Made by a program: the position numbers and the translations under genes
Notes under the pieces: model-generated
Seen by the model: only the letters and a program-made list of their open reading frames with translations
Database searches by the model: none
What the model was told of the DNA's origin: nothing
Shown here: positions 1-64,000 of the stretch, piece by piece
How the letters are laid out: every line of letters starts with the position of its first letter
Numbering within the stretch: position 1 is the stretch's first letter
NCBI GenBank assembly: GCA_963664825.1
Contig: OY761614.1
Coordinates: 1,728,001 to 1,792,000 of the forward strand
DNA: 64,000 bases
Source of the DNA: an uncultured Holophaga sp.
Lineage (GTDB): Bacteria; Acidobacteriota; Holophagae; Holophagales; Holophagaceae
Direction: 5' to 3'

Positions 1-1140
1 CGTGACATGGATCGGGAAGGGGACGGCATCGATGATCGATCGGTACCATTCCAGCTTGTCCACTACGACATCCAGAAGGCCGTTGGTGCCTTCCATGACC
101 TGGCGGAATTCGCCCGTGTAGGTCATCGCATCGCCGCGGGTGGTGAACTGCCCCTGCATCGCGTCGGCGGATACCTTGTTGAGATCCGCGAGCAGCCCGT
201 TGAGGGGAACCACGATGGCATCCAGGGTCCCGTTGATCCCCTGAACCAGCTTCCGGTACTCCCCCTGGTGCTGGTTGGCATCGGCACGCACGTTCAGCTG
301 TGCCTTGGACGCAGCCTGGACCAGCATGTCCGTATCCGCCAGCAGGGAACGAAGTGTGGCGGTCACCTGGTTCATGGCGGCCATGACGCTGGTCGTATCG
401 CCGGGTTCCGTCTGCACCTCGATGCTGAGATCCCCCGCGGCCAAGCGGCGGGCGGCATCGACAGCATCCTTCGGCTCACCCCCAACCTGTTGCTTGATCG
501 CCCGCGTCACCAGGATGCCGAGTCCGATGGCGATGGCGAAACCGATCATGATCGCGAAAATGGAGGTCATGCGGCTCTTTTCAAAAGTCGCCGCACCGAT
601 CTTGTTGGCCTCGTCGGCCCCCTTCGCGTTGTCCTCCGAGATATTCTGGAAGAGGGTCCGGATTGCGATGTAGTTGGGTCTCACTTCCGTGAGCAGGATC
701 CTCTTGGCATCCTCGATCTTGCCAGCCTCCGCGAGATCCATGACCCTCTTGATCTCGCGCTGATAGGTAGGCCAGAGCTCGTCGAACTGTTTCCACATCC
801 CCTTTTCGGCCTCGCTCGACTCCGTGGATCGTTCCTTCCTGACCCATTCCTGGAGTTCCCGGATGGCAACATCTGTCTTTTGGATTTCGTCCTGCCGTCC
901 CTTGGCGTCGGGAACAACCACGGTATAGATCACCCGCTGCTGGAGTGCCGCGAGCTGGGTCGTGCTGTTCAACAGATACCCAAGGGCGAGGGTATGGTTC
1001 GTGTAGCTGTCGCGCATCAGGCCATTGATTGAGGATGTGCCCGATAGCCCGAGGAGGCCGACGACCACGGAGATGGTTGCCACCAGCGCGAAGGAGAGGA
1101 GAAGGCGGGTGCCCAAACGGAGATTCGAAAGAGAGTTCAT
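1..1140 (-). CDS. Methyl-accepting chemotaxis protein, N-terminal part (TM-sensor-TM plus repeated HAMP-like units); truncated by window edge
   Basis: Not in ORF track (no stop in window). Manual translation from ATG at 1140: MNSLSNLRLGTRLLLSFALV... and ...VTRAIKQQVGGEPKDAVDAARRLAAGDLSIEV, paralogous to the MCP at 1743-3365; follows cheW. Confidence 0.85.
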   Translation of the reverse strand, partial: MNSLSNLRLGTRLLLSFALVATISVVVGLLGLSGTSSINGLMRDSYTNHTLALGYLLNSTTQLAALQQRVIYTVVVPDAKGRQDEIQKTDVAIRELQEWVRKERSTESSEAEKGMWKQFDELWPTYQREIKRVMDLAEAGKIEDAKRILLTEVRPNYIAIRTLFQNISEDNAKGADEANKIGAATFEKSRMTSIFAIMIGFAIAIGLGILVTRAIKQQVGGEPKDAVDAARRLAAGDLSIEVQTEPGDTTSVMAAMNQVTATLRSLLADTDMLVQAASKAQLNVRADANQHQGEYRKLVQGINGTLDAIVVPLNGLLADLNKVSADAMQGQFTTRGDAMTYTGEFRQVMEGTNGLLDVVVDKLEWYRSIIDAVPFPIHVT

Positions 1141-1201
1141 CTCTGGCTCCTATGGTGGGGTTCGATCAATGGGCAGGGCACAGCCCCGCAACGGCGACTC
1201 T

Positions 1202-1729
1202 TCAGGCTTTTCGTTCAAAACTTCCCAGTTCATCGGCGGAGAGCACGCGTTCGATATCCAGCAGGATGACGAAGCGGCCTCCGATCTTCCCCACCCCCCG
1301 GACGAAATCGGCCCGGAGCGTGCTCCCGAAGGCGGGAGCGGCTTCGATCTCGTTTTCGGAGATCTCCAGGACCTCACTCACGTGGTCCACCACGATGCCC
1401 ATGACGGTGGTCCGATCCTCTTCCTCCACTTCCAGGATGACCACGCAGGTCCGCCGGTCCGCGGCTGTGGCCTGGCGGCCAAAGCGCACCGCCAGATCGA
1501 TCACAGGGATCACGGCCCCCCGCAGGTTCATCACCCCCCTCACGGTGGGGGGGGCGAGGGGAACCTCCGTGATAGAGCCGTATTGGAGGATTTCCTTCAC
1601 GAAACGGACCTCCATCGCTAGGGCCTCGCCTCTCAGGGAGAAGGTGAGGAACTGGTTGCGCCGCTCCTCCTTCTCCCCTGGGGTTGGAAGTTGGGAGGCA
1701 CGTGTGGCGACCTGCATCGATTCCGCCAT
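1202..1729 (-). CDS. cheW: Chemotaxis adaptor CheW
   Basis: QFLTFSL...VKEIL...ITEVPLAP..VRGVMNLRGAVIPVIDL...GIVVDHVSEV. Confidence 0.95.
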   Translation of the reverse strand: MAESMQVATRASQLPTPGEKEERRNQFLTFSLRGEALAMEVRFVKEILQYGSITEVPLAPPTVRGVMNLRGAVIPVIDLAVRFGRQATAADRRTCVVILEVEEEDRTTVMGIVVDHVSEVLEISENEIEAAPAFGSTLRADFVRGVGKIGGRFVILLDIERVLSADELGSFERKA

Positions 1730-1742
1730 GCTGGACTCCAGG

Positions 1743-3365
1743 TTAGAAACGCGAGAACTGTCGGTCGTCGATGTCTTCGGTGGCGGGCCGTCGGATATTG
1801 ACCTTGGGGGAAACCGTCCGCACCTTCTTTTGGGTTCCTCCGGCGAGGCGGAAGAATTCCATGGTGTTCTGGAGCTCCTGGGCCTGGGCGTTTACCTCTT
1901 CGGAAGTGGATGCCAGTTCTTCGGAAGCCGCCGCATTCTGCTGCACGGCCTGGGTGATCTGGGTGAGGGCCCCATTGATCTGGCCCACGCCGGAATTCTG
2001 TTCGGCGGAGGCCGCGGCGATCTCCTGCACGAGGTCGGCGGTTTTCTGGATGGAGGGCACGATGGTCTCCAGTAGGCCGCCTGCCTTTTCCGCAAGCCCC
2101 ACGCTGCCCGAGGCCAGCTGGCTGATCTCTTCGGCGGCTACCTGGCTGCGTTCGGCCAGTTTGCGCACCTCGGCTGCCACCACGGCGAAGCCCTTGCCAT
2201 GCTCGCCCGCCCGGCCCGCTTCGATGGCCGCGTTCAGCGCCAACAGGTTGGTCTGGTAGGCGATGTCATCGATGATGGCGATCTTGTGGGCGATCTGCTT
2301 CATGGCCGCCACGGTCTCCCTTACGGACTCTCCGCCCTCCACGGCCTCCTTGGCGCTGCGGGTGGCGATATCGCCTGTGACCTTGGAATTCTCGTTGTTC
2401 TGGGCGATGGAAGCGCTCATCTCCTCCATGGATGCGGAGGTCTCTTCCACGCTGGCCGCCTGCTCCGAGGCCCCCTGGCTCAGGGTTTGGGCCGTGGAAC
2501 TCAGCTGGTCGGCAGCTCCCACCAGGGTCCCCGCGTTCTCCCTCACCTGGCCGATGATCTCCGCGAGTTTCGCCACCATCTCCTTGATGGAGACCATCAT
2601 GCTGGCCTTGTCCCCGGGGAGGGTCTGTACATCCACGGTCAGATCGCCGTCGGCGATATGTTTCACTACCTCTGCGGCGTAGCCGGGCTCACCACCCAGA
2701 TCTCCCGTGATGCTCTTGGTAACCACCATCGCTGCCGCCACGCCGAAGGCGATGGCCAGCACCAAAAGGATGATGCTGAGGCGCTCCGCCGAGGCTAGGT
2801 CGCTATCCACTTTTTCGCCGGCCTTCTGATTGAGGTCCGCCTCGAAATCGGCCAGTCCGGAAAGTTTGTCCACGAGGCCATTCAGGCCTGGGCGGACCTC
2901 GGAGATGCGCACCTGGTCGGCCTCAGCCTTCTTCCCCTGGTCGAGCAAGGAGATCATGCGATCGATGCCGGCCCAGGCCTTCTCTCGGCCCTCCTTGGCC
3001 TGCTTCAGAAACTCCTTTTCCTTGTCTGTGGTGTCAGCCGCGAAGGTCTCGAAGAGTTTCCAGGTCTTGGTGGAGGCCTCCAGATACTTGTCCTGGGAGG
3101 CCTTGAGGGCCTCCTTGGCCTTTTGGTAATCCTGGGGTGTGGCGGCGAGCATGAGGTCGCGGTAGCCGGTGCGGATGCCGTAGCTGGCGATGACCGTATC
3201 CTTGGCGGCGATCAACTCGGGACTATTCATCTTGACGATGTCGCTGACCTGCATGCCCGCAGAGCGCATATTGAGGTAATTCCCGGTGGCCATGACCAGC
3301 ATCAGCAGGAGGAGAAGCCCGAAAGCGGAGGCGAGCCGAACGGCGACCTTCATGTTCTTGAGCAC
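1743..3365 (-). CDS. Methyl-accepting chemotaxis protein
   Basis: Two TM segments; signalling hairpin [43 protein letters not shown] start chosen because GGAG lies 7 nt upstream. Confidence 0.95.
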
Positions 3366-3418
3366 GATCAAACTCCAAAGAAGTTGGAAAGGGATGAGGA
3401 ACGTTCTGAGGGATGCGG

Positions 3419-5605
3419 CTACTGGGGTGCCAGGAGCCTGGCAGGGGAAGTGCGGTGTTCAGAGGCCAGGGCCACCAACTGAGGTACGTCCAGGATTAGG
3501 GCCACTTCGCCGGAACCGAGGATGGTGGACCCCCCCACGCCCCGCACATTCTTGAAGAGATTGCCCAGGGGCTTGATCACGGTCTGGAATTCGCCCATGA
3601 GCTTGTCCACCACCAGGCCCGCCCGGGTCTCCCCGTACTGGACGACAATCACCCGCTCCCGGGCCGGGGCCTCTCCCTTCATCTGGAAGACTTCCCTCAG
3701 CCGAAGGAAGGGCAGCACTTCGCCCCGTAGATTGATGAGGTGGTTCTCCTCGGATTCCAGGAAGGGACCCAGATCCAGACACTCGATGACCATATCGAGA
3801 GGCACCACGTACGAGGCTCCCCCGATGCCCACCCGGAACCCGTCGATGATCGCCAGGGTCAGGGGCAGGCGGATGCGCAGGGTCGTGCCGCCCTCTTCGT
3901 AGGATTCCACTTCGATGGTGCCCCGCAGCTCATCGATATTGCGCCGCACCACGTCCATGCCCACGCCTCGGCCCGAGAGCTTGGTGACGGCATCGGCCGT
4001 GGAAAAGCCGGGTTCGAAGATGAGGCTGGTGATCTCGCTCTCGCTGAGTTCGGCCCCTTCGCGCACCAGGCCCCGCTCGATGGCCTTCTGGAGGATCTTG
4101 GCCTTGTTGAGGCCGCCGCCGTCATCGGCCACTTCGATGACGATGCTGCCGGATTCGTGGAAGGCCGTGAGGGAAAGGGAACCCGTATCGGGTTTCCCCC
4201 GCGCCCGGCGCACTTCCAGGGGCTCGATGCCGTGGTCGATGGAATTGCGGACGATGTGCATGAGCGGATCGCTCAGCTTTTCCACGATGGTCTTGTCCAG
4301 TTCGGTATCCCCTCCGTGGATCTCCAGTTCGATGGTCTTGCCCATCTCCTGGGACACATCCCGCACGATGCGGCGGAAGCGGTTGAAGGTGTCGCCGATC
4401 TGCACCATGCGCAGGCTGAGGGCGTTATCGCGGATCTCCTCCACCAGCTTATTGACGATGGTGGTGGCCTCCAGGAGCCGGGCGTCCCGGGAATTGATGG
4501 CCATTTCTGCGGCCATGGCGTTGGCCGAGGCCCCGGAGATCACCAGCTCTCCCACCAGATCCACCAGCCGATCCAGCTTGTCGGCCTGGACCTTGACGAC
4601 CTTCATCTCCTGGGCCTGGCGTTCCTGGAATTTCTTCTGCTTATCCAGGGCCGCCGCCACCAGGGGCGGGGGCACGGCCTGGTCCTCGATGAGGATATTG
4701 CCGATGCGTCGGCCCTGGATGGCGCCCTCTTCCTGGGATTCGGTCTTTTGGGTATGGAGGGCCTCCTCCAGATCCTTGGTCGTGATGCAACCCCCGGCCA
4801 CCAGGATCTCCCCCAGGAAGCGCTCGCCTTCGGGCATCTCCCGGATGAAGGCGATGTATTCCTCCACCTTGGAATGGGGAGGGATCAGGCGGATGCGGCT
4901 ATCGTCCCGCACGAATTCGAAGACATCCTCGATGGCCTGGCGCTCGGCATCGGTTTCCAGATCCAGCTCCAGGCCCAGATAGCAGCACTCCGGATCATAG
5001 GTGGCACCCAGCGGCAGGCTCTCCAGCAGCGGCACGAGATGGACGATGCGCCCCAGGGTGCCCAGGTAGCGGATGAAGGAGAGGGGATCCATGCCATTGC
5101 GCAGCACATCGCTTCCGAAGCGGATGGAGAGGTGCCAGCATTCGTTCCGGCCATTTTTCGCGTGTTCACCGGAGCGTGTGGCCAGGGAGGCCGAAGGGGC
5201 TGCGGAGGCGCCCCCGTTCTCCAGGTAGGGCACCAGGCTTCCCAGGAGTCTCTTGCTCACCTCCTGGCTCTCGGGCGCCTCCTCGACGCCCTCCTGGGTG
5301 GAGGAGATGAGGCTCTCCAGATGATCGTGGCATTCCAGCAGGATCCCGATGAGGGTTGGGTCCAGCGTGATCTGGCGGGCCCGCACCCGGTCCATGACGC
5401 TCTCCACCGTATGGGCGAAGCGCACCACCGGGTCCAGGCCGAAGAGGCCTGCGGAACCCTTGATGGTGTGGACGGCCCGGAACATGGCGTTGATGGATTC
5501 GCCCGTATCCACTTCGCCCTCGATGCCCAGGAGCGCTTCCTCCATGGCCGCCAGTAATTCTCTGGCCTCGATGATGAAGGTCTGCTTCGCCTTATCGAGA
5601 TCCAT
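3419..5605 (-). CDS. cheA: Chemotaxis histidine kinase CheA
   Basis: HPt [46 protein letters not shown]-terminal CheW domain; ATG (MDLDKAKQ) after AGGAG. Confidence 0.97.
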
Positions 5606-5615
5606 GGTGGCTCCT

Positions 5616-5942
5616 TCAGGAAGCGGAGGGGGAAAGGAGGATGGGATCGCCAAAGGTGGCCGTCAGCTTCAGCAGATCGAGGATTTCCAGGACTGCGGGA
5701 CTGTGGTGGGCGAGGATCAGGGTCTTGCCCTGGTTCGTCGCCTCGCGCTTGAGCCAGAGCAGGAGCTGCACGCCTGCGGTATCCAGCTCCTCAATCCCGG
5801 AGAGATCCAGGGTCTGGGTACCCGCCTTGGCCATCCGTGCCGGGATCTGGGTCCTGGCCTCGGTCGCGGTATAGATGGTGAGGACCCCTGTGAGTTTGAG
5901 GGTGGCCTGGCCGTTCAGGTGTGTGGAGTGATAGGTGAGCAT
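5616..5942 (-). CDS. STAS domain protein
   Basis: LDLSGIEELDTAGVQLLL STAS motif; position between cheY and cheA. Confidence 0.85.
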   Translation of the reverse strand: MLTYHSTHLNGQATLKLTGVLTIYTATEARTQIPARMAKAGTQTLDLSGIEELDTAGVQLLLWLKREATNQGKTLILAHHSPAVLEILDLLKLTATFGDPILLSPSAS

Positions 5943-5968
5943 CGGACCTCCATGACCAGGTTTCGGAA

Positions 5969-6337
5969 TCAGGGCAGAATGAGTTTGGAAACCGCGACCA
6001 GCAACTGATCGGGCTTGAAGGGCTTGACTACCCAGGCCCGGGCTCCGGCCGTCTGGCCCTCCTTCTTCTTCTCTTCACCGGCCTCCGTGGTGAGCATGAT
6101 CACCGGCGTGAATTTGTAGTTTGGGTGTTCGCGCACAGCCTTCAGGAAACTGATGCCATCCATGTTGGGCATGTTCACGTCGCAGACCATGAGATGGATC
6201 TTCTGCCCCGTGAGCTTGGAGAGGGCGTCCTTCCCGTCGCAGGCTTCGAGGACCTCGTACCCGGCGTTATTCAGGGCTATGGAGACCACCTGCCGGAGGC
6301 TGATGGAATCGTCGATGATCATGATGGTCTTGGCCAT
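5969..6337 (-). CDS. cheY: Chemotaxis response regulator CheY
   Basis: Single receiver domain: IIDDS, CDVNMPNMDG, MLTTE, VVKPF. Confidence 0.93.
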   Translation of the reverse strand: MAKTIMIIDDSISLRQVVSIALNNAGYEVLEACDGKDALSKLTGQKIHLMVCDVNMPNMDGISFLKAVREHPNYKFTPVIMLTTEAGEEKKKEGQTAGARAWVVKPFKPDQLLVAVSKLILP

Positions 6338-6345
6338 GGGTGCGC

Positions 6346-7530
6346 TCAGAAGAAGGTGACGTCAGAGGAGGCGGGGGTATCGGTTTCGATCCCTTTGTGG
6401 ATGGCGATCTGTTCCTGGGTGGTGTAGGTATGCTCGAGTTCGTCGAGCCAGGTCGATGTCTCGAGCCCGGTGGGGTTCACTTCCAGCTGTCCCGCCAACT
6501 TTTCCATGTCCTGGACCACGGTCCAGAGCATCTGGCTGACGCGATCCTGGAACTGGAAATGGACGAGGGCTTCCGAGATGCCCTTCTGCACATTGGTGTT
6601 GGCACCCTCCATCCCCCGGGCCGATTCCGAGATGTCGGCAGCCACTTGCTGGAATTCGGTTACCACCGTGTGGATCTTTTCCTCCGCCTCGTGGATGAAG
6701 GCATCGTCCCGTTCCGTGAATTCCCGTGCCGAGGCGAGGTTACCTTCCAGAGTCTGGCTGACGCCAGCCACCTGCTGGGAGATCTGCAGACCGGTGGCGC
6801 CGGAACGTTCCGAGAGCTTGCGCACTTCGGCGGCCACGATGGCGAAGCCCCGACCGTGTTCCCGGGCGTGGGCGGCCTCGATGGCGGCATTCAGGGCCAG
6901 GAGGTTTGTCTGGTTGGCGATGGCCGCCACTTCGGAACTCATCTCCTCCAGGGTGGTGATGGTCTGGGCCATCTCCGAGATCCGGCCCAGGAAGGCCGTC
7001 CGGACTTCCCGGGCCTCCCGGAGGGAATCCACGAGGCCCTGGAGGGTGGCCTGGCCCTGGGCGATGGTCCGGGTCACACCCTCGATCCTCTCCATCCCGG
7101 CCGCCCCTGCGGCCTGATGCAGTTCCTGCTGCATGGAAGCGAACTGGGAGGTGAGGCCGTTGATGGATTCCTCCGTCTGCTGGCGCGCTGCGCTGGTCTG
7201 ACGGGCCCAGACCGGAATGATGCCCTTCCCCAGGTGCCAGAGCGGGCTGCCTTTCCCCAGTTCCAAAGCGGGGGGCGCCGTTTCCTGCTGCCCTGAGGAG
7301 AGCACGTCACCCTCCGTCGACCGGGCATTCCAGGCCAGGAGTCCCCAGCCCAGAAGGCCCAGTAGCAGCCCTCCGAAAAGCCCTCGCAGCGGGCTTTTCG
7401 AGGCCATGCCGATGACTAGCCAAGCGCAGAGGAAGAGCGCAAAGGCTCCGAGTCGGATACCCGGAAGGCCCAAGGCTTTCAGATAAGTTTCTCTGCGTTT
7501 TCGTAAATCCACGGTCCTCACCCTTCGCAA
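6346..7530 (-). CDS. Short methyl-accepting chemotaxis protein (start uncertain)
   Basis: [40 protein letters not shown] and C-terminal FQFQDRVSQ. Confidence 0.9.
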
Positions 7531-7743
7531 ACAGGTTCTCGGCCTGGATGATCCGCTGCATTAATTTGCGTCACGAAATCATTAGGCCGCTAATTTTAAA
7601 TACCTTAGCGATTCCGGATGATTGGTTCAATGGTCAATAATCGACCCTCGTCGACCTGTTCCCGAGGACTGTTCAGAAGGCCTTGACCGGGTTCTCGAGG
7701 AGGTGCAGTCTAGGCGCCTCGATTCCACCCCAAGGAGACCGAT

Positions 7744-8019
7744 ATGAAGCTCCTCAGCACCGCACTCCTGATGGCGGCCACCCTGGCCTTCGCCCAGACC
7801 CCCGCCAAAAAACCGGCAACCCCCGCAGCCAAGGCTGAGACCAAGGCTAAAGCCGCTCCCACGGTGGGCGGATTTGTGGGCAACAAGGATTCCAAGACCC
7901 TCCACAGGGCCGACTGCAAGATGGCCGCCAAGCTGAAGGCCGAGAACAAGACCACTTTCGCCACCAAGGCCGAAGCCGAGAAAGCGGGCTACAAGGCCTG
8001 CAAGGTGTGCAAACCCTGA
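7744..8019 (+). CDS. Secreted small protein with Ada-type metal-binding domain
   Basis: Signal peptide MKLLSTALLMAATLAFA; FVGNKDSKTLHRADC...AEKAGYKACKVCKP; AGGAG RBS. Confidence 0.8.
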   Translation: MKLLSTALLMAATLAFAQTPAKKPATPAAKAETKAKAAPTVGGFVGNKDSKTLHRADCKMAAKLKAENKTTFATKAEAEKAGYKACKVCKP

Positions 8020-8130
8020 CCCACACCGAGTCAATCATCTTCGGCTGTGACGAACATCGCCCTGTGGACGATGCCACGCCGAGTCAATCACCGCTCTTGT
8101 CCAACACTTTCACCTTCTCGAGGAGAACCC

Positions 8131-8490
8131 ATGCGTATCGCGCTCTGTTTCGTCGCCGCTTCTTTGGTCCTGGGTGCCCAGTCGCTCGAAGAGCTGAAGG
8201 GCGCCGCCAAGGCCAAGGCCCAGACTCAGGTGGAAGCGACCAAGGCCAAGGCTGATAAGAAGGCCGATGCCGCCAAGGCCAAGGCCGATACCAAGGTAGG
8301 CAAGGCCAAGGCCAAGGCTGATGCCAAGGCCGATGCACTGCCGGTGGGGGGCGACATGGCCAAGGGTGCCACGGCCAAGGGCGAAGCCAAGGCCAAGGGG
8401 GCCGCCGAGAAGGCTCACGCCAAGACGAAGAAGAAGGCCACCAAGGGTGAAGCCAAGGCCAAGGAGGTGACCGAAAAGGTCACGAAGTAA
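8131..8490 (+). CDS. Secreted Lys/Ala-rich low-complexity protein
   Basis: AGGAG RBS, ATG at 8131, hydrophobic N-terminus, repeated AKAKAD units. Confidence 0.7.
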   Translation: MRIALCFVAASLVLGAQSLEELKGAAKAKAQTQVEATKAKADKKADAAKAKADTKVGKAKAKADAKADALPVGGDMAKGATAKGEAKAKGAAEKAHAKTKKKATKGEAKAKEVTEKVTK

Positions 8491-9574
8491 GGGCCGCCAC
8501 TCGCAGTTCGTCCTCCTGTTCCTGTAGATCCCGCAGGAGGGCGAACTGGGTGCGGGCGCGGTCCAGGTTATGCCCTTCGCGGTGGATGCGGAAGTAGGGG
8601 TCGCCTTCCAGGAAGTCCGTCAGAAAACGCAGGCCCAGGCTGTAGGCGAAGACCTGAGTGGCACCCACTAGGTTGTCTCGCTCCAGGGGACTCAAGCCCT
8701 GGGCCGTTCCTTCCAGGAAACCCCTGGCTAGGGCGCCGAACAACGTGGGGTCCACGCGCACCTTGTCGAGTTGGCGTTCGTCCTCGAGGGCCGTGCTGGC
8801 CGCGCTGCGTGCCAAGTCCCCGAAATCAAAGAGGGCTAGGCCGGGCATCACCGTATCCAGATCAATGACACAAAGGGCTTCACCTGAAACGGCGTCAAAG
8901 AGCAGGTTATCGAGCTTGGTATCGTTGTGGGTGATACGCGACCGCATCTCTCCCCGCGCGATGAAGCCCGCGAAGAATATCGAGAGGGGGCGGTTTACGA
9001 AGGCGAAGCGGATCTCCGGCACCGCCTGGTTGGCCCGGTTGAGCACATCGCTATCCACGGCGGCCGAGAAGGCCTCGAAGCGCCTCTCCGCATCATGGAA
9101 ATGCGGGATGGTGGTCTCGAGAGGAGGCTCCGGCAGATCCGAGAGGAGGCGCTGGAAGGTGCCGAAGGCCTTGGCGATTTCGAAGGCCTGGGCGGGGTTT
9201 TCGACGACCGTTCTCTCCCGGGTCCCTTCGATGAAGGGAAGGCAGCGCCAGTGGCCACCGTCCTCATCCTGCAGGAAGTCCTGCCCTTCCAGAGAGGGCA
9301 CGAGGGTGAGCACTCGGCGCTCCAGGTCGGCCTTGCCTTCAGCCTCCAGGCGGGCCCGCAGATGGCGCGTCACGCGCCCCAGGTTGGCCATGAGCCCGGC
9401 CGGATCCCGAAAGACGCTTCCGTTGATGCGCTGCAGGATGAAGCGCCGCGGGCCCTGAGGCCCAGAGGCTTCCACCCGGAAGGTGGCATTGATGTGCCCA
9501 TTGCCGTAGGGACGAACCCCACCGACATCTCCTCCCAGACGGAATCGCCGCGCGATCTCCCGTGGATCGGGCAC
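8480..9574 (-). CDS. Aminoglycoside-phosphotransferase-fold kinase (N-acetylhexosamine 1-kinase-like)
   Basis: YGNGHINAT, FILQRIN, RITHNDTKLDNLLF, VIDLDTVMPG, LRFLTDFLEGDPYF; GTG start chosen just after the AraC stop. Confidence 0.8.
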   Translation of the reverse strand: MPDPREIARRFRLGGDVGGVRPYGNGHINATFRVEASGPQGPRRFILQRINGSVFRDPAGLMANLGRVTRHLRARLEAEGKADLERRVLTLVPSLEGQDFLQDEDGGHWRCLPFIEGTRERTVVENPAQAFEIAKAFGTFQRLLSDLPEPPLETTIPHFHDAERRFEAFSAAVDSDVLNRANQAVPEIRFAFVNRPLSIFFAGFIARGEMRSRITHNDTKLDNLLFDAVSGEALCVIDLDTVMPGLALFDFGDLARSAASTALEDERQLDKVRVDPTLFGALARGFLEGTAQGLSPLERDNLVGATQVFAYSLGLRFLTDFLEGDPYFRIHREGHNLDRARTQFALLRDLQEQEDELRVAALTS

Positions 9575-9575
9575 C

Positions 9576-10436
9576 TCAGCCCTTCTTGGGGAACTGGCGG
9601 TCGTAGGCCTCCTGGGCGAACTTGCTGGGAGGTACATCGAAGCGCCGCTTGAAGGCTCGGGTGAAGGCGCTAGCGTCATAAAATCCCAGGTTAGTCGCCA
9701 CATCCGAGGGGCGTTCGCCGTCGGAAAGAAGCTGCACCGCGCGTTGGAGTCGGCGCTCGATCAGATACTGGTGGGGGGTGGTGCTGGTGGCTTCTCGGAA
9801 GAGGCGGATGAAGTGGTCCGGCGTGCAGCGAGCCAGCTTGGCGAGATCAGGCACGGAATTCGGGGAGCCGATGTGGGCCTCCATGTGGTCCAGCACCAAT
9901 TGCAGGGTGGAACGGGAGAGCCGGTAGGGGAAGCGGCCCCGGTCCTCCTTCTCCGTGAGGCGCTGAAGCTCTGCGCCCATGAGGATGAGGAAGAGTTCCC
10001 GCGTCATCAGCTGCAGGCCATCCGGATGGGCCATCTCCTGGGTGAAGATGTTGAAAAGTTGCTTGAGGCTCTGGCTGCGCAGGGCGGCAAAGCTCAGCTC
10101 CTGCCATTTGCGGGGCGGATGCTGGAGAATACTCACCAGGGGTTCGGGGAAGGGGCCGTCCAGTTGCAGCGCCGTGAAGCCGAAGGGCTGATCCGGCGCA
10201 TGCCGTTTGAGGGTGTGCCCGAAGCCCGGCAGCAGCAGCGCAAGGCTTCCCCGGGGGACGATGCCCTCCTCGTGGTCCTCGCCCGTACAGATCCGGATGG
10301 GTCCCGTGGGTAGCAGGAGGGTCCAGGAATCCCGGCTGGGCGCTGCCTTGGCGGGAATGGGATCCCGCTTCAGGGTGATCAGCCGCAGGGGGCCGCTGGT
10401 GCAGGTCTGGAGATTTTTGGGATCGTTGTTTGACAT
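9576..10436 (-). CDS. AraC-family transcriptional regulator
   Basis: C-terminal DLAKLARCTPDHFIRLFR...VATNLGFYDASAFTRAFKRRFDVPP. Confidence 0.9.
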   Translation of the reverse strand: MSNNDPKNLQTCTSGPLRLITLKRDPIPAKAAPSRDSWTLLLPTGPIRICTGEDHEEGIVPRGSLALLLPGFGHTLKRHAPDQPFGFTALQLDGPFPEPLVSILQHPPRKWQELSFAALRSQSLKQLFNIFTQEMAHPDGLQLMTRELFLILMGAELQRLTEKEDRGRFPYRLSRSTLQLVLDHMEAHIGSPNSVPDLAKLARCTPDHFIRLFREATSTTPHQYLIERRLQRAVQLLSDGERPSDVATNLGFYDASAFTRAFKRRFDVPPSKFAQEAYDRQFPKKG

Positions 10437-10562
10437 GGCCGCTGTGAAAAATCCGGAATCGGAATACAAGGAAGGATGTCACCGTTTCCTTTGGGCGTCA
10501 TGTTTTTTTCTAGGCTTCTGTTTTTTCCCGTGGGGGAAGTCTCGTTCCGAAAAGGGAAACCC

Positions 10563-11245
<683 letters not shown>

Positions 11246-11246
<1 letters not shown>

Positions 11247-11482
11247 CAGAGGACCTCGATGATGGCCTTTTCCATCACGGGATTGACCAGCAGCTTGTCG
11301 CACATGGCCTGAGCCTGGAGTCTCGCCTCCTCAGGCGTCGTGGCGGGCACCTCCAGCTCGATCATGCGCCCGATGCGCACATGGGAGACCTCGAAGGCGA
11401 AGCCGTGGAGACCGTATTCCACGGCCTTGCCTTGGGGATCCAGGATCCCGGGCTTCAATGACACCAGAACGCGCACCTTCAT
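11246..11482 (-). CDS. purS: FGAM synthase subunit PurS
   Basis: LKPGILDPQG...LLVNPVME; stop overlaps purQ start. Confidence 0.95.
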
Positions 11483-11547
11483 GCCGAACCCCCCAGGGCT
11501 TCAGTCTACCCGGGGCGCTCGGGCTTCACGGTGCCGAGGATCACGGA

Positions 11548-14115
11548 TCATTCTGGGTTCCCCTCTTTTCGCAGGGGCCATTTCTCGAGCATCCAGGGCA
11601 GGAGCCACTGGGTGACCAGGAGGGCGAGGGCCGTGCCGCCGAGGCAGGCCAGCCCCAGGCCGCGCAGACCACGGTAGCCGCTGAAGACCAGGCCGCCGAA
11701 GCCCGCCAGGGTCGTCCCGGCGCAGACCGCGTTCACCCGGGCCACCTTCGCGCTGGCGGCGGGTTCCAGGCGGGCGCGGTGGAGCAGGTTGAGGGCCGTG
11801 TCCACGCTCACGCCCAGGGCGATGGGAATGGCCACTAGGCTCAGGAAGGTGAGGGGCTCTCCCGCCCAACCGAGGATGCCCAGCACGCCGATCTGGCTGG
11901 CGACCAAGGGCACAAGGGCGAAGAGGACGAAGCGTAGGCGGCGCCCGAAGAGAGCCACCACGGCCAGCACGGCGGCCAGAGCCAGCAGCACCACATCCTG
12001 GAGGGCGTCCTTGGCCACGGTCTTGATGGCCCGGAAGAGGGGGCGAGTGCCTACCATCCTTCCGCCCACGGCCTCCACGGCGGCTTCGACTCGGTCCTGG
12101 GAACCTTCCGAAAGGCGCAGGGGCAGCGTGAAGTATTCCTTCTGAGGGGTGGGATCCGCACCGTGTTTCACCCAGCTCGCCAGGCTCCAGCCATGCTTGG
12201 CCTCGGTGTGGGCGGGCTGAGCAAGGATGGCTTGAAGGGCGCGAGGGGCGGCCAGGGGGTTCTCGGCGCTGGCCCGCAGGGCCGAAAGGGGGCGTTCCAG
12301 GGCGACGGGATCGAGGCCCTCCCGGGCTGCAGCGCCCAGGGCCATGCGGTACCACGTCTCAGACCCGAGGACCCTCCGGAGTTCGGGATCGGCCCATTGC
12401 CATTTGGGCATGGGCAGGCCTTCGGCCCTCAGGACATCGGCGATGGCGTTCCAGCGTTTGGCCACATGCTCGGGTTCATCTAGGGGGATCTGGATGGCCA
12501 GGGGCTGGAGCCCGGCACCGAGTACCTTCCCGAGGGTCTCCTGGAGCGCCAGGGCCGGATTGCCCTTCTGGCGGAAGCGGCGCAGGTCCTCCTCCCACTG
12601 GAGGCGGAAGGTTCCCAGGATTCCCAAAGCCAAGAGGCCCAGGGCCACCTGGGCCTTCCAGGCCCGGGCGGGTCTGGGATGGGGGGGGGGGGCGCTGGTG
12701 GGGGCGAAGACGCCCTTGCCGCGATCCAGGGCCAGGAGCAGGGCCGGCAGCACGAGGAAACTGGTGGCCAGGCAGGCCAGCAGGCCCAATCCCGCCGTGA
12801 GTCCCAGATCCCGGAAGCCCGGAAAGGGGGCGGCCACGCAGGCCAGGAAGGCTAGAGAGGTGGCGAGGGTGGCGGCCAGGACGCCGGGGCCCGTGCCCAG
12901 GAGGGCGGCCCGGAGGGAGAGACTCTTGGGGCGGCCGAGCTGCCTTTCGTCCCGGTAGCGGCTGAAGAGCATGATCCCCACGTCATCCCCAATGCCCAGG
13001 AGCACCGCGCCGAAGGCCGCTGCCATCAGGTTCAAATGGCCCAGTATCCAGCCCACGGAGCCCAGCGCCCAGAACATGCCTAGGAGCAGCGGTACCACCA
13101 CGAAACCGTAGCCTGCCAGTGTGCGGAAGCCGATCCAGTAGACCAGGCCGATGAGCAGGAAGGAGAGCGTCAGGCTGAGCAGCACCTCGTGGCCCAGGCG
13201 CTGGGTCTCCCAGAAGGCGACGGCATGGGCGCCCGTGGCTTGGAGGGCGAAGGGCCGATCCTGGCTGGGGGCCAGGGATCGTTCCACGTCCCTCAGGTTA
13301 GCCTTGGGCGGCAAGATCCCCTGGGCGCCTCTTCCCAGCCAGGTGAGCACCCGCGCCGTAGAGGCCGATTCCCCGCTTGGGAAGTCCAGCATCAGGGGCA
13401 CGAGCACGAAGCGCCCATCGGTGGTCTCCAGATACCCGGCGCGCAGCTTCACGGGGAAGGCCTTGGCGCTCTGCCGGGCCCGGGTGACGGCCTCATTTTG
13501 TGGGGGTACTTCGTTGCGGAGGCCCAAGGGGTCCAGCTGGGCAAGGCGGGCCTTCACGGGATCGGGCGATCCCAGCATCCGCGCGGTTTCCTGGAAGCGC
13601 TGCTGGAGCTTCCGCCCATCGGCCAGAGGCGCCAGGCGATTCCCCAGGATGATCGGGGCGAAGCCGTAGAGCTGCTCTGTGACGAGCCTCGTGACGGCGG
13701 GGTCCCCGTCGAAGAAACTGCCCGCGGCCAGGAGGGCGGGCCAGAGGGATGGCCCCTTGGGACCCGCCACGGGCACGGGGGGCGAGAGGCGGCCCTCCCC
13801 GCCCATACCATTGTCCGGCACGCCATCCAGATTGATGAGCCGTTCCACCAGTTGCTCGGCCCAGGCCTCCCGGGCTTCCAGGTCGCCCTGTCCACCCTCC
13901 ACCGCAAGCCACAGGAGTTCCTGTTGGCCCACCCCGGCCTCCAGGCTTGCCTTCACGATGGGGTGCTCCATGGGGAGGAGGCTCATCAGATCCAGGCGGC
14001 GCTCCACACGCAACACGCCGGATCCGAGGATGAGGGTGATGACGGCCAGGAGGATCCACAGACCCGCTGGGCGGCGCAAGTGGAGCTGGAGCAGCCCCCG
14101 TAGGAGCCTCTTCAC
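11548..14115 (-). CDS. MMPL/RND-family membrane transporter
   Basis: Two TM bundles with LLGIGDD and ALGVSVD motifs, each preceded by a large extramembrane loop. Confidence 0.8.
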   Translation of the reverse strand: MKRLLRGLLQLHLRRPAGLWILLAVITLILGSGVLRVERRLDLMSLLPMEHPIVKASLEAGVGQQELLWLAVEGGQGDLEAREAWAEQLVERLINLDGVPDNGMGGEGRLSPPVPVAGPKGPSLWPALLAAGSFFDGDPAVTRLVTEQLYGFAPIILGNRLAPLADGRKLQQRFQETARMLGSPDPVKARLAQLDPLGLRNEVPPQNEAVTRARQSAKAFPVKLRAGYLETTDGRFVLVPLMLDFPSGESASTARVLTWLGRGAQGILPPKANLRDVERSLAPSQDRPFALQATGAHAVAFWETQRLGHEVLLSLTLSFLLIGLVYWIGFRTLAGYGFVVVPLLLGMFWALGSVGWILGHLNLMAAAFGAVLLGIGDDVGIMLFSRYRDERQLGRPKSLSLRAALLGTGPGVLAATLATSLAFLACVAAPFPGFRDLGLTAGLGLLACLATSFLVLPALLLALDRGKGVFAPTSAPPPHPRPARAWKAQVALGLLALGILGTFRLQWEEDLRRFRQKGNPALALQETLGKVLGAGLQPLAIQIPLDEPEHVAKRWNAIADVLRAEGLPMPKWQWADPELRRVLGSETWYRMALGAAAREGLDPVALERPLSALRASAENPLAAPRALQAILAQPAHTEAKHGWSLASWVKHGADPTPQKEYFTLPLRLSEGSQDRVEAAVEAVGGRMVGTRPLFRAIKTVAKDALQDVVLLALAAVLAVVALFGRRLRFVLFALVPLVASQIGVLGILGWAGEPLTFLSLVAIPIALGVSVDTALNLLHRARLEPAASAKVARVNAVCAGTTLAGFGGLVFSGYRGLRGLGLACLGGTALALLVTQWLLPWMLEKWPLRKEGNPE

Positions 14116-14118
14116 GCC

Positions 14119-15036
14119 TCACCCATTCAATGCCTCCAGGAGGCGTTCGAGAGTGGGATGCAGGGCCACCCGCCGGGATTGGGCCAGGCGGCGCATGAGG
14201 TTTGGATCCTCCAGCCGGGCCAGTGGATAGCTTTCGGACCCGACGTTCTGAAGGACTTCGGCCCAGCGAGCGGCCGTGAGGATGGTGGGGCGCTGCTCCG
14301 CGTAGCGATGATCCAGAAGCTGCGCCAGGGCCCGCACTACCCGGATATCCGAATCCATGCGATCGAAGTCGTCCAGCACCAGGCAGGGCGCCTTCAGCAG
14401 GGGCTCCATGCGGTCGCGCTCGCTCTGGAAATCACGATTCAAGAAGCTGCGCGTATCGTAATAGACATCCTTCAATTCCTGGCTGAAGGTGCGCACCGAA
14501 ATGAACAGGCCTCCGACGCTCTCCCGGGTGCAGCAGGCCTTCAGGGCTGCGGCAGCCAGACTGCTTCGGCCGCTGCCCGGCGGTCCATCGATCCACCAGA
14601 GATCCACCTGTTCCCGGTCCCGGCGCGCCCAGTTGAAGAGGGTGCGATACCCCTCGGGTTCCAGGGCGGGTTTGATGTCCTTCCAGGCGGAATCCCCCCC
14701 CCGACTCCCGCACTTGTGGAGGATGTGATCGAGCTTGGGGAGCAGTTCCTCGGCCAGGGTGTCCCGGCTGGCTTCGTGTTGCAGCAGCTGCTGGGCCGTT
14801 TCCAGTCCCGCGATGGCCTTCTCGCGAGGGTGCTGGATCTTCCACCACTCCCAGAAGCTCTCGAAGGAAGCCCCCCGGTATCGGGCGGGAATGCCCAGGC
14901 TGGCGCCATCGGCGGCGGTGTCCAGCGTGCACTCGCAGATCCGGGCCGGGACCGAGGGATCCGGGTCCAGCACGATGCCGCGTCCCTGGCAGTGGGGACA
15001 GGATGGACGGCCCTTCACGATGCGCCTCCTGCGCAT
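14119..15036 (-). CDS. DnaC/IstB-like AAA+ ATPase with N-terminal Cys cluster
   Basis: CPHCQGRG...CEC, GIPARYRGASFESF, Walker A-like GPPGSGRS, Walker B LVLDD, LLDHRYAEQRPTILT. Confidence 0.75.
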   Translation of the reverse strand: MRRRRIVKGRPSCPHCQGRGIVLDPDPSVPARICECTLDTAADGASLGIPARYRGASFESFWEWWKIQHPREKAIAGLETAQQLLQHEASRDTLAEELLPKLDHILHKCGSRGGDSAWKDIKPALEPEGYRTLFNWARRDREQVDLWWIDGPPGSGRSSLAAAALKACCTRESVGGLFISVRTFSQELKDVYYDTRSFLNRDFQSERDRMEPLLKAPCLVLDDFDRMDSDIRVVRALAQLLDHRYAEQRPTILTAARWAEVLQNVGSESYPLARLEDPNLMRRLAQSRRVALHPTLERLLEALNG

Positions 15037-15127
15037 CTCCCTGCGGGCTTCACCTGCGGTGAAGTGGCCCTCTGCTTCTGTTTCGGGCTCACGACGAGCA
15101 TTGGCTGCGCCTCGCCCTGTTTCACGT

Positions 15128-15994
15128 TCACTGGTATTCCCCCTTGAGGAACTGCCCCAATAGGATCTGGCGGCGGTCCCGGATCTTGCCGAAGGCCCTT
15201 TCTTCGATCTGGCGCACGCGCTCCCGGCTGATGGGGGGGGCGAAGGTCTGGCCGATCTTCTCGAGGGTCATGGGCTCGCAGCCCTCCAGCCCGAAATGGA
15301 GCCTGAGGATCTTGTGCTCCTTCTCGTTCAGCATGGCGAGGCTCTGCCGGATCTGATCCTGGAAGGCCTCGTTGTCCATGGCCTCCATGGGACTGGGTTC
15401 GATGTTCTGTTCGAGGCTATCCCCCAGCGTGAGGTCTCCGTCGCCCATGCCCTGCTCGGTGGAAACCGTCGAGGTGGTCTGCTGCAGGAGCTGGAGGCGG
15501 TTTACTTCCTCGGTGGTGAACTGAGGGGCGGCCGCGATGATATCGGAGACCATGGGCGGCCGACCCAGGTCCTGGCCCAGTCGGTTGGTGATGCGATTGA
15601 GCTGGACGAGATGACCGGCCACCTTCTGGGGCAGGCGGATCTTGCTGCCGTGCTCGGCCAGCGCGTGGAAGATGGCCTGGCGCACCCACCAGGAGGCGTA
15701 GGTGAGGAACTTGTTCTCGCGCTCGGGATCGAAGCGCTTGGCGGCTTCGATGAGGCCCAGATTGCCTTCGCTGATGAGGTCCAGCAGATCCAGGCCCATG
15801 CCTTGGAACTTACGGGCCTCCTTGACCACGAAGCGGAGATTGCCCTCCACCAGGTAGCGCAGGCCTTCGGGGTTGCCGTCGTTCTGCCACATGCGCCCGT
15901 ACTTGCGTTCCTCCCCCGCGGTCAGCAGCGGCAGATCGCGGATGGAATCGAAGTACTTGTCGAGGCTTCGCTCTTCGAGATGCCTTGGGGGCAC
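15128..15994 (-). CDS. Sigma-70 family RNA polymerase sigma factor lacking region 1.1
   Basis: NLRFVVKEA, DLISEGNLGLIEAAKRFDP, FLTYASWWVRQAI, TLEKIG...SRERVRQIE. Confidence 0.92.
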   Translation of the reverse strand: MPPRHLEERSLDKYFDSIRDLPLLTAGEERKYGRMWQNDGNPEGLRYLVEGNLRFVVKEARKFQGMGLDLLDLISEGNLGLIEAAKRFDPERENKFLTYASWWVRQAIFHALAEHGSKIRLPQKVAGHLVQLNRITNRLGQDLGRPPMVSDIIAAAPQFTTEEVNRLQLLQQTTSTVSTEQGMGDGDLTLGDSLEQNIEPSPMEAMDNEAFQDQIRQSLAMLNEKEHKILRLHFGLEGCEPMTLEKIGQTFAPPISRERVRQIEERAFGKIRDRRQILLGQFLKGEYQ

Positions 15995-16055
15995 GGTTCA
16001 CCTAGGTTGGGGGCTTCAGCATAGCAAAGGGAGCGGGCCTGTCGTGAAGGAGCTG

Positions 16056-16457
16056 TCAACGCTTTCGCAAACCTTGGGGGGTCAGCTTTACGAGTGCGGT
16101 GGGCTTGAGGGGTTTCTCGAAGGAGGGCCGTTCCACCTGGAGGCCAGCGGCCCGGAGCTTCTCCTCATAGCCTTCCATGATCTGGCCCATCTCATCCTGC
16201 ATCTTCTGCATGCGGTCCCGGAGGCTCATCACGACCTCCACCCCCGCCAGGTTCACCCCCAGATCCCGGGTGAGGCTCAGGATGAATTCCAGGCGCTCCA
16301 GGTCTTCTTCGGAATAGAGGCGGGTCTTGCCCTCGGTGCGGCTGGGCAGCAGGAGGCCTTCCCGTTCGTAGAGCCGCAGGGTCTGAGGGTGGATCTGGTA
16401 GCGCAGCGCCACCACGCCAATCATGTAGCATCCGGCCTTGGGATCGCGCCGCATCAC
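16056..16457 (-). CDS. hspR: MerR-family heat-shock repressor HspR
   Basis: IHPQTLRLYEREGLLLPSRTEGKTRLYSEEDLERL...LTRDLGVNLAGV; directly after dnaJ. Confidence 0.88.
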   Translation of the reverse strand: MMRRDPKAGCYMIGVVALRYQIHPQTLRLYEREGLLLPSRTEGKTRLYSEEDLERLEFILSLTRDLGVNLAGVEVVMSLRDRMQKMQDEMGQIMEGYEEKLRAAGLQVERPSFEKPLKPTALVKLTPQGLRKR

Positions 16458-17537
16458 CTACCTCCAGATTCCCTGCCGGATCACGGCATCATTGATCTGG
16501 CCCAGTTCCCGGAGGAGCTCCTTGCTGCGTTCGTCCTGGATCTGGGGTGTGACGACCTGAATTTCCGCGAAGAGATCGCCTCGCTGCTCGGAGCGGGGCA
16601 CGGGCATGCCCTGACCCTTGAGTCTCAGTTTGGACCCGCTCTGGGTGGTGGGCGGAATCTTGATGGTGGTGTGCCCCTCCGGGGTCGGGATCTCCACCTT
16701 GGCTCCCAGGGCCGCTTCCGAGAAGCTGATGGGGAGTTTGACATAGAGATTGGCGCCCCTGCGTTCGAAACGCGGGTCCACCTCCACCTGGATCTGGAGA
16801 TAGAGGTCACCGGGTCCGCCTCCCCGGCGGCCCGCTTCGCCCTTGGCCGAGACCCTCAGTCGTGTGCCATCCTCCACGCCGGGGGGGATCACGACAGTCA
16901 CCGTCTCCCGCTTGGGGTTGCGACCTCTTCCCTGGCATTCCGCGCAGGCCGGAGCCTTCTTGCCCGTGCCCCCGCACTCGTCGCATTCGGTGCGGCTCTT
17001 GAAAAATCCCATGCCCTGGTCGTGGAAACCCCGGCCATGGCAGGCTGGGCAGCTCGATTTGGGCGCGCCCGGCGCCTCGCCGCTGCCTTGACAGGGGCGG
17101 CAGGTCTCCGTGCGCGTCAGATTGATAGGCAGCTTGGTGCCCTTGAAGGCTTCGGCGAAGCCGATGCGCACCACATGCTGGAGGTCTTCTCCGGGCTTGG
17201 GCCCCGCGCGTCTTGCGCGTCCCCGACTGCCGCCGAAACCCTGGAAGATATCCCCGAAGGCCCCGCCCATATCCCCGAAGTCGAAGCTCTGGCCTGAGCC
17301 CATCTGGACCCCTGGGCCGCTGGGATCCCCGAATTGGTCGTAGTTGCGGCGCTTCTCGGGGTCGGCCAGGGTGTCGTTGGCGGCGGAGAGTTCCTTGAAC
17401 TTGGCCTCGGCTTCCTTGTTGCCGGGGTTCAGGTCGGGGTGATACTTCCGCGCCAGCTTCCGGTACGCCTTCTTGATGTCCTCGTCCGAGGCGTTCTTGG
17501 GAACTCCCAGGATTTTGTAATAATCAGGGACGGCCAT
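16458..17537 (-). CDS. dnaJ: Chaperone DnaJ
   Basis: J domain with HPD, G/F region, four CxxCxGxG repeats, C-terminal domain. Confidence 0.95.
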
Positions 17538-17593
17538 GGGGAACCCTATCACGAACCTGAGCCTCGAGAGCTAAGGTTTTATCCGTTCACAAT

Positions 17594-17617
17594 AAGGGCC
17601 GGGCAAGCCCGGCCCTT
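17594..17617 (-). terminator. GC-rich hairpin downstream of dnaK (possible terminator)
   Basis: AAGGGCCGGG-caag-CCCGGCCCTT; weak U tail on minus strand. Confidence 0.5.
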
Positions 17618-17628
17618 TGGGGTGATTC

Positions 17629-19512
<1,884 letters not shown>

Positions 19513-19562
19513 GGGTTCCTTCTTCCTCTCTGAAATCGATGGTCCCTCGACCATCCAAGGCA

Positions 19563-19590
19563 AGTGTAAGGCGTAGGATACAGGGGTCAA
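19563..19590 (-). promoter_or_regulatory. Putative sigma70 promoter of dnaK
   Basis: TTGACC-N16-TACACT on minus strand, about 50 nt upstream of the ATG. Confidence 0.6.
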
Positions 19591-19591
19591 G

Positions 19592-19613
19592 TTAATCTTC
19601 CTAAAAAGACTAA
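19592..19613. promoter_or_regulatory. Imperfect inverted repeat next to the dnaK -35 element (candidate operator)
   Basis: TTAATCTT-cctaaa-AAGACTAA, 7 of 8 positions complementary. Confidence 0.4.
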
Positions 19614-19716
19614 TATTTCCTTCGCTTTAAACACGCATACCCGCCCTGGGTGTTTATGCAAAATCTAGGGGAAGGGAAGTTGTGCCATTCCATGGGAAAA
19701 CTGCTAGCCTCCTTTC

Positions 19717-19905
19717 ATGGTCCTGCGTCCCTGTCCCATCTGTCGGAAACTCGTCCAATGGGAAACCACACCCACTCGCCCCTTCTGTTCGGAGCGCTGC
19801 AAAACCCGGGATCTGGGGGCCTGGAGCGCCGAGGCCTATCGCCTGCCCGAAAAACCCGAAGCCGAAGACGGGGAGGGTTGGAGCGAAGCGGGTGCGGAGG
19901 ACTGA
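19717..19905 (+). CDS. yacG: DNA gyrase inhibitor YacG
   Basis: CPIC...RPFCSERCKTRDLGAW. Confidence 0.9.
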   Translation: MVLRPCPICRKLVQWETTPTRPFCSERCKTRDLGAWSAEAYRLPEKPEAEDGEGWSEAGAED

Positions 19906-19975
19906 AAAGGGGCCCTTCTTCTCTGCGGAGACGGAGGCTGCGCGTGAGGGCAGGGAACGGTGTCAGACTGGGCGG

Positions 19976-20734
19976 GTGAAGCCCTTCTACCGTCTCATCG
20001 CCCGGTCCCGGATCAAGCTGGAGGCCTCTCTGCCGGGATTGCCCCCCTGGGCCAAGCTCCATGGGAAGGCCTGGGCTTGGCTGGATCCGACCCGTCTGAT
20101 CTGCCTGTCGGGCTTGGTCCGGCTGAGTTCCCGGCCACGGCCCTTCTTCACGGAGCTCCACCTCCTGCTGGATCGGGAGGGGGCCATCACCCTCGGAGAT
20201 GTGGTGGACGCCGCCCAGGAACAGACCTTCGGCTTGCTCATCCTGCTCCTGGCGCTGCCGAGCCTCATCCCCGGCCTGAACATCGGCGCGGCGCCCTTGG
20301 GGGGGCTGTTCCTTTTCTGGATCGGCCTCCAGATGGCCGCAGGCCGGTCCAGTCCCGTGCTTCCCCCTCGGTTTCGCCAGCAGGTCATCCACAAGGGGCG
20401 CGTGAAGGAAGGCGTTGCCCGCCTCGAAGGCTATCTGGATCGCCTGGGTTCCAGGAACCGGGTCCATCGCGCTCTCAACCAGCGCTGGATGGGCGTGGTC
20501 GTGGGCTGGACAGCCCTCCTACTGGCCATCCCGGTTCCCCTGCCTTTCGGCAACATCCTGCCGGCCGCCATCCTGGTGCTCTTGGGCGCGGCCCTAGTGG
20601 AGGAACATCCCGCCTGGGGCTGGCTGGGGGCAGGGGCCGCCCTGGGCAACACACTCTATTTTGCCGCCTCCTTCGATCTCATCGTCCTGGCCTGTGCCAA
20701 GGCCTTGGTCGTTCTGAGACACTGGGCGTCCTGA
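19976..20734 (+). CDS. ExoD-family membrane protein (start uncertain)
   Basis: FGLLILLLALPSLIPG...LLAIPVPLPFGNILPA. Confidence 0.75.
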   Translation: MKPFYRLIARSRIKLEASLPGLPPWAKLHGKAWAWLDPTRLICLSGLVRLSSRPRPFFTELHLLLDREGAITLGDVVDAAQEQTFGLLILLLALPSLIPGLNIGAAPLGGLFLFWIGLQMAAGRSSPVLPPRFRQQVIHKGRVKEGVARLEGYLDRLGSRNRVHRALNQRWMGVVVGWTALLLAIPVPLPFGNILPAAILVLLGAALVEEHPAWGWLGAGAALGNTLYFAASFDLIVLACAKALVVLRHWAS

Positions 20735-21537
20735 TGCGCTTCGATGCCCTCACGCTGTTCCCCGAATTCTTCGACACGGCCCGCCTGGGCGTGACGGGCC
20801 GGGCCTTTCGCGAGTTGGGCCACGAGCTGTATACCCATTCGTACCGGCCTTTCGCGGGGAATGCCTCCGGACATGTGGACGATTCCCCCTTTGGCGGCGG
20901 GCCGGGCATGGTGCTGCGTCCCGACGTGCTGCGGGACACCCTGGCCTCCCTTCCCCAGCGGACCCCTCGCCGAGTCATCCACTTCACGCCCGCCGCGCCG
21001 CCCCTCACCCATGCCAAGGTGCTGGATTTGGCCAAGCTCGACCAGGTGATCCTGGTCTGCACCCGCTACGAAGGCCTGGATCAGCGGGCCGTGGAGCTCC
21101 TGGTGGACGAGGAGTTCAGCATCGGAGAGGCCGTGCTATCCGGGGGTGAACTGCCCGCCCTCTTCCTCATCGATGCGGTCTGCCGCTGGCTGCCGGGTGT
21201 GCTCGGCAATGAGGAGAGCGCCGAGCAGGATAGCTTTGCCGCTGGTTTGTTGGACCATCCCCACTACACGCGGCCCGAAGTCTTCGATGGGCTTTCCGTG
21301 CCCGAGATCCTGCGCAGCGGCAATCACGGCCTCATTGCCCACTGGCGTCTGCGGGAGGCCATGGTCCGCACGAAGCGCCTCCGGCCCGATCTCTGGGCGG
21401 CCTTTCTCCGGGACCGGGTCCATGCCCTCTCCCGGCCCGAGCAGTGGTGCGTCTGGCAGGTGGAACATGCCGAGAGCTGGGGCCAGCCTAAGCCCAAGGG
21501 ATGGAAGGGACTTCCGCCTTCGGCGAATTTGACCTAG
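20734..21537 (+). CDS. trmD: tRNA (guanine37-N1)-methyltransferase
   Basis: LTLFPEFF, VDDSPFGGGPGMV, CTRYEGLDQR, EFSIGEAVLSGGE, LLDHPHYTRP. Confidence 0.96.
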   Translation: MRFDALTLFPEFFDTARLGVTGRAFRELGHELYTHSYRPFAGNASGHVDDSPFGGGPGMVLRPDVLRDTLASLPQRTPRRVIHFTPAAPPLTHAKVLDLAKLDQVILVCTRYEGLDQRAVELLVDEEFSIGEAVLSGGELPALFLIDAVCRWLPGVLGNEESAEQDSFAAGLLDHPHYTRPEVFDGLSVPEILRSGNHGLIAHWRLREAMVRTKRLRPDLWAAFLRDRVHALSRPEQWCVWQVEHAESWGQPKPKGWKGLPPSANLT

Positions 21538-21546
21538 GATCTTTCC

Positions 21547-21609
21547 ATGCACGTTTCCCTTCCCACTCCCCGCATCCAGGCCCAGGCCTGGTGGTGGCTT
21601 GTCCCCTAG
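21547..21609 (+). CDS. Trp attenuator leader peptide 1 (MHVSLPTPRIQAQAWWWLVP)
   Basis: AGGA at 21536-21539, ATG at 21547, three consecutive TGG codons at 21589-21597, TAG; terminator follows. Confidence 0.85.
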   Translation: MHVSLPTPRIQAQAWWWLVP

Positions 21610-21646
21610 AGGCGGGCCCAGGGCGCATTTTTATGCAGAGATTCCC

Positions 21647-21679
21647 AGGACCCGCTTTCGGCGGGTCCTTTTCGTTTTT
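21647..21679 (+). terminator. Attenuator terminator 1
   Basis: AGGACCCGC-tttcg-GCGGGTCCT followed by TTTCGTTTTT. Confidence 0.85.
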
Positions 21680-21693
21680 AAGGAACTGAATCC

Positions 21694-21771
21694 ATGAACC
21701 TTCGCAGCACATTCTCCCTCACCCCCTGGTGGCCCTGGCAGGACCCGCCCGGGTGGATTCCGCGCGCCTGA
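21694..21771 (+). CDS. Trp attenuator leader peptide 2 (MNLRSTFSLTPWWPWQDPPGWIPRA)
   Basis: AAGGA RBS at 21680-21684, ATG at 21694, Trp codons at 21727, 21730, 21736 and 21754, TGA. Confidence 0.85.
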   Translation: MNLRSTFSLTPWWPWQDPPGWIPRA

Positions 21772-21791
21772 ATTTTCAGGCACAGCCCAGG

Positions 21792-21825
21792 AAGCCCACC
21801 CTTCGCGGTGGGCTTTTCTTTTTTT
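21792..21825 (+). terminator. Attenuator terminator 2
   Basis: AAGCCCACC-cttcgc-GGTGGGCTT followed by TTCTTTTTTT, just upstream of the trpB RBS. Confidence 0.88.
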
Positions 21826-21848
21826 CCCCTTTTTTATCAGGAGATCCC

Positions 21849-23093
21849 ATGAACACTTTCACTCACACGGCCTTGGAGCTGGACGTCCTGGACAAGGAGG
21901 GCCGCTTCGGCGAATTCGGAGGCGCCTACGTGCCTCCGGCTCTCGTGCAGCCCCTTCATGAACTGGCCGAGGCCTTCGATGCCGCGGCCCGCAAGGGGGA
22001 CCTGGCCCAGGAACTTTCAAGCCTGCTCCGGGACTATGCCGGGCGTCCCACGCCCCTCACCGAAGTGCCCGCCTATGCCGCGGCCCTGGGAGGGTGCCGG
22101 ATATTCCTCAAGCGGGAGGATCTGCTCCACACGGGCGCCCACAAGCTGAATAACGCCCTGGGCCAGGCCCTCCTGGCCAAGAGTATGGGCAAGGGCCACG
22201 TGGTGGCCGAGACCGGCGCGGGCCAGCATGGGGTGGCCACGGCCACGGCCGCGGCGCGCCTAGGGTTGCGCTGCACCGTATTCATGGGCGCCGTGGACGC
22301 CGCCCGGCAGCGCCTGAATGTCTTTCGCATGAAGATGCTGGGAGCCGACGTGATCGAGGTGCAGGGCGGGAACCGCACCCTGAAGGATGCCGTGGACGAG
22401 GCCATGGGCTACTACGTGGAACACGCTGCCGACACCTTCTACCTGCTGGGCAGCGCCGTGGGGCCCCATCCGTATCCTTCCATCGTGCGGGAGTTCCAGA
22501 AGATCATCAGCCTGGAGAGCCGCGCCCAGATGCTCCAGCAGGTCGGGGCCCTTCCGGAGGCCGTGGTGGCCTGCGTGGGGGGTGGGAGCAATGCCATCGG
22601 CGCCTTCAACGCCTACCTGGGGGACGAGGATGTTCGCCTCGTGGGCATCGAGGCCGGGGGGCGCAGTTTGGACCCAGGCCAGCACGCCGCTCGCTTCGCC
22701 ACGGGGCGCCCCGGGATCCTCCATGGCATGGCGACGGTGATACTCCTGGATGGCCAGGACCAAGTCCAGCCCACCCATAGCATCTCAGCGGGTCTGGACT
22801 ATCCCGGCGTCGGGCCCCAGCATGCTCAGCTCCGGGCCACCGGTCGCGCGGAATACGGATTTGCCACGGATGCGGAGGCGCTCACCGAATTCCACCGCCT
22901 GGCGCGCCTGGAGGGCATCATCCCCGCCCTGGAATCCAGCCATGCCCTGGCGGGGGCTGCCCAGTTGGCCCAGGAGCTGGAGGGTGAAGCCACGATCCTG
23001 GTCAATCTTAGCGGCCGAGGCGACAAGGACGTGGCCCAGGTGTCAGAGATGGAGGGAGAGCCGATGGGAGATCTTAGGGGGCCCTTCTGCTGA
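21849..23093 (+). CDS. trpB: Tryptophan synthase beta subunit (TrpB1-type)
   Basis: GRFGEFGGAYVP, KREDLLHTGAHKLNN (PLP Lys), AETGAGQHG, SISAGLDYPGVGP, NLSGRGDKD; AGGAG RBS before ATG 21849. Confidence 0.97.
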   Translation: MNTFTHTALELDVLDKEGRFGEFGGAYVPPALVQPLHELAEAFDAAARKGDLAQELSSLLRDYAGRPTPLTEVPAYAAALGGCRIFLKREDLLHTGAHKLNNALGQALLAKSMGKGHVVAETGAGQHGVATATAAARLGLRCTVFMGAVDAARQRLNVFRMKMLGADVIEVQGGNRTLKDAVDEAMGYYVEHAADTFYLLGSAVGPHPYPSIVREFQKIISLESRAQMLQQVGALPEAVVACVGGGSNAIGAFNAYLGDEDVRLVGIEAGGRSLDPGQHAARFATGRPGILHGMATVILLDGQDQVQPTHSISAGLDYPGVGPQHAQLRATGRAEYGFATDAEALTEFHRLARLEGIIPALESSHALAGAAQLAQELEGEATILVNLSGRGDKDVAQVSEMEGEPMGDLRGPFC

Positions 23094-23123
23094 AGGCCGG
23101 GTGCGCAATTCTGGAATTCCGCC

Positions 23124-23151
23124 TTGTCTTTCAAGGCTCTTGGGCTAGACT
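23124..23151 (+). promoter_or_regulatory. Putative promoter of rplS
   Basis: TTGTCT-N16-TAGACT; same -10 hexamer and spacing as the rpmB candidate. Confidence 0.55.
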
Positions 23152-23232
23152 GGTCGTTCCCCCCGTGTGGGGCTTTTCGTGTGCTATGTCCCCGGCGCCA
23201 GCCGTGCAGGACCGCTAGCCCCAGAGGAAACC

Positions 23233-23598
23233 ATGAACATCATCGACAAACTCGAAGCCGGCCTGCTTCGCCACGACCTGCCCCGCCTCTCCCCCGGCGA
23301 CACCGTGAAGGTGCACGTGAAGGTGCGGGAAGGGGAGAAGGAGCGCATCCAGGTCTTCCAGGGTGTGGTCATCTGCATCAAGGGCGGCGGCATCCGCACC
23401 TCCTTCACCGTTCGCAAGATCTCCAACGGTGTGGGCGTGGAGCGCGTCTTCCCCCTCCACAGCCCCTCCATCGACAAGATGGAAGTGGTCCGGAGCGGCA
23501 AGGTCCGTCGTGCCAAGCTCTACTTCCTGCGGGAGAAGCTCGGCAAGAAGGGGCGCCTGAAGGAAGTCCGTCGCGTCGAGGCCCTCGTCGCCGAGTAG
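23233..23598 (+). CDS. rplS: 50S ribosomal protein L19
   Basis: [27 protein letters not shown]...[17 protein letters not shown]...[12 protein letters not shown]. Confidence 0.98.
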
Positions 23599-23608
23599 GC
23601 TTCACACC

Positions 23609-23644
23609 CATGGAAAAGGCGCTCTTCGGAGCGCCTTTTCCATG
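23609..23644 (+). terminator. Intrinsic terminator after rplS
   Basis: CATGGAAAAGGCGCTC-ttcg-GAGCGCCTTTTCCATG. Confidence 0.8.
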
Positions 23645-23709
23645 TACAGATGACATTTCTGTGGCGGGAAGCCGCTAGGCTAGAGCCAACCCTCCACAGG
23701 AGTTTATCC

Positions 23710-24255
23710 ATGAAAGTGACGCGCATCGGATTTCTCACCGCCATTCTGGCCCTCGGGGGCGTGATGGCTTCGGCCCAGGATGTCCAGTTCGGGGCCCAGG
23801 GCGGCCTGAATCTTCCTCTAGGAAATCTGGATTCGGCCGTGGACGGGCGCATCGGCTACACCATCGGCGGCCATGTGGGCCTCTATTACGGCAACGGCCA
23901 CGAGCTGCGCCCCCGGGTGGACTACACCTACTACGCCGGCGGATGGACGCCAGACGGGTCCGGACCTTTCAAGAAGAACACCGTTTCCGCCTGGGGCATG
24001 GGCGCCGACTACATCTACTACACCGAGATGCATCCCCAGGGCTTCTACCTGGTCATGGGCCTGGGCTTTCAGAATTGGACCGTGGACCCCGAGCATGCTT
24101 CCAGCGAGAGCAAGACCTCCCTGTCCCTGGCGGCGGGCGCGGGATATCGCTTCAACCGGAGCTTTTCGGTGGAGGGTCGCTTCACCACCGGCCAGTTCCG
24201 GTCCAATGACGGCCAGGCCAATGCCCTGCAGGTGCTGGCCTCCATCCGGTTCTAA
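23710..24255 (+). CDS. Small outer-membrane beta-barrel protein
   Basis: Signal peptide, alternating beta-strand pattern, AGAGYRFNRSFSVEGRF, C-terminal Phe. Confidence 0.8.
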   Translation: MKVTRIGFLTAILALGGVMASAQDVQFGAQGGLNLPLGNLDSAVDGRIGYTIGGHVGLYYGNGHELRPRVDYTYYAGGWTPDGSGPFKKNTVSAWGMGADYIYYTEMHPQGFYLVMGLGFQNWTVDPEHASSESKTSLSLAAGAGYRFNRSFSVEGRFTTGQFRSNDGQANALQVLASIRF

Positions 24256-24262
24256 GGCGCTC

Positions 24263-24303
24263 TACGCAAAGAGACCGCGCCACAAGCGCGGTCTCTTTGC
24301 GTA
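24263..24303. terminator. Long hairpin between convergent genes (likely bidirectional terminator)
   Basis: TACGCAAAGAGACCGCGC-cacaa-GCGCGGTCTCTTTGCGTA. Confidence 0.7.
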
Positions 24304-24332
24304 CGGTGACGAGGTTTGACGAACTCTAGGGC

Positions 24333-24755
24333 CTAGCCGCTGATGAGCGTCTTCAGGCCTTCGCGGAAGAGGACCTCTACCTTGCGTCCGGCTTTGCGCT
24401 GGATACGGCCCAGGCCGAAACTCGGGTGATCCATCCAGAGGCCTTCGCTCCACACCGTGGCCGGGCTGTAGGGCTGGGCCTTGGCGCCAGCCTGTTCGGA
24501 GATCATCAGTTCCTGGAAGTGGTTGGGGCTGGAGGCCGCCTTGGGCGCCGAGGCCGTGGACAAGCGGGGGGCCCTCGGGGAGGATGCGGCCTTGGGTGCC
24601 TTCTCCGTGCGGAACTTATGCACGGACTTGCAACTCACACAGATGAGCTTTTCGGGGATTCCATCGGTGATGGAGAGGATCCGATGCAGGGTTTCGCCCT
24701 TGCATCGCCCGCAGGGAGCATCGAGATCCATTCCTGCGTAGTAGGACTTCGTCAT
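24333..24755 (-). CDS. Hypothetical protein with N-terminal Cys pairs and a small C-terminal beta domain
   Basis: CGRC...CVSC..H; C-terminal HPSFGLGRI...VEVLFREGLKTL. Confidence 0.7.
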   Translation of the reverse strand: MTKSYYAGMDLDAPCGRCKGETLHRILSITDGIPEKLICVSCKSVHKFRTEKAPKAASSPRAPRLSTASAPKAASSPNHFQELMISEQAGAKAQPYSPATVWSEGLWMDHPSFGLGRIQRKAGRKVEVLFREGLKTLISG

Positions 24756-24916
24756 GACAACAGTCTAGCGCAGGGAGGCGCCGATGGGCAGGCGTGGTAG
24801 CATCCCTGTGTTCCAAACCCTTGAAAAAACGCTTCCAGCAGAAGGTGCATTCCCCGCTTTTGCGAGTATTCCCTCGCCCACCTCGCCACCCCAACCTCAC
24901 TTTTCGGGAGCTCTCC

Positions 24917-25384
24917 ATGAACGAATCCATGCCGCCTCAGGGCTTTGGGCGCTTCACCAAACACATCCTGCTCGGCGCCCTCTTCGGTGGTCTTCTGTCC
25001 GCCATTCCCATCCTCAGCTGCCTCAATTGCCTATTCTGTCTTCTCAATATCGCGGGCATCGTCATCGCCCTTTCGATGTATCTGAAGGCGAACCCCCAGG
25101 ACACGATCAGCAATGCCGAGGCGGCAGGTTTCGGGGCTATCGCAGGGGCTGGAGCCGGTCTCATCGCCAGCCTTCTGGGCTTCCTGGTCAACATGCTCAT
25201 CGGCGGACTGATGGCCTCGCTGATGGCCAATATTCCTGGCGTTGGACGGAACATGATGGCTTCCACCGCTGCGCTGGGCGTGCTCTTCATCCCCATTAAT
25301 GTGATCCTGTACGCCGCCTTCGGTGCCCTGGGGAGCTTCGTCGGTCTGCAGTTGTTCTTCAAGAACAAGATCCGCCGGGCTTGA
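24917..25384 (+). CDS. Hypothetical multi-pass membrane protein
   Basis: About four hydrophobic Gly-rich helices; GGAG RBS. Confidence 0.7.
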   Translation: MNESMPPQGFGRFTKHILLGALFGGLLSAIPILSCLNCLFCLLNIAGIVIALSMYLKANPQDTISNAEAAGFGAIAGAGAGLIASLLGFLVNMLIGGLMASLMANIPGVGRNMMASTAALGVLFIPINVILYAAFGALGSFVGLQLFFKNKIRRA

Positions 25385-25836
25385 ACGGACGGATTCGATT
25401 CAGGTTCCCAGTCCTGTTGAGGCTCCTCCTGGCCTTGGCAGGGCTGGCGCCCTGGTTGCTGGTCCTGTTGAAGGAACATGGGTTGCTGTTGAGGCCCGCC
25501 TTCCATACCTTCTGCCACCAGCTTCCCGAGCGGACCCTGGTGCTGATGGGCCATCCGATGGTCGTGTGCAGCCGCTGTGCGGGGATATACGGAGGTATGG
25601 CTCTCGGAGCCCTGGTACCGGCCTCCGGCTTCATCACGCGGCGAGGGCGCCTGCTGCTCCTGCTCAGCCTCGGGTTGATGCTGGTGGATGTTTTGGCGCA
25701 GGATCTGGGGCTCCGGCCTCCCAGTCATTTCGCACGGATCGCGACGGGCCTCTTCCTCGGATGGAGCGCCAGCGCCTACCTGTTCGCCTCGATCCAGGAA
25801 CCGGAAGCACCAGCCTCGTCCTTCAAAGAGGGCTGA
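25381..25836 (+). CDS. DUF2085-like membrane protein
   Basis: CHQLPERT...VCSRCAGIYGG...RIATG. Confidence 0.75.
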   Translation: MNGRIRFRFPVLLRLLLALAGLAPWLLVLLKEHGLLLRPAFHTFCHQLPERTLVLMGHPMVVCSRCAGIYGGMALGALVPASGFITRRGRLLLLLSLGLMLVDVLAQDLGLRPPSHFARIATGLFLGWSASAYLFASIQEPEAPASSFKEG

Positions 25837-25981
25837 CCAGGCTCGAGTAGGCTGCTTTTCCTGGGGCCTGAGAAAGGGCAGATAGGATGAGGCCCTCTTG
25901 GTTAAGATGCTTTATTCGAAAACTCTGCTGCAACCGACTGAACCTGGATGCCATTAATTTCTTTGACCTAAAGGAGACACC

Positions 25982-26311
25982 ATGTTTTGCCCCAAATGCG
26001 GGAACGAAGTCGCCGACCACGCGGTCGTCTGTGTGAAATGTGGAGGCGCCATCAATTCATCCACCGCCTCGGCTATCAATCCCCCGGCCAATCCGCTTGC
26101 CAAGTCGAGAATGGCCTTCATCCTGCTTGGAATCTTTCTGGGGGGGCTCGGGATTCACAATTTCTATGCGGGTTATACGGGGAAAGCCGTGGCTCAGCTG
26201 CTGATTTCAGTCCTAACGTGCGGTTTTGGAGGAATCATCTCTTGGATCTGGGCGGTGGTAGAGGTCTGCACGATCGAGGTCGATGCCTCTGGCAAACCTT
26301 TTATCAGTTAG
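25982..26311 (+). CDS. Zinc-ribbon plus TM2 domain protein
   Basis: MFCPKCG...CVKCG; KSRMAFILLGIFLGGLGIHNFYAGY. Confidence 0.85.
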   Translation: MFCPKCGNEVADHAVVCVKCGGAINSSTASAINPPANPLAKSRMAFILLGIFLGGLGIHNFYAGYTGKAVAQLLISVLTCGFGGIISWIWAVVEVCTIEVDASGKPFIS

Positions 26312-27493
26312 CTCGATTCCCGCGATCTCCCGGGCACCCAAGAAGGCGGCAAGGCGCTCCAGGGCCTCCCTCAATTTTTTCATCCGGATCTTCGTGGGCT
26401 TGATCCCGGGTTCCCACCAGAGCCCCCGCACTTCCAACAGTCCCCGGTCCCGGTGGAACTTGGGATCCAGGCGGCCCACGAGGCGCTTGCCTTCCAGCAG
26501 GGGCATCACGTAGTAGCCAAAGGTGCGCTTGGGTTCGGGCGTGAAAGCCTCGAAGTGGTAGTCGAAGCCAAAGCGGTTCAGGGCTCGGCCACGATCGCGG
26601 AGCACGGGATCAAAGGGACTCAGGAGCCGCAGGGCCTGGGGCGCTTCCGGCAACCGGGCCAGCCGTTCCTCCCAGTCCGCCAGGGCCCAGGCCTTCTGAG
26701 GCCAGGAATCATGTACATGTGCGATATCCACGGGTACCAAGCGGCCCTGCCGACCCGCGTTCTGGCACCAGGCTCGGACCTCCGCGGGACCCAGGGCATT
26801 CCAGAAGGCCGCCAGTTCCCTTGGTGTGAAGATGACCAGTCGCTCCGCCGCGCTGGCGCAGACCCACTCTCGGTGGGCTTCGGGAGCGGGTTCGGGTGAG
26901 GCTGTCGCCTCGGGCAGCACCCGCTCGGTCAGGTCATAGCGCTTGTGGAAGTTCAGCCGCCCGGCAATGGCCAGCTGACCCGTGCGCCAAAGATAATCCA
27001 GGGCGGCCTTCTGGGGTTTCCAGCCCCACCAAGGGCCACGCCTCTCGGGATGGTCGAAGTCCGCGCTGCCGAGGGGGCCTTCTGCGGTGATGCGCTCCAG
27101 CACATGGGCGCAGACCCGTTCGGTCTCGGGGCCCAGCAAATTCTGCCACCAGGCATGGTTCTCGATGCGGGCCCGGTCCCGGGCGAAACGTGGCTTCCAC
27201 TGGGGATACCAGGCCGTGGGGATGAGGGAAGCGTCGTGGGTCCAGCCCTCGAAGAGGGCCCGATCCTCCTCAAGCAAGGCCTCCAGCTGCGGGGGGCGGT
27301 AGCCCTCCAGGCGGCTGAAGAGCGTCAGGTCGTGGGCGCGTCCCACCACATTGATGGTGTCCACCTGCACGAAGCCCAGGCGCTCGATGGTTTCGAGTAG
27401 CTCCTGCTTCGTGGCCCGCCGACGAGGGTCCTCGAGCAACCCTTGGGCTCCTAGGAATAGTTGGGTGGCATCGGATGCGGGGATGGTGGGCAC
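26213..27493 (-). CDS. YcaQ/AlkZ-family winged-helix DNA glycosylase
   Basis: LGFVQVDTINVVGRAH (QxD), WWGWKPQK, LLSPFDPVL, KRTFGYYVMPLL..LVGRLDPK. Confidence 0.85.
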   Translation of the reverse strand: MPTIPASDATQLFLGAQGLLEDPRRRATKQELLETIERLGFVQVDTINVVGRAHDLTLFSRLEGYRPPQLEALLEEDRALFEGWTHDASLIPTAWYPQWKPRFARDRARIENHAWWQNLLGPETERVCAHVLERITAEGPLGSADFDHPERRGPWWGWKPQKAALDYLWRTGQLAIAGRLNFHKRYDLTERVLPEATASPEPAPEAHREWVCASAAERLVIFTPRELAAFWNALGPAEVRAWCQNAGRQGRLVPVDIAHVHDSWPQKAWALADWEERLARLPEAPQALRLLSPFDPVLRDRGRALNRFGFDYHFEAFTPEPKRTFGYYVMPLLEGKRLVGRLDPKFHRDRGLLEVRGLWWEPGIKPTKIRMKKLREALERLAAFLGAREIAGIELTDKRFARGIDLDRADLYHRPDPRDDSSKTAR

Positions 27494-27646
27494 GGGGCAA
27501 TCCCAAGGTGAGGGTTCATCTTCCGCTGATTTTCCTTTCCCTCATCGTTTCGGAAAATCCCATTCCAAGAATTTGTAAAAGGGTGCAGAATCCCCTCACC
27601 CATTCCGGCATCCCATTCATCACCCACTTCAGAGGGAGGTTCTGCC

Positions 27647-28090
27647 ATGGCTACCATGAAGCACATCCTGGAGACGAAGGGCGACACCTTCTGGTTCGTG
27701 GCTCCGGATGCCCAGGTCCTAAGTGCGCTGAAGATGCTCACGGAAAAGCGCATCGGCGTCGTGCTTGTGATGGACGGAGAGAGGCTCTGGGGGGTCTTCT
27801 CCGAGCGGGATTTCGTGCGTTTGGCCATGAAGACGGGCAGCTTCTCGCCAGAGCTGCCCGTGAGCGAGGTGATGACCAGTCCCGTGTTCTGCGTGAAGCT
27901 CGACACCACCGTGGACGAATGTATGGCCCTGATGACAGAAAAACGCATCCGCCACGTCCCCGTCCTGGATGGTTCGATGGTCGTAGGCATCGTCTCCATC
28001 GGCGATGTGGTGAAAGCCCTCGTGGCCGAACGCGAGAGCGTCATCCGAGGCCTGGAGAACTACATCGCCGTGGGGGAATTCCCGACTTAG
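27647..28090 (+). CDS. CBS-domain pair protein
   Basis: GVFSERDFVR...VSEVMT...MTEKRIRHVPV...GIVSIGDVVK. Confidence 0.92.
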   Translation: MATMKHILETKGDTFWFVAPDAQVLSALKMLTEKRIGVVLVMDGERLWGVFSERDFVRLAMKTGSFSPELPVSEVMTSPVFCVKLDTTVDECMALMTEKRIRHVPVLDGSMVVGIVSIGDVVKALVAERESVIRGLENYIAVGEFPT

Positions 28091-28118
28091 AAATCGGGCT
28101 CTGGCGAGCCCGATTTCT
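28089..28118. terminator. Hairpin between the convergent CBS and topA genes
   Basis: AGAAATCGGGCTC-tggc-GAGCCCGATTTCT. Confidence 0.6.
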
Positions 28119-28174
28119 GTTGGGTAATGATTGTCTCCGCGCCGCGGCTTTTCTAATTTCGTGCTCGCACGAAA

Positions 28175-30634
28175 TTAGCCCATGGGCTCTTCGTGCTTGC
28201 AGGCCGGGCAGAGGAGGACGGTGATGGGGTCCTTGCCCCGGGGCTTGCGGGTCTTCTCGGTCATGTAGTTGGCCTTGCAGGCCGGGCAGCTCATGGGCAC
28301 AGGCTTATCCCAGGCCGTGAAATCGCACTTGGGGTAATTGGTGCAGCCGTAGAAGATCTTGCCGAAGCGGCTCTTGCGGGGGCTGAGGTCGCCGCCGCAC
28401 TTGGGGCAGGGCACGCCCAGGATCTCCTTCTTCACGGTCTTGCACGTGGGGTAGTCCACGCAGCATACGAATTCACCGTAGCGGCCATGGCGCTTCACGT
28501 AGTGCTTGCCGCAGGTGGGGCACTTCTCTTCCAGGGGCACATCGGGGGGCACGGGGATGCCCTTGGGATCGGCCTTCACGATGCCCCGGCAATCGGGATA
28601 GTTGGGGCAGGCCCAGAAGGGACCCCACTGGCCCCTGCGCAGGTTCATGGGGGTCGTGCCGCAGAGGGGGCATTCGGGAGCGTCCTCGGGCTCGTCCAGG
28701 GGTTCGAGCTCCTCCGTGTGATCGCATTCGGGATACTTGGAACATCCCAGGAAGAGGCCGTTCCTCCCATAGCGCTTGAGCATGATGGCCTTGCACTTCT
28801 TGCACAGGATTTCCGTGGGGACGCCGGCCTTAAGGTTGGCCATGTCCTTGCTGGCGCTCTTGAGCAGCATCTCGAAGGGGGTGTAGAAGGTCCTGAGCAT
28901 CTTCCCGTAGGTAATCTCGCCGCCCTCGATGCGGTCCAGCTGATCCTCCATGCCGCTGGTGTAGCGCGGGTCCATGAGCTCGGGGAAGCCCTGCACCAGC
29001 AGATCGGTGACGGCCATGCCGATCTCGGTGGGCTTGAAGCGCCCTTCGATCTTCTTCACGTAATCGCGGTTCTGGATGGTGGCGATGATGCTGGCGTAGG
29101 TGGAGGGGCGTCCGATGCCATCCTCCTCCAGCTCCTTCACCAGGGTGCCTTCCGAGTAGCGCGCCGGGGGCTTGGTGAACTGCTGCTCGGTCTCGAGCGT
29201 CTCAAGCTTCAGGGTCTCGCCCTTCTTGAGATCAGGCAGGCCGACGTTTTCCTCTTCCTCCTCCTCGGAGGCGTCCACCTGTTCGGCGGCGCTCTGGGCG
29301 GTATCGGCGCGGTAGGCCGCGAGCCAGCCGGGGAAGCGTTCGATTTCGCCCTTGGCCTCGAAGAGCGCCACTTCTCCGCTCTCCAGGGCGCTTTCGGCCT
29401 CCACCCGCGTTTCGTCGATGCGGGTGGCCTCCATCTGGCAGGCCACGGTGCGGCGCCAGATGAGGGCGTAGAGGCGGAACTCATCGGGACCCAGGCGGCC
29501 CTGCAGGCTTTCGGGAGTCCTGGCGATATCGGTGGGGCGGATGGCTTCGTGGGCGTCCTGGGCGGCGGCCTTGCCCTTGAATATCTTGGCCTTGGCGGGC
29601 AGATATTCCTTGCCCCACTGCTTCTTGATGTATTCCCGGGCGGCCTCGATGGCCTCGGGGGCCAGTCGGGGCGAATCCGTGCGCATGTAGGTGATGAGGC
29701 CCACCGGGCCCTCGCCGGAATCTACGCCTTCGTAGAGGCGCTGGGCGTTCTGCATGGTGCGCGATACGGAGAAGCGCAGCTTGGCAGCCGCCTCCTGCTG
29801 GAGCTTGGCGGTGGTGAAGGGTGCCGGGGCGTTGCGCAGCTTCTCCTTGGTCTCCAGGGCCGTCACCTTCCACGCGGCCTTCAGGATCTGGTCTCGCAGG
29901 GAGTGGGCCTGTTTCTCGTTCTTGATCCGGGCCTTCGTCTCCTTGTTTCCAAGCTGGAGAACCAGGCCATTGAGTTTCATGAATTTCATCCAGAATTGGG
30001 GCGGCAGCTTGGCTGCGAACTTCCCCCGGAGCACCCAGTATTCGACGGGCTTGAAGGCCTGGATTTCGTGCTCGCGGTCGACGATGAGGCGCAGGGCCAC
30101 GCTCTGGACGCGTCCCGCGGAGAGGCCCCGCTTCACCTTGTCCCAGAGCACCTGGCTCACCTTGTAGCCCACGATGCGGTCCAGCACCCGGCGGGCCCGT
30201 TGGGCGTCCACCAATTGCCGGTTCAGTTCCGTGGGGGAGGCCATGGCCTTCTGAATGCCGTTTTGCGTGATCTCATTGAAGAGGACGCGGGTCACCTTCA
30301 GGCCCTTGGGGGGTTTGATGGCCTCCAGCAGATGCCAGCTGATGGCCTCCCCTTCGCGGTCAGGGTCAGTTGCCAGGATCAGTTCTTCGACCCCTTTGGC
30401 CGCGGCCCTGAGGCCCGTCACCACCTTGGCCTTGGCGGCCGGGATCTCGTAGATCTCCTGAAACGCCTCGGCCACATTGATGACGGGCACCTTCTTGCCG
30501 CCGATCTCTACGGCCTCCTTGGTGGGCAGATCCCGGATATGGCCCACGCTCGCCATGACCTTGTAGCCCTTGCCAAGGTATTTAGTGATGGTCTTGGCCT
30601 TCGAAGGGCTTTCGACGATGACGAGCTTGGTCAC
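28175..30634 (-). CDS. topA: DNA topoisomerase I with C-terminal zinc ribbons
   Basis: LVIVESPSKAKTI, ATDPDREGEAI, SAGRVQS, LITYMRTDS, GIGRPSTYA, repeated C4 ribbons. Confidence 0.98.
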   Translation of the reverse strand: MTKLVIVESPSKAKTITKYLGKGYKVMASVGHIRDLPTKEAVEIGGKKVPVINVAEAFQEIYEIPAAKAKVVTGLRAAAKGVEELILATDPDREGEAISWHLLEAIKPPKGLKVTRVLFNEITQNGIQKAMASPTELNRQLVDAQRARRVLDRIVGYKVSQVLWDKVKRGLSAGRVQSVALRLIVDREHEIQAFKPVEYWVLRGKFAAKLPPQFWMKFMKLNGLVLQLGNKETKARIKNEKQAHSLRDQILKAAWKVTALETKEKLRNAPAPFTTAKLQQEAAAKLRFSVSRTMQNAQRLYEGVDSGEGPVGLITYMRTDSPRLAPEAIEAAREYIKKQWGKEYLPAKAKIFKGKAAAQDAHEAIRPTDIARTPESLQGRLGPDEFRLYALIWRRTVACQMEATRIDETRVEAESALESGEVALFEAKGEIERFPGWLAAYRADTAQSAAEQVDASEEEEEENVGLPDLKKGETLKLETLETEQQFTKPPARYSEGTLVKELEEDGIGRPSTYASIIATIQNRDYVKKIEGRFKPTEIGMAVTDLLVQGFPELMDPRYTSGMEDQLDRIEGGEITYGKMLRTFYTPFEMLLKSASKDMANLKAGVPTEILCKKCKAIMLKRYGRNGLFLGCSKYPECDHTEELEPLDEPEDAPECPLCGTTPMNLRRGQWGPFWACPNYPDCRGIVKADPKGIPVPPDVPLEEKCPTCGKHYVKRHGRYGEFVCCVDYPTCKTVKKEILGVPCPKCGGDLSPRKSRFGKIFYGCTNYPKCDFTAWDKPVPMSCPACKANYMTEKTRKPRGKDPITVLLCPACKHEEPMG

Positions 30635-30676
30635 GGTTCTCTCCAAATCGCTTAAATGTGGATCATCGCACGAGCG

Positions 30677-31513
30677 TCAAGGACAATTCTTCCAAAGGGG
30701 GAGACTTCCCAGATCCTCCAGGATATCGCGAGGGCTCCGACAGAGTCGGGCAGCCCCCTCCCGCAGGAGCGAATTGGGGCCCTCCGCCATTGGGTTTTCG
30801 GGAGTTCCCGGACAGGCCCAGAGTTCCCGGCCGAGATCGAGCGCCAGCCTCGCCGTCACCAGGGAACCGGATTTGATCCGGGCTTCGATCACCACCACCC
30901 CTTGGGTCCAGGCCGCCAGGAGCCAGTTGCGCCGGGGGAAATGCCATTTCTGAGGCCTCGAATCCGGAGGGAAGGGCGTGATCACGCCCCCTCTTTCGGC
31001 CATCCTGTCCATCATATGGCGGTGTTCCATGGGATAGGGATGATCCAGGCCGGAGCCCATGATGCCCCAGGTGGGCCCCGCTTCCAGGGCCCCCTCGTGG
31101 GCGGCGCCATCTATGCCCCGGGCCAGGCCCGAAAGCACGGCCACACCGGCCTGGGTGAGGGCCTTCGCCCAGGTGTGGGCCCGGGCCCGCCCCCCCGCAC
31201 TGGCCTCCCGACTGCCCACCATCGCCAGGGCCGGGCCCGCGGGCGGGAGGCTGCCTCGCACCCAGAGCGCCACTGGGTAGGGCAGTTCGGCAAGAAATGG
31301 GCCCATCCCGGGGTCTGAGGGCAGCATCAAACGCGCCCCACGATCCCGTGCCTCCTCCCGTAGCCTCTCCGGCTGGAGCCCTTCCAGGGCCCTGAGGGCC
31401 TCCCCCTCGAGATGGGGGCTCTGCCCCTGCTGGAGGGCGGCCCAAAGCTGGGCCTTCTGGCCTTCGGGCCAGGGAAGCAGGGTGAAAGCGAGAGCCCAGC
31501 GGTCGAGTTCCAT
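30677..31513 (-). CDS. dprA: DNA-processing protein DprA
   Basis: AMVGSR, SGLARGIDGAAH, FPRRN, VVIEARIKSGSLVTA; adjacent to topA. Confidence 0.93.
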   Translation of the reverse strand: MELDRWALAFTLLPWPEGQKAQLWAALQQGQSPHLEGEALRALEGLQPERLREEARDRGARLMLPSDPGMGPFLAELPYPVALWVRGSLPPAGPALAMVGSREASAGGRARAHTWAKALTQAGVAVLSGLARGIDGAAHEGALEAGPTWGIMGSGLDHPYPMEHRHMMDRMAERGGVITPFPPDSRPQKWHFPRRNWLLAAWTQGVVVIEARIKSGSLVTARLALDLGRELWACPGTPENPMAEGPNSLLREGAARLCRSPRDILEDLGSLPLWKNCP

Positions 31514-31572
31514 AGGGAATGCCCTACCTTCGCCGGGAAGGCGCCCCGCCGCAAGCCCATCACGAATTAGCC

Positions 31573-31600
31573 TTGAGATTCCGGGAATACTTGGTAGACT
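31573..31600 (+). promoter_or_regulatory. Putative promoter of rpmB
   Basis: TTGAGA-N16-TAGACT with TGn extended -10. Confidence 0.6.
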
Positions 31601-31644
31601 AACGTTCCTTTGGCAGTGCCGTATCCGGAATCCATGAGGTCGCC

Positions 31645-31836
31645 ATGTCCCGTCAATGTGAAGTTTGCGGTAAGAAGCCCCAGTTCGGGCACAACGTCAG
31701 TCACTCCCACAACATCACGAACCGCCGCTGGAATCCCAATCTCCAGCCCGTGCGCGCCCTGGTGAACGGCGTGCCCAAGCGCATCCGCGTCTGCACCTCC
31801 TGCCTCCAGGCCGGCAAGGTCATCAAGAACATCTGA
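31645..31836 (+). CDS. rpmB: 50S ribosomal protein L28
   Basis: [34 protein letters not shown]...VCTSCL. Confidence 0.97.
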
Positions 31837-31992
31837 AGCCGTCGGAGCACGGCGCTCGCCATCCTGTGGGGAGCGATGTGAGGATTCCGCGAGCTTCAGA
31901 GAATGCTCGAGTGGGTCGAGGCAACCGAGCGGTCTGCGGGCCGCTCGGTTGCTTGTACTCGTCTGGAGCCCGAAGGATCGTAGACTGATTCG

Positions 31993-32688
31993 ATGCTGCT
32001 AGGTCTCGACACCACCACTGAACGCCTCCACCTCGCCCTCGTGGACGGGGCGAAGTCCTGGACCCGCTGTCTTCCGGTAGAGATTGGCCGGAGCCACAGC
32101 GCGGCCCTGCTGCCCGGCCTCAACGGATTGCTGGAAGAAGCCGGGGCGAAGCCTGGCGACTTGACGGGCTGTGTGGCCTGCGTGGGGCCAGGCGGATTCA
32201 CGAGCCTCCGTATCGGTGTAGCCACCGCGGAAGGCCTTGGCGTCACGGGCCTGCCCACCTGGGGATTTTCCGCCTTTGAATTGCGGGCCCGCGCCCTCCG
32301 CTGCGCCGGCTGGCTCACCCCCACCTGGATCCTCCTGGATGGCCAGCGCAGCGAGGCCTTCACCCAGAAATGGGCCGAGGAGGCCCTGACGCCGGCCGCC
32401 AAGCATCCCCTTCCGGAGCTGGCTCCCCTCCTGGGCGCCGATCCCTGGTGGGCCCCTGCGGGTTTCCGCCTCAAGGCCGAGAGCCATCTCTCCCGGCCAG
32501 CCTGCCTATTGGAGAACGAAGAGGAAGCCACCGTCGCCGCTCTTGCCGTCCTCTGTCGGGAGAAGTCCCTTCTTGCTCCCGAGGCCCCGCTCGTGCCCTT
32601 CTACCTGCGGGAGACGGATGCGGAGCTGAACTTTCCCCAGGCCTCCATCCATCTTTCCGAGGCCCTGCGCCGCGGCCACGCGCGCTGA
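31993..32688 (+). CDS. tsaB: tRNA threonylcarbamoyladenosine biosynthesis protein TsaB
   Basis: LLGLDTT, HSAALLP, GPGGFTSLRIGVATAEGL, PFYLR. Confidence 0.9.
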   Translation: MLLGLDTTTERLHLALVDGAKSWTRCLPVEIGRSHSAALLPGLNGLLEEAGAKPGDLTGCVACVGPGGFTSLRIGVATAEGLGVTGLPTWGFSAFELRARALRCAGWLTPTWILLDGQRSEAFTQKWAEEALTPAAKHPLPELAPLLGADPWWAPAGFRLKAESHLSRPACLLENEEEATVAALAVLCREKSLLAPEAPLVPFYLRETDAELNFPQASIHLSEALRRGHAR

Positions 32689-33140
32689 TGAACCAGGCTC
32701 CCAGGGACGGAGCCCTGGTCCATTTCGGTCCCGGATCGGCCCTGCCTGCTTGGGTCGAGGCCCTGGAACGGGAGGCCTTCGGCCAGTGCTGGGGGACTCT
32801 GGAAGCCCGGGAGGAAGCCTGGGCCCTGGATGGGCTCGGGTACATCCAGTGGGGCCTCATTCCTCAGGCAGGAGAGGCCGAACTGCTCCGCATCGCCGTG
32901 CGCCCGGAGGGCCGCGGTCAGGGCGTGGGAGGGCGGATCCTGCGGGAGAGCACCGAGGCCCTGGCTGCCATGGGCATCCGGGAGCTGCATCTGGAAGTGC
33001 GGATCTCGAATACTTCCGCAAGGCGCCTATACGAACGTGAGGGCTGGCGTCGCACGGGACTCCGCAAGGGCTATTACCGGGATGGCGAGGATGCGGCCCT
33101 GTACGGGAAGGAAATCCCGGGCCTTGCTCTTTTGGAGTGA
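32688..33140 (+). CDS. rimI: RimI-like GNAT acetyltransferase
   Basis: EAELLRIAV...RGQGVG...LEVRISN..ARRLYEREG...RKGYY; follows tsaB. Confidence 0.85.
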   Translation: MNQAPRDGALVHFGPGSALPAWVEALEREAFGQCWGTLEAREEAWALDGLGYIQWGLIPQAGEAELLRIAVRPEGRGQGVGGRILRESTEALAAMGIRELHLEVRISNTSARRLYEREGWRRTGLRKGYYRDGEDAALYGKEIPGLALLE

Positions 33141-33208
33141 GGTAATCGCTGCCTAGTTCTTTGGGAACGAGGATTGCACTGTCTCCTCCATTCTCCGATG
33201 GAGTCCCC

Positions 33209-33772
33209 ATGAGCATTTCGCCCCTGACCAGCTACGGCCTGCAATCCAGCCAGAGTTCCGCGCTCCAGGCCCTGCTGGCACGCATGCAATCCACGCATTC
33301 CGACCAGACCGCCTCCACCACCTCCGGGGACCAAGTCTCCGTGTCCTATTTCGCCCAGTATCTGTCCAAGGCCCCCAAGGATATTGCCGCCTCGCTCCAG
33401 GATCTGGTCACCACCCGCAAGGATGTCACAGCGGATCTTCAGACCCTCAAGACCTACTACACGGCCAATCCCAAGGAATTGACCAAGCTCAATGCCGCCA
33501 TGGAGCTTCAGAGCAGTCATTCGGTCCAGTTCGCCTCCATGACCCCCGCCATGCAGGCCGGCGTCATGGATCTCTACGCGCTCTCCGGCGACGTGGACGG
33601 CAGCTCCAGCACGGCGCCCACCAAGGCAGAACTGGGCAAGGCCATTCTTTCCGCCCTCCAAGAGGATAGTTCCGAGGCGCAGAGTTCCCTGCTGGACCTG
33701 CTCAATGGCAGCGATCAGGGTAGCTCGGCCGCCTCATCGGATAGCTATTCCCTGTTCTCGTACTTGAGCTGA
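33209..33772 (+). CDS. Hypothetical Ser/Gln-rich protein
   Basis: GGAG RBS; coding-like codon usage; no family recognised. Confidence 0.6.
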   Translation: MSISPLTSYGLQSSQSSALQALLARMQSTHSDQTASTTSGDQVSVSYFAQYLSKAPKDIAASLQDLVTTRKDVTADLQTLKTYYTANPKELTKLNAAMELQSSHSVQFASMTPAMQAGVMDLYALSGDVDGSSSTAPTKAELGKAILSALQEDSSEAQSSLLDLLNGSDQGSSAASSDSYSLFSYLS

Positions 33773-33775
33773 AGC

Positions 33776-35017
33776 TCAGGGCTTCTGGAAGAGGGCGATG
33801 CGGTTGCTATTGGTGCCCTTGGCGTTGTTGTCCACGCCCCAGATATTGGAGGTCTTGGTGAAGGCCTGCGCGTTGACCAGCAGGCCCATGGGCTGAAAGC
33901 CCGCCCGGATGCCCAGGGGCAGCACCACTTTTTCCAGGCGCACGGTGCCCTTGCGCACTTCGCCCACCTCGAAGGCCACGAAGCCACCGGGGCTCGTGAC
34001 CCGGAAGAGCTCCAGGAGGACTCCCTGCATGATGTCGGCCCAGGCTTCCACCGTGCGGGACATGGTGATGCCCCCGGCGATGGCTTCGGCATCCAGGCCG
34101 CAGAACCAGCAGCGTAGCCAGTTATCAGCGGCGTACTGGACCACGTCCAGGAAGGGGGGGCTGGTGATGGTGAGCTGAACGGAATCCGAGGCCAAGGGCT
34201 CCGTCGCCCGGGCGTCCCCGGTCATAAAATGAGCGCCGGGCGCGGCGTTGCTAAGGTTGCGGCGCATGTCCGGATTCAGATCAGACGTGAGCTGCCGGGT
34301 CTTCTTCAGGATCAGGGCGTGGGTATCGCGGTAGCTGGGCTCTTGACCTCGCCTGCGGTTGATCTCCACCTGCTTGGAGGCGCTGAGGGCCTGATTGGGC
34401 GGCAGCGTATAGACCGAGAAGAATCCCGGCGAGTGCCCCGTGAGGCGATTGGTGGCCACCATGCGGATCCAGGCATCGAGGCCATCCAATTGGTACGAAT
34501 GCTCCCGCTCCAGGAACCAGTTCTTGAGGGCGCGGATCTCGGCCTCGGTCCTGGCGTCGTAGAACATCGAGAGGTCCAGGCCATCTTGGGGGGCTCCATT
34601 CCTGGGAATAAGCTCGAGGCGGGCCTGTACCTCCGCGAGCTCCGGCGGCGTCAGGCGCGGGCGGGCCAGGATTTCCGAGAGGGGGTTGATATCGTTGGCG
34701 GCCACCTCGCGGCCCAGGAGGGCGGCCTCCAAGGCCGTGGTACCCCTTCCGCTGAAGGGGTCGTAGACTCGGTCCCCGGGTTGGGTGAGGCGCTCGACGA
34801 AGAGGCGGGGAAGCTGGGGCTTGTAGCAGGCCCGGTACGAGACCTCGTGGAGGCAGGAGGCCTGGCGTTGCCTGGAAGTCCAGAATTCCCGGATCCAGCA
34901 GGGGATACGCTCTCCCTCGATCACCAGCTCGGACCAAAGGCCTCTCGAATCCTCGGCAAAGGACTCCAGGAAGGCCTGCCGGGTCTCCCAAGGATTCCTG
35001 GATTTCAGCTTCGTCAT
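33776..35017 (-). CDS. Amino-type DNA methyltransferase (N4-C/N6-A), no neighbouring restriction nuclease
   Basis: SAM-binding DPFSGRGTT precedes catalytic TSPPF. Confidence 0.8.
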   Translation of the reverse strand: MTKLKSRNPWETRQAFLESFAEDSRGLWSELVIEGERIPCWIREFWTSRQRQASCLHEVSYRACYKPQLPRLFVERLTQPGDRVYDPFSGRGTTALEAALLGREVAANDINPLSEILARPRLTPPELAEVQARLELIPRNGAPQDGLDLSMFYDARTEAEIRALKNWFLEREHSYQLDGLDAWIRMVATNRLTGHSPGFFSVYTLPPNQALSASKQVEINRRRGQEPSYRDTHALILKKTRQLTSDLNPDMRRNLSNAAPGAHFMTGDARATEPLASDSVQLTITSPPFLDVVQYAADNWLRCWFCGLDAEAIAGGITMSRTVEAWADIMQGVLLELFRVTSPGGFVAFEVGEVRKGTVRLEKVVLPLGIRAGFQPMGLLVNAQAFTKTSNIWGVDNNAKGTNSNRIALFQKP

Positions 35018-35123
35018 CCCTACCCCTAGCCTGAAAGGGGGGACCGCCTGCTCTCGCTTGACCCCCACGGGTTGTTCAGGTGAAGCCCGGACATCGCGTC
35101 TGTTCCAGAGTAGCCTTTTCTCG

Positions 35124-37208
35124 ATGGATCCATCCAAGCCCAGACGCCACCCCGAGCTGAACCGCCTCTACGCGGCGGTTCTGTTGACCGTCCTCATCGG
35201 TGTGATCTTCCGCAGCTACAAGATCCTCGGCGCCCAGGTGGAATCGGGCATCGATGCCCCCAGCCGCTGGGCCTTGATGGCGCTGGGTCTGGCTAATACG
35301 CTGGCCATCGGCACCCTGATCTTCATCATCGCCCGCACCCTGGCCAAACTCTACTTCGAACGGCGCCGGGGCATCCTCGGGGCCCGCATCCGCACGCGGC
35401 TGGTGCTGGCCTTCTTCGCGGTCTGCCTCCTGCCGAGCCTAGCCCTCTTCCTCATTGGCAGGGATTTCATCAGCAAGAACGTGAAGCGCTGGTTCGTGCC
35501 CGAGACCCAGGAGATGATCCTGGATGGGAAGGCCATTTCCAAGGCCTACCGCGGGCAGATGGAGGCCCGGCTCCGCAATGCCCTGGAGCGTCTTCCCGTG
35601 AGCGCCACCGGAGACCTGGGGGACCTGCGCCAGGAGGCGGGACTGGATCTTCTGATGCGTGTGGATTCCTCCGGCACTCCCCTGGATCTCGCCAAGGGGC
35701 TGCCTGCGCCCCTCATTCCCGGGGATATCTCCGGGGCGATTCTGCAGGATACGGGCCGGGGGATGTGGCTGCTGGCGCCCTCGGAGCTGAGGCGTCCGGG
35801 ACCGCGGTTTGTAGCGGGCTTCTTCGTGCCCAAGGAAATCCAGGATGGAATCCTGCGCCTGGACAAACGCTCCAAGGATTCCTCCCAGATCCATGCCTTC
35901 CGGGAAAACCTCGAGACTATTCCCCAGAACACCTTCCTATTGCTCACGCTCTTCACCCTATTCTTCGCCGTCTGGGTGGGGCTCGCCATCGCCCGCACCA
36001 TCTCGGAACCCGTGCGGGCCCTGGCCAAGGCCGCCCAGCGGGTGGGTACGGGTGATCTGGAGGTGCTGCTGCCGGTTCAGGGCGAGGACGAACTGGCCTT
36101 GCTCTCCGCCAGCTTCAACGCCATGACCCGGGACCTGCGCCAGAACCGATCGGCCCTCGACGCCCAGGCCGAGCGCATCAAGCGTGCGGGAACCTATCTC
36201 GGGCAGCTGCTGGAGGCCCTGCCCGTGGGTGTGCTCGGTTGGAACAAGGACGGTGAACTGCGCACCTTCAACCCCACCGCCCGCCGTTGGCTGGGTCTGG
36301 AAGGCTGGGATTCCTCCGCCTCTCAATGGAGTGAACTGGCAGTGCAACCCCGCATGGGCGGTCTGGCCACCCTGGTGAAGGAGGTCCGGGACGCCGGGCG
36401 CCCGCGGGAGGAGGAACTCCGCATCGGCGGCGAAGGCGAGGGCCGCCCTGTGCGCGCCATCGTGGTGCCGATCTCCGAAGGGGGGGAACTGGCGGTGCTG
36501 GAGGATCTCTCCCTGCTGGCCCAGGCCGAGAAACGTGCAGCCTGGCAGGAGGTAGCCCGGCGCATGGCCCACGAGGTGAAGAACCCCCTCACGCCCATCC
36601 AGCTCACGGCCCAGCGCTTGCTGCGCCGCAGCCGGGAAGGGCGCCTCGATCCCCAGAGTGTGGCCGAAGGGGCCGAGACGATCCTCGCGGAGGTGAAGAG
36701 TCTCTCCCGCCTGGTGGATAGCTTCAGCCGCTTTGCCAAGCTGCCCGCGCCCCAGCCCCGGCCCCTGGATGCCTGCGAACTCCTGCGCCAGGTCCAAGCC
36801 CTGTACGCGCCCACCCACCCGGGCATCCGCTTCGAACTCGAGAGCCCCAAGGGTCCCCTGGAGGTCCAGTGGGATGCCGATATGGTGAAGCGCGCCCTCA
36901 TCAATCTCGTCGATAATGCCGTGAGCGCCCTGGAGGAAAAGGGTTGCATCCGCCTTTCACTGAGCCCCGAGACTGGGCGCATTCGCCTTCAGGTGGAGGA
37001 CGATGGCGCGGGGGTGCCGGAAGAAATCCGGGAGCGGCTCTTCGAACCCTACTTCTCCACCAAGCGCAAGGGCACGGGCCTGGGGCTGGCCATCGTGCGC
37101 CGCATCGCCCAGGACCATGGGGGCGAGGCCCATTACCAGCCCCTTGCCCAGGGCAGCCAGTTCTGTCTGCTGTTGCCCCTGGTGCTTCCCCTGCGCGAAA
37201 TCCGCTGA
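35124..37208 (+). CDS. NtrY-like membrane sensor histidine kinase (HAMP, PAS-like, HisKA, HATPase)
   Basis: AAWQEVARRMAHEVKNPLTPIQL, INLVDNA, DDGAG, PYFSTKRKGTGLGL. Confidence 0.9.
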   Translation: MDPSKPRRHPELNRLYAAVLLTVLIGVIFRSYKILGAQVESGIDAPSRWALMALGLANTLAIGTLIFIIARTLAKLYFERRRGILGARIRTRLVLAFFAVCLLPSLALFLIGRDFISKNVKRWFVPETQEMILDGKAISKAYRGQMEARLRNALERLPVSATGDLGDLRQEAGLDLLMRVDSSGTPLDLAKGLPAPLIPGDISGAILQDTGRGMWLLAPSELRRPGPRFVAGFFVPKEIQDGILRLDKRSKDSSQIHAFRENLETIPQNTFLLLTLFTLFFAVWVGLAIARTISEPVRALAKAAQRVGTGDLEVLLPVQGEDELALLSASFNAMTRDLRQNRSALDAQAERIKRAGTYLGQLLEALPVGVLGWNKDGELRTFNPTARRWLGLEGWDSSASQWSELAVQPRMGGLATLVKEVRDAGRPREEELRIGGEGEGRPVRAIVVPISEGGELAVLEDLSLLAQAEKRAAWQEVARRMAHEVKNPLTPIQLTAQRLLRRSREGRLDPQSVAEGAETILAEVKSLSRLVDSFSRFAKLPAPQPRPLDACELLRQVQALYAPTHPGIRFELESPKGPLEVQWDADMVKRALINLVDNAVSALEEKGCIRLSLSPETGRIRLQVEDDGAGVPEEIRERLFEPYFSTKRKGTGLGLAIVRRIAQDHGGEAHYQPLAQGSQFCLLLPLVLPLREIR

Positions 37209-37217
37209 ACCCCTAGG

Positions 37218-37733
37218 TCACACCCTCAGGACGCTGAAGACAGGAAGGCCCTTGAGCTTTTCCCGGCCCGGCAGATCATCGACTTCCACGAAGAGGGTGA
37301 GGGCGATGGCCTGGGCACCCGTGGCCTCGATGAGCTTGCGTGCGGCTGCGGCGGTGGCGCCCGTGGCCAGCACATCATCGACGATGAGCACGCGATCGCC
37401 GGGCTTGAAGGCGCCCCTGTGGATCTCCAGGGCGTCATTGCTGCCGTCGGTGGCCACATAGCCTTCCCGGAGGGTGGCCCCGGGCAGTTTGCCGGGCTTG
37501 CGGGCGGGCACGAAGCCCAGGCCCAGTTTCTGCGCCAGGGCCGAACCGAAGATGAAGCCTCGAGATTCCAGCCCCAGCACATGGGTGGGCTGGAGGGTCA
37601 GCACCGGGGCGGCCATGGCCTCCACGGCCCAGCCGAAGGCCTGAGCATCCACCAGCAGGGGGGTGATATCCCAGGAACTGAGGCCGGGCCTTGGGAAATC
37701 CTGCACTTCTCGAACGTGGTTCTTGAAATCCAT
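37218..37733 (-). CDS. apt: Adenine phosphoribosyltransferase-like protein
   Basis: DFPRPG..DITPLL, GLESRGF, ARKPGKLPG, VLIVDDVLATG. Confidence 0.8.
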   Translation of the reverse strand: MDFKNHVREVQDFPRPGLSSWDITPLLVDAQAFGWAVEAMAAPVLTLQPTHVLGLESRGFIFGSALAQKLGLGFVPARKPGKLPGATLREGYVATDGSNDALEIHRGAFKPGDRVLIVDDVLATGATAAAARKLIEATGAQAIALTLFVEVDDLPGREKLKGLPVFSVLRV

Positions 37734-37742
37734 GGGACCTCG

Positions 37743-38054
37743 CTATGAGCGAATCTCGAAGGGAAAGGGAAGTGATTCTCCCTCGGAAAGGAGGCTCCAG
37801 TCCAGTTTGGAGACGCAGCCGAAGACCGAACCCCGTTCCAACGCCACCCGCAGAGCCTCCAACTGGGCTTCGGAGCCCTCGGCCTGACCCACCACCGAAC
37901 GGTCCCATTCATTCCTGACGAAGCCCCCCAGGCCCAGGGACTGGGCCTCGTGGCAGACGTAGCTCCTGAATCCCACGCCCTGCACGTAGCCGTGTGCTGC
38001 GAAGGCCACTCTCAAGGTCTGTCTCCGTGAGGAGGTGGGAGCAGGCTCGTCCAA
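37743..38054 (-). CDS. Acylphosphatase
   Basis: GYVQGVGFR...LGLGGFVRN. Confidence 0.85.
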   Translation of the reverse strand: MDEPAPTSSRRQTLRVAFAAHGYVQGVGFRSYVCHEAQSLGLGGFVRNEWDRSVVGQAEGSEAQLEALRVALERGSVFGCVSKLDWSLLSEGESLPFPFEIRS

Positions 38055-38063
38055 GGAAAGGCC

Positions 38064-38588
38064 TTAGCGGTGGCCGCGGCCTTCCTCGCCCCGGGGACCT
38101 TCAGGCTTGCCCCGCTCGTCCCGGCGATCCCGTTTTTCCTCCCGGCGCTCCCGCTTCTCTTCGCGCTTTTCCTCCCGGCGTTCATGCTGGGGTTTCATGA
38201 TTGGGCGCCGCGCGTCGGGCCGCTCCAGCGGACGGGGCTCAGGCCGCGGTGCGGGGGGATGGGGCATATCGTGGTGCCAGTTCCGGTAGCGGCCCTCTGG
38301 CATCCGCATCAGGGACGGCGGCACGCGATGGTACTCGATGCCGTAGAAGTGGGCCCGAGGCGAACGCGAACGGTACCAGCCATCGGAGCGACGGCACCAG
38401 TACCAGCCCCGGTGGAAAAAGACTTCGTCGTCGAAGCCCTCTACGACCTGGATGCCAGGCTCCACCACCACGAGGCGCGGGGCGACGGGCAGTCCCAGAT
38501 CAATATGAATGCTTACCTGGGCCCGAGCCGGGGGAGGGCATAAAACCAGGAGCCCTGCGAGGGAGAGTGCGTGGCCGAGTCTCGTCAT
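38064..38588 (-). CDS. Hypothetical secreted protein with Trp/Tyr-rich core and charged tail
   Basis: Signal peptide; EVFFHRGWYW..SDGWYRS; ERREEKR repeats. Confidence 0.7.
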   Translation of the reverse strand: MTRLGHALSLAGLLVLCPPPARAQVSIHIDLGLPVAPRLVVVEPGIQVVEGFDDEVFFHRGWYWCRRSDGWYRSRSPRAHFYGIEYHRVPPSLMRMPEGRYRNWHHDMPHPPAPRPEPRPLERPDARRPIMKPQHERREEKREEKRERREEKRDRRDERGKPEGPRGEEGRGHR

Positions 38589-38763
38589 GTTCGGATCCTC
38601 TTGAAAACATCTTGCTCCAAAGCGTATCGGTTCGTACGGAGGAACTCATGACCCCGCCGGGAGGCCCTGGGTCTTCGGCCGCCCGCCCCTATGTTCCACA
38701 GCGCTGGGACGGCTCGGAGGCCTGGCCCAGCGCTGGGAAGGAAACCGAACCTCCTGTTCGGGA

Positions 38764-39903
38764 TCAGAGCATCTTGGCGATGGTCATGAGCTGCATGAAG
38801 GTCGTGCCCTCGTAGATCTTTCCGATCTTGGAATCCCGGAAGTACTTCTCGGCGGGGTAGTCCTTGGTGAAGCCGTATCCGCCGAAGAGTTCAAGGGATT
38901 CGCTGGCGACCCATTCGGCGGTCTGGCTGGTGAAGTACTTCGCCATGGCGGCTTCCTTGACGAAGGGCTGGCCCGCATCCTTGAGCTTGGCGGCGTTGTA
39001 GGTCATGAGGCGGGCGGCCTCGACGCGGCTGGCCATCTCGGCCAGGCGGATCTGGATGGCCTGGAAATTGAAGATGGGCTGCCCGAACTGCTGGCGTTCT
39101 TTGGTGTAGGCCAGGGCCTGCTCCAGGGCCCCCTCGGCGAGGCCCACCATCTGGGCGGAAATGCCGATGCGGCCCTCGTTGAGGGTCTCGATGGCCACCT
39201 TGTAGCCCTTGCCCACCTCGCCCAGGACGTGCTCGGCACCCAGCCGCACATCGGCCAGGGAGAGCTCGCAGGTGGAGCTGGCCCGGATGCCCAGTTTGTT
39301 TTCCTTCTTGCCCACGGTGAAGCCGGGCATGCCGCGCTCCACCATGAAGGCCGTGATGCCCTTGTAGCCGGCCTCGGGATTCACCGTGGCGAAGACGATG
39401 AAGATATCGGCCTGCTGGGCGTTGGTGATCCACATCTTGCTGCCGTTGAGCACCCAACCGTCGCCATCTTGCACGGCCCGGCACTTCAGGGAGAAGGCAT
39501 CACAGCCGGAATCGGATTCGGAGAGGGCGTAGGCGCCGACTTTCTTGGTGCAGAGCTGGGGCAGGTACTTGGCCTTCAGGGCGGGGCTGCCCCATCGCAG
39601 AATGCAGTTATTCACAAGCGTGTTCTGCACATCCACTAGCACGGCCACGGAGGGGTCGACCCGGGAGAGTTCCTCGATCACCAGGATCGCGTTGAAGAAA
39701 TTGGAGCCGATGCCGCCGTATTCCTCGGGCACTTCGATGCCCATGATATCGAGCCCAAAGAATTTCTTGATGAGCTCGGGATTCATCTGCTGGGCTTCAT
39801 CCATTTCCATCGTCAGCGGGGCGATCTCGTTCTTGGCGAAATCGGCCACCATTTCGCGGAAGGCCAGTTCTTCTTCATTCAGCATGGTCAGTGGGTTCGA
39901 CAT
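38764..39903 (-). CDS. Acyl-CoA dehydrogenase
   Basis: YALSESDSGCD, NGSKMWITN, KLGIRASST, FGGYGF, IYEGT. Confidence 0.95.
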   Translation of the reverse strand: MSNPLTMLNEEELAFREMVADFAKNEIAPLTMEMDEAQQMNPELIKKFFGLDIMGIEVPEEYGGIGSNFFNAILVIEELSRVDPSVAVLVDVQNTLVNNCILRWGSPALKAKYLPQLCTKKVGAYALSESDSGCDAFSLKCRAVQDGDGWVLNGSKMWITNAQQADIFIVFATVNPEAGYKGITAFMVERGMPGFTVGKKENKLGIRASSTCELSLADVRLGAEHVLGEVGKGYKVAIETLNEGRIGISAQMVGLAEGALEQALAYTKERQQFGQPIFNFQAIQIRLAEMASRVEAARLMTYNAAKLKDAGQPFVKEAAMAKYFTSQTAEWVASESLELFGGYGFTKDYPAEKYFRDSKIGKIYEGTTFMQLMTIAKML

Positions 39904-40187
39904 GATTTCCTCACGGGGTTGGGGGGGCGGTTTGGAGTCTCAGGGGGCGTTCCGGGAAGCGTCGAACCTATCCGGGGGGCAGGAGCCTGCGGCGCCGCAG
40001 GCGGCGCCCTTCGATCTGGCGATCGCGGTGTTGTGCATCGATCTGGATGGGGGCTCCCTGCATGAATCCATTCTGGGTCAGGAGGGGGCGTTCGGGAAGA
40101 AGGGTAGAATGGACTTCCTCCTGGAAGGGCTGGCAGATTCGAGCCTCTCCACCCTTTCGGCGCTGCCCCTCGTTTTGTCGGAGCCCC

Positions 40188-41819
40188 ATGATCTCGTTTT
40201 CGAATGTCAGCAAGCAGTACGGCCAGCAGGTCCTCTTTATCGATGCGAGTTTCCAGCTCAATCCTGGGGAAAAGGCGGGCCTGGTGGGCCCCAATGGTGC
40301 TGGGAAGTCCACTCTCTTCCGCATGATCATGGGCGAGGAGCATCCCGACGACGGTACGGTGAGCCTTCCTAAGAAGCTCACCGTGGGCTATTTCCGCCAG
40401 GAGGTCGACGAGATGGCGGGACGCCCCGTGCTCGATGAGGCCATCGCGGGCAGCGGACGCCTGGGGGATCTCCACCACGAGCTGATGGATCTTCAGCAGG
40501 CCATGGGGGACCCCGAGCGGGGCCACGAACTGGATGCGATCCTGGAGCGTTTCGGCCATGTGCAGGAGGAGTACGAGCACATGGGAGGCTATGACTTGGA
40601 GGCCAAGGCCCGGGCATGTCTCCTGGGCCTGGGCTTCGAGGACGATCAGATCGATGGCGATGTGGGGGCGCTTTCCGGCGGCTGGAAGATGCGCGTCTCC
40701 ATGGCCAAGGTGCTGCTGGGCACTTTTGATGTGCTGCTGCTGGACGAACCCACCAACCATCTGGATATCGAATCGATTCTCTGGCTGGAGGGCTTCCTCA
40801 AGAGCGTGTCCTCCACCCTGCTGATGACCTCCCATGACCGTGACTTCATGAACCGTATCGTCTCGAAGGTCATCGAGATCGATGGCGGCGATATCGTCAC
40901 CTATTCCGGCGACTACGATTTCTACGTCCGCGAGCGGGAGACCCGGGAGACCAACCAGGAGGCGGCCTACGCCCGCCAGCAGGCCAAGCTGGCCAAGGAA
41001 CAGCGCTTCATTGACCGCTTCGCCGCCCACGCCGCCAAGGCCGCCCAGGTGCAGAGCCGAGTGAAGGCCCTGGACAAGATCGAGCGCATCGAATTGCCCA
41101 AGAAGCGCAAGGTCGTGAAGTGGGATTTCCGCATTCCAGGCCGCTCCGGGGACGATGTGGCCATGCTGGAAGGGGTCTGCAAGGCCTACGGGAAGCGTCG
41201 GATCTACACGGGTTTCGATTTCCATATCCGCCGGGGCGAGCGCTGGTGCGTGATGGGCAAGAACGGGGCGGGCAAATCCACCCTCCTGAAGATGATCGCC
41301 GGGGCGCTGGAACCGGATGGGGGCACCGTGCGCCTGGGGGCCAGCCTCAAGCTGGGTTACTTCGCCCAGCAATCCCTGGATCTCCTGGACCCTGAGCTCA
41401 CGGTGCAGGAGCAGATGCAGCAGGACTTCCCCATGGAGGGCCTGGGTGTGATCCGCAATCTGCTGGGGGCCTTCCAGTTCTCCGGGGACGATGTGGATAA
41501 GCGGATCCGCTCCCTCTCCGGGGGCGAAAAGAGTCGCCTGGCCATGGCCCGAATGCTATTTGATCCCCCCAATTTCCTAGTGTTGGACGAGCCCACCAAT
41601 CACCTGGATCTGGCCACCAAGGAGATGCTCATCGAGGCCCTGAAGGACTTCGAGGGCACCATGCTCTTCGTCTCCCATGACCGCACCTTCCTGCGGGGTC
41701 TGGCCAATCGCGTGTTGGAGCTGGGCTGCGAGGAGCACGAGGGCCCCATGCTTTTCGGCGGTTCCTATCCGGAATACGTGGACAAGACCGGGCGAGAGGC
41801 TCCGGGCGTGCATGCCTGA
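40188..41819 (+). CDS. ABC-F family ATPase
   Basis: Two ABC domains (GPNGAGKST and GKNGAGKST, LSGG, LDEPTNHLD); no TM segments. Confidence 0.95.
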   Translation: MISFSNVSKQYGQQVLFIDASFQLNPGEKAGLVGPNGAGKSTLFRMIMGEEHPDDGTVSLPKKLTVGYFRQEVDEMAGRPVLDEAIAGSGRLGDLHHELMDLQQAMGDPERGHELDAILERFGHVQEEYEHMGGYDLEAKARACLLGLGFEDDQIDGDVGALSGGWKMRVSMAKVLLGTFDVLLLDEPTNHLDIESILWLEGFLKSVSSTLLMTSHDRDFMNRIVSKVIEIDGGDIVTYSGDYDFYVRERETRETNQEAAYARQQAKLAKEQRFIDRFAAHAAKAAQVQSRVKALDKIERIELPKKRKVVKWDFRIPGRSGDDVAMLEGVCKAYGKRRIYTGFDFHIRRGERWCVMGKNGAGKSTLLKMIAGALEPDGGTVRLGASLKLGYFAQQSLDLLDPELTVQEQMQQDFPMEGLGVIRNLLGAFQFSGDDVDKRIRSLSGGEKSRLAMARMLFDPPNFLVLDEPTNHLDLATKEMLIEALKDFEGTMLFVSHDRTFLRGLANRVLELGCEEHEGPMLFGGSYPEYVDKTGREAPGVHA

Positions 41820-41871
41820 GCTCGGAGTTTCACGGATTCATCTTGAAATTCTTTTCTTCGAAAGACCACAC

Positions 41872-42006
41872 GTGGCAAAGACAAAAGCTCAAATTGAAAA
41901 GCGAAAACGAGAAGTGGACAAGCGGAAGAAGCTGGAAACAACCATCCTCAAAATTGCGGCAGAGATGCCTTATGATGATATTCAAAAAGCTCAAACATTG
42001 CAGTGA
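41872..42006 (+). CDS. Possible small basic protein
   Basis: GTG-started 44-codon Lys-rich ORF in an AT-richer stretch; no family recognised. Confidence 0.3.
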   Translation: MAKTKAQIEKRKREVDKRKKLETTILKIAAEMPYDDIQKAQTLQ

Positions 42007-42126
42007 ATGAGCCCTGGGATGGGTCAAGACAAGGCATGATCCTTTTCAGAGGCTACCAAATCACTTTAAGTGGGTGGTATATTGGACAATACATCAGGGA
42101 TACCCCAATCCAATCAGGATGCTCCC

Positions 42127-42489
42127 ATGGCGGATGCTGGCGTTAAATGTCTGAGATGCGATGGCACGGGCCATATACTTCGTGATTGTGATGTATGTAA
42201 TGGCCGTGGAATAATGATGGTTAGTTGCCGAAAATGTTTAGGCAAAGGCGTCTATACGCAGAAACAAGGCCCATGTGCTCGCTGCGAAGGCAAGGGCATT
42301 CTTGAAAATGGCACCCCATGCCCCCGCTGCAAGGGACATAAGATTCAAGTGGCTTTTTCTTCTCCATGCTCCAAGTGCTCCGGCACGGGCTCGATAAGTG
42401 TGACGTGTAAGAGATGTGGCGGGAGCCTTAAATTCGAAGCCGATTGTGCTACATGCAAGGGGACAGGTATTTATCGCAAACAGGCATGA
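42127..42489 (+). CDS. Protein built from eight CxxC(xGxG) DnaJ-type zinc-finger motifs
   Basis: CLRC, CDVC, CRKC, CARC, CPRC, CSKC, CKRC, CATC; AGGA RBS. Confidence 0.75.
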   Translation: MADAGVKCLRCDGTGHILRDCDVCNGRGIMMVSCRKCLGKGVYTQKQGPCARCEGKGILENGTPCPRCKGHKIQVAFSSPCSKCSGTGSISVTCKRCGGSLKFEADCATCKGTGIYRKQA

Positions 42490-42555
42490 CAGGTGCACTG
42501 ACTGTTCCAGAGCCCTCCAGTAGGTCCTGGAAGGTGTGGTTAAAAAGAAAGTCCG

Positions 42556-43767
42556 ATGAGATTCCTGATCGTCCCCGAGAACAACTCGCTCTCCCATATT
42601 GGCAAGGCCTTGGCCCTGGAGTCTGCCCTCGGTGCCCAGGGCCACGAGGTCTTTGTGGCCGTGGGCGCCGAGCGAGCGCCCTTTGTGCGACACCTGGGCC
42701 CTCGTGGCCGCATCCTGCCGGATCTCCAGGAGCAGGATCACTCCGGTTATCTGACGGTGGAATGGTTCAGGCATCCGAGCCGCATCGTGGAATGCATCCA
42801 GGCCGAGCTGAGCCTCTTGAGGGAATTGCGGCCGGACCGGGTCCTGGGCGTCTTCCGGTTCACCCTGAAGGCCTCTGCGAGGCTGGCCGATGTCCCCTTC
42901 GATTCCCTCGCCTGCGGCTGCATGCTGCCCGAGACCCCAGAGGTGCTCGGATTTGCCGAAGGGTACCCGGGCCTGGCCCAGCAGCGGGAATACCTGAGGC
43001 TCTTCTACGGCTTCGCGGGAGCCCGGCTCAGCCGTGCCCTGGAATCCTTGGGCCTGGAGGGGATTCCCGATATCCGCGAGATGCTAAAAGGGGAGCGGAC
43101 CTTCCTCTGGGATTTCCCGGAATTTTCCATCCTGCCGGAGCTCCCGGGCGTGGTCCATGTGGGCCCGATCCCTTGGCATGGCTGGCCCCAGGAGGATCTG
43201 GACCTGGAGGCGATCCTGGGTGATTCCCGCCCCCTGGCCCTCCTCACCTTCGGCACCTGCGTGGGCAGTGGCGAGGCGGCCCTGCGATTGGCTCGGATCC
43301 TCCGCACCTTGGGGTACCGGGTGCTCTTGGCCGCGGGAGGCCAGGAGGGTCTGCTGGAGGCCGCCGCCCGGGAGCCGGGGCTCATCGCGTGCCGCTTCGC
43401 CCCCCTCCACCTCATCCTGCCCCATGCCGCGATCCTGGCCTGCCACGGGGGCCAGCTCACGGTCTTCGAGGCCCTCGCCTACCGAGTCCCGGTCCTGGTC
43501 CTGCCCTTCCAGGCCGAGCAGGCCCACAACGCAGTCTGCCTGGAGCGCATGGGCTGTGGCCGCCGCCTGGGGGGCCCTCGCTCCTTCCTGGGGGACCCTG
43601 GGGTTTACGTAAACGCCTTCAACGCCATGAGCGACCCGGATCTCCTGGGGATCCTTCGAGGCCTGACGGAGGATCCCCAGACGGCCGATAAACTGGTCGC
43701 CGCTCAGGAAATCCTGGACCGCTACCACGGGCTCGAGACCCTCACCTCCCAGCTGGTGGAGAGTTGA
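42556..43767 (+). CDS. GT-B glycosyltransferase (GT1/GT28-like)
   Basis: N-terminal SH..KALAL..AL...GHEV; C-terminal CHGGQLTVFEALAYRVPVLVLP..AEQ..NA. Confidence 0.85.
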   Translation: MRFLIVPENNSLSHIGKALALESALGAQGHEVFVAVGAERAPFVRHLGPRGRILPDLQEQDHSGYLTVEWFRHPSRIVECIQAELSLLRELRPDRVLGVFRFTLKASARLADVPFDSLACGCMLPETPEVLGFAEGYPGLAQQREYLRLFYGFAGARLSRALESLGLEGIPDIREMLKGERTFLWDFPEFSILPELPGVVHVGPIPWHGWPQEDLDLEAILGDSRPLALLTFGTCVGSGEAALRLARILRTLGYRVLLAAGGQEGLLEAAAREPGLIACRFAPLHLILPHAAILACHGGQLTVFEALAYRVPVLVLPFQAEQAHNAVCLERMGCGRRLGGPRSFLGDPGVYVNAFNAMSDPDLLGILRGLTEDPQTADKLVAAQEILDRYHGLETLTSQLVES

Positions 43768-45524
43768 ACGTGGCGCCGGGCATCCTCCTCATCCACGGGT
43801 ATACGGGTTCCGAGCATGATTTCGGTCCCCTGGTCGAAGACCTGGCAGGGGTCTGTCCCGGCGCGGAGATCGTTGCCCTCCCGCTGCCCGGCCATGGAGG
43901 CGCCGCACCCGCATTTGCCCAGGCGGCCTTTCTCGAGGCCATCGGCGAGGCCGCGGCCCATCTCCAGGCCGGGGGCCGCAAGCTCATCCTGGTGGGGCAT
44001 TCCACCGGGGGCAGCCTGGCCCTCGCCGCCATGGAACAGGGGCTCACTCCCTCATTGCTGGTGCTGGCCGCCGTGCCCAACCGCATCGATGGGAGCTACC
44101 TGGCCCACTGGAAGCAGCACGCCGAGGCCATGGGAAGAGGGGGCGGCATCACCTTCACATCCATGGCCCAGATGGTGGCTTTCATCAACAGGATCGGAGC
44201 CCAGCCTCGGGCCCATTGCCCCGTGCTGATCCTCCATGGCCTGGACGATGAGCTCGTGCCCCCTGCCGAGACCGAACTCTGGCGCGTACGGATGGCCCCA
44301 GGCCTAGTCCGCACCGTTTTCATTCCGGGGGCCGGACACCAGTTGTTCCAGGGGGCGGGCCAGGCCTTCGCCTGCGATGTGCTTTGCAGGGCGGTAGCAG
44401 ACGTGGCCTACGAGCTCTCGGAGGATGAGCGCAGCGCCTTGGCCCGGCTCGTGGCCGACGAACCGGAACTGGGGAAATTCATCTCCCTTTCTCCCACCTC
44501 GGCCCGCCATCTGCTGGGCTCACCCAGCGGCCAGGGTGGGGATGGCTGGCCACCCCTTGAACCCCTCGGGGAACCGGTCTTCGCCAATATCGAGATCACC
44601 ACCCGCTGCAATCTCCGCTGCGCTTTTTGCGCGCGCACCCAAGGGGCCAGGCCCGCCGTGGATATGTCCCTCGAGACGTTCAAGCGCATCCTGGATCTCC
44701 TGCCCCACGCCTACCGGATCACCCTGGTTGGCCTCGGCGAGCCGCTGCTGCACCCTGGGGTGGCCGAATGCGTGGCGATGGCAGCCGCGAAGGGCCGCCG
44801 CGTGTCCCTAGTCACCAATGCCCTGCTGCTGACCCCTGAACGCTCCCGTCGCCTCATCGAGGAAGGGCTGGATGGGATCACCTTCAGCCTGGATGCGCCC
44901 ACGGCCGAACTGGCCGCCCAGGTGCGAGCCGGGACAGTGCTTGATACAGCCCTGGCCAATATCCGAAGCTTCAATGCCATCGCGGAGGCCACGCGTCCCG
45001 TGGCCCGGGCCGTGTTCTCCGCCGTCTCTATGACCACGCTGCCTCTCCTAGAGGAGCTGGTGCGCACCGTCGCGGGGCTCGGAGTGGATGTGCTGATGCT
45101 CTCTGATCTCAATTTCAAGGCCAACCTCCCCCAGAGTCTATGGCGCAACCCCGGCGAGGAAGTTGCCTCCACGGTCCGGCAGGCCGTCCGTACGGCCTTC
45201 GCCCTCGGCCTTCCCGTGCTCTCCGTCCACGGACTGGAGGCCTTCGCGCTGCCCCGCCGCTACCAGCGGCATCTCCTGGTCCCCCCGGACCGGCTCTACA
45301 TGCGGTCCTCCTCATGCACACACTGCTTTTCTCCCTGGCAGACGCTTCCCGTGGCCGTGGATGGCAGGCTCACGCTCTGCGACTGCCAGCCGGACCGGGC
45401 CGTGGGGCAGCTTCTGGAACAGCCCTTCGGCGATCTGTGGCTGAGGGGGCCCCTCGCCGAACAGCGTCGACACATGCTTTCGGAGGCGCCGCCCGAGGCC
45501 TGTGCCATCTGTCCACGCTTCTGA
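43764..45524 (+). CDS. Alpha/beta-hydrolase fused to radical SAM domain with SPASM/twitch-like C-terminus
   Basis: HGYTG, GHSTGG, HGLDDELV, GAGH; then CNLRCAFC, GLGEPLLHP, VTNA; CFSPW...DGRLTLCDC...CAICP. Confidence 0.88.
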   Translation: MNVAPGILLIHGYTGSEHDFGPLVEDLAGVCPGAEIVALPLPGHGGAAPAFAQAAFLEAIGEAAAHLQAGGRKLILVGHSTGGSLALAAMEQGLTPSLLVLAAVPNRIDGSYLAHWKQHAEAMGRGGGITFTSMAQMVAFINRIGAQPRAHCPVLILHGLDDELVPPAETELWRVRMAPGLVRTVFIPGAGHQLFQGAGQAFACDVLCRAVADVAYELSEDERSALARLVADEPELGKFISLSPTSARHLLGSPSGQGGDGWPPLEPLGEPVFANIEITTRCNLRCAFCARTQGARPAVDMSLETFKRILDLLPHAYRITLVGLGEPLLHPGVAECVAMAAAKGRRVSLVTNALLLTPERSRRLIEEGLDGITFSLDAPTAELAAQVRAGTVLDTALANIRSFNAIAEATRPVARAVFSAVSMTTLPLLEELVRTVAGLGVDVLMLSDLNFKANLPQSLWRNPGEEVASTVRQAVRTAFALGLPVLSVHGLEAFALPRRYQRHLLVPPDRLYMRSSSCTHCFSPWQTLPVAVDGRLTLCDCQPDRAVGQLLEQPFGDLWLRGPLAEQRRHMLSEAPPEACAICPRF

Positions 45525-45582
45525 GTGGCCAGGGCTTGCGCGGGTCCGATATGATTTCCAGAGCCCCGGAGGAGAGCTGTTG

Positions 45583-46848
45583 ATGAAGATGACCCTGATT
45601 TACCCGAGTTGGCCGAAATTGGACCGACAGACGGAATTCTACCTGCCTCCTCATGGCCCCGTGTGCTTCGCCGCCACCGTTCCCCCCGAAGTGGATCTGA
45701 CCTTCGTCGACGAGAACCTCCAGACCATCGATTTCGATGCCTCCTGCGATCTGCTGGCCCTTTCGGTCATGCTCACCTGCCAGTTGCCTCGGGCCTTCGC
45801 CATCGCCCAGCTTTACAGGGAGAAGGGGATTCCGGTCATCTTCGGCGGCATCGCGACCATGCTCCATTCCGAGGAAGTGGCCCTTCACGCCGATGCGGTC
45901 TTCCTGGGGGAATCCGAGGGACGCTTTGCCGCGGTCCTGGAGGATTTCAAGGCTGGGCGCATGAAGAAGCTCTACGACTACATGGGCCAGCATCCGGACA
46001 TGAACCTCATCGGCACCGCCCGTCGGGAGATCCTCGACCGCAAACTCTACAATTACCGGGGCGTTCAGATGCTGGATCTGGTTCACGCCTCCCGGGGTTG
46101 CCGTTTCAATTGCTATCCCTGCTGCACGGGTTTCCTGGGGGGGAAGTCCTTCCGCCCCCGCCCCATCGACAAGGTCATCGCGGAGATGGAATCCATCCAG
46201 AACAACCGCATGTTCATCGTGGATAACTCCCTGGCCCAGGACAAACAGTGGCTGATCGATCTCTTCACTTCAATGGCGCCCCTCAAGAAGAAGTGGGTCT
46301 CCCACCCCATCATGGACGATGACAAGATCCTCAAGCTGGCGGCCGATGCCGGCGCCTGGTACGTCTATCAGGCCGTGTTTGACACTTCGGATGTGATCCG
46401 CAACCGCATCAAGCGCCTCAAGGACCACGGCATCGGCGTGGAGGGCACGATCCTCCTGGGCACCGATGAGCAGGACGAGGACTCCATCAAGCGCCTGGTG
46501 GACTTCCTGCTGGAAGTCGAACTGGATGTGGCCGAGTTCACCATCATGACCCCCTTCCCTCATTCTCCCTGCCGTACCGCCCTGGAGCAGGAGGGACGGC
46601 TCCTCAGCAGCAACTGGATCGACTACACCGCCGATAAGGTCGTCTTCCGGCCCAAGCAGATGACCCCCGACAAGCTCCAGGAGATGTACCACTACGCCTG
46701 GGACACCTTCTATGCCGATGGAGGACACCAGCTGAAGATGGGCAATCTCTTCAAGCGGGTGATCGAGCGCGAGATGGGGGACGGTACCTATTACCGCTAC
46801 AACCCTCGCAGGAGCCGGGAGTTCCAGAAGGTGCAGTCCGAACAGTGA
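45583..46848 (+). CDS. B12-binding radical SAM enzyme
   Basis: N-terminal cobalamin-binding-like domain (VIFGGIAT..GESEG); SRGCRFNCYPC; TPFPHS. Confidence 0.88.
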   Translation: MKMTLIYPSWPKLDRQTEFYLPPHGPVCFAATVPPEVDLTFVDENLQTIDFDASCDLLALSVMLTCQLPRAFAIAQLYREKGIPVIFGGIATMLHSEEVALHADAVFLGESEGRFAAVLEDFKAGRMKKLYDYMGQHPDMNLIGTARREILDRKLYNYRGVQMLDLVHASRGCRFNCYPCCTGFLGGKSFRPRPIDKVIAEMESIQNNRMFIVDNSLAQDKQWLIDLFTSMAPLKKKWVSHPIMDDDKILKLAADAGAWYVYQAVFDTSDVIRNRIKRLKDHGIGVEGTILLGTDEQDEDSIKRLVDFLLEVELDVAEFTIMTPFPHSPCRTALEQEGRLLSSNWIDYTADKVVFRPKQMTPDKLQEMYHYAWDTFYADGGHQLKMGNLFKRVIEREMGDGTYYRYNPRRSREFQKVQSEQ

Positions 46849-48197
46849 CCCGCATCCTGCTGGTCTCGTCCAATATCACGCGGGAACCCTTTCCGGTCTA
46901 TCCCCTGGGCCTGGCGGTCATCGCCTCTGCGCTGGCAGCCTGCGGCCACATCCTGGAACAGTTCGATTATCTCGTGGCGAAAGAGTCCGAGGAGGCTCTG
47001 CGCGCGCGAGTTCAGGCCTTCGCGCCGGATTACGTCTGCATCTCCCTCCGCAACCTGGATGACTGCGATTCCCTCACGGCCAGGGCCTATCCCGTCGTCG
47101 CCCAGCGGATGGTGGAGGTGATCCGGGAGACCAGCGCGGCCCCCGTGATCATCGGGGGGGCTGCCTTCTCCATCCTGCCCGAGGAGATCCTCGCCTTTAC
47201 CGGCGCCGATTATGGGGTGGTGGGTGAAGGCGAAAGAGTCGTCTGCGATCTGATCCGGGATCTCGAAAAAGGGATCCCAAGGCCCCGCATCTTGAGGGGC
47301 GAGACCCTCATTCCCGGCCAGGAACTGATCTCCCCCCTCTATTCCCGGGAGCTGATCGACTTCTACCTGGAACAGAGCGGGATGATCAACCTCCAGACCA
47401 AGCGGGGTTGCGCCCATGGCTGCATCTACTGCAGCTATCCCTCCCTGGAGGGCAGTCGCTATCGCTTCCGGGATCCTCGGGCCGTGGTCGATGACATGGA
47501 GCGGGCCGCCACGGAACACGGCGTGAATTCCTTCTTCTTCACCGATTCGGTCTTCAACGACGGCGAGGGGCACTACCTGCGGGTCGCCGAGGAGATGCTG
47601 CGGCGGGGGAAGCCCCTGCGTTGGTGCTGCTACATCCGCCCCGAAGGCCTCGGCCGACCGGAGATCGCTCTCCTCAAGCGGGCCGGGCTCTATGCCGCGG
47701 AACTGGGCACCGATGCGGCCTGCGACACGACCCTGCACACCTTGGGCAAGGGATTTACCTTCCGGGACGTCCTGGAGGTGAATGGGGCTTTCGTGGCAGA
47801 ACGGGTGCCCTGCGCCCATTTCGTCATGTTCGGCGGGCCAGGGGAGACCCCTGAGACCGTGGCGGAGGGCCTGGCCAATCTCGAGAAGCTCGAGCATACG
47901 GTGGTCTTCGCCTATACGGGCATCCGCATCCTGCCCGACACTCCCCTCCTGAATCTTGCGATCCGGGAGGGCTTCCTGGAGCCTGGAAGCTCTCTGCGGG
48001 AGCCCATCTTCTACCAGTCTCCCCTGATTCCAGGGGAGGCGATGAATGCCATGATCACCGAGGCCTTCAGGGGGCGGCGGGATCGAGTCTTCCCCCCGGA
48101 GGATTCCCAGACCAAGCGGACGGTCCTGCACCGTTTCGGATACCGCGGCCTGCTCTGGGACACGCTCATCCGGTTTCCCAAGGATTTGCCATGTTGA
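46845..48197 (+). CDS. B12-binding radical SAM enzyme, lipid-biosynthesis type
   Basis: EPFPVYPLGL, ISLRNLDD, IIGGAAFS..P, GEGE, QTKRGCAHGCIYCSY, FTDSVFN, FGGPGET. Confidence 0.9.
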   Translation: MTRILLVSSNITREPFPVYPLGLAVIASALAACGHILEQFDYLVAKESEEALRARVQAFAPDYVCISLRNLDDCDSLTARAYPVVAQRMVEVIRETSAAPVIIGGAAFSILPEEILAFTGADYGVVGEGERVVCDLIRDLEKGIPRPRILRGETLIPGQELISPLYSRELIDFYLEQSGMINLQTKRGCAHGCIYCSYPSLEGSRYRFRDPRAVVDDMERAATEHGVNSFFFTDSVFNDGEGHYLRVAEEMLRRGKPLRWCCYIRPEGLGRPEIALLKRAGLYAAELGTDAACDTTLHTLGKGFTFRDVLEVNGAFVAERVPCAHFVMFGGPGETPETVAEGLANLEKLEHTVVFAYTGIRILPDTPLLNLAIREGFLEPGSSLREPIFYQSPLIPGEAMNAMITEAFRGRRDRVFPPEDSQTKRTVLHRFGYRGLLWDTLIRFPKDLPC

Positions 48198-49639
48198 ACT
48201 CGAACAAGATCCTTTTCGTGCATCCCCTGGGATACAAGGCCTCCGCTGCCGGGAAGGACATCTCCCGGGTGGCCAATATCATGCCTCCCCTGGGGCTGGC
48301 GAGCATGGCGGCCTATCTCGAACAGCGCGCCCTGAGCTCCGAGATCATCGACTGCTACGCCCACCCCGATTCCGATCGCATCATCGTGGATCGCCTCCTG
48401 GCCGAGCAGCCCGCCTTCCTGGGGCTCAGCTGCACCACCTCCAGTTTCCTGGACGGCGTGCGCATCGCCGAGATCGCCCGCAAGACCCTGCCCGGCATCC
48501 AGACCGTCTTCGGGGGGCCCCATGTCTCGGCCCTGAAGGAAAAGCTCTTCCCGGACTACCCCGCCATGGACTATGCGGTGATCGGAGAGGGGGAGGAGAC
48601 CCTCGCCAATCTGATGCGCAACGGCGGCGAGGCCCCGGGAGAGGTCAAGGGGATCATCTACCGGGATGCCGGCGAGGCCCGCTTCACGGGCTACCCGGAC
48701 AAGGCCCTGGAACTCGATAGCCTGCCCTTCCCGGCCTACGAGAAGCTGGCGGGATTCCCCGATTCCTACATGCTGCCCATCTTCAATTACCCGAAGGTGC
48801 CCAACGCCAGCTGCATCTCCAGCCGGGGCTGTCCCTACGCCTGCAGCTACTGCGACCGTTCGGTCTTCCGCCGGAGCTTCCGCTTCAATTCCGCCGAATA
48901 CCTCTATGCCCATCTCAAGCACCTGCGGCAGAAGTTCGGCGTGCGGCACATCAATTTCTACGACGACCAGTTCACCTTCAACAAACAGCGGGTGGAGGAT
49001 TTCACCGACCTGATCCTCAAGGATCCCCTCGGGATGACCTTTAATTGCGCCGTGCGCGCCGAGCACATCGATGCCCCCCTCCTGAAGCGCATGAAGCGGG
49101 CGGGTTGCTGGATGATGAGCCTGGGCATCGAATCGGGGGACGAACAGCTCCTGGCCCAGCACCGCCAGAACGTGGATCTGGATCACCTAGCCCAGAAGAT
49201 CCGGATGATCAAGGCCGCGGGGATCCGCACCAAGGGACTGCTGATGATGGGGCTGCCGGGGGAGACCGAGGAAAGCATCCGCAGGAGCATGGCCTACGTG
49301 TTCTCCCTGCCCATCGACGATTTCAACCTGGCCAAGTTCACGCCCTTCCCGGGCTCTCCCATCTATGAAAACATCCACGAGCTGGGGGAATTCGAAGAGG
49401 ATTGGGAGAAGATGGACTGCATGCATTTCCAGTTCGTCACCAAGGGGATGACCCAGAAGCGCCTGGAGACCCTCTTCCAGGAATTCTATCGTTCCCATTT
49501 CCAGCGCCCGAAGGTCCTCTGGGGCTATGTGACCATGCTCTGGCGCTCCCCGGATAGCTGGTTGCGCTTCCTGAAGAGCCTCACCAGCTTCCTGCGCTAT
49601 ATCCACGTCAACCGGCGCCTCATGGATGAGGAAAGCTAG
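48191..49639 (+). CDS. B12-binding radical SAM enzyme (class B methyltransferase-like)
   Basis: PPLGLASMAAYL, GGPHVS, GEGEET, SRGCPYACSYC, FYDDQF, GIESG, GLPGET, TPFPGS. Confidence 0.92.
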   Translation: MLNSNKILFVHPLGYKASAAGKDISRVANIMPPLGLASMAAYLEQRALSSEIIDCYAHPDSDRIIVDRLLAEQPAFLGLSCTTSSFLDGVRIAEIARKTLPGIQTVFGGPHVSALKEKLFPDYPAMDYAVIGEGEETLANLMRNGGEAPGEVKGIIYRDAGEARFTGYPDKALELDSLPFPAYEKLAGFPDSYMLPIFNYPKVPNASCISSRGCPYACSYCDRSVFRRSFRFNSAEYLYAHLKHLRQKFGVRHINFYDDQFTFNKQRVEDFTDLILKDPLGMTFNCAVRAEHIDAPLLKRMKRAGCWMMSLGIESGDEQLLAQHRQNVDLDHLAQKIRMIKAAGIRTKGLLMMGLPGETEESIRRSMAYVFSLPIDDFNLAKFTPFPGSPIYENIHELGEFEEDWEKMDCMHFQFVTKGMTQKRLETLFQEFYRSHFQRPKVLWGYVTMLWRSPDSWLRFLKSLTSFLRYIHVNRRLMDEES

Positions 49640-50664
49640 TGGGCCCGCAGGGCTCCCATGCGGAACCTGTCGGGCGGCGCACCTGGACGGCCAGGAGCCT
49701 GGGTTCCGCGTTTCAGCACAAGATCTTCTACACCCTGATCCGCTTCGGCGGGCGCCAGGCGGCCTATCTCCTGCTGGTGTTCGTGGTGGCCTGGTACGTG
49801 CTGTTCCGGCCCTCGGCCCGCAAGCGCTCCAGCTTCTACCTCCGGCGCCGCTTCCCCGGGAGGAATGCCTTCCAGAGACTGCTGGACTGCTACCGTCTCT
49901 GTCTGGCCTTGGGCAGGGTGCTGGTGGACCGGGCCGTGCTGGGCATCCTGGGCTCCCACCGGTTGCACTGCAGCCTCCAGGGACGGGAACAGCTCCAGGC
50001 CCTTCTGGCTGAAGGGCATGGCCTGATCCTGCTTACGGCCCACGTGGGCAGCTGGCAGCTGGGCATGGCCAGTCTCGCCAAGCTCGATGCGCCCATTTCC
50101 CTCCTCATCCACCGGGAGGAGGGGGATGTGGATCGCCATTTCTTCGAACACAGAGGCGGCGTTGAACATGACACGGCCTCCCCCTACCGGATCATCGAAC
50201 CCCTGGGTTACCTGGGGGGCACCCTGGAGATGCTCCAGGTGCTCAAGGCCGGGGAAGTTCTCTCCATCATGGGGGACCGGGTCCTGGGAGGCGAAAAAAG
50301 CAATGTGGAGGTGGATTTTCTCGGCAGTGCCGTCGCCATGCCCTTCAGTCCCTACAAGCTCGCATCGGCCACGGCGGCCCCCATTGCTGTCATTTTCCCC
50401 TACAAGTCCGGGCATGATAGTTATGCCTTGCGGGTGGCGCGGATCATCCGTGTGCCAGAAAACCTAGGGAGGGCGTCCTCCGCCTTCTTGCCCTATGCGG
50501 AGCAGTACGCCCAGGCCCTGGAGACCTTCGTCCAGGAACACCCCTTCCAGTTCTTCAACTTCTTCGATATGTGGAGCCCGACCCATGGACACCAAAGCCA
50601 AGCTGAAAAAGATCCTTGCCGAGGAGATGAACCTGCCGGTTCTGATTCAGGAGAACTACGATGA
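49639..50664 (+). CDS. LpxL-like lipid acyltransferase
   Basis: WTARSLG, LLTAHVGSW, IMGDR, HPFQFFNFFDMW; the tail overlaps the next ACP gene. Confidence 0.85.
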   Translation: MGPQGSHAEPVGRRTWTARSLGSAFQHKIFYTLIRFGGRQAAYLLLVFVVAWYVLFRPSARKRSSFYLRRRFPGRNAFQRLLDCYRLCLALGRVLVDRAVLGILGSHRLHCSLQGREQLQALLAEGHGLILLTAHVGSWQLGMASLAKLDAPISLLIHREEGDVDRHFFEHRGGVEHDTASPYRIIEPLGYLGGTLEMLQVLKAGEVLSIMGDRVLGGEKSNVEVDFLGSAVAMPFSPYKLASATAAPIAVIFPYKSGHDSYALRVARIIRVPENLGRASSAFLPYAEQYAQALETFVQEHPFQFFNFFDMWSPTHGHQSQAEKDPCRGDEPAGSDSGELR

Positions 50665-50839
50665 CGACACCCCCCTCTTCGGGGAGAGCCTGGGGCTCGA
50701 TTCCCTGGATGCGGTGGAGCTAGTGATCGTGATCAAGAAGCATTTCGGCATCGAGATCGCCGATATGGAGGAGAGCAAGACCGCCTTCTCCTCGATCAAT
50801 GCCCTGGCCGCCTATATCGATAGCCACCTGCCTGCATGA
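50585..50839 (+). CDS. Acyl carrier protein
   Basis: LGLDSLDAVEL phosphopantetheine site; GGAG upstream of ATG 50585. Confidence 0.93.
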   Translation: MDTKAKLKKILAEEMNLPVLIQENYDDDTPLFGESLGLDSLDAVELVIVIKKHFGIEIADMEESKTAFSSINALAAYIDSHLPA

Positions 50840-52011
50840 TTCCGGGACCCGTCCCCATCACAGGTCTGGGCTGCATCTGCGCGCTGGGCGGGACTCTGGA
50901 TGCATGTATGGAGGGCCTGTTCTCGGGAAGCCGCGACCCCAGGCCCCCCTCCCGCTTCACCACCACCCATCCCATCGCATACCCCGTGTTCGAGGTGCTG
51001 GCCTTCAAGGACGTACCTGGCATGCTCCGCACCAGCGCCCTGGGCCTGCGCGCGGCCCGGGAGGCTCTGGAGGATGCGGGGCTGGAGCAGGGAGTGCTGG
51101 ACGGCCTCCGCGTCGGAGTCTGCATGGGGACCACCGTGGGTAGTGCCCTCAACGATGAGGCCTTCTGCCGGGCTCACCGGGCGGGGGAAGATCCCGACAT
51201 GGCTCCCATGGCGCGGATCCTGAACAGCAATCCGGCCGCCGTCATTGCCCGGGCCTTCGGATTCCGGGGACCCTGCCAGACGGTGGTGAACGCCTGTTCC
51301 TCTGGCACCGACGCCATCGGCCTGGGGGCTTCCTGGATCCAGGCAGGCCTCTGTGATCTGGTCCTGGCCGGGGGAGCCGACGAATTGGGCCGGGTCACCT
51401 ACAACGGTTTCATCGCCCTCAAGATCACGGATCCCGCGCCCTGCAAGCCCTTTGATCTGAACCGGAAGGGGCTGAATCTGGGAGAAGGGGCCGCCGTGCT
51501 TGTCCTGGAATCCCAGCGGAGCCGCTCCATCCGGGGAGGGCGGGCCCGTTCTTTTGTCGTGGGCTACGGTTCGGCCTGCGATGCCTATCATCAGACCGCT
51601 CCCAGGCCCGATGGCGCGGGGCTCAAGCGGGCCATCGCCGAGGCCCTCGGAAGCACGCCCGCCTCGGCCTTGGCTTTCGTCAACGCCCACGGCACCGGCA
51701 CGCCCGATAACGACCGGGTGGAGAGCCATGTGCTGGCTGAGGTCCTGCCCGGCGTGCCCTTCCTCTCCACCAAGGGCTATACGGGCCACACCCTGGGGGC
51801 CGCGGGTGCCATCGAGGCGGCCTTCACGGTGGCCTGCCTGGAACAGGGGCGGATCCCGGCCAATGTGGGTTTCGAGACGCCCGATCTGGGGCAGGGGGCC
51901 GGTCCCGTTGGGTGCATCACGGTCACGGAAGGGCAAACCGCCCTTTCTGAATCCTTGGCCTTCGGGGGCAATAACGCGGTGGTGGCCCTGGGAATGGGGG
52001 AGGGCTCATGA
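50836..52011 (+). CDS. Beta-ketoacyl-ACP synthase (FabF/B-like, catalytic residues intact)
   Basis: NACSSG, NAHGTGT..ND, KGYTGHTLGAAG, AFGGNN. Confidence 0.93.
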   Translation: MIPGPVPITGLGCICALGGTLDACMEGLFSGSRDPRPPSRFTTTHPIAYPVFEVLAFKDVPGMLRTSALGLRAAREALEDAGLEQGVLDGLRVGVCMGTTVGSALNDEAFCRAHRAGEDPDMAPMARILNSNPAAVIARAFGFRGPCQTVVNACSSGTDAIGLGASWIQAGLCDLVLAGGADELGRVTYNGFIALKITDPAPCKPFDLNRKGLNLGEGAAVLVLESQRSRSIRGGRARSFVVGYGSACDAYHQTAPRPDGAGLKRAIAEALGSTPASALAFVNAHGTGTPDNDRVESHVLAEVLPGVPFLSTKGYTGHTLGAAGAIEAAFTVACLEQGRIPANVGFETPDLGQGAGPVGCITVTEGQTALSESLAFGGNNAVVALGMGEGS

Positions 52012-53096
52012 CGCGCATCACGGTGCAGGGCATCGGCGTGCTGGGGGCCTTCGGCGCAGGCGTCGGAGCGTTTAAGGAGGCTCTGGTCGCAGGCCAAAGC
52101 CCTCGATCCCCCTTCACCGTGCCCACGGGGGTGGGGCCCGTGGAATTGGAAGCCTTCAAGGCTGATACCTGCCCTCTGGAAAAACTCGTCTCGGCCCGAG
52201 TGCTGCGCCGGATGGACCACTTCACCAAGATGGGGCTGCTGGGGGCTCATCTGGCCCTGGCGGATGCGGGGCTGGAGGCGGCTGGCCAGGAGGGCCTGGG
52301 CGTCATCATCGCCAGCGGCTACGGCGCCACCACTACCACCTACGCGCTCCTGGATTCCCTCATCCACGATGGCGACGCCTGCACCTCCCCCACCCACTTC
52401 GCCAATTCGCTGCACAACGCCTGCGCGGCCAATATGGCCATCGTCCTGGGCACCACCGGGCCGAACCTCACGGTCAGCCAGTTCGATCTGAGCGTGCCTT
52501 CGGCCCTCCTCACGGCTCGCCAATGGCTCCTGGAGGGGCGGGTGGAACGGGTGCTCTTCGGGGCCCTGGATGAACTCTCCGATCTCATCGGCTACACCTG
52601 GTACCGCCAGCGGGGGAGAACTCGCCTGGAGCCCATGTGCCCCTTGAGCACCTCGAAAGAAACCGCGATCCCCGGCGAAGGTGCGGCCTTCCTGGTGCTC
52701 TCCCGGGTGGAGGAGTCCCGCCCCGGGTACTGCACACTCGACGCGGTGGCCACGGGCCGCGGCCTGGGTTTGAAGCCATCCCAGGCGGAATTGCGGCTGC
52801 TCGGCGCCGATGGGCGCCGGGAATTGGGCTCCCGGTACAGATCCGCGGCCCAGGGTTGCCCCATCGCCTGCTACACGCCCCTCTACGGCAGCATGCCTGC
52901 CAGCCCCGCCTTCGATCTGGCCGTGGGGGCCCTCATGCTGAAGGAGGGGATCCAGTTCCCCACACCCGGCGCCCCTGGCTGCGACTTTCCTGGAGAGGTG
53001 GCGATGCCGGGGCTCCTGAAGGCCGAACGGATCGCCTGCCTTACGCTGGCGGAGGAAGAGGGATACGGAGTGGTGGAACTGGGGCGCTGCAAGTGA
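52008..53096 (+). CDS. Ketosynthase-like chain-length factor lacking the catalytic Cys
   Basis: LRRMDHFTK, SPTHFANSLHN; TVSQFDLS in place of TxxxACSS. Confidence 0.82.
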   Translation: MTRITVQGIGVLGAFGAGVGAFKEALVAGQSPRSPFTVPTGVGPVELEAFKADTCPLEKLVSARVLRRMDHFTKMGLLGAHLALADAGLEAAGQEGLGVIIASGYGATTTTYALLDSLIHDGDACTSPTHFANSLHNACAANMAIVLGTTGPNLTVSQFDLSVPSALLTARQWLLEGRVERVLFGALDELSDLIGYTWYRQRGRTRLEPMCPLSTSKETAIPGEGAAFLVLSRVEESRPGYCTLDAVATGRGLGLKPSQAELRLLGADGRRELGSRYRSAAQGCPIACYTPLYGSMPASPAFDLAVGALMLKEGIQFPTPGAPGCDFPGEVAMPGLLKAERIACLTLAEEEGYGVVELGRCK

Positions 53097-53187
53097 CACT
53101 CCCCAGCGCCAATGCGATAGCAAATGGAAATGCTTGATCGGCTGGTTGTCTTTGCGTACCGCTGATGAATCGATGAGGAACCCGAAC

Positions 53188-55179
53188 ATGAAACCCATCC
53201 TGAAGTTCGCTCTGATTCTGGCGCTGGGCGCCTCGACAGTCCTCCAGGCCGGTTCCGCCCTGACCAAGGCTGCGGCCGGGGGTGATCTCACGGGCATCCA
53301 CAGCGCGCTCAAGGCGGGCGAAGGTATCAATGAAATCGATTCCAATGGTTGGACGGCCCTCATGTGGGCGGTCTACTACCGGCAGACCCCGGCCGCCGAA
53401 CTCCTGCTGGAGAAGGGCGCCAATCCCGATCTCCAGTCCAACGACTCCCGGAAGTCCTACGCCAAGGGGACGACGGCGTTGATGATCGCCGCCAGCGATT
53501 GCCAGGAGGACCTGGCTGGGGCCCTGGTGCGGAAGAACGCCAGGAAGGATCTCACGGATGCCACTGGCAATACCGCGGAGACCTTCGCCCAGAAGAATGA
53601 ATGTCCTAGTGTACTCCGCGTCTTGGGTAGCAAGGTGGCCGTAAACAGCGAGCTCGATGCGCTCCTGAAGGAAATCGCGTCCGGGAAGAATGTGAACTTC
53701 CTCGGTGAAGGAGGCTGGACGCCCCTCATGCTCGCTGTTTTCCACCAGGATGCGTACGCCACGAAGACTCTGTTGGGCCTGGGCGCCGATCCGAACATCC
53801 AGTCAACCGAATCTTCCTATCTGACCATTGCCAAGAAACCCATCCCAAAAGGCACCACTGCGCTAATGATTGCCGCCCGGCTCGACAAGGGAGAACTCGC
53901 CGTCCAACTGATGCAGAAGGGGGCTAATGCCAAACTTGCCGATGATACCGGGAGCACGGCGGAAGCCTATGCCTTCAGTTGCGATTCGTGGAGCGTCCAG
54001 GATGTCTTCCTGGATCGGTCTAGGCTGAAGAAATCCTATACCCAGTTGGTTGTCGCAGAATTTTATGTGGGTAGGAAGGCCTCTGGTTACCAAGCTAGTC
54101 AGTGCCAGGAGAAGGTCTTGGGGACCCTCTTAGAGATGAAGGGATTCGACAAGGTCGAGGCGGTAGTGGAGGGGAAAAAATACGATGCATCTGCGCTGCT
54201 GCTCAACGTCGAGATCACGAAATTGGAATTTCCGGTCCTTTTCGGCTCACCCAATGCGAAATTCACGGTGCGTCTGGTGGACGCAGCCACGGGGAGCTTG
54301 GAGCGCGAACAGCAGTTCAGTCTCACTAGTCACGGAGGCGGTGCCAAGGAACAACCGTTTCTCAACGGGGTGGGGTCGATCATCGCGGAATTTGCGCTCA
54401 TGACTGCGGGCAAGGCTCAGCCATGCGAAGAAATGCCAGGCAACGAAAAGTCATTGCCCTCATCCTTTGGATTTGGTGGTGGGCCGGTCTTTGTGCAGAT
54501 AGAAAATCGACCGTCCACATATTGGCAGATTATTGAACAAATGCCGACCTATCCGACATTCCGTGAAGAGAGTTTCAGGTTCGCGGCGCTTCGAACCCAA
54601 CGTATCGCCGTCTGGCCTCTCTCCTTTGTGGGCTTGGATTCGGCTATGACTGGGACCGTCCTGGATGAGTACGGGACGCAAGACAAATTCTTGGCTGCCC
54701 TCTCCCTGAAATTATCGACCCGCTGGCTCAGCTTGGCCGCGGCCGAAAGCCTGGGCACAGATGCGGTACGGGCCTCCCTGGGCGAGGGCGAATCCAAGGT
54801 CTGGCTGGATTCCAGACGCATCCTGCCCTGGGTCAATTCCCATCTCCTGGCGAAGAACCAGCTCGGCCCCGGCTTCGATGCTCTGGCCAAGCATCCCCGT
54901 CTGCAGGGGATTCGGTATCTTATCCTTCCCCACCATCTGCGTTCGGCTCGCATCGTCGTGCAGACTGGGGGTGCTGGACCCATGATGGCGCCGACCTCCT
55001 CGGCCAGGACAAGATCCAGCCTCGGCGTGGCCATCATCGACCTGTCTCAGGGCCGTGTCGTTTGGAACGGAGCCTTCACCGCTTCCGCCAGCAGCAACTG
55101 GATGGAAGGCAAGGCTCTTCACGAAAATGAGGATGGGCTCCTGGAGGCTCTAGAAAAGGAAGTTCGCGGGGGCAAGTGA
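53188..55179 (+). CDS. Secreted ankyrin-repeat multidomain protein
   Basis: Signal peptide; repeated GWT(A/P)LM and GTTALMIAA ankyrin units; two unrelated C-terminal alpha/beta domains. Confidence 0.8.
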   Translation: MKPILKFALILALGASTVLQAGSALTKAAAGGDLTGIHSALKAGEGINEIDSNGWTALMWAVYYRQTPAAELLLEKGANPDLQSNDSRKSYAKGTTALMIAASDCQEDLAGALVRKNARKDLTDATGNTAETFAQKNECPSVLRVLGSKVAVNSELDALLKEIASGKNVNFLGEGGWTPLMLAVFHQDAYATKTLLGLGADPNIQSTESSYLTIAKKPIPKGTTALMIAARLDKGELAVQLMQKGANAKLADDTGSTAEAYAFSCDSWSVQDVFLDRSRLKKSYTQLVVAEFYVGRKASGYQASQCQEKVLGTLLEMKGFDKVEAVVEGKKYDASALLLNVEITKLEFPVLFGSPNAKFTVRLVDAATGSLEREQQFSLTSHGGGAKEQPFLNGVGSIIAEFALMTAGKAQPCEEMPGNEKSLPSSFGFGGGPVFVQIENRPSTYWQIIEQMPTYPTFREESFRFAALRTQRIAVWPLSFVGLDSAMTGTVLDEYGTQDKFLAALSLKLSTRWLSLAAAESLGTDAVRASLGEGESKVWLDSRRILPWVNSHLLAKNQLGPGFDALAKHPRLQGIRYLILPHHLRSARIVVQTGGAGPMMAPTSSARTRSSLGVAIIDLSQGRVVWNGAFTASASSNWMEGKALHENEDGLLEALEKEVRGGK

Positions 55180-55275
55180 AGCCATCTCTGGGGGCTACCC
55201 CAAAACATCGGGCGAGGTAGAATTCTGCGTGAATCCTGCGCTTCCCCATCTGCCGATTCCAGCCGGAGGTACCCC

Positions 55276-55737
55276 ATGAATCACCTTGCACGCCTTGTCT
55301 TGCTCCCAGTTCTCTGCGGCTCCGTCAGCCTCATGGCCGCGCCGAAGAAGCTCTCCAACGCCGCGCTCAGCGGGGATCTCACCCAGGTCAAGGCCCAGTT
55401 CCAGGCCACTCCCGAGGAGATCAACCAGATCGACAAGTGGGGCTGGACGCCCCTCATGTGGGCGACCCTGAGGCAGTACGTCCCCATCGTGAAATACCTC
55501 CTGGAAAACGGCGCCGATCCCAATCTCGCGGCCCAGAAGGCCGATGTGGTCATCAAGGCTGGTGCCACGCCGCTCATCATCTGCGGCTACTACGGCACGC
55601 CGGAGATCGCCAAGCTGCTCCTGGCCGCCAAGGCCGATCCCTCCAAGGAGGACAACGCCGGGGAGACGGCCCTGAGCTACGCGAAGCGGTACGAGTTCAA
55701 GGAGATGGTGGAACTCCTCTCCAAGGCCGCCAAGTAG
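55276..55737 (+). CDS. Secreted ankyrin-repeat protein
   Basis: Signal peptide; GWTPLMWA, LLENGADPN, GATPLII, GETALSYA. Confidence 0.88.
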   Translation: MNHLARLVLLPVLCGSVSLMAAPKKLSNAALSGDLTQVKAQFQATPEEINQIDKWGWTPLMWATLRQYVPIVKYLLENGADPNLAAQKADVVIKAGATPLIICGYYGTPEIAKLLLAAKADPSKEDNAGETALSYAKRYEFKEMVELLSKAAK

Positions 55738-55880
55738 AACCATTTCGGGGGCAGGGAAGAACGGGATGGACACGGGCTGTCTATCACACGAATGTGATGG
55801 TGCCATCAGTGTTCCAATATCGAGTTCGCCACCTTCTGAAACTGGGAATCCGCTTTTTGGACGCATTGTTTTCCTGCGGA

Positions 55881-57053
55881 TCATCCCTGTGTTTTTGAGG
55901 GGCTGTTTCGCAGTGTCTTGATGAGGCCATAGGTCAGCAGGGCCCCCAGGCCGCCCAGGATGGGGCCGACGATGAACGAGCCCAGGAGCCACTCCCAGAG
56001 CCTCAGGTGGATCTCGTTCACCAGGGCGTGGCGTGTGAAGGTGGTCCACCATCTGCCGTGGAGCAGGAGGTGGCCCACTTCGATGCAGAGGAAGGGCACG
56101 AAGGGGACGACGCAGACGTTGCTGGCCCCGACTCCGGCGAGCTTGTTGAGGTGGAGCCGGTGGCAGACGTAGAGAATTGTGGCGATGCCGAAGGGGATGA
56201 TGGGCAGGGAGCCGATGAAGATCCCCACCCAGGCGGCGGCGGCCAGATCCTTGGGGCTCGTATGCTCCAGGCTCAACTGGCGCAGGAAGCCGATGGGATG
56301 CAGGAGGCTGGAGGGCCTTGGATCTCGGGGCGGTTTGGGAAAGAGGCGGCGATGGGGCCAGGGGAGGAGGGAGCGCGTCACCAGGTAGGTGTGAAGGACG
56401 CTGAGGCGCAGATTGTCCCTGAATTTGCGGAAATGGGAGATCCTCTGGGCCCCGGGGGCGTAATAGACACTGACTGGCGTGGAGATGACCGGTAGCCCAG
56501 CCCAGGCTCCCCGCACCAGCACCTCGATTTCGAAGGTGTAGCGCCGGGAGAGGAAGCCCCCCAGGGTGAGTAGGGCCGTGGGATAGAGGCGGTATCCGCT
56601 CTGGGTATCGGGCAGGGCTTTCCCGCATTCCAGGCGGACCCAGAAATTGGAAAAGGCCATGCCGAAGCGGCTGGAGGAGGGCACGTTCAGGGCCTCCATC
56701 TGCCGCGCCCCCAGGGCGATGGCGGGCCAGAAGGGAAGGGCTGCCTCCAGGAGCCGTCGGGCATCGGCCGGATCGTGCTGGCCATCGGCGTCCAGGGTGA
56801 GGATGGCCTCGAAGCCAAGGTCTGCCGCGATGGCCGCCCCGGCCTGGATGGCCGCTCCCTTGCCCCGGTTTCGGGGAAGCCTGTGGCGGGCGATGGGCAG
56901 GTCGGCCACGGCCTCCAGACTGCCGTCGCTGCTGCCGTCATCGACCACTAGGACCGGATAACCCTCCCGCAGGCAGGCCTCCACCACGCCGCGAAGGGTG
57001 GCAGCGTGGTTGTAGACGGGGATGAGGAGGAGTGTCTTCAGCGGCGCGGGCAT
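55881..57053 (-). CDS. GT2 glycosyltransferase fused to DUF2062-like membrane domain
   Basis: IPVYN, VVDDGSSD, NRGKG, DADGQH, DTQSGYRLY; C-terminal TM region beginning SPKDLA. Confidence 0.88.
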   Translation of the reverse strand: MPAPLKTLLLIPVYNHAATLRGVVEACLREGYPVLVVDDGSSDGSLEAVADLPIARHRLPRNRGKGAAIQAGAAIAADLGFEAILTLDADGQHDPADARRLLEAALPFWPAIALGARQMEALNVPSSSRFGMAFSNFWVRLECGKALPDTQSGYRLYPTALLTLGGFLSRRYTFEIEVLVRGAWAGLPVISTPVSVYYAPGAQRISHFRKFRDNLRLSVLHTYLVTRSLLPWPHRRLFPKPPRDPRPSSLLHPIGFLRQLSLEHTSPKDLAAAAWVGIFIGSLPIIPFGIATILYVCHRLHLNKLAGVGASNVCVVPFVPFLCIEVGHLLLHGRWWTTFTRHALVNEIHLRLWEWLLGSFIVGPILGGLGALLTYGLIKTLRNSPSKTQG

Positions 57054-57058
57054 CAGGG

Positions 57059-58513
57059 TCAGTGTGGATCAGGCCTGCGGGCCACCACTTCCAGCAGCAT
57101 GCCTCCGGAGATCACGCATCTGAGGAGGTGGGGGCGGATGGAGACGGGCTCCAATCCGGCTCCCAGGAGCATGTTCCGCATCTGGCGCCGACTATGGGAC
57201 TTCAGCCAGATCCCCTGGCGCATGGCGTTCCCGATCTGGGTGAAGACCCGGAAGAGGCAGGTCCGGGCCGTGATGAAATAGATCGTGCCGCCGGGGCGGA
57301 CCTGGGGGGCGAGGCGCCGCAGGAAGGCCGGGAGATCGGTGAGGTACTCCAGGGCCGAGAAGGCGCAGACCACGTCGAAGGGGCCCTCCAGATCCATGGT
57401 TTCCACATTGCCGACGCGGCACCGCACATTGGTGATGCCCTCGGCCCTGCATTTCTGGTCCAGGATGGCCAGCATATTGCCGGAGATATCCAGGGCTTCC
57501 ACCTCTTCGCAGTGCTTGGCCAGGGTGGTGGTGAAGATGCCCGTGCCTGCGCCGATCTCCAGGACCCGATGGGCCCCTTGGAAGCATTCGGGCAGCCGCC
57601 TCGTGAAGAGCTCCAGCTCCGTGCGCCTGGAGATGGAGACCTTGGAGCAGAATTGCTCCTGATCGTAGGTGGCCGCCAGCCCATCGTAGAAGAGTGCGGC
57701 CGCATTGGCGCCGGAAGCCGAATCCACGGTCTGCATGACCTCCTTGCCGATGATCTGGGCCAGGGGCTGGACCTGGAGGCCCTTGACCCTCAGCTCCACT
57801 AGGACGGCTTCGACCTGTCCCAGGAGTTCCTCCACCTCGCCCTTCAGGGGGGCCACCTCATGGAGCAGGAGGATGCTGCCGGGGCGCACGTTCCGAAGCA
57901 CACGCTGGGCTAGGTTCCGGATGCGCCTATTGCCCATGTCCCCGGCCCGGCAATCGAAATTGACGCAGAACATGCCGAGCTTCAGGAGCACGGGCCAGAG
58001 GTGGGGGCTGGTGATGCCCACGGGTGGGCGAAAGGCCAGGGGGACCACGCCGAACTGGCGGAAGAGGGCCTGGCCCGATTCCACTTCCCGCAGGAGGGTG
58101 CGCTTCCCCTTCAGCATCAGGAAGGGGGAATGGTGGTACGAGTGGTTGCCGAGGGTGTGACCCCCCTGGAGGATGGCTTCGATGAGTTCGGGGTGCCGTT
58201 GCGCATTCACGCCCGTGACAAAGAAGGTGGCCTTCACCGAATAGCGGGCCAGGAGCTCCAGGAGCCGGAGGGTCACAGCCGGGTCGGGGCCATCGTCGAA
58301 GGTGAGGGCCACGGATTTTTCATTCTTCCGGCCCCGGCTGATCACGGGCAGGTAGTAGCTGCACCGGGGGAATACCGGGGCGATGGCGCAGATGAGGACG
58401 AAGAGAAGGAGGGGCAAGGGCGCCAGGGCCGGGATAAAAATCAGGAAAAGCGCGTAAAGCTGAAAGGCGCTCAGCGCGAAGAAATGGGCTGGCGACAGGG
58501 GGCAAATCATCAA
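57059..58513 (-). CDS. Polysaccharide deacetylase (NodB) fused to class I SAM methyltransferase
   Basis: N-terminal TM; TFDDGP, HSYHH, FRPPVG, ILLLHE; then VLEIGAGTG, LDISGNML. Confidence 0.87.
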   Translation of the reverse strand: MMICPLSPAHFFALSAFQLYALFLIFIPALAPLPLLLFVLICAIAPVFPRCSYYLPVISRGRKNEKSVALTFDDGPDPAVTLRLLELLARYSVKATFFVTGVNAQRHPELIEAILQGGHTLGNHSYHHSPFLMLKGKRTLLREVESGQALFRQFGVVPLAFRPPVGITSPHLWPVLLKLGMFCVNFDCRAGDMGNRRIRNLAQRVLRNVRPGSILLLHEVAPLKGEVEELLGQVEAVLVELRVKGLQVQPLAQIIGKEVMQTVDSASGANAAALFYDGLAATYDQEQFCSKVSISRRTELELFTRRLPECFQGAHRVLEIGAGTGIFTTTLAKHCEEVEALDISGNMLAILDQKCRAEGITNVRCRVGNVETMDLEGPFDVVCAFSALEYLTDLPAFLRRLAPQVRPGGTIYFITARTCLFRVFTQIGNAMRQGIWLKSHSRRQMRNMLLGAGLEPVSIRPHLLRCVISGGMLLEVVARRPDPH

Positions 58514-58683
58514 GCTTTCCTTTTAGGAGGGGGGAGACGCATCGGATTTGTCCCGTAGGATGTGAATTACCCGCAGGTCCCGGGGAATTGATGCCATGAA
58601 CTTGACGAAATGTCAATGCGGGCGCCCTTCGGCAGGGGATGGGAGCTGGGAGGGGCTTCCAGGTATGATCCTTGGGGGTAGGC

Positions 58684-59463
58684 ATGTCTATTGGCGACAG
58701 GATCAGGCTGGCTGGGAAGATCCTGGTGAGCGGAGTCCTGTTCTCGATCCTGGGCATCGGGGGCATGCTCCTCTCGGTGCTCATCATCCCCTTCCTGAAG
58801 CTGGCTCCGGGCGGTCTGGGGGCCCGGCACCGCCGTGGGCGGTGGATGATGCATGTCTGCTTCAAGGCCTTCGTCTGGGCCCTGGAGGGGAGCGGCATCC
58901 TGCGCCTCGAAGTGGAAGGCCTTTCCCAGGATCTTGCCGGCAAGCTGCTCCTGCCCAACCATCCCGGATACCTCGATATCGTCCTGATCCTCTCGGTGCT
59001 GGGAGAGGCGGCCTGCGTGGTCAAGGGGCCCGTCTATGACAGCCCCTTCTTCGGCCTCCTGGTCCGGGAGGCGGGCCATGTGCCCAACCGCGACCCCGAG
59101 GGGGTCATCGAAGCCGGGGCGGAGGCCCTGAGCCAGGGCAATAGCCTCATTGTATTCCCCGAAGGGACCCGCACCCGCCCGGGCAGTCCCCTCAAGTTCC
59201 AGCGGGGCGCGGCCCATATCGCCCTGCGCAGCCATGCGCCCATCGTTCCCTTGATCGTGACCTGCAATCCCAGGCTGCTGGAGAAGGGGGCGAAATGGTA
59301 TGATATGCCGCTGCGGACTTGCCGATACCGCGTGTGTATCCAGGCCCCGCTGGCTCTTGATCTACCGGGGATCGACGATCTCCCCCCGCATCAGGCGGCT
59401 CGTCTCTTGACCCGGGAACTGGAGCGCTACTTCCACAAGGAAATCCATGAGTCTGGCCGTTGA
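58684..59463 (+). CDS. PlsC-like acyltransferase
   Basis: NHPGYLD, VFPEGTR, FQRGAA. Confidence 0.9.
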   Translation: MSIGDRIRLAGKILVSGVLFSILGIGGMLLSVLIIPFLKLAPGGLGARHRRGRWMMHVCFKAFVWALEGSGILRLEVEGLSQDLAGKLLLPNHPGYLDIVLILSVLGEAACVVKGPVYDSPFFGLLVREAGHVPNRDPEGVIEAGAEALSQGNSLIVFPEGTRTRPGSPLKFQRGAAHIALRSHAPIVPLIVTCNPRLLEKGAKWYDMPLRTCRYRVCIQAPLALDLPGIDDLPPHQAARLLTRELERYFHKEIHESGR

Positions 59464-59749
59464 TCCCCATGAGATGAAGCAGTTCATCATTGATGTCTTA
59501 GCCTTGGAGGATATGCGTCCCGAGGATATCGGCGATGACGAGCCCCTTTTTCGGGAGGGTCTGGGCCTGGATTCCATCGATGGCCTGGAACTGAGCGTGG
59601 CCCTGAGGAAGCGATTCCACATCGAGTTCACGGATGAGAAACCTGGCACCTGGAACCACCTGGCCACGGTCCGTTCCCTGGTGGCCTTCCTCTCGAGCCA
59701 AGGCTCAACCTCCCCTGCTGTCCCCACGGAGATTCCTTCATGCTCATGA
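59447..59749 (+). CDS. Acyl carrier protein
   Basis: GLGLDSIDGLEL. Confidence 0.9.
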   Translation: MSLAVDPHEMKQFIIDVLALEDMRPEDIGDDEPLFREGLGLDSIDGLELSVALRKRFHIEFTDEKPGTWNHLATVRSLVAFLSSQGSTSPAVPTEIPSCS

Positions 59750-59994
59750 CTCAAGACGAAATTTTCATCAAACTTCAAGAGGTGCTCGTCGCATCCTTCC
59801 AGTTGGATCCCGCCCAGATCACCCGGGAAGCCAATCTCTTCACGGATCTGGATCTCGATAGCATCGATGCCGTGGAACTGGCGATTCAGCTTCAGGACAT
59901 CACGGGCCGCAGGGTCAAGGCCGAGGAGTTCAAGGGGGTCCGCACCGTTCAGGATGTGGTGGACGCCGTCCACTTGATGCTGCAGGAGCATTGA
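59740..59994 (+). CDS. Acyl carrier protein
   Basis: DLDLDSIDAVEL. Confidence 0.92.
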   Translation: MLMTQDEIFIKLQEVLVASFQLDPAQITREANLFTDLDLDSIDAVELAIQLQDITGRRVKAEEFKGVRTVQDVVDAVHLMLQEH

Positions 59995-60012
59995 GGCCTC
60001 AAGGGACTGAAC

Positions 60013-61371
60013 GTGGAATTGATTGAGCTTTCACGGATTTTCGACGGCCGACGGGCCCTGGAGCATCCTGTCGCCATCCTCGAGGGCCGGGTAATTCCCT
60101 TCGATAGGTTCGCCCGCAGGGTCGCAGCGGTGGCCGCCCAAGCCCGAGCCCAGACTACGGCCCAGGGCGGAGGACACTGGCTGCTGGCCTCGGAGGATGC
60201 CTGGGGTTTCCTGGTGGGCTTTTTCGGCCTGCTGCGGGCCGGGTGCAGCATCGCCATTCCTCCCAATCACCTGCCCGCCACCCTGGAACGGCTATCGGCC
60301 GATGTGGATGGCGTCTTCACGGATGTAGCCCCATGCCTGGGGGCGGGTCCCCTCTGGCATCCCATCCCCGAGGCCGGGGAGGCATTCCCGGATCCGGCTC
60401 CCCTGGCCGATGGGCTCGTGGATTTCTGGACCTCCGGGAGTTCGGGGGAAGCCAAGCGCATCCGCAAGCGCCTCTCTCAACTCAATGCGGAAGCCGTGGT
60501 GCTGGAAGAGACCTTTGGAGACCGCTTCCAGGGCGGGCCTGTGCTGGGCACCGTTCCCCATCAGCACATCTACGGCTGTCTCATCCGGATCCTGTGGCCC
60601 CTGGCGGCCGGACGGCCCATCGTCACCGAACAGTGCGGGGATCCCGACCGCTTCTGCGCGGCCCTCGAACGCTCCCTGGCGCCGGCCCTGGTGTGCAGCC
60701 CGGCCCTTCTGGCGCGCCTGCCCGATCTGGTGGACCTGGATCGCTTCAGTTCCCTGCCCTCGGTGATCTTCTCCTCCGGCGGCCCCTTGAAGACCGCTGA
60801 TGCCCTGGCCTGGCGGCGCTGGGTTCCCAGGGGGGTGGTGGAGATCTACGGCAGCACGGAGACCGGTGGCATCGCCTGGCGTGTGCAGTCTACGGATCCT
60901 TCCTCGGCCTCCTGGATTCCCTTTTCCGATGTCTCCTTCACCTTCGAGGCCGATGGGGCCCTGGTGGTGCGCTCCCCCCGGGTGGGGCCGGAACCCATCC
61001 GCATGGAGGATGCGGCCCAGCCTCTGCCCGATGGGCGCTTCCGCCTGATGGGGCGCCTGGACCGCATCGTCAAACTGGAGGAGAAGCGCGTCTCCCTGCC
61101 CGAGCTGGAGGCGGCCCTGGAAGCCCATCCATGGGTGGAAAGCGCCGCGGTGGTGCGGCTGGAAACCCCTCGGGTGATGCTGGGCGCCGCCATCGTGTTA
61201 GCCAAGGAGGCCCCAGGTCTGGAAAGGCGGGAGCTGGGGCTCATCCTTCGGCGCCATCTGGCCCTTTCCTTTGAGCCCATGGCGATCCCCAAGCGCTGGC
61301 GGTGGGTGGCCGAACTCCCCTACAACGAAAGAGGCAAGCTGACGCCTCAGGCCCTGGCCACCCTTTTCTGA
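60013..61371 (+). CDS. AMP-dependent acyl-ACP/CoA ligase (aryl-polyene cluster type)
   Basis: TSGSSGEAK, TVPHQHIYG, SSGGPL, EIYGSTETGG, GRLDRIVKLEEKR. Confidence 0.88.
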   Translation: MELIELSRIFDGRRALEHPVAILEGRVIPFDRFARRVAAVAAQARAQTTAQGGGHWLLASEDAWGFLVGFFGLLRAGCSIAIPPNHLPATLERLSADVDGVFTDVAPCLGAGPLWHPIPEAGEAFPDPAPLADGLVDFWTSGSSGEAKRIRKRLSQLNAEAVVLEETFGDRFQGGPVLGTVPHQHIYGCLIRILWPLAAGRPIVTEQCGDPDRFCAALERSLAPALVCSPALLARLPDLVDLDRFSSLPSVIFSSGGPLKTADALAWRRWVPRGVVEIYGSTETGGIAWRVQSTDPSSASWIPFSDVSFTFEADGALVVRSPRVGPEPIRMEDAAQPLPDGRFRLMGRLDRIVKLEEKRVSLPELEAALEAHPWVESAAVVRLETPRVMLGAAIVLAKEAPGLERRELGLILRRHLALSFEPMAIPKRWRWVAELPYNERGKLTPQALATLF

Positions 61372-61770
61372 GTGAGGAGCGCCTGCGATATGACCGCGTT
61401 GCCGAAGGTGGTGGGCCGGGAATCCGGTGTGGAAGAGCTGTTCGTCCTGGAGCTCGCTCTGGATGAGCCCGCCTTCCAGGGGCACTTCCCGGGCAACCCC
61501 ATCCTGCCCGGAGTCATCCAGGTGGATTGGGCCATCCGCCTGGGGACGGAAGCCTTCGGCCCCCTGGGGGATTTCCGAGGAATGGCGAACCTGAAATTCA
61601 TGGACCTGATCCGTCCGGGGGAGGTCCTTGAACTCGGTCTGACCCTGGATCGGGACCAAGGGGTGCTCGGGTTCCGCTACCAGTGCGGGGAACGTCGCAA
61701 ATCCGCAGGGCGGATCCTCTTTGGCCCGAGGGCTGTGCTGCCAAAATGCAATCAAGTTCAGGAGAAGTGA
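61372..61770 (+). CDS. FabA/FabZ-like hot-dog dehydratase
   Basis: FQGHFPGNPILPGVIQ...LKF..I.PG. Confidence 0.85.
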   Translation: MRSACDMTALPKVVGRESGVEELFVLELALDEPAFQGHFPGNPILPGVIQVDWAIRLGTEAFGPLGDFRGMANLKFMDLIRPGEVLELGLTLDRDQGVLGFRYQCGERRKSAGRILFGPRAVLPKCNQVQEK

Positions 61771-61772
61771 TC

Positions 61773-63356
61773 ATGCCCCGTACAATCGCGCCCACGAAAG
61801 AGTCCCCCCTCGACCCGCTGCAGATCGGGGCGGGGCGAATCCAGATCGAGGATGTGATCGAGGTGGCCCGGAGGGGGCGCTCCGTCGAACTCTCCCGGGA
61901 TCCCGCCTTCCGCGCCCGGGTGGAGGCCAGTGCCGCCTTCCTCAACGAACTCCTGGCGGGGGGCGGGGAGGTCTATGGCGTCAATACTGGCTACGGGGAT
62001 AACTGCACGGTGACCATCCCGCCGGAGCTGGTGGCGGAGCTGCCCACCCATCTCACCCGCTACCACGGGTGCGGGATGGGCGCCTTCCTGGAAGATTCCC
62101 AGGTCCTGGCAGTCCTGGTGGCCCGGCTCAATTCCCTGGGCCAGGGCTATTCCGCAGTCCGCCCCGTGATCCTCCAGGCCCTGGTGGACCTGATCAATCA
62201 CCGCATCCTGCCCCGGATCCCTTCGGAAGGTTCCGTGGGCGCCAGCGGGGATCTCACGCCCCTCTCCTACATCGGCGCGGCCCTCATCGGGGAGCGCGAG
62301 GTCACCTGTGGGGGCGAAGGGCTGCCCGCCGCCCAGGCCCTGGCCCAGGCGGGACTCGAGCCGGTGGTGCTGGCCCCTAAAGAAGGCCTCGCCATCATGA
62401 ACGGCACCGCCGTGATGACGGGCCTGGCCTGCCTGGCCTTCGACCGGGCGGAATACCTGGGACGGCTCTGCTGCCGCCTGACGGCCTTGGCCGGGGCCAG
62501 TCTCCAGAGCAACCGGGACCACTTCCATCCCCGGCTCTTCGAATTGAAGCCCCACCTGGGGCAGGCGGAGGCCGCGGGCTGGATCTACGAGGACCTGGGC
62601 GGTGCCGGCCAATCCGAGGATCCCGTCCGCCTCCAGGACCGCTATTCCATCCGCTGCGCCCCCCATATCATCGGCGTGCTCCGGGACGCCCTCCCCTGGA
62701 TCCGCCGGGATCTGGAAAACGAGCTCAATAGCGCCAACGACAACCCGCTCTTCGACGGCGAGAGGCGCCTGCTCCTGCATGGGGGCCACTTCTACGGCGG
62801 CCACGTGGCCTTCGCCATGGATGGCCTGAAGACCGCCGTGGCCAATCTGGCCGATCTCATGGATCGCCAACTGGCCCTGCTGGTGGATGTGCGCTACAAC
62901 AACGGGCTGCCCCAGAACCTCTCGGGGGCCAAGGGGCCCCGGGCCGCCATCAATCATGGCCTGAAGGCCGTCCAGATCGGCTCCAGCGCCTGGACCGCCG
63001 AGGCCCTCAAACTGACCATGCCGGCCTCGGTCTTCTCCCGCTCCACCGAATGCCACAACCAGGACAAGGTGAGCATGGGCACCATCGCGGCTCGGGATTG
63101 CCTGCGGGTGCTCGAACTCACCGAGCAGGTGGCGGCGGCCCTGCTGCTGGCCGTGGTCCAAGGCCTGGCCCTGCGCCAGCGGGAAGGGGGCCCCGTGGGC
63201 GCCTACGCGATGGAGCGCCTGTCCCTGGAGGCCAGGGCCTTCTTCGAGGAACTGGGGAGGACGCTCCCCTTCCTGGAAGAGGATCTGGCGCTGGATTCCA
63301 TCCTCCGGGATCTGGTGGCCGGCACCCAGGAACAGCGCTGGAGCCTCTACCGATGA
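61773..63356 (+). CDS. MIO-dependent aromatic amino acid ammonia-lyase (HAL/PAL/TAL family)
   Basis: VYGVNTGYG, GSVGASGDL (ASG at 62241-62249), KEGLAIMNGT, QDRYSIRCAP, NDNP, HNQDKVSMG. Confidence 0.95.
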   Translation: MPRTIAPTKESPLDPLQIGAGRIQIEDVIEVARRGRSVELSRDPAFRARVEASAAFLNELLAGGGEVYGVNTGYGDNCTVTIPPELVAELPTHLTRYHGCGMGAFLEDSQVLAVLVARLNSLGQGYSAVRPVILQALVDLINHRILPRIPSEGSVGASGDLTPLSYIGAALIGEREVTCGGEGLPAAQALAQAGLEPVVLAPKEGLAIMNGTAVMTGLACLAFDRAEYLGRLCCRLTALAGASLQSNRDHFHPRLFELKPHLGQAEAAGWIYEDLGGAGQSEDPVRLQDRYSIRCAPHIIGVLRDALPWIRRDLENELNSANDNPLFDGERRLLLHGGHFYGGHVAFAMDGLKTAVANLADLMDRQLALLVDVRYNNGLPQNLSGAKGPRAAINHGLKAVQIGSSAWTAEALKLTMPASVFSRSTECHNQDKVSMGTIAARDCLRVLELTEQVAAALLLAVVQGLALRQREGGPVGAYAMERLSLEARAFFEELGRTLPFLEEDLALDSILRDLVAGTQEQRWSLYR

Positions 63357-63766
63357 CGCCGTCTCTGAGCGAAGAGGTCATCATCGAGGTGCCCTTCCAC
63401 GATGTGGATGCCATGGGAGTGGCTTGGCACGGCCACTACGTCAAGTACATCGAGATCGCCCGCACGGCCATGATGCGCAAGATCGGCCTGGACTACCCAC
63501 AGCTGAAGGATTCGGGCTACATCTGGCCTGTGGTGGAGTGCCACCTGAAATACATCCGCCCCCTCTTCTACGGTATGAAGGTGCGCGTGAAGGCCACGCT
63601 GGTGGAGTGCGAGAGCCGGGTGAAGGTCGACTACCTCATGACGGACGCCCTTACGGGTGAGCGCCTCAACAAGGCCTGGACCGTGCAGCTGGCCGTGAAG
63701 GCCGATACGGGTGAACTGGCCTTCGAACTGCCCCCTTCCGTGCTCGCCGCCATCCCGAGGTCCTGA
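63353..63766 (+). CDS. Acyl-CoA thioesterase (4HBT/YbgC hot-dog family)
   Basis: VPFHDVDAMGVAWHGHYVKYIEIAR. Confidence 0.9.
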   Translation: MTPSLSEEVIIEVPFHDVDAMGVAWHGHYVKYIEIARTAMMRKIGLDYPQLKDSGYIWPVVECHLKYIRPLFYGMKVRVKATLVECESRVKVDYLMTDALTGERLNKAWTVQLAVKADTGELAFELPPSVLAAIPRS

Positions 63767-63768
63767 TC

Positions 63769-64000
63769 ATGCCCAAGCGATTCCTCTCATTCTTGTTCCT
63801 GGCCGCCTGCGCCCTGCAGGTCCAGCGGGCGGAGGCCACCCTTCCGGAGGCGCTGACCGCCCACCTGAAGAACACGCCCCTGCTGCACGTGGAATTCACC
63901 CAGACGCGTCACCTGGCGGCCCTCTCCAGGCCCCTGAAGACCACCGGCCGCATGGTGCTCTCCAAGGACCATGGCGTCATCTGGCAGGTGCGCAAGCCTC
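63769..64000 (+). CDS. LolA-like carrier protein, N-terminal part; truncated by window edge
   Basis: Manual translation: signal peptide then EFTQTRHLAALSRPLKTTGRMVLSKDHGVIWQVRKP; expected position after the thioesterase. Confidence 0.75.
   Translation, partial: MPKRFLSFLFLAACALQVQRAEATLPEALTAHLKNTPLLHVEFTQTRHLAALSRPLKTTGRMVLSKDHGVIWQVRKP

Follow-up and report, generated by a model that had tools for sequence, protein, structure and literature searches.

The intergenic region upstream of a stand-alone trpB gene probably carries two independent ribosome-stalling attenuators in series, such that trpB would be transcribed only if ribosomes stall in both units. In the window, which is the whole stretch of 64,000 nucleotides analysed, the stop codon of trmD (20734..21537, plus strand; NCBIfam TIGR00088/NF000648 above cut-off) and the trpB ATG at 21849 are separated by 311 nt holding two successive units of a short ORF and a terminator. 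The first-pass annotation had described two full Trp leader-peptide attenuators in series here, and this reading is backed at the sequence level by conservation, by covariation in unit 1 and by the ribosome geometry. Both ORFs were re-located at the positions it had given and a scan for terminator-like sites recovered both terminators. The parts of a leader-peptide attenuator, namely an ORF with Trp codons, a predicted initiation signal, a terminator with a rival antiterminator and a suitable ribosome spacing, could all be assigned, and the mutual exclusion of terminator and antiterminator is indicated with covariation in unit 1 and from conservation and folding only in unit 2. The Rfam Trp_leader model RF00513 touches each unit separately with 17.7 and 17.5 bits, both far below its gathering score of 41.

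Both units are present in seven of the nine genomes of the genus, which is every genus genome having the lone trpB. By gene content and group sizes, the lineage looks like Holophagaceae (Acidobacteriota). Orthologs of this gene (81-85% identity) were found in six of the eight other genus genomes, all six carrying both units, and in none of the 124 remaining family genomes searched. When 133 family genomes were searched by blastn and with a model of unit 1, full-length strong matches to the Trp tandem occurred only in the seven genus genomes. Further away, 25 metagenome and 27 genome-collection TrpB loci reached just 51-62% identity by best segment, and none of the 28 top-ranking TrpB loci from the phylum beyond the genus had a Trp ORF with a terminator within 520 nt. 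Alignment of the relatives revealed Trp codons conserved in both units and covarying stems in unit 1, as the tandem reading had anticipated.

Leader ORF 1 (21547..21609, plus strand) encodes 20 aa with Trp codons 15-17 at 21589-21597. Its ATG, W15 and W16 are invariant in all seven genomes and W17 is kept in five, being Arg in the other two. In two genomes the stop is shifted four codons downstream, into the antiterminator strand, which fits the attenuation mechanism. The hexamer TAGGAT (21535..21540, plus strand), overlapping the trmD stop codon in the genome studied (G000), had been taken for a ribosome binding site; it reads better as a -10 box, whereas in unit 2 an SD-like site is indeed present. 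It occurs as TAGGAT, TACGAT or TAGCAT (TAnnAT) exactly 6 nt before the ATG in 7/7 genomes, and two of these three variants are not SD-like. Across the genome, 79 of 2657 coding-like ORFs have TAnnnT exactly 6 nt before their first ATG, a clear peak compared with the 1-27 cases found at each of 19 other offsets. Because the hexamer is a -10-like box at this distance and matches the genome-wide leaderless signal, ORF 1 is likely leaderless with its own promoter and a predicted transcript start at 21547; no consensus -35 box was found upstream of it. For the genome as a whole, the leaderless-gene signal marks at least 79 genes and also lacks a -35 consensus.

The hexamer is kept in G007 and G008, where the trmD stop lies farther upstream or a gene of ~0.9 kb intervenes, and the earlier suggestion that the leader relies on trmD read-through is thus unsupported. 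Read-through may still add transcripts to the leader, because no terminator-like site was detected by the terminator scan between trmD and the leader. Only in G001, G007 and G008 is trmD directly followed by a gene with lower GC3 (L088:5790-6600, L089, L157).

Inside ORF 1, a small 6-bp hairpin (21576..21591, plus strand; 100% of alignment cells paired, one pair changed on both sides) is possibly a pause hairpin. The 5' strand of antiterminator 1 (21611..21623, plus strand) pairs with 21644-21656 (97% of cells paired, -20.1 kcal/mol, three pairs changed on both sides), and this helix contains the previously noted pairing of GGCGGG (21611-21616) with CCCGCT (21651-21656). Terminator 1 (21647..21679, plus strand) consists of a stem at 21647-21669 and a U tract, with -18.1 kcal/mol and likewise three pairs changed on both sides. 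In G005, the antiterminator strand carries a G-to-A change that is accompanied by C-to-T in the left arm and G-to-A in the right arm of terminator 1, so that both rival helices are kept; two further unit 1 pairs have changed jointly in G003, again with both helices retained. In the covariation statistics, whose seven genomes are kin and not independent, terminator 1 together with the 5' hairpin has four pairs changed on both sides, which none of 500 shuffles equalled, and it stands above all shuffles on three measures. The antiterminator 1 structure, which as tested included a poorly kept inner hairpin, is overall weakly above the shuffles (24-42 of 500 on four measures, 306 on one).

Unit 2 begins with the SD-like site (21680..21686, plus strand), whose GGA(A/G) is kept in 7/7 genomes, and leader ORF 2 (21694..21771, plus strand) encodes 25 aa with the sensing Trp codons 12, 13 and 15. 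Neither the stop nor any of the four TGG codons varies among the seven genomes; in G003 the 5' part of the ORF is replaced and the start lies one codon over in frame, with the SD retained. W21 is likely no sensing codon, since it falls inside the antiterminator 2 strand. The 5' strand of antiterminator 2 (21751..21761, plus strand) pairs with 21790-21801 (70/70 cells paired, -27.7 kcal/mol), including the pairing of GGGTGG (21751-21756) with CCACCC (21796-21801) that had been pointed out earlier. Within antiterminator 2, a hairpin over the ORF 2 stop codon (21764..21782, plus strand) has 86% of cells paired and one two-sided change. Terminator 2 (21790..21825, plus strand) comprises a stem at 21791-21816 and a U tract (-17.8 kcal/mol, 98.6% of cells paired). 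Among the seven genomes no antiterminator 2 pair has changed on both sides, and the almost invariant helices of unit 2 thus give no covariation signal for or against.

The geometry agrees between the two units. Past the last sensing Trp codon, the 5' strand begins after 13-16 nt in antiterminator 1 and after 12 nt in antiterminator 2, each in 7/7 genomes. Nascent RNA was folded with a ribosome mask reaching 10 nt past the A-site codon (a 10-nt footprint being assumed); the antiterminator pair probability was 0.97-1.00 at the sensing Trp codons of both units, and under the same assumption the antiterminator strands are covered one or two codons beyond the last of these codons. With the nascent RNA cut at the terminator loop, the antiterminators win in 7/7 genomes for both units. 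On full-length RNA, terminator 1 is the minimum-energy fold at equilibrium even with the ribosome masked at Trp; the switch therefore needs co-transcriptional folding. Without a ribosome, the probability of antiterminator 2 ranges over 0.00-1.00, and antiterminator 1 is favoured at 0.51-1.00 even though the C-rich 5' part pairs with the antiterminator strand in partial folds, as a protector helix (1:2) promoting termination of untranslated RNA would do; hence untranslated transcripts would pass unit 1.

In the proposed mechanism, transcription would start at the AUG of the leaderless ORF 1. Under ample charged tRNA-Trp the ribosome would pass the Trp codons and cover 21611-21623, and terminator 1 would form, whereas a stall at W15-W17 would leave 21611-21623 free to capture the left arm of terminator 1. 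A second ribosome would load at the SD behind the first U tract; its stalling at W12, W13 or W15 would free 21751-21761 for antiterminator 2, and two codons further this strand would be covered. The read-through probabilities would then multiply, from which we infer multiplied repression, that is a lower off-state, and a sharper, steeper response than with one attenuator, in a genome without a TrpR match.

Other explanations of the two units were weighed against this serial reading. Both attenuators may be real and serve different transcripts without multiplying: unit 1 would act on the local leaderless RNA and unit 2 on RNA reading through from trmD, on which ORF 1, having no SD, is perhaps untranslated, leaving unit 2 with its SD to catch these transcripts. 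Such a division of labour is consistent with the lack of a terminator-like site from trmD up to the leader, with the preference for antiterminator 1 when no ribosome is present and with an SD found only in unit 2. Local-promoter transcripts must still traverse both units, however, the his leader discussed below is doubled too despite a clear promoter (TTGAC invariant in 13/13 aligned), and the leader is unchanged with another gene upstream in G007 and G008; we regard this explanation as unlikely. Quite unlikely, in our judgement, is that one of the units responds to a signal different from uncharged tRNA-Trp, for instance to free Trp or indole acting via the nascent peptide as in TnaC, or to a general slowing of ribosomes at Pro-rich codons; the pair would then be a two-signal gate like mgtCBR. 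Peptide 2 is indeed strongly conserved in its C-terminal half, which has several Pro, and peptide 1 keeps QAQA, but the invariant codons coincide with paired RNA, third positions included, the Asp and Pro following the Trp cluster vary in G003, G005, G007 and G008, and the geometry already agrees with plain stalling at Trp codons.

It is highly improbable that hairpin 1 does no more than terminate trmD transcription, with an inter-unit promoter driving unit 2 as a conventional single attenuator. The stability of terminator 1 (-18.1 kcal/mol) and its position 110 nt after trmD in G000 would suit that explanation, but unit 1 has an invariant ATG, conserved Trp codons and three-way covariation, and in four insert-free relatives rplS follows trmD by ~120 nt with no such hairpin seen by eye. 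Moreover, the second ATG follows the U tract by only ~14 nt, in which the SD is located and no TAnnnT occurs at the leaderless offset. Two serial, independently acting attenuators hence remain the preferred reading.

The coincidence of parts was also compared with the chance background. Two terminator-like sites in 2.5 kb are by themselves not above chance (shuffles 1.7 +/- 1.5), but their joint occurrence with the Trp-rich ORFs is. The genome has 843 terminator-like hairpins, 13 of them with a WW-containing short ORF upstream, and 41 hairpin pairs within 260 nt; from these counts ~0.007 pairs with WW before both hairpins were calculated to be expected. In two of the 41 close pairs an ORF rich in the same amino acid precedes both hairpins and the matching gene lies behind, these genes being trpB and hisG.

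The leader DNA is no assembly error. A contig from run X5, which is possibly the assembly source, spans the leader with zero differences, and a contig from run X6 is identical over 21538-21950. Upstream of 21538 the X6 contig continues, from a GATC-GATC junction, with 24 letters of unrelated sequence, which probably arose by ligation during library preparation. Strain X8, from another study, differs at 12 places in 21530-21850. The start codons, the Trp codons, the -10 hexamer, the antiterminator strands and the terminator stems are all spared; in the hairpin over the ORF 2 stop codon, one difference disrupts the innermost pair. The contigs of the two RNA-labelled runs X1 and X2 do not reach the leader.

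The two units may stem from an old duplication or from two separate captures. A 10-mer shared by the units, at 21646 and 21739 as the first-pass annotation had listed, was considered as a sign of duplication and rejected: it is intact in unit 2 in one of seven genomes, lies in non-equivalent places and has 44 copies in the genome. With the unit 1 model, unit 2 reaches 13.4 bits (the next chance match 12.7), and with the unit 2 model, unit 1 reaches 5.2 bits; since the units fail to detect each other significantly, recent duplication of one unit is unsupported.

The gene behind the leader is a stand-alone trpB of the TrpB1 type (21849..23093, plus strand, 414 aa), which scores 562.6 bits with TIGR00263 (cut-off 392) and, at 161 bits, falls below the cut-off of 519 of the TrpB2 model TIGR01415. 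K99, E121, GGGSN, SAGLDY and NLSGRG, which we take to be the PLP lysine and the catalytic motifs of TrpB, are present. It is the only TrpB in G000 (single contig, 96.6% complete). A family-model search gave no match to the TrpA, chorismate-binding or TrpR families in G000, and with the operon proteins of G007 as queries there was no match for trpE, trpD, trpF or trpA, TrpC and TrpG matching G000 proteins only at about 30%. Because trpA, trpE, trpD and trpF are undetectable in this genome, the lone TrpB likely serves indole salvage, a role suggested by TrpB chemistry. Five of the seven carriers have no TrpA match, and G005 and G007 have operon copies in addition. In a quick tree of 56 rows the lone TrpBs group in a separate clade with a long stem, away from the operon TrpB of the genus, and no donor was found. 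G000, which is without the rest of the Trp pathway, encodes at L031:676-2214 (minus strand) a protein in which a TrpC-like domain is joined to a long repeat tail rich in Lys, Ala and Val, similar to histone-like proteins.

G000 also has a gene of the tryptophanase/tyrosine phenol-lyase family (C1:262179-263546, minus strand; L282), which passes the subfamily model and neither specific model; similar matches exist in all four relatives that were searched. If this lyase degrades Trp, it can be speculated that tight repression of trpB would prevent a futile cycle. Downstream, a predicted -10 box of rplS (23146..23151, plus strand; TAGACT, TAAACT or TACACT before a similar rplS leader) is alike in genomes with and without the trpB insert. 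Given this predicted box, rplS would escape the attenuators, and it appears to be independent of them with its own promoter. The conserved rplS leader itself (window positions 23095-23232) combines the -10-like hexamer with hairpins and is a possible autoregulatory element.

A second double leader stands before the his operon of G000, outside the window (C1:2222393-2222705, minus strand; L177:2107-2419). Behind a TTGAC promoter come two successive units, each made up of a His-rich ORF and a terminator. This arrangement precedes hisG in 16 genomes of three genera (other loci L166, L168-L172, L174, L176, L179, L184 and L243-L247): in 8/8 genus genomes with a HisG match, in 2/2 of genus g2 and in six of the 12 of genus g9, where six were examined and the other six have a differently scoring HisG form. 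An alignment of 13 of the 16 leaders shows no variation in TTGAC, in the second ATG, in two His codons of each unit or in the G/C arms. The predicted antiterminators are clear in unit 2 (-17 to -27 kcal/mol) and weaker in unit 1; the U tract of the first hairpin is short in g2 and g9, and in G134 the early stop of ORF 2 is absent. In five genomes of family f3 the His unit is single. A His-leader pattern search allowing two mismatches performed no better than its control, and only its matches beside hisG were used. The last codons of the second his ORF are mostly a series of Pro codons, and this C-rich stretch of RNA might base-pair with the G-rich strand of the antiterminator.

Single leaders prevail elsewhere. 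Among 30 trpE leaders of the family (L286-L315), 29 have one Trp ORF and one terminator and none is doubled; several of these ORFs are apparently leaderless or start at GTG or TTG. Some of the trpE attenuators share the motifs QAWWW or WWP with the trpB leader, but the covariance models of the two trpB units miss them (six loci), and hence this is to be taken as resemblance only. In G005 and G007 a single attenuator on trpE and the double one on the lone trpB occur in the same cell. Eleven other regions (leu/ilv, thr, his, trp) in six relatives gave single candidates, none doubled, before ilvB (G020), thrA (G016, G020) and trpE (G005). In family f2 (L008, L009, L010, L011, L013) a single W-x-W-R-S leader ORF with a strong SD and a TTGACA promoter lies 100-150 nt before a trpB of a separate clade, which is stand-alone in G025; no obvious intrinsic terminator was seen there by eye, so attenuation at the Rho or translation level is possible.

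In their usual description, classical attenuators have one leader peptide and one terminator. We lean towards the view that serial stalling attenuation by the same amino acid recurs in this family, with separate origins at trpB and his, and that as an AND gate of two ribosomes it squares the starvation response and replaces a repressor. If the units are serial, stacking of ribosome-based sensors would raise dynamic range and steepness, as in T-boxes and riboswitches; in a product model with an assumed basal read-through of 0.1-0.3 per unit, induction would be 10- to 90-fold compared with 3- to 10-fold. G005 and G007 offer a natural controlled comparison in which the same signal meets a single trpE and a double trpB attenuator. 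The 300-nt cassettes, small enough for reporters, could act as steep Trp or His sensors.

In comparison with known systems, the parts are textbook and the stacking and its his recurrence appear undescribed; the literature searched, mostly without subscription journals, gave no description of a same-amino-acid tandem leader-peptide attenuator. In the available text of a genome-wide attenuator survey, a tandem terminator is mentioned only for the rimP leader (PMC2965389), and according to the accessible part of PMC13434334, trpL1 and trpL2 of P. aeruginosa stand before different operons. In tandem T-boxes and riboswitches, amino-acid genes are preceded by two consecutive sensors that respond to one signal (PMC9413887 and PMC12452182, as far as available). 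There, the RNA senses tRNA or metabolite directly, without a translating ribosome, whereas the system described here is ribosome-based. The polycysteine ORFs of mycobacteria are reportedly attenuator ORFs located at the transcription start behind a -10 motif. Leaderless leader peptides of this kind, with the attenuator ORF at the transcription start behind a -10 motif, are described for Deinococcus deserti in PMC4007540, the available text of which does not mention doubled units. E. coli trpL (RF00513) resembles each unit in its short ORF, adjacent Trp codons and rival antiterminator and intrinsic terminator, the mechanism being that outlined in the available parts of PMC3641672 and PMC4007540; here, in contrast, there are two complete units, a likely leaderless first ORF, a lone trpB as target and no TrpR match. 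The nearest system is the Salmonella mgtCBR leader, in which two translated short ORFs, mgtM and mgtP, share one leader with rival stem-loops, called a "singular example" in the accessible text of PMC3641672. According to the same text, mgtM and mgtP sense different signals (ATP and proline) and act additively, and their stem-loops are unlike intrinsic terminators (PMC3641672), whereas both trpB leader units have codons for the same amino acid and each has its own intrinsic terminator.

Follow-up and report, generated by a model that had tools for sequence, protein, structure and literature searches.

Flexirubin (flx/dar) clusters carry ammonia-lyase, deacetylase, GT2, LpxL-type acyltransferase, LolA and MMPL gene types. 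Aryl polyene lipid (APEL) clusters have been described in Xenorhabdus doucetiae and E. coli (bioRxiv 10.1101/2020.12.19.423268; PMC8253772). Their products are aryl polyenes carried by a GalNAc-phosphoglycerolipid. A TIGR04072 "ladderane-type" module was described by Rattray 2009 in FASII/radical-SAM clusters of Kuenenia, Desulfotalea, Geobacter and Pelobacter (PMC2649909). In Desulfotalea, whose cluster is similar, no ladderanes were detected (PMC2649909). Attempts to test the anammox genes heterologously were unsuccessful, although several of the proteins were insoluble or undetected (PMC4790861), and a ladderane product has been demonstrated for no Rattray-type cluster in the literature covered. 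In vitro, malonate served as the starter for the KS/CLF heterodimer of anammox Cluster I (bioRxiv 10.64898/2026.05.19.726425).

Content and integrity of the cluster

The window (the whole stretch of 64,000 nucleotides analysed, from an uncultured Holophaga sp.) carries the larger part of an intact 28-kb cluster in which most of the known aryl-polyene outer-membrane lipid (ape) genes are joined to a radical-SAM cassette (Table 1). As a sequence-only reading had expected, the cluster continues beyond the window; it ends at window-numbered position 70964 (~70,960), after genes for an MMPL protein, a DUF3261 protein, ApeP, FabG2, an ApeR-like KS and a FabB-like KS. Every gene listed in that reading was matched in position, strand and Pfam/NCBIfam family, and the two ankyrin-repeat genes between the halves, which have a GC content of 0.59 versus 0.65 for the flanking cluster genes, had been omitted.

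Table 1. Genes of the cluster in window numbering, with the evidence for each assignment.
Feature	Position	Strand	Evidence or remark
GT-B (GT1-like) glycosyltransferase	42556..43767	+	PF04101 above cut-off
Alpha/beta-hydrolase/radical-SAM fusion, C-terminal twitch/SPASM cluster	43764..45524	+	PF00561, PF04055, PF13186; GHSTG, CxxxCxxC
rSAM_A, divergent class-B-like radical-SAM protein	45583..46848	+	sub-cut-off PF02310, PF04055; CxxxCxxC
TIGR04072 "lipid biosynthesis B12-binding/radical SAM protein", TsrM-like fold	46845..48197	+	651.3 bits vs 360
rSAM_C, B12-binding radical-SAM protein, BchE/HpnJ-like	48191..49639	+	PF02310, PF04055 above cut-off
LpxL1, LpxL-family acyltransferase	49639..50664	+	PF03279
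ACP1	50585..50839	+	PF00550; shares last 80 nt of LpxL1
KS1, ketosynthase with intact catalytic residues	50836..52011	+	Cys153/His285/His318
CLF1, chain-length factor	52008..53096	+	ApeC-family domain PF13723; Asp at catalytic Cys site
Ankyrin-repeat protein, predicted signal peptide	53134..55179	+	start probably 53173 or 53188
Small ankyrin-repeat protein	55276..55737	+	homologs adjoin GT2-DUF2062 in 5 relatives
GT2 glycosyltransferase-DUF2062 fusion	55881..57053	-	35% to GT domain of ApeJ
Membrane-anchored polysaccharide deacetylase/class-I SAM methyltransferase fusion	57059..58513	-	PF01522 + PF13649; metal motifs intact
PlsC-like acyltransferase, ApeD	58684..59463	+	33-35% identity
ACP2, ApeE	59447..59749	+	40%
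ACP3, ApeF	59740..59994	+	50%; NF003757 above cut-off
AMP-ligase, ApeH	60013..61371	+	35%
Dehydratase, ApeI	61372..61770	+	PF22818
MIO aromatic ammonia-lyase	61773..63356	+	PF00221; occupies E. coli ApeJ position
Thioesterase, ApeK	63353..63766	+	44%
LolA-like ApeL	63769..64383 (window ends 64000)	+	
MMPL/ApeM	64387-66702, off-window		
DUF3261/ApeN	66699-67247, off-window		
ApeP	67244-67771, off-window		
FabG2/ApeQ	67768-68514, off-window		
ApeR-like KS2	68511-69740, off-window		
FabB-like KS3	69747-70964, off-window		

The motif check found no frameshift and no lost catalytic residue in the cluster genes; the four CxxxCxxC motifs, the KS1 Cys/His/His, the three ACP serines, the MIO ASG, the deacetylase Asp-His-His motifs and the PlsC HxxxxD/FPEG motifs were all intact. 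In CLF1 the catalytic Cys is missing, as are the two His. Family searches detected neither an enoyl reductase nor a phytoene-dehydrogenase-like gene among the cluster proteins, and by Pfam the cassette itself has no ketoreductase and no dehydratase. One 32-kb contig of a public run, which may be the source sample, covered 42001-62000 with 0 differences, and a second public run also covered 42001-53799, which rules out an assembly chimera at the junction. The two halves form separate transcription units across a divergent gap. RNA coverage of the cluster came to a few metagenomic fragments. Also present were three cobalamin riboswitches and, nearby, a periplasmic binding protein.

APEL clusters are the closest known systems to the right half. 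Homologs of ApeD, E, F, H, I, K, L, M, N, P, Q and R stand in the same order as in E. coli at 25-59% identity, including, from the APEL core, the two ACPs (ApeE/F), the dehydratases ApeI/P, the reductase ApeQ and the transporter ApeM. KS2 is 59% identical to E. coli ApeR, exceeded the cut-offs of NF006587 (679 vs 470) and PRK09116, and fell inside the ApeR clade of a KS tree, while KS1 fell in a clade apart from ApeO. The phylogeny suggested in the sequence-only reading agrees with homology and gene order in identifying an ape-type operon. Unlike APEL clusters, the whole genome yielded no orthologs of ApeO, ApeC, ApeJ, ApeB, ApeG or ApeA. No ApeO ortholog was found in the genome at E ≤ 1e-55, the best match being KS1 (33-38%, other clade), and there was no match in the genome to ApeB or to ApeC, using the E. 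coli and same-genus ApeC as queries. Judged by its PF13723 domain, CLF1 is a same-family analogue of ApeC. Each of the two ApeJ domains has its match in a different, distant gene, the acyltransferase domain of the E. coli protein in LpxL1 (26%) and the GT domain in GT2-DUF2062, and the ammonia-lyase, with a Tyr-His substrate-selectivity pair (aligned to RsTAL residues 89-90), stands where ApeJ stands in APEL clusters. Additional to APEL are the FabB-like KS, the deacetylase-methyltransferase, the separate GT2 and LpxL genes, a third ACP, KS1:CLF1 and the four radical-SAM genes.

Rather than a new cassette, the left half is the TIGR04072 "ladderane-type" module of Rattray 2009 (PMC2649909), already known and widespread in anaerobes. 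The match to TIGR04072 (rSAM_ladder_B12) spans the full model, positions 1-443. As in the clusters of that paper, a TIGR04072 member is present, and FASII and radical-SAM genes occur together, one FabF paralog being inactive. An inactive KS paralog, a deacetylase, a glycosyltransferase and an MMPL-type protein are common to "ladderane-type" clusters and to this one, and Geobacteraceae/Desulfuromonadaceae share the order rSAM_A, TIGR04072, rSAM_C, LpxL, ACP, KS, CLF at 53-83% identity. Where the deltaproteobacterial clusters have an export block and a second KS/CLF pair upstream, this one has an E. coli-type ape operon. No phytoene-dehydrogenase-like oxidoreductase or phenylacetate-CoA ligase was found among the ORFs tiling 42556-70964; the ligase here is of the ApeH type. 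The cassette sits with ape/flexirubin-type genes at 37 of 48 loci outside Holophagaceae, so that for clusters of this type the hybrid join is the rule. The present cluster, of a type that is not new and not rare, is a variant with an E. coli-type ape operon.

The best PDB match of KS1 was 9s5h_B (215 bits), followed by 6kxd (169) and 6qsp (143). From the residue numbering (the Cys/His/Thr positions of 9s5h_B fit that of the anammox paper with an offset of 5) and the Val at the Cys site of its partner 9s5h_C, 9s5h appears to be the anammox KS/CLF heterodimer. Like anammox Cluster I, the cassette has an active KS beside a dead KS, an ACP and a B12 radical-SAM gene; unlike it, the cassette has neither FabZ nor phytoene dehydrogenase, KS1 similarity is moderate (215 bits), and CLF1 is of the ApeC family and C-terminally degenerate. 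The six flexirubin gene types named above also occur here. A flexirubin cluster was rejected on sub-cut-off scores (FlxA 313 vs 700, FlxB 242 vs 340), and the cluster proteins include no DarA/DarB dialkylresorcinol or KAS III/DarB-like member. No characterised pathway matching the whole cluster was found, as the sequence-only reading had supposed in placing it outside the characterised aryl polyene pathways.

Distribution in relatives

In a survey of 80 genomes of the family, TIGR04072 exceeded its cut-off in 10, all of them among the 25 with an ApeR-like KS, and in 8 of the 10 the two genes were ≤22 kb apart on one contig. The linkage persists through gene rearrangement: in five genomes (G016, G108, G110, G109 and G112) the ape operon carries ACP1-KS1-CLF1 between its FabG and ApeR genes. 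The halves are far apart in G002, where the cassette lies midway along a 502-kb contig, and on separate contigs in G003.

Complementarity was assessed in 31 ApeR-bearing genomes, 14 cassette-positive and 17 negative. ApeO was present in 8/14 positive versus 17/17 negative genomes, ApeC in 7/14 versus 17/17, the ApeJ-type acyltransferase (E ≤ 1e-39) in 3/14 versus 16/17, and LpxL1 in 13/14 versus 1/17, counts behind which there are few independent events, as the negatives are mostly from two genera (10 + 3). The LpxL1 of the cassette thus largely excludes the acyltransferase of ApeJ. Absence of both ApeO and ApeC occurred only with the cassette (6/14 versus 0/17), in two genera, and four of these six genomes, including that of the window, are single contigs with 97-100% completeness. 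Five of the six loci keep the ammonia-lyase and ligase; the ammonia-lyase is missing from G020 and G098. Because 8/14 positive genomes retain ApeO and three (G009, G109, G112) retain an ApeJ-type acyltransferase, the cassette need not replace these genes and may instead add to them. The GT-B gene adjoins the hydrolase-rSAM gene at every locus where it was found.

The radical-SAM genes

The four radical-SAM genes do not form a fixed set, as relatives carry 1-4 per locus and the only invariant one is the methylase-like TIGR04072 gene. Three had been called B12-rSAMs. From their domain scores, B12 binding is clear for only two of the four: the TIGR04072 protein and rSAM_C pass both the B12-binding and Radical_SAM Pfam cut-offs, while rSAM_A is below both (PF02310 26.4 < 32.1; PF04055 20 < 29.5), with CxxxCxxC kept in 47/47 homolog matches. 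rSAM_C was under every equivalog cut-off and matched AprD4 and TokK in the PDB. The hydrolase-rSAM fusion has no B12 domain, and its best PDB match was BlsE, then DesII, with BtrN weak. The GT-B protein matched YjiC/CalG1/OleI (E 5e-7 to 8e-6).

TsrM, a cobalamin-dependent tryptophan C2-methyltransferase (PDB 6WTE, PMC8992657), was the closest solved structure to the TIGR04072 protein by sequence (23-24% identity) and by fold (TM 0.84-0.85). The next NCBIfam matches, BzaD (187 bits) and the TsrM-family TIGR04428 (142 bits, cut-off 500), were below cut-offs. In the sequence alignment, an Arg kept in 89/89 homolog matches aligns with TsrM Arg69, which acts at the lower axial face of cobalamin (PMC8992657). 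The iron-ligating Glu273 of TsrM corresponds to Val236 here and is V/I/L in 87/89 matches, so the TsrM mechanism cannot be transferred unchanged. The modelled TsrM-like fold and the Arg without Glu273 point to C-methylation over ring closure. Of the chemistries proposed earlier, C-methylation is the one favoured by the TsrM likeness and Arg69, with little evidence for cyclisation or cross-linking, and we give the TIGR04072 protein an even chance of being a C-methylase.

Proposed pathway and alternatives

The complementary distribution of ApeO/ApeC/ApeJ and the co-occurrence of the halves in relatives, where they are both linked and complementary, make it quite probable that the two halves form one pathway. 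An envelope glycolipid with radical tailoring, as first suggested from the sequence, remains the best reading of the ape-type right half and the linked halves. A methylated polyene glycolipid is the likely product, and the cassette likely supplies the chain-extending pair, sugar acyltransferase and C-methylase lacking in the ape operon. Candidate roles are KS1:CLF1 for ApeO:ApeC, LpxL1 plus GT2-DUF2062 for ApeJ, and the TsrM-like enzyme for ApeB; the class-I methyltransferase of the cluster could also replace ApeB. KS1 lies outside the ApeO clade, which counts against the proposal. By a slight balance of probability the product is an APEL-type aryl glycolipid, and we lean in like degree towards the proposal as a whole, in which one pathway builds and exports such a lipid with the cassette filling the ape gaps.

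The steps were drawn by analogy to the APEL route (bioRxiv 10.1101/2020.12.19.423268). The ammonia-lyase would form (hydroxy)cinnamate, which the ApeH ligase would load onto an ACP, and ApeR/KS3 and KS1:CLF1 would extend the chain with FabG2 and ApeI/ApeP, a polyene resulting because the cluster has no enoyl reductase. The TIGR04072 enzyme would methylate the ring or the chain at an sp2 carbon, replacing ApeB, with optional further changes by rSAM_C and rSAM_A. ApeD would attach a second chain to a lyso-phospholipid, GT2-DUF2062 would add an amino sugar whose amine the deacetylase would free, and LpxL1 would move the ACP1-bound chain onto the sugar. The GT-B and twitch-rSAM pair may add and alter a further sugar before export by ApeM/L/N. 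The family offers a natural swap experiment, a plain ape operon versus the same operon with the cassette and with ApeO/ApeC/ApeJ lost, from which the candidate roles and a predicted scaffold follow.

It is unlikely that the halves make two products, with LpxL1 attaching to lipid A, or to some other glycolipid, a radical-modified acyl chain that the cassette makes with the help of FabG2 and the dehydratases, and the ape half making only a conjugated-acyl glycerolipid. LpxL1 belongs to the lipid A acyltransferase family, the transcription units are separate, the halves are unlinked in G002, and ApeO/ApeC/ApeJ coexist with the cassette in G112. Against this, GT2-DUF2062 adjoins LpxL1 in most distant loci, yet in G002 it accompanies the ape half, no ApeJ-type acyltransferase was found in 11/14 cassette-positive genomes, and cassette genes are interleaved in the ape operons of relatives. 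Rather unlikely, too, is a single pathway to a non-aromatic, methyl-branched or partly reduced chain without pigment, the ammonia-lyase and ligase being leftovers or making a minor product. The 9s5h_B match of KS1, ahead of 6kxd and 6qsp, fits this, as its numbering and partner Val suit the malonate-initiating anammox heterodimer (bioRxiv 10.64898/2026.05.19.726425), and an ammonia-lyase lies within 10 kb at just 8/52 distant loci, where it is of the Ser-His type. It is opposed by the ammonia-lyase, ligase and ACP2, intact and kept in 5/6 ApeO-less loci, and by the missing enoyl reductase and phytoene-dehydrogenase-like genes.

BchE-like enzymes and OxsB are ring-forming enzymes, and both were among the matches in the radical-SAM comparisons. 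Closure of polyene rings (cyclobutane/ladderane-like or cyclopropane) or cross-linking of chains by the radical enzymes is nevertheless improbable: the TIGR04072 family is named after candidate ladderane clusters and the best PDB match of KS1 appears to be an anammox enzyme, but the Desulfotalea and heterologous results were negative (PMC2649909; PMC4790861), the anammox phytoene-dehydrogenase-like gene is absent here, and the sole invariant radical-SAM enzyme is methylase-like. That an anammox-related KS1:CLF1 polyene has small rings closed by B12 radical-SAM enzymes and is exported on an APEL-type glycolipid, outside anammox bacteria, is very improbable; if true, it would provide a simpler model of ladderane chemistry and show the role of the anammox enzymes. 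A decaying ape operon beside an unrelated inserted cassette is hardly credible. Six ape genes are missing and the lower-GC ankyrin genes break up the region, but the reading frames and catalytic residues are intact, loss of ApeO/ApeC is seen again in another genus, always together with the cassette, and ApeR is present in all 10 cassette-positive genomes.

Gene content of the cluster and its right half

The cluster is real and intact. ORF calling and family scans bore out every gene that the sequence-only reading had named, as well as the predicted continuation beyond the window. That reading missed the two ankyrin genes, and of the three B12-dependent radical-SAM enzymes it counted, only two were clearly cobalamin-type, because rSAM_A scored too low for the B12-binding as well as the Radical_SAM family of Pfam. 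Positions 42001-62000 were covered with zero differences by one public contig, which may be the source itself, and 42001-53799 by a second. Most left-half junctions overlap by a few bases. The GC content of the cluster (0.65) was close to that of the genome (0.64) and was lower in the ankyrin pair (0.59). Rfam gave zero matches within the window, and scans for promoters (5 vs 3.1) and terminators (6 vs 11.7) stayed at chance level. In a single RNA run the share of sampled words present was 0.08, and eight short pieces fell across both halves, too little for evidence of expression.

Features of the cluster and its surroundings, in window numbering throughout
Feature	Position	Strand	Remarks
Small stand-alone DnaJ zinc-finger (CXXCXGXG) ORF	42070-42489	+	Immediately 5' of GT-B gene; PF00684 44.7 vs 32.7 bits
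Left half: GT-B glycosyltransferase, hydrolase-twitch/SPASM radical-SAM fusion, three class-B-like radical-SAM genes, LpxL-family acyltransferase, ACP, active KS, dead KS	42556-53096	+	ORF calling, family scans
rSAM_A	45583-46848	+	Within left half
TIGR04072 gene	46845-48197	+	Within left half
rSAM_C	48191-49639	+	Within left half
LpxL1, ACP1, KS1, CLF1	49639-53096	+	Within left half
Two ankyrin genes	53134-55737		Predicted signal peptides; directly after left half
GT2-DUF2062; deacetylase-methyltransferase fusion		-	Between ankyrin genes and operon
Perfect palindrome TTGAC-N5-GTCAA	58602-58616		Divergent gap, deacetylase-methyltransferase / PlsC; 2 copies genome-wide
Right-half operon: PlsC, ACP, ACP, AMP-ligase, dehydratase, ammonia-lyase, thioesterase, LolA	from 58684
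Operon continuation: MMPL, DUF3261, ApeP, FabG2, KS2, KS3	to 70964		Off-window
KS3 (FabB-like KS)	69747-70964		Off-window
Putative TusE/DsrE-like small protein, membrane protein, Fe-S heterodisulfide-reductase-like protein, cysteine desulfurase-like protein	~73600-77200	-	Off-window

The palindrome is a possible regulator site; its exact pattern was absent from the relatives' loci scanned. Small ankyrin homologs adjoined GT2-DUF2062 in G004, G016, G020, G108 and G110 (genomes of the same family, Holophagaceae), and one lay directly after CLF1 at another locus (L038). The ankyrin pair may be an accessory envelope component of the cluster.

The aryl-polyene-like character assigned to the right half held up: twelve genes have counterparts, with gene order conserved, in the ape cluster annotated in E. 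coli 042 (ApeD, E, F, H, I, K, L, M, N, P, Q, R; 25-59%), and KS2 shared 59% identity with ApeR, passed the PRK09116 cut-off and fell within the ApeR clade. With E. coli queries, ApeA, ApeB, ApeC and ApeG gave zero matches in the window's genome and ApeO and ApeJ distant matches only; same-genus queries did not find ApeO and ApeC orthologs there either. The product of aryl-polyene-lipid (APEL) clusters is a glycerol-phosphate-GalNAc lipid, in which ApeD adds the conjugated acyl chain, ApeB methylates the ring, ApeM/L/N export, and ApeJ is proposed to attach first the sugar and next the aryl polyene (bioRxiv 10.1101/2020.12.19.423268). The right half has the same chassis, yet is short of full membership by the preprint's core-gene list because ApeO and ApeC are missing. 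The selectivity pair of the cluster ammonia-lyase was Tyr-His, with Ser-His instead in the genome's other ammonia-lyase and in those of distant clusters; from these residues, the enzyme is likely not a histidase.

Spread of the cassette and its linkage to ape genes

The gene at 46845 is a member of TIGR04072 (651 vs 360 bits), the NCBIfam "ladderane-type" lipid-biosynthesis family of B12-binding/radical SAM proteins. Of 8000 candidates scored in a protein search, 1472 matched at E ≤ 1e-80, and a genome scan gave at least 591 related stretches. The 80 loci listed came from Geobacteraceae, Desulfuromonadaceae, Desulfovibrionaceae, Nitrospirota, Lentisphaerae, Planctomycetota and others, with the recurring order rSAM_A, TIGR04072, rSAM_C, (GT2-DUF2062), LpxL, ACP, KS, CLF. 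Among the 48 listed loci of at least 15 kb with titles outside the window's family, at least two ape-type genes lay no more than 10 kb from the match in 37, one in a single locus and none in the other 10, so the join of radical-SAM and ape/flexirubin-type genes is the usual state among the matches listed. The left half belongs to the cluster type of Rattray et al. (PMC2649909), who did not find ladderanes in Desulfotalea. Where the deltaproteobacterial clusters have an upstream block, an E. coli-type ape operon takes its place here. The literature searched, mostly without subscription journals, yielded neither a product or reaction for a TIGR04072 cluster nor a publication on this cluster type in Holophagaceae. 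The cluster is a variant of a known, still unsolved type; its new content is the swap pattern within the family and the TsrM-type arginine, both described below.

In a set of 80 family genomes, each 90% complete or better, TIGR04072 exceeded its cut-off in 10 and an ApeR-like KS was present in 25, which included all 10; in an earlier, overlapping sample, the nine TIGR04072 genomes of 61 all lay within the 13 with ApeR at 70% or more. The halves were thus linked in relatives, the co-occurrence that had been proposed as a check: in 8/10 TIGR04072 genomes they lay at most 22 kb apart on one contig, the exceptions having them far apart (G002) or on separate contigs (G003). Gene order was reshuffled between genera with linkage retained; five genomes from a single genus had ACP1-KS1-CLF1 embedded in the ape operon, flanked by FabG and ApeR. 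The four-radical-SAM set was not fixed: in 13 mapped cassette loci, several of which stop at contig ends, only TIGR04072 was constant (13/13), followed by rSAM_C (10/13), the GT-B and hydrolase-rSAM pair (7/13) and rSAM_A (5/13, all in the window's genus).

Gene contents were compared, as counts without a statistical test, in 31 ApeR-bearing family genomes pooled from two samples (6 under 90% complete), 14 with the cassette and 17 without, the latter drawn mostly from two genera. Cassette-positive genomes carried ApeO in 8/14, ApeC in 7/14 and an ApeJ-type acyltransferase in 3/14, versus 17/17, 17/17 (one partial) and 16/17 of the negatives; LpxL1 occurred in 13/14 versus 1/17. The three exceptions rejected the idea that ApeJ never occurs alongside the cassette. 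ApeO and ApeC were both absent from G000, G004, G016, G108, G109 and G110, with KS1:CLF1 present each time; two genera are affected, and therefore at least two losses occurred.

Nine mapped plain loci had the order ApeC-D-E-F-I-J-K-O-P-Q-R. Plain operons carried ApeJ as one fused gene in 7/9 cases and as two separate genes in 2/9, so fusion is not universal there. In nine cassette-free relatives (L019-L020, L126, L128-L134) the ape operon was minimal, with ligase, LolA, MMPL and DUF3261 not detected at the locus.

Predicted functions of the cassette enzymes

KS1 formed a clade separate from ApeO in a FastTree tree of 162 sequences, the one that placed KS2 with ApeR. Its best PDB match was 9s5h_B (215 bits), ahead of 6kxd (169) and 6qsp (143), the last being ApeO. 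CLF1 contained an ApeC-family domain. The residue positions of 9s5h and a partner-chain Val fit the anammox KS/CLF heterodimer of bioRxiv 10.64898/2026.05.19.726425, a match made by residues; 6kxe, of the same sequence as 6kxd, is given there as the ishigamide KS. The rSAM and KS genes showed raw identities of ~70-83% to Geobacteraceae-type records, with which two quick trees grouped the window's genus. Recent transfer from Geobacteraceae was not supported: the likelihood rose when the 12 family KS1 were constrained to a single clade (+13.2, p-AU 0.77), and we therefore name neither a donor nor a direction.

The best solved relative of the TIGR04072 protein was TsrM, both by sequence (E 4e-31) and by fold (TM 0.84-0.85, next 0.71; model pLDDT 88). 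In TsrM, Arg69 readies methyl-cobalamin for nucleophilic attack, while Glu273 keeps radicals from forming (PMC8992657); the two align with Arg69 and Val236 of the TIGR04072 protein. Across 89 TIGR04072 hits, which include the window's gene and some loci twice, the arginine was present in 89/89 and the second position was V/I/L in 87/89. With Arg69 kept and Glu273 replaced, the family appears to have a TsrM-like cobalamin pocket but may still form radicals. The absence of ApeB, together with this pocket, makes C-methylation at an sp2 carbon the most likely reaction, and a B12 supply in the genome is plausible. rSAM_C resembled AprD4, TokK and BchE/HpnJ under cut-off. The twitch domain best matched BlsE, DesII and BtrN, which act on sugars, and the hydrolase-twitch gene adjoined the GT-B gene wherever the latter was seen; hence the two genes together probably attach a sugar and modify it.

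Readings of the pathway

The halves probably form one pathway. We give somewhat better than even chances to one leading to an exported APEL-type glycolipid: KS1:CLF1 would stand in for ApeO:ApeC, and GT2-DUF2062 with LpxL1 for ApeJ, while the deacetylase would free a sugar amine and the B12 enzymes would methylate the acyl chain. The cassette can be additive too, since G112 has it and still keeps ApeO, ApeC and ApeJ elsewhere in the genome, at another locus. That two products are made with shared enzymes is unlikely. A non-aromatic, branched chain is slightly less likely still. Ring closure or cross-linking we regard as improbable. A decaying operon with a chance neighbour cassette, to which the missing ape genes could be put down, is highly improbable: catalytic motifs were intact in every case checked.

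Further arrangements were seen in individual genomes. In G112 (L123-L124 and L135) the ape genes fell into two loci that complement each other and share hardly any gene, the first with the radical-SAM cassette and the second with ApeC, ApeE, ligase, ApeJ, ammonia-lyase, LolA, DUF3261 and ApeO. The FabB-like KS (L002:9747-10961) came after ApeR in just two genomes, G000 and G004, which are the same-genus pair without ApeO/ApeC. That rSAM_A requires TIGR04072 was rejected by G025, a genome without TIGR04072 over cut-off, where an rSAM_A homolog (56%; L028:16751-18013) is the first gene of an ape locus that includes ApeB and ApeG.
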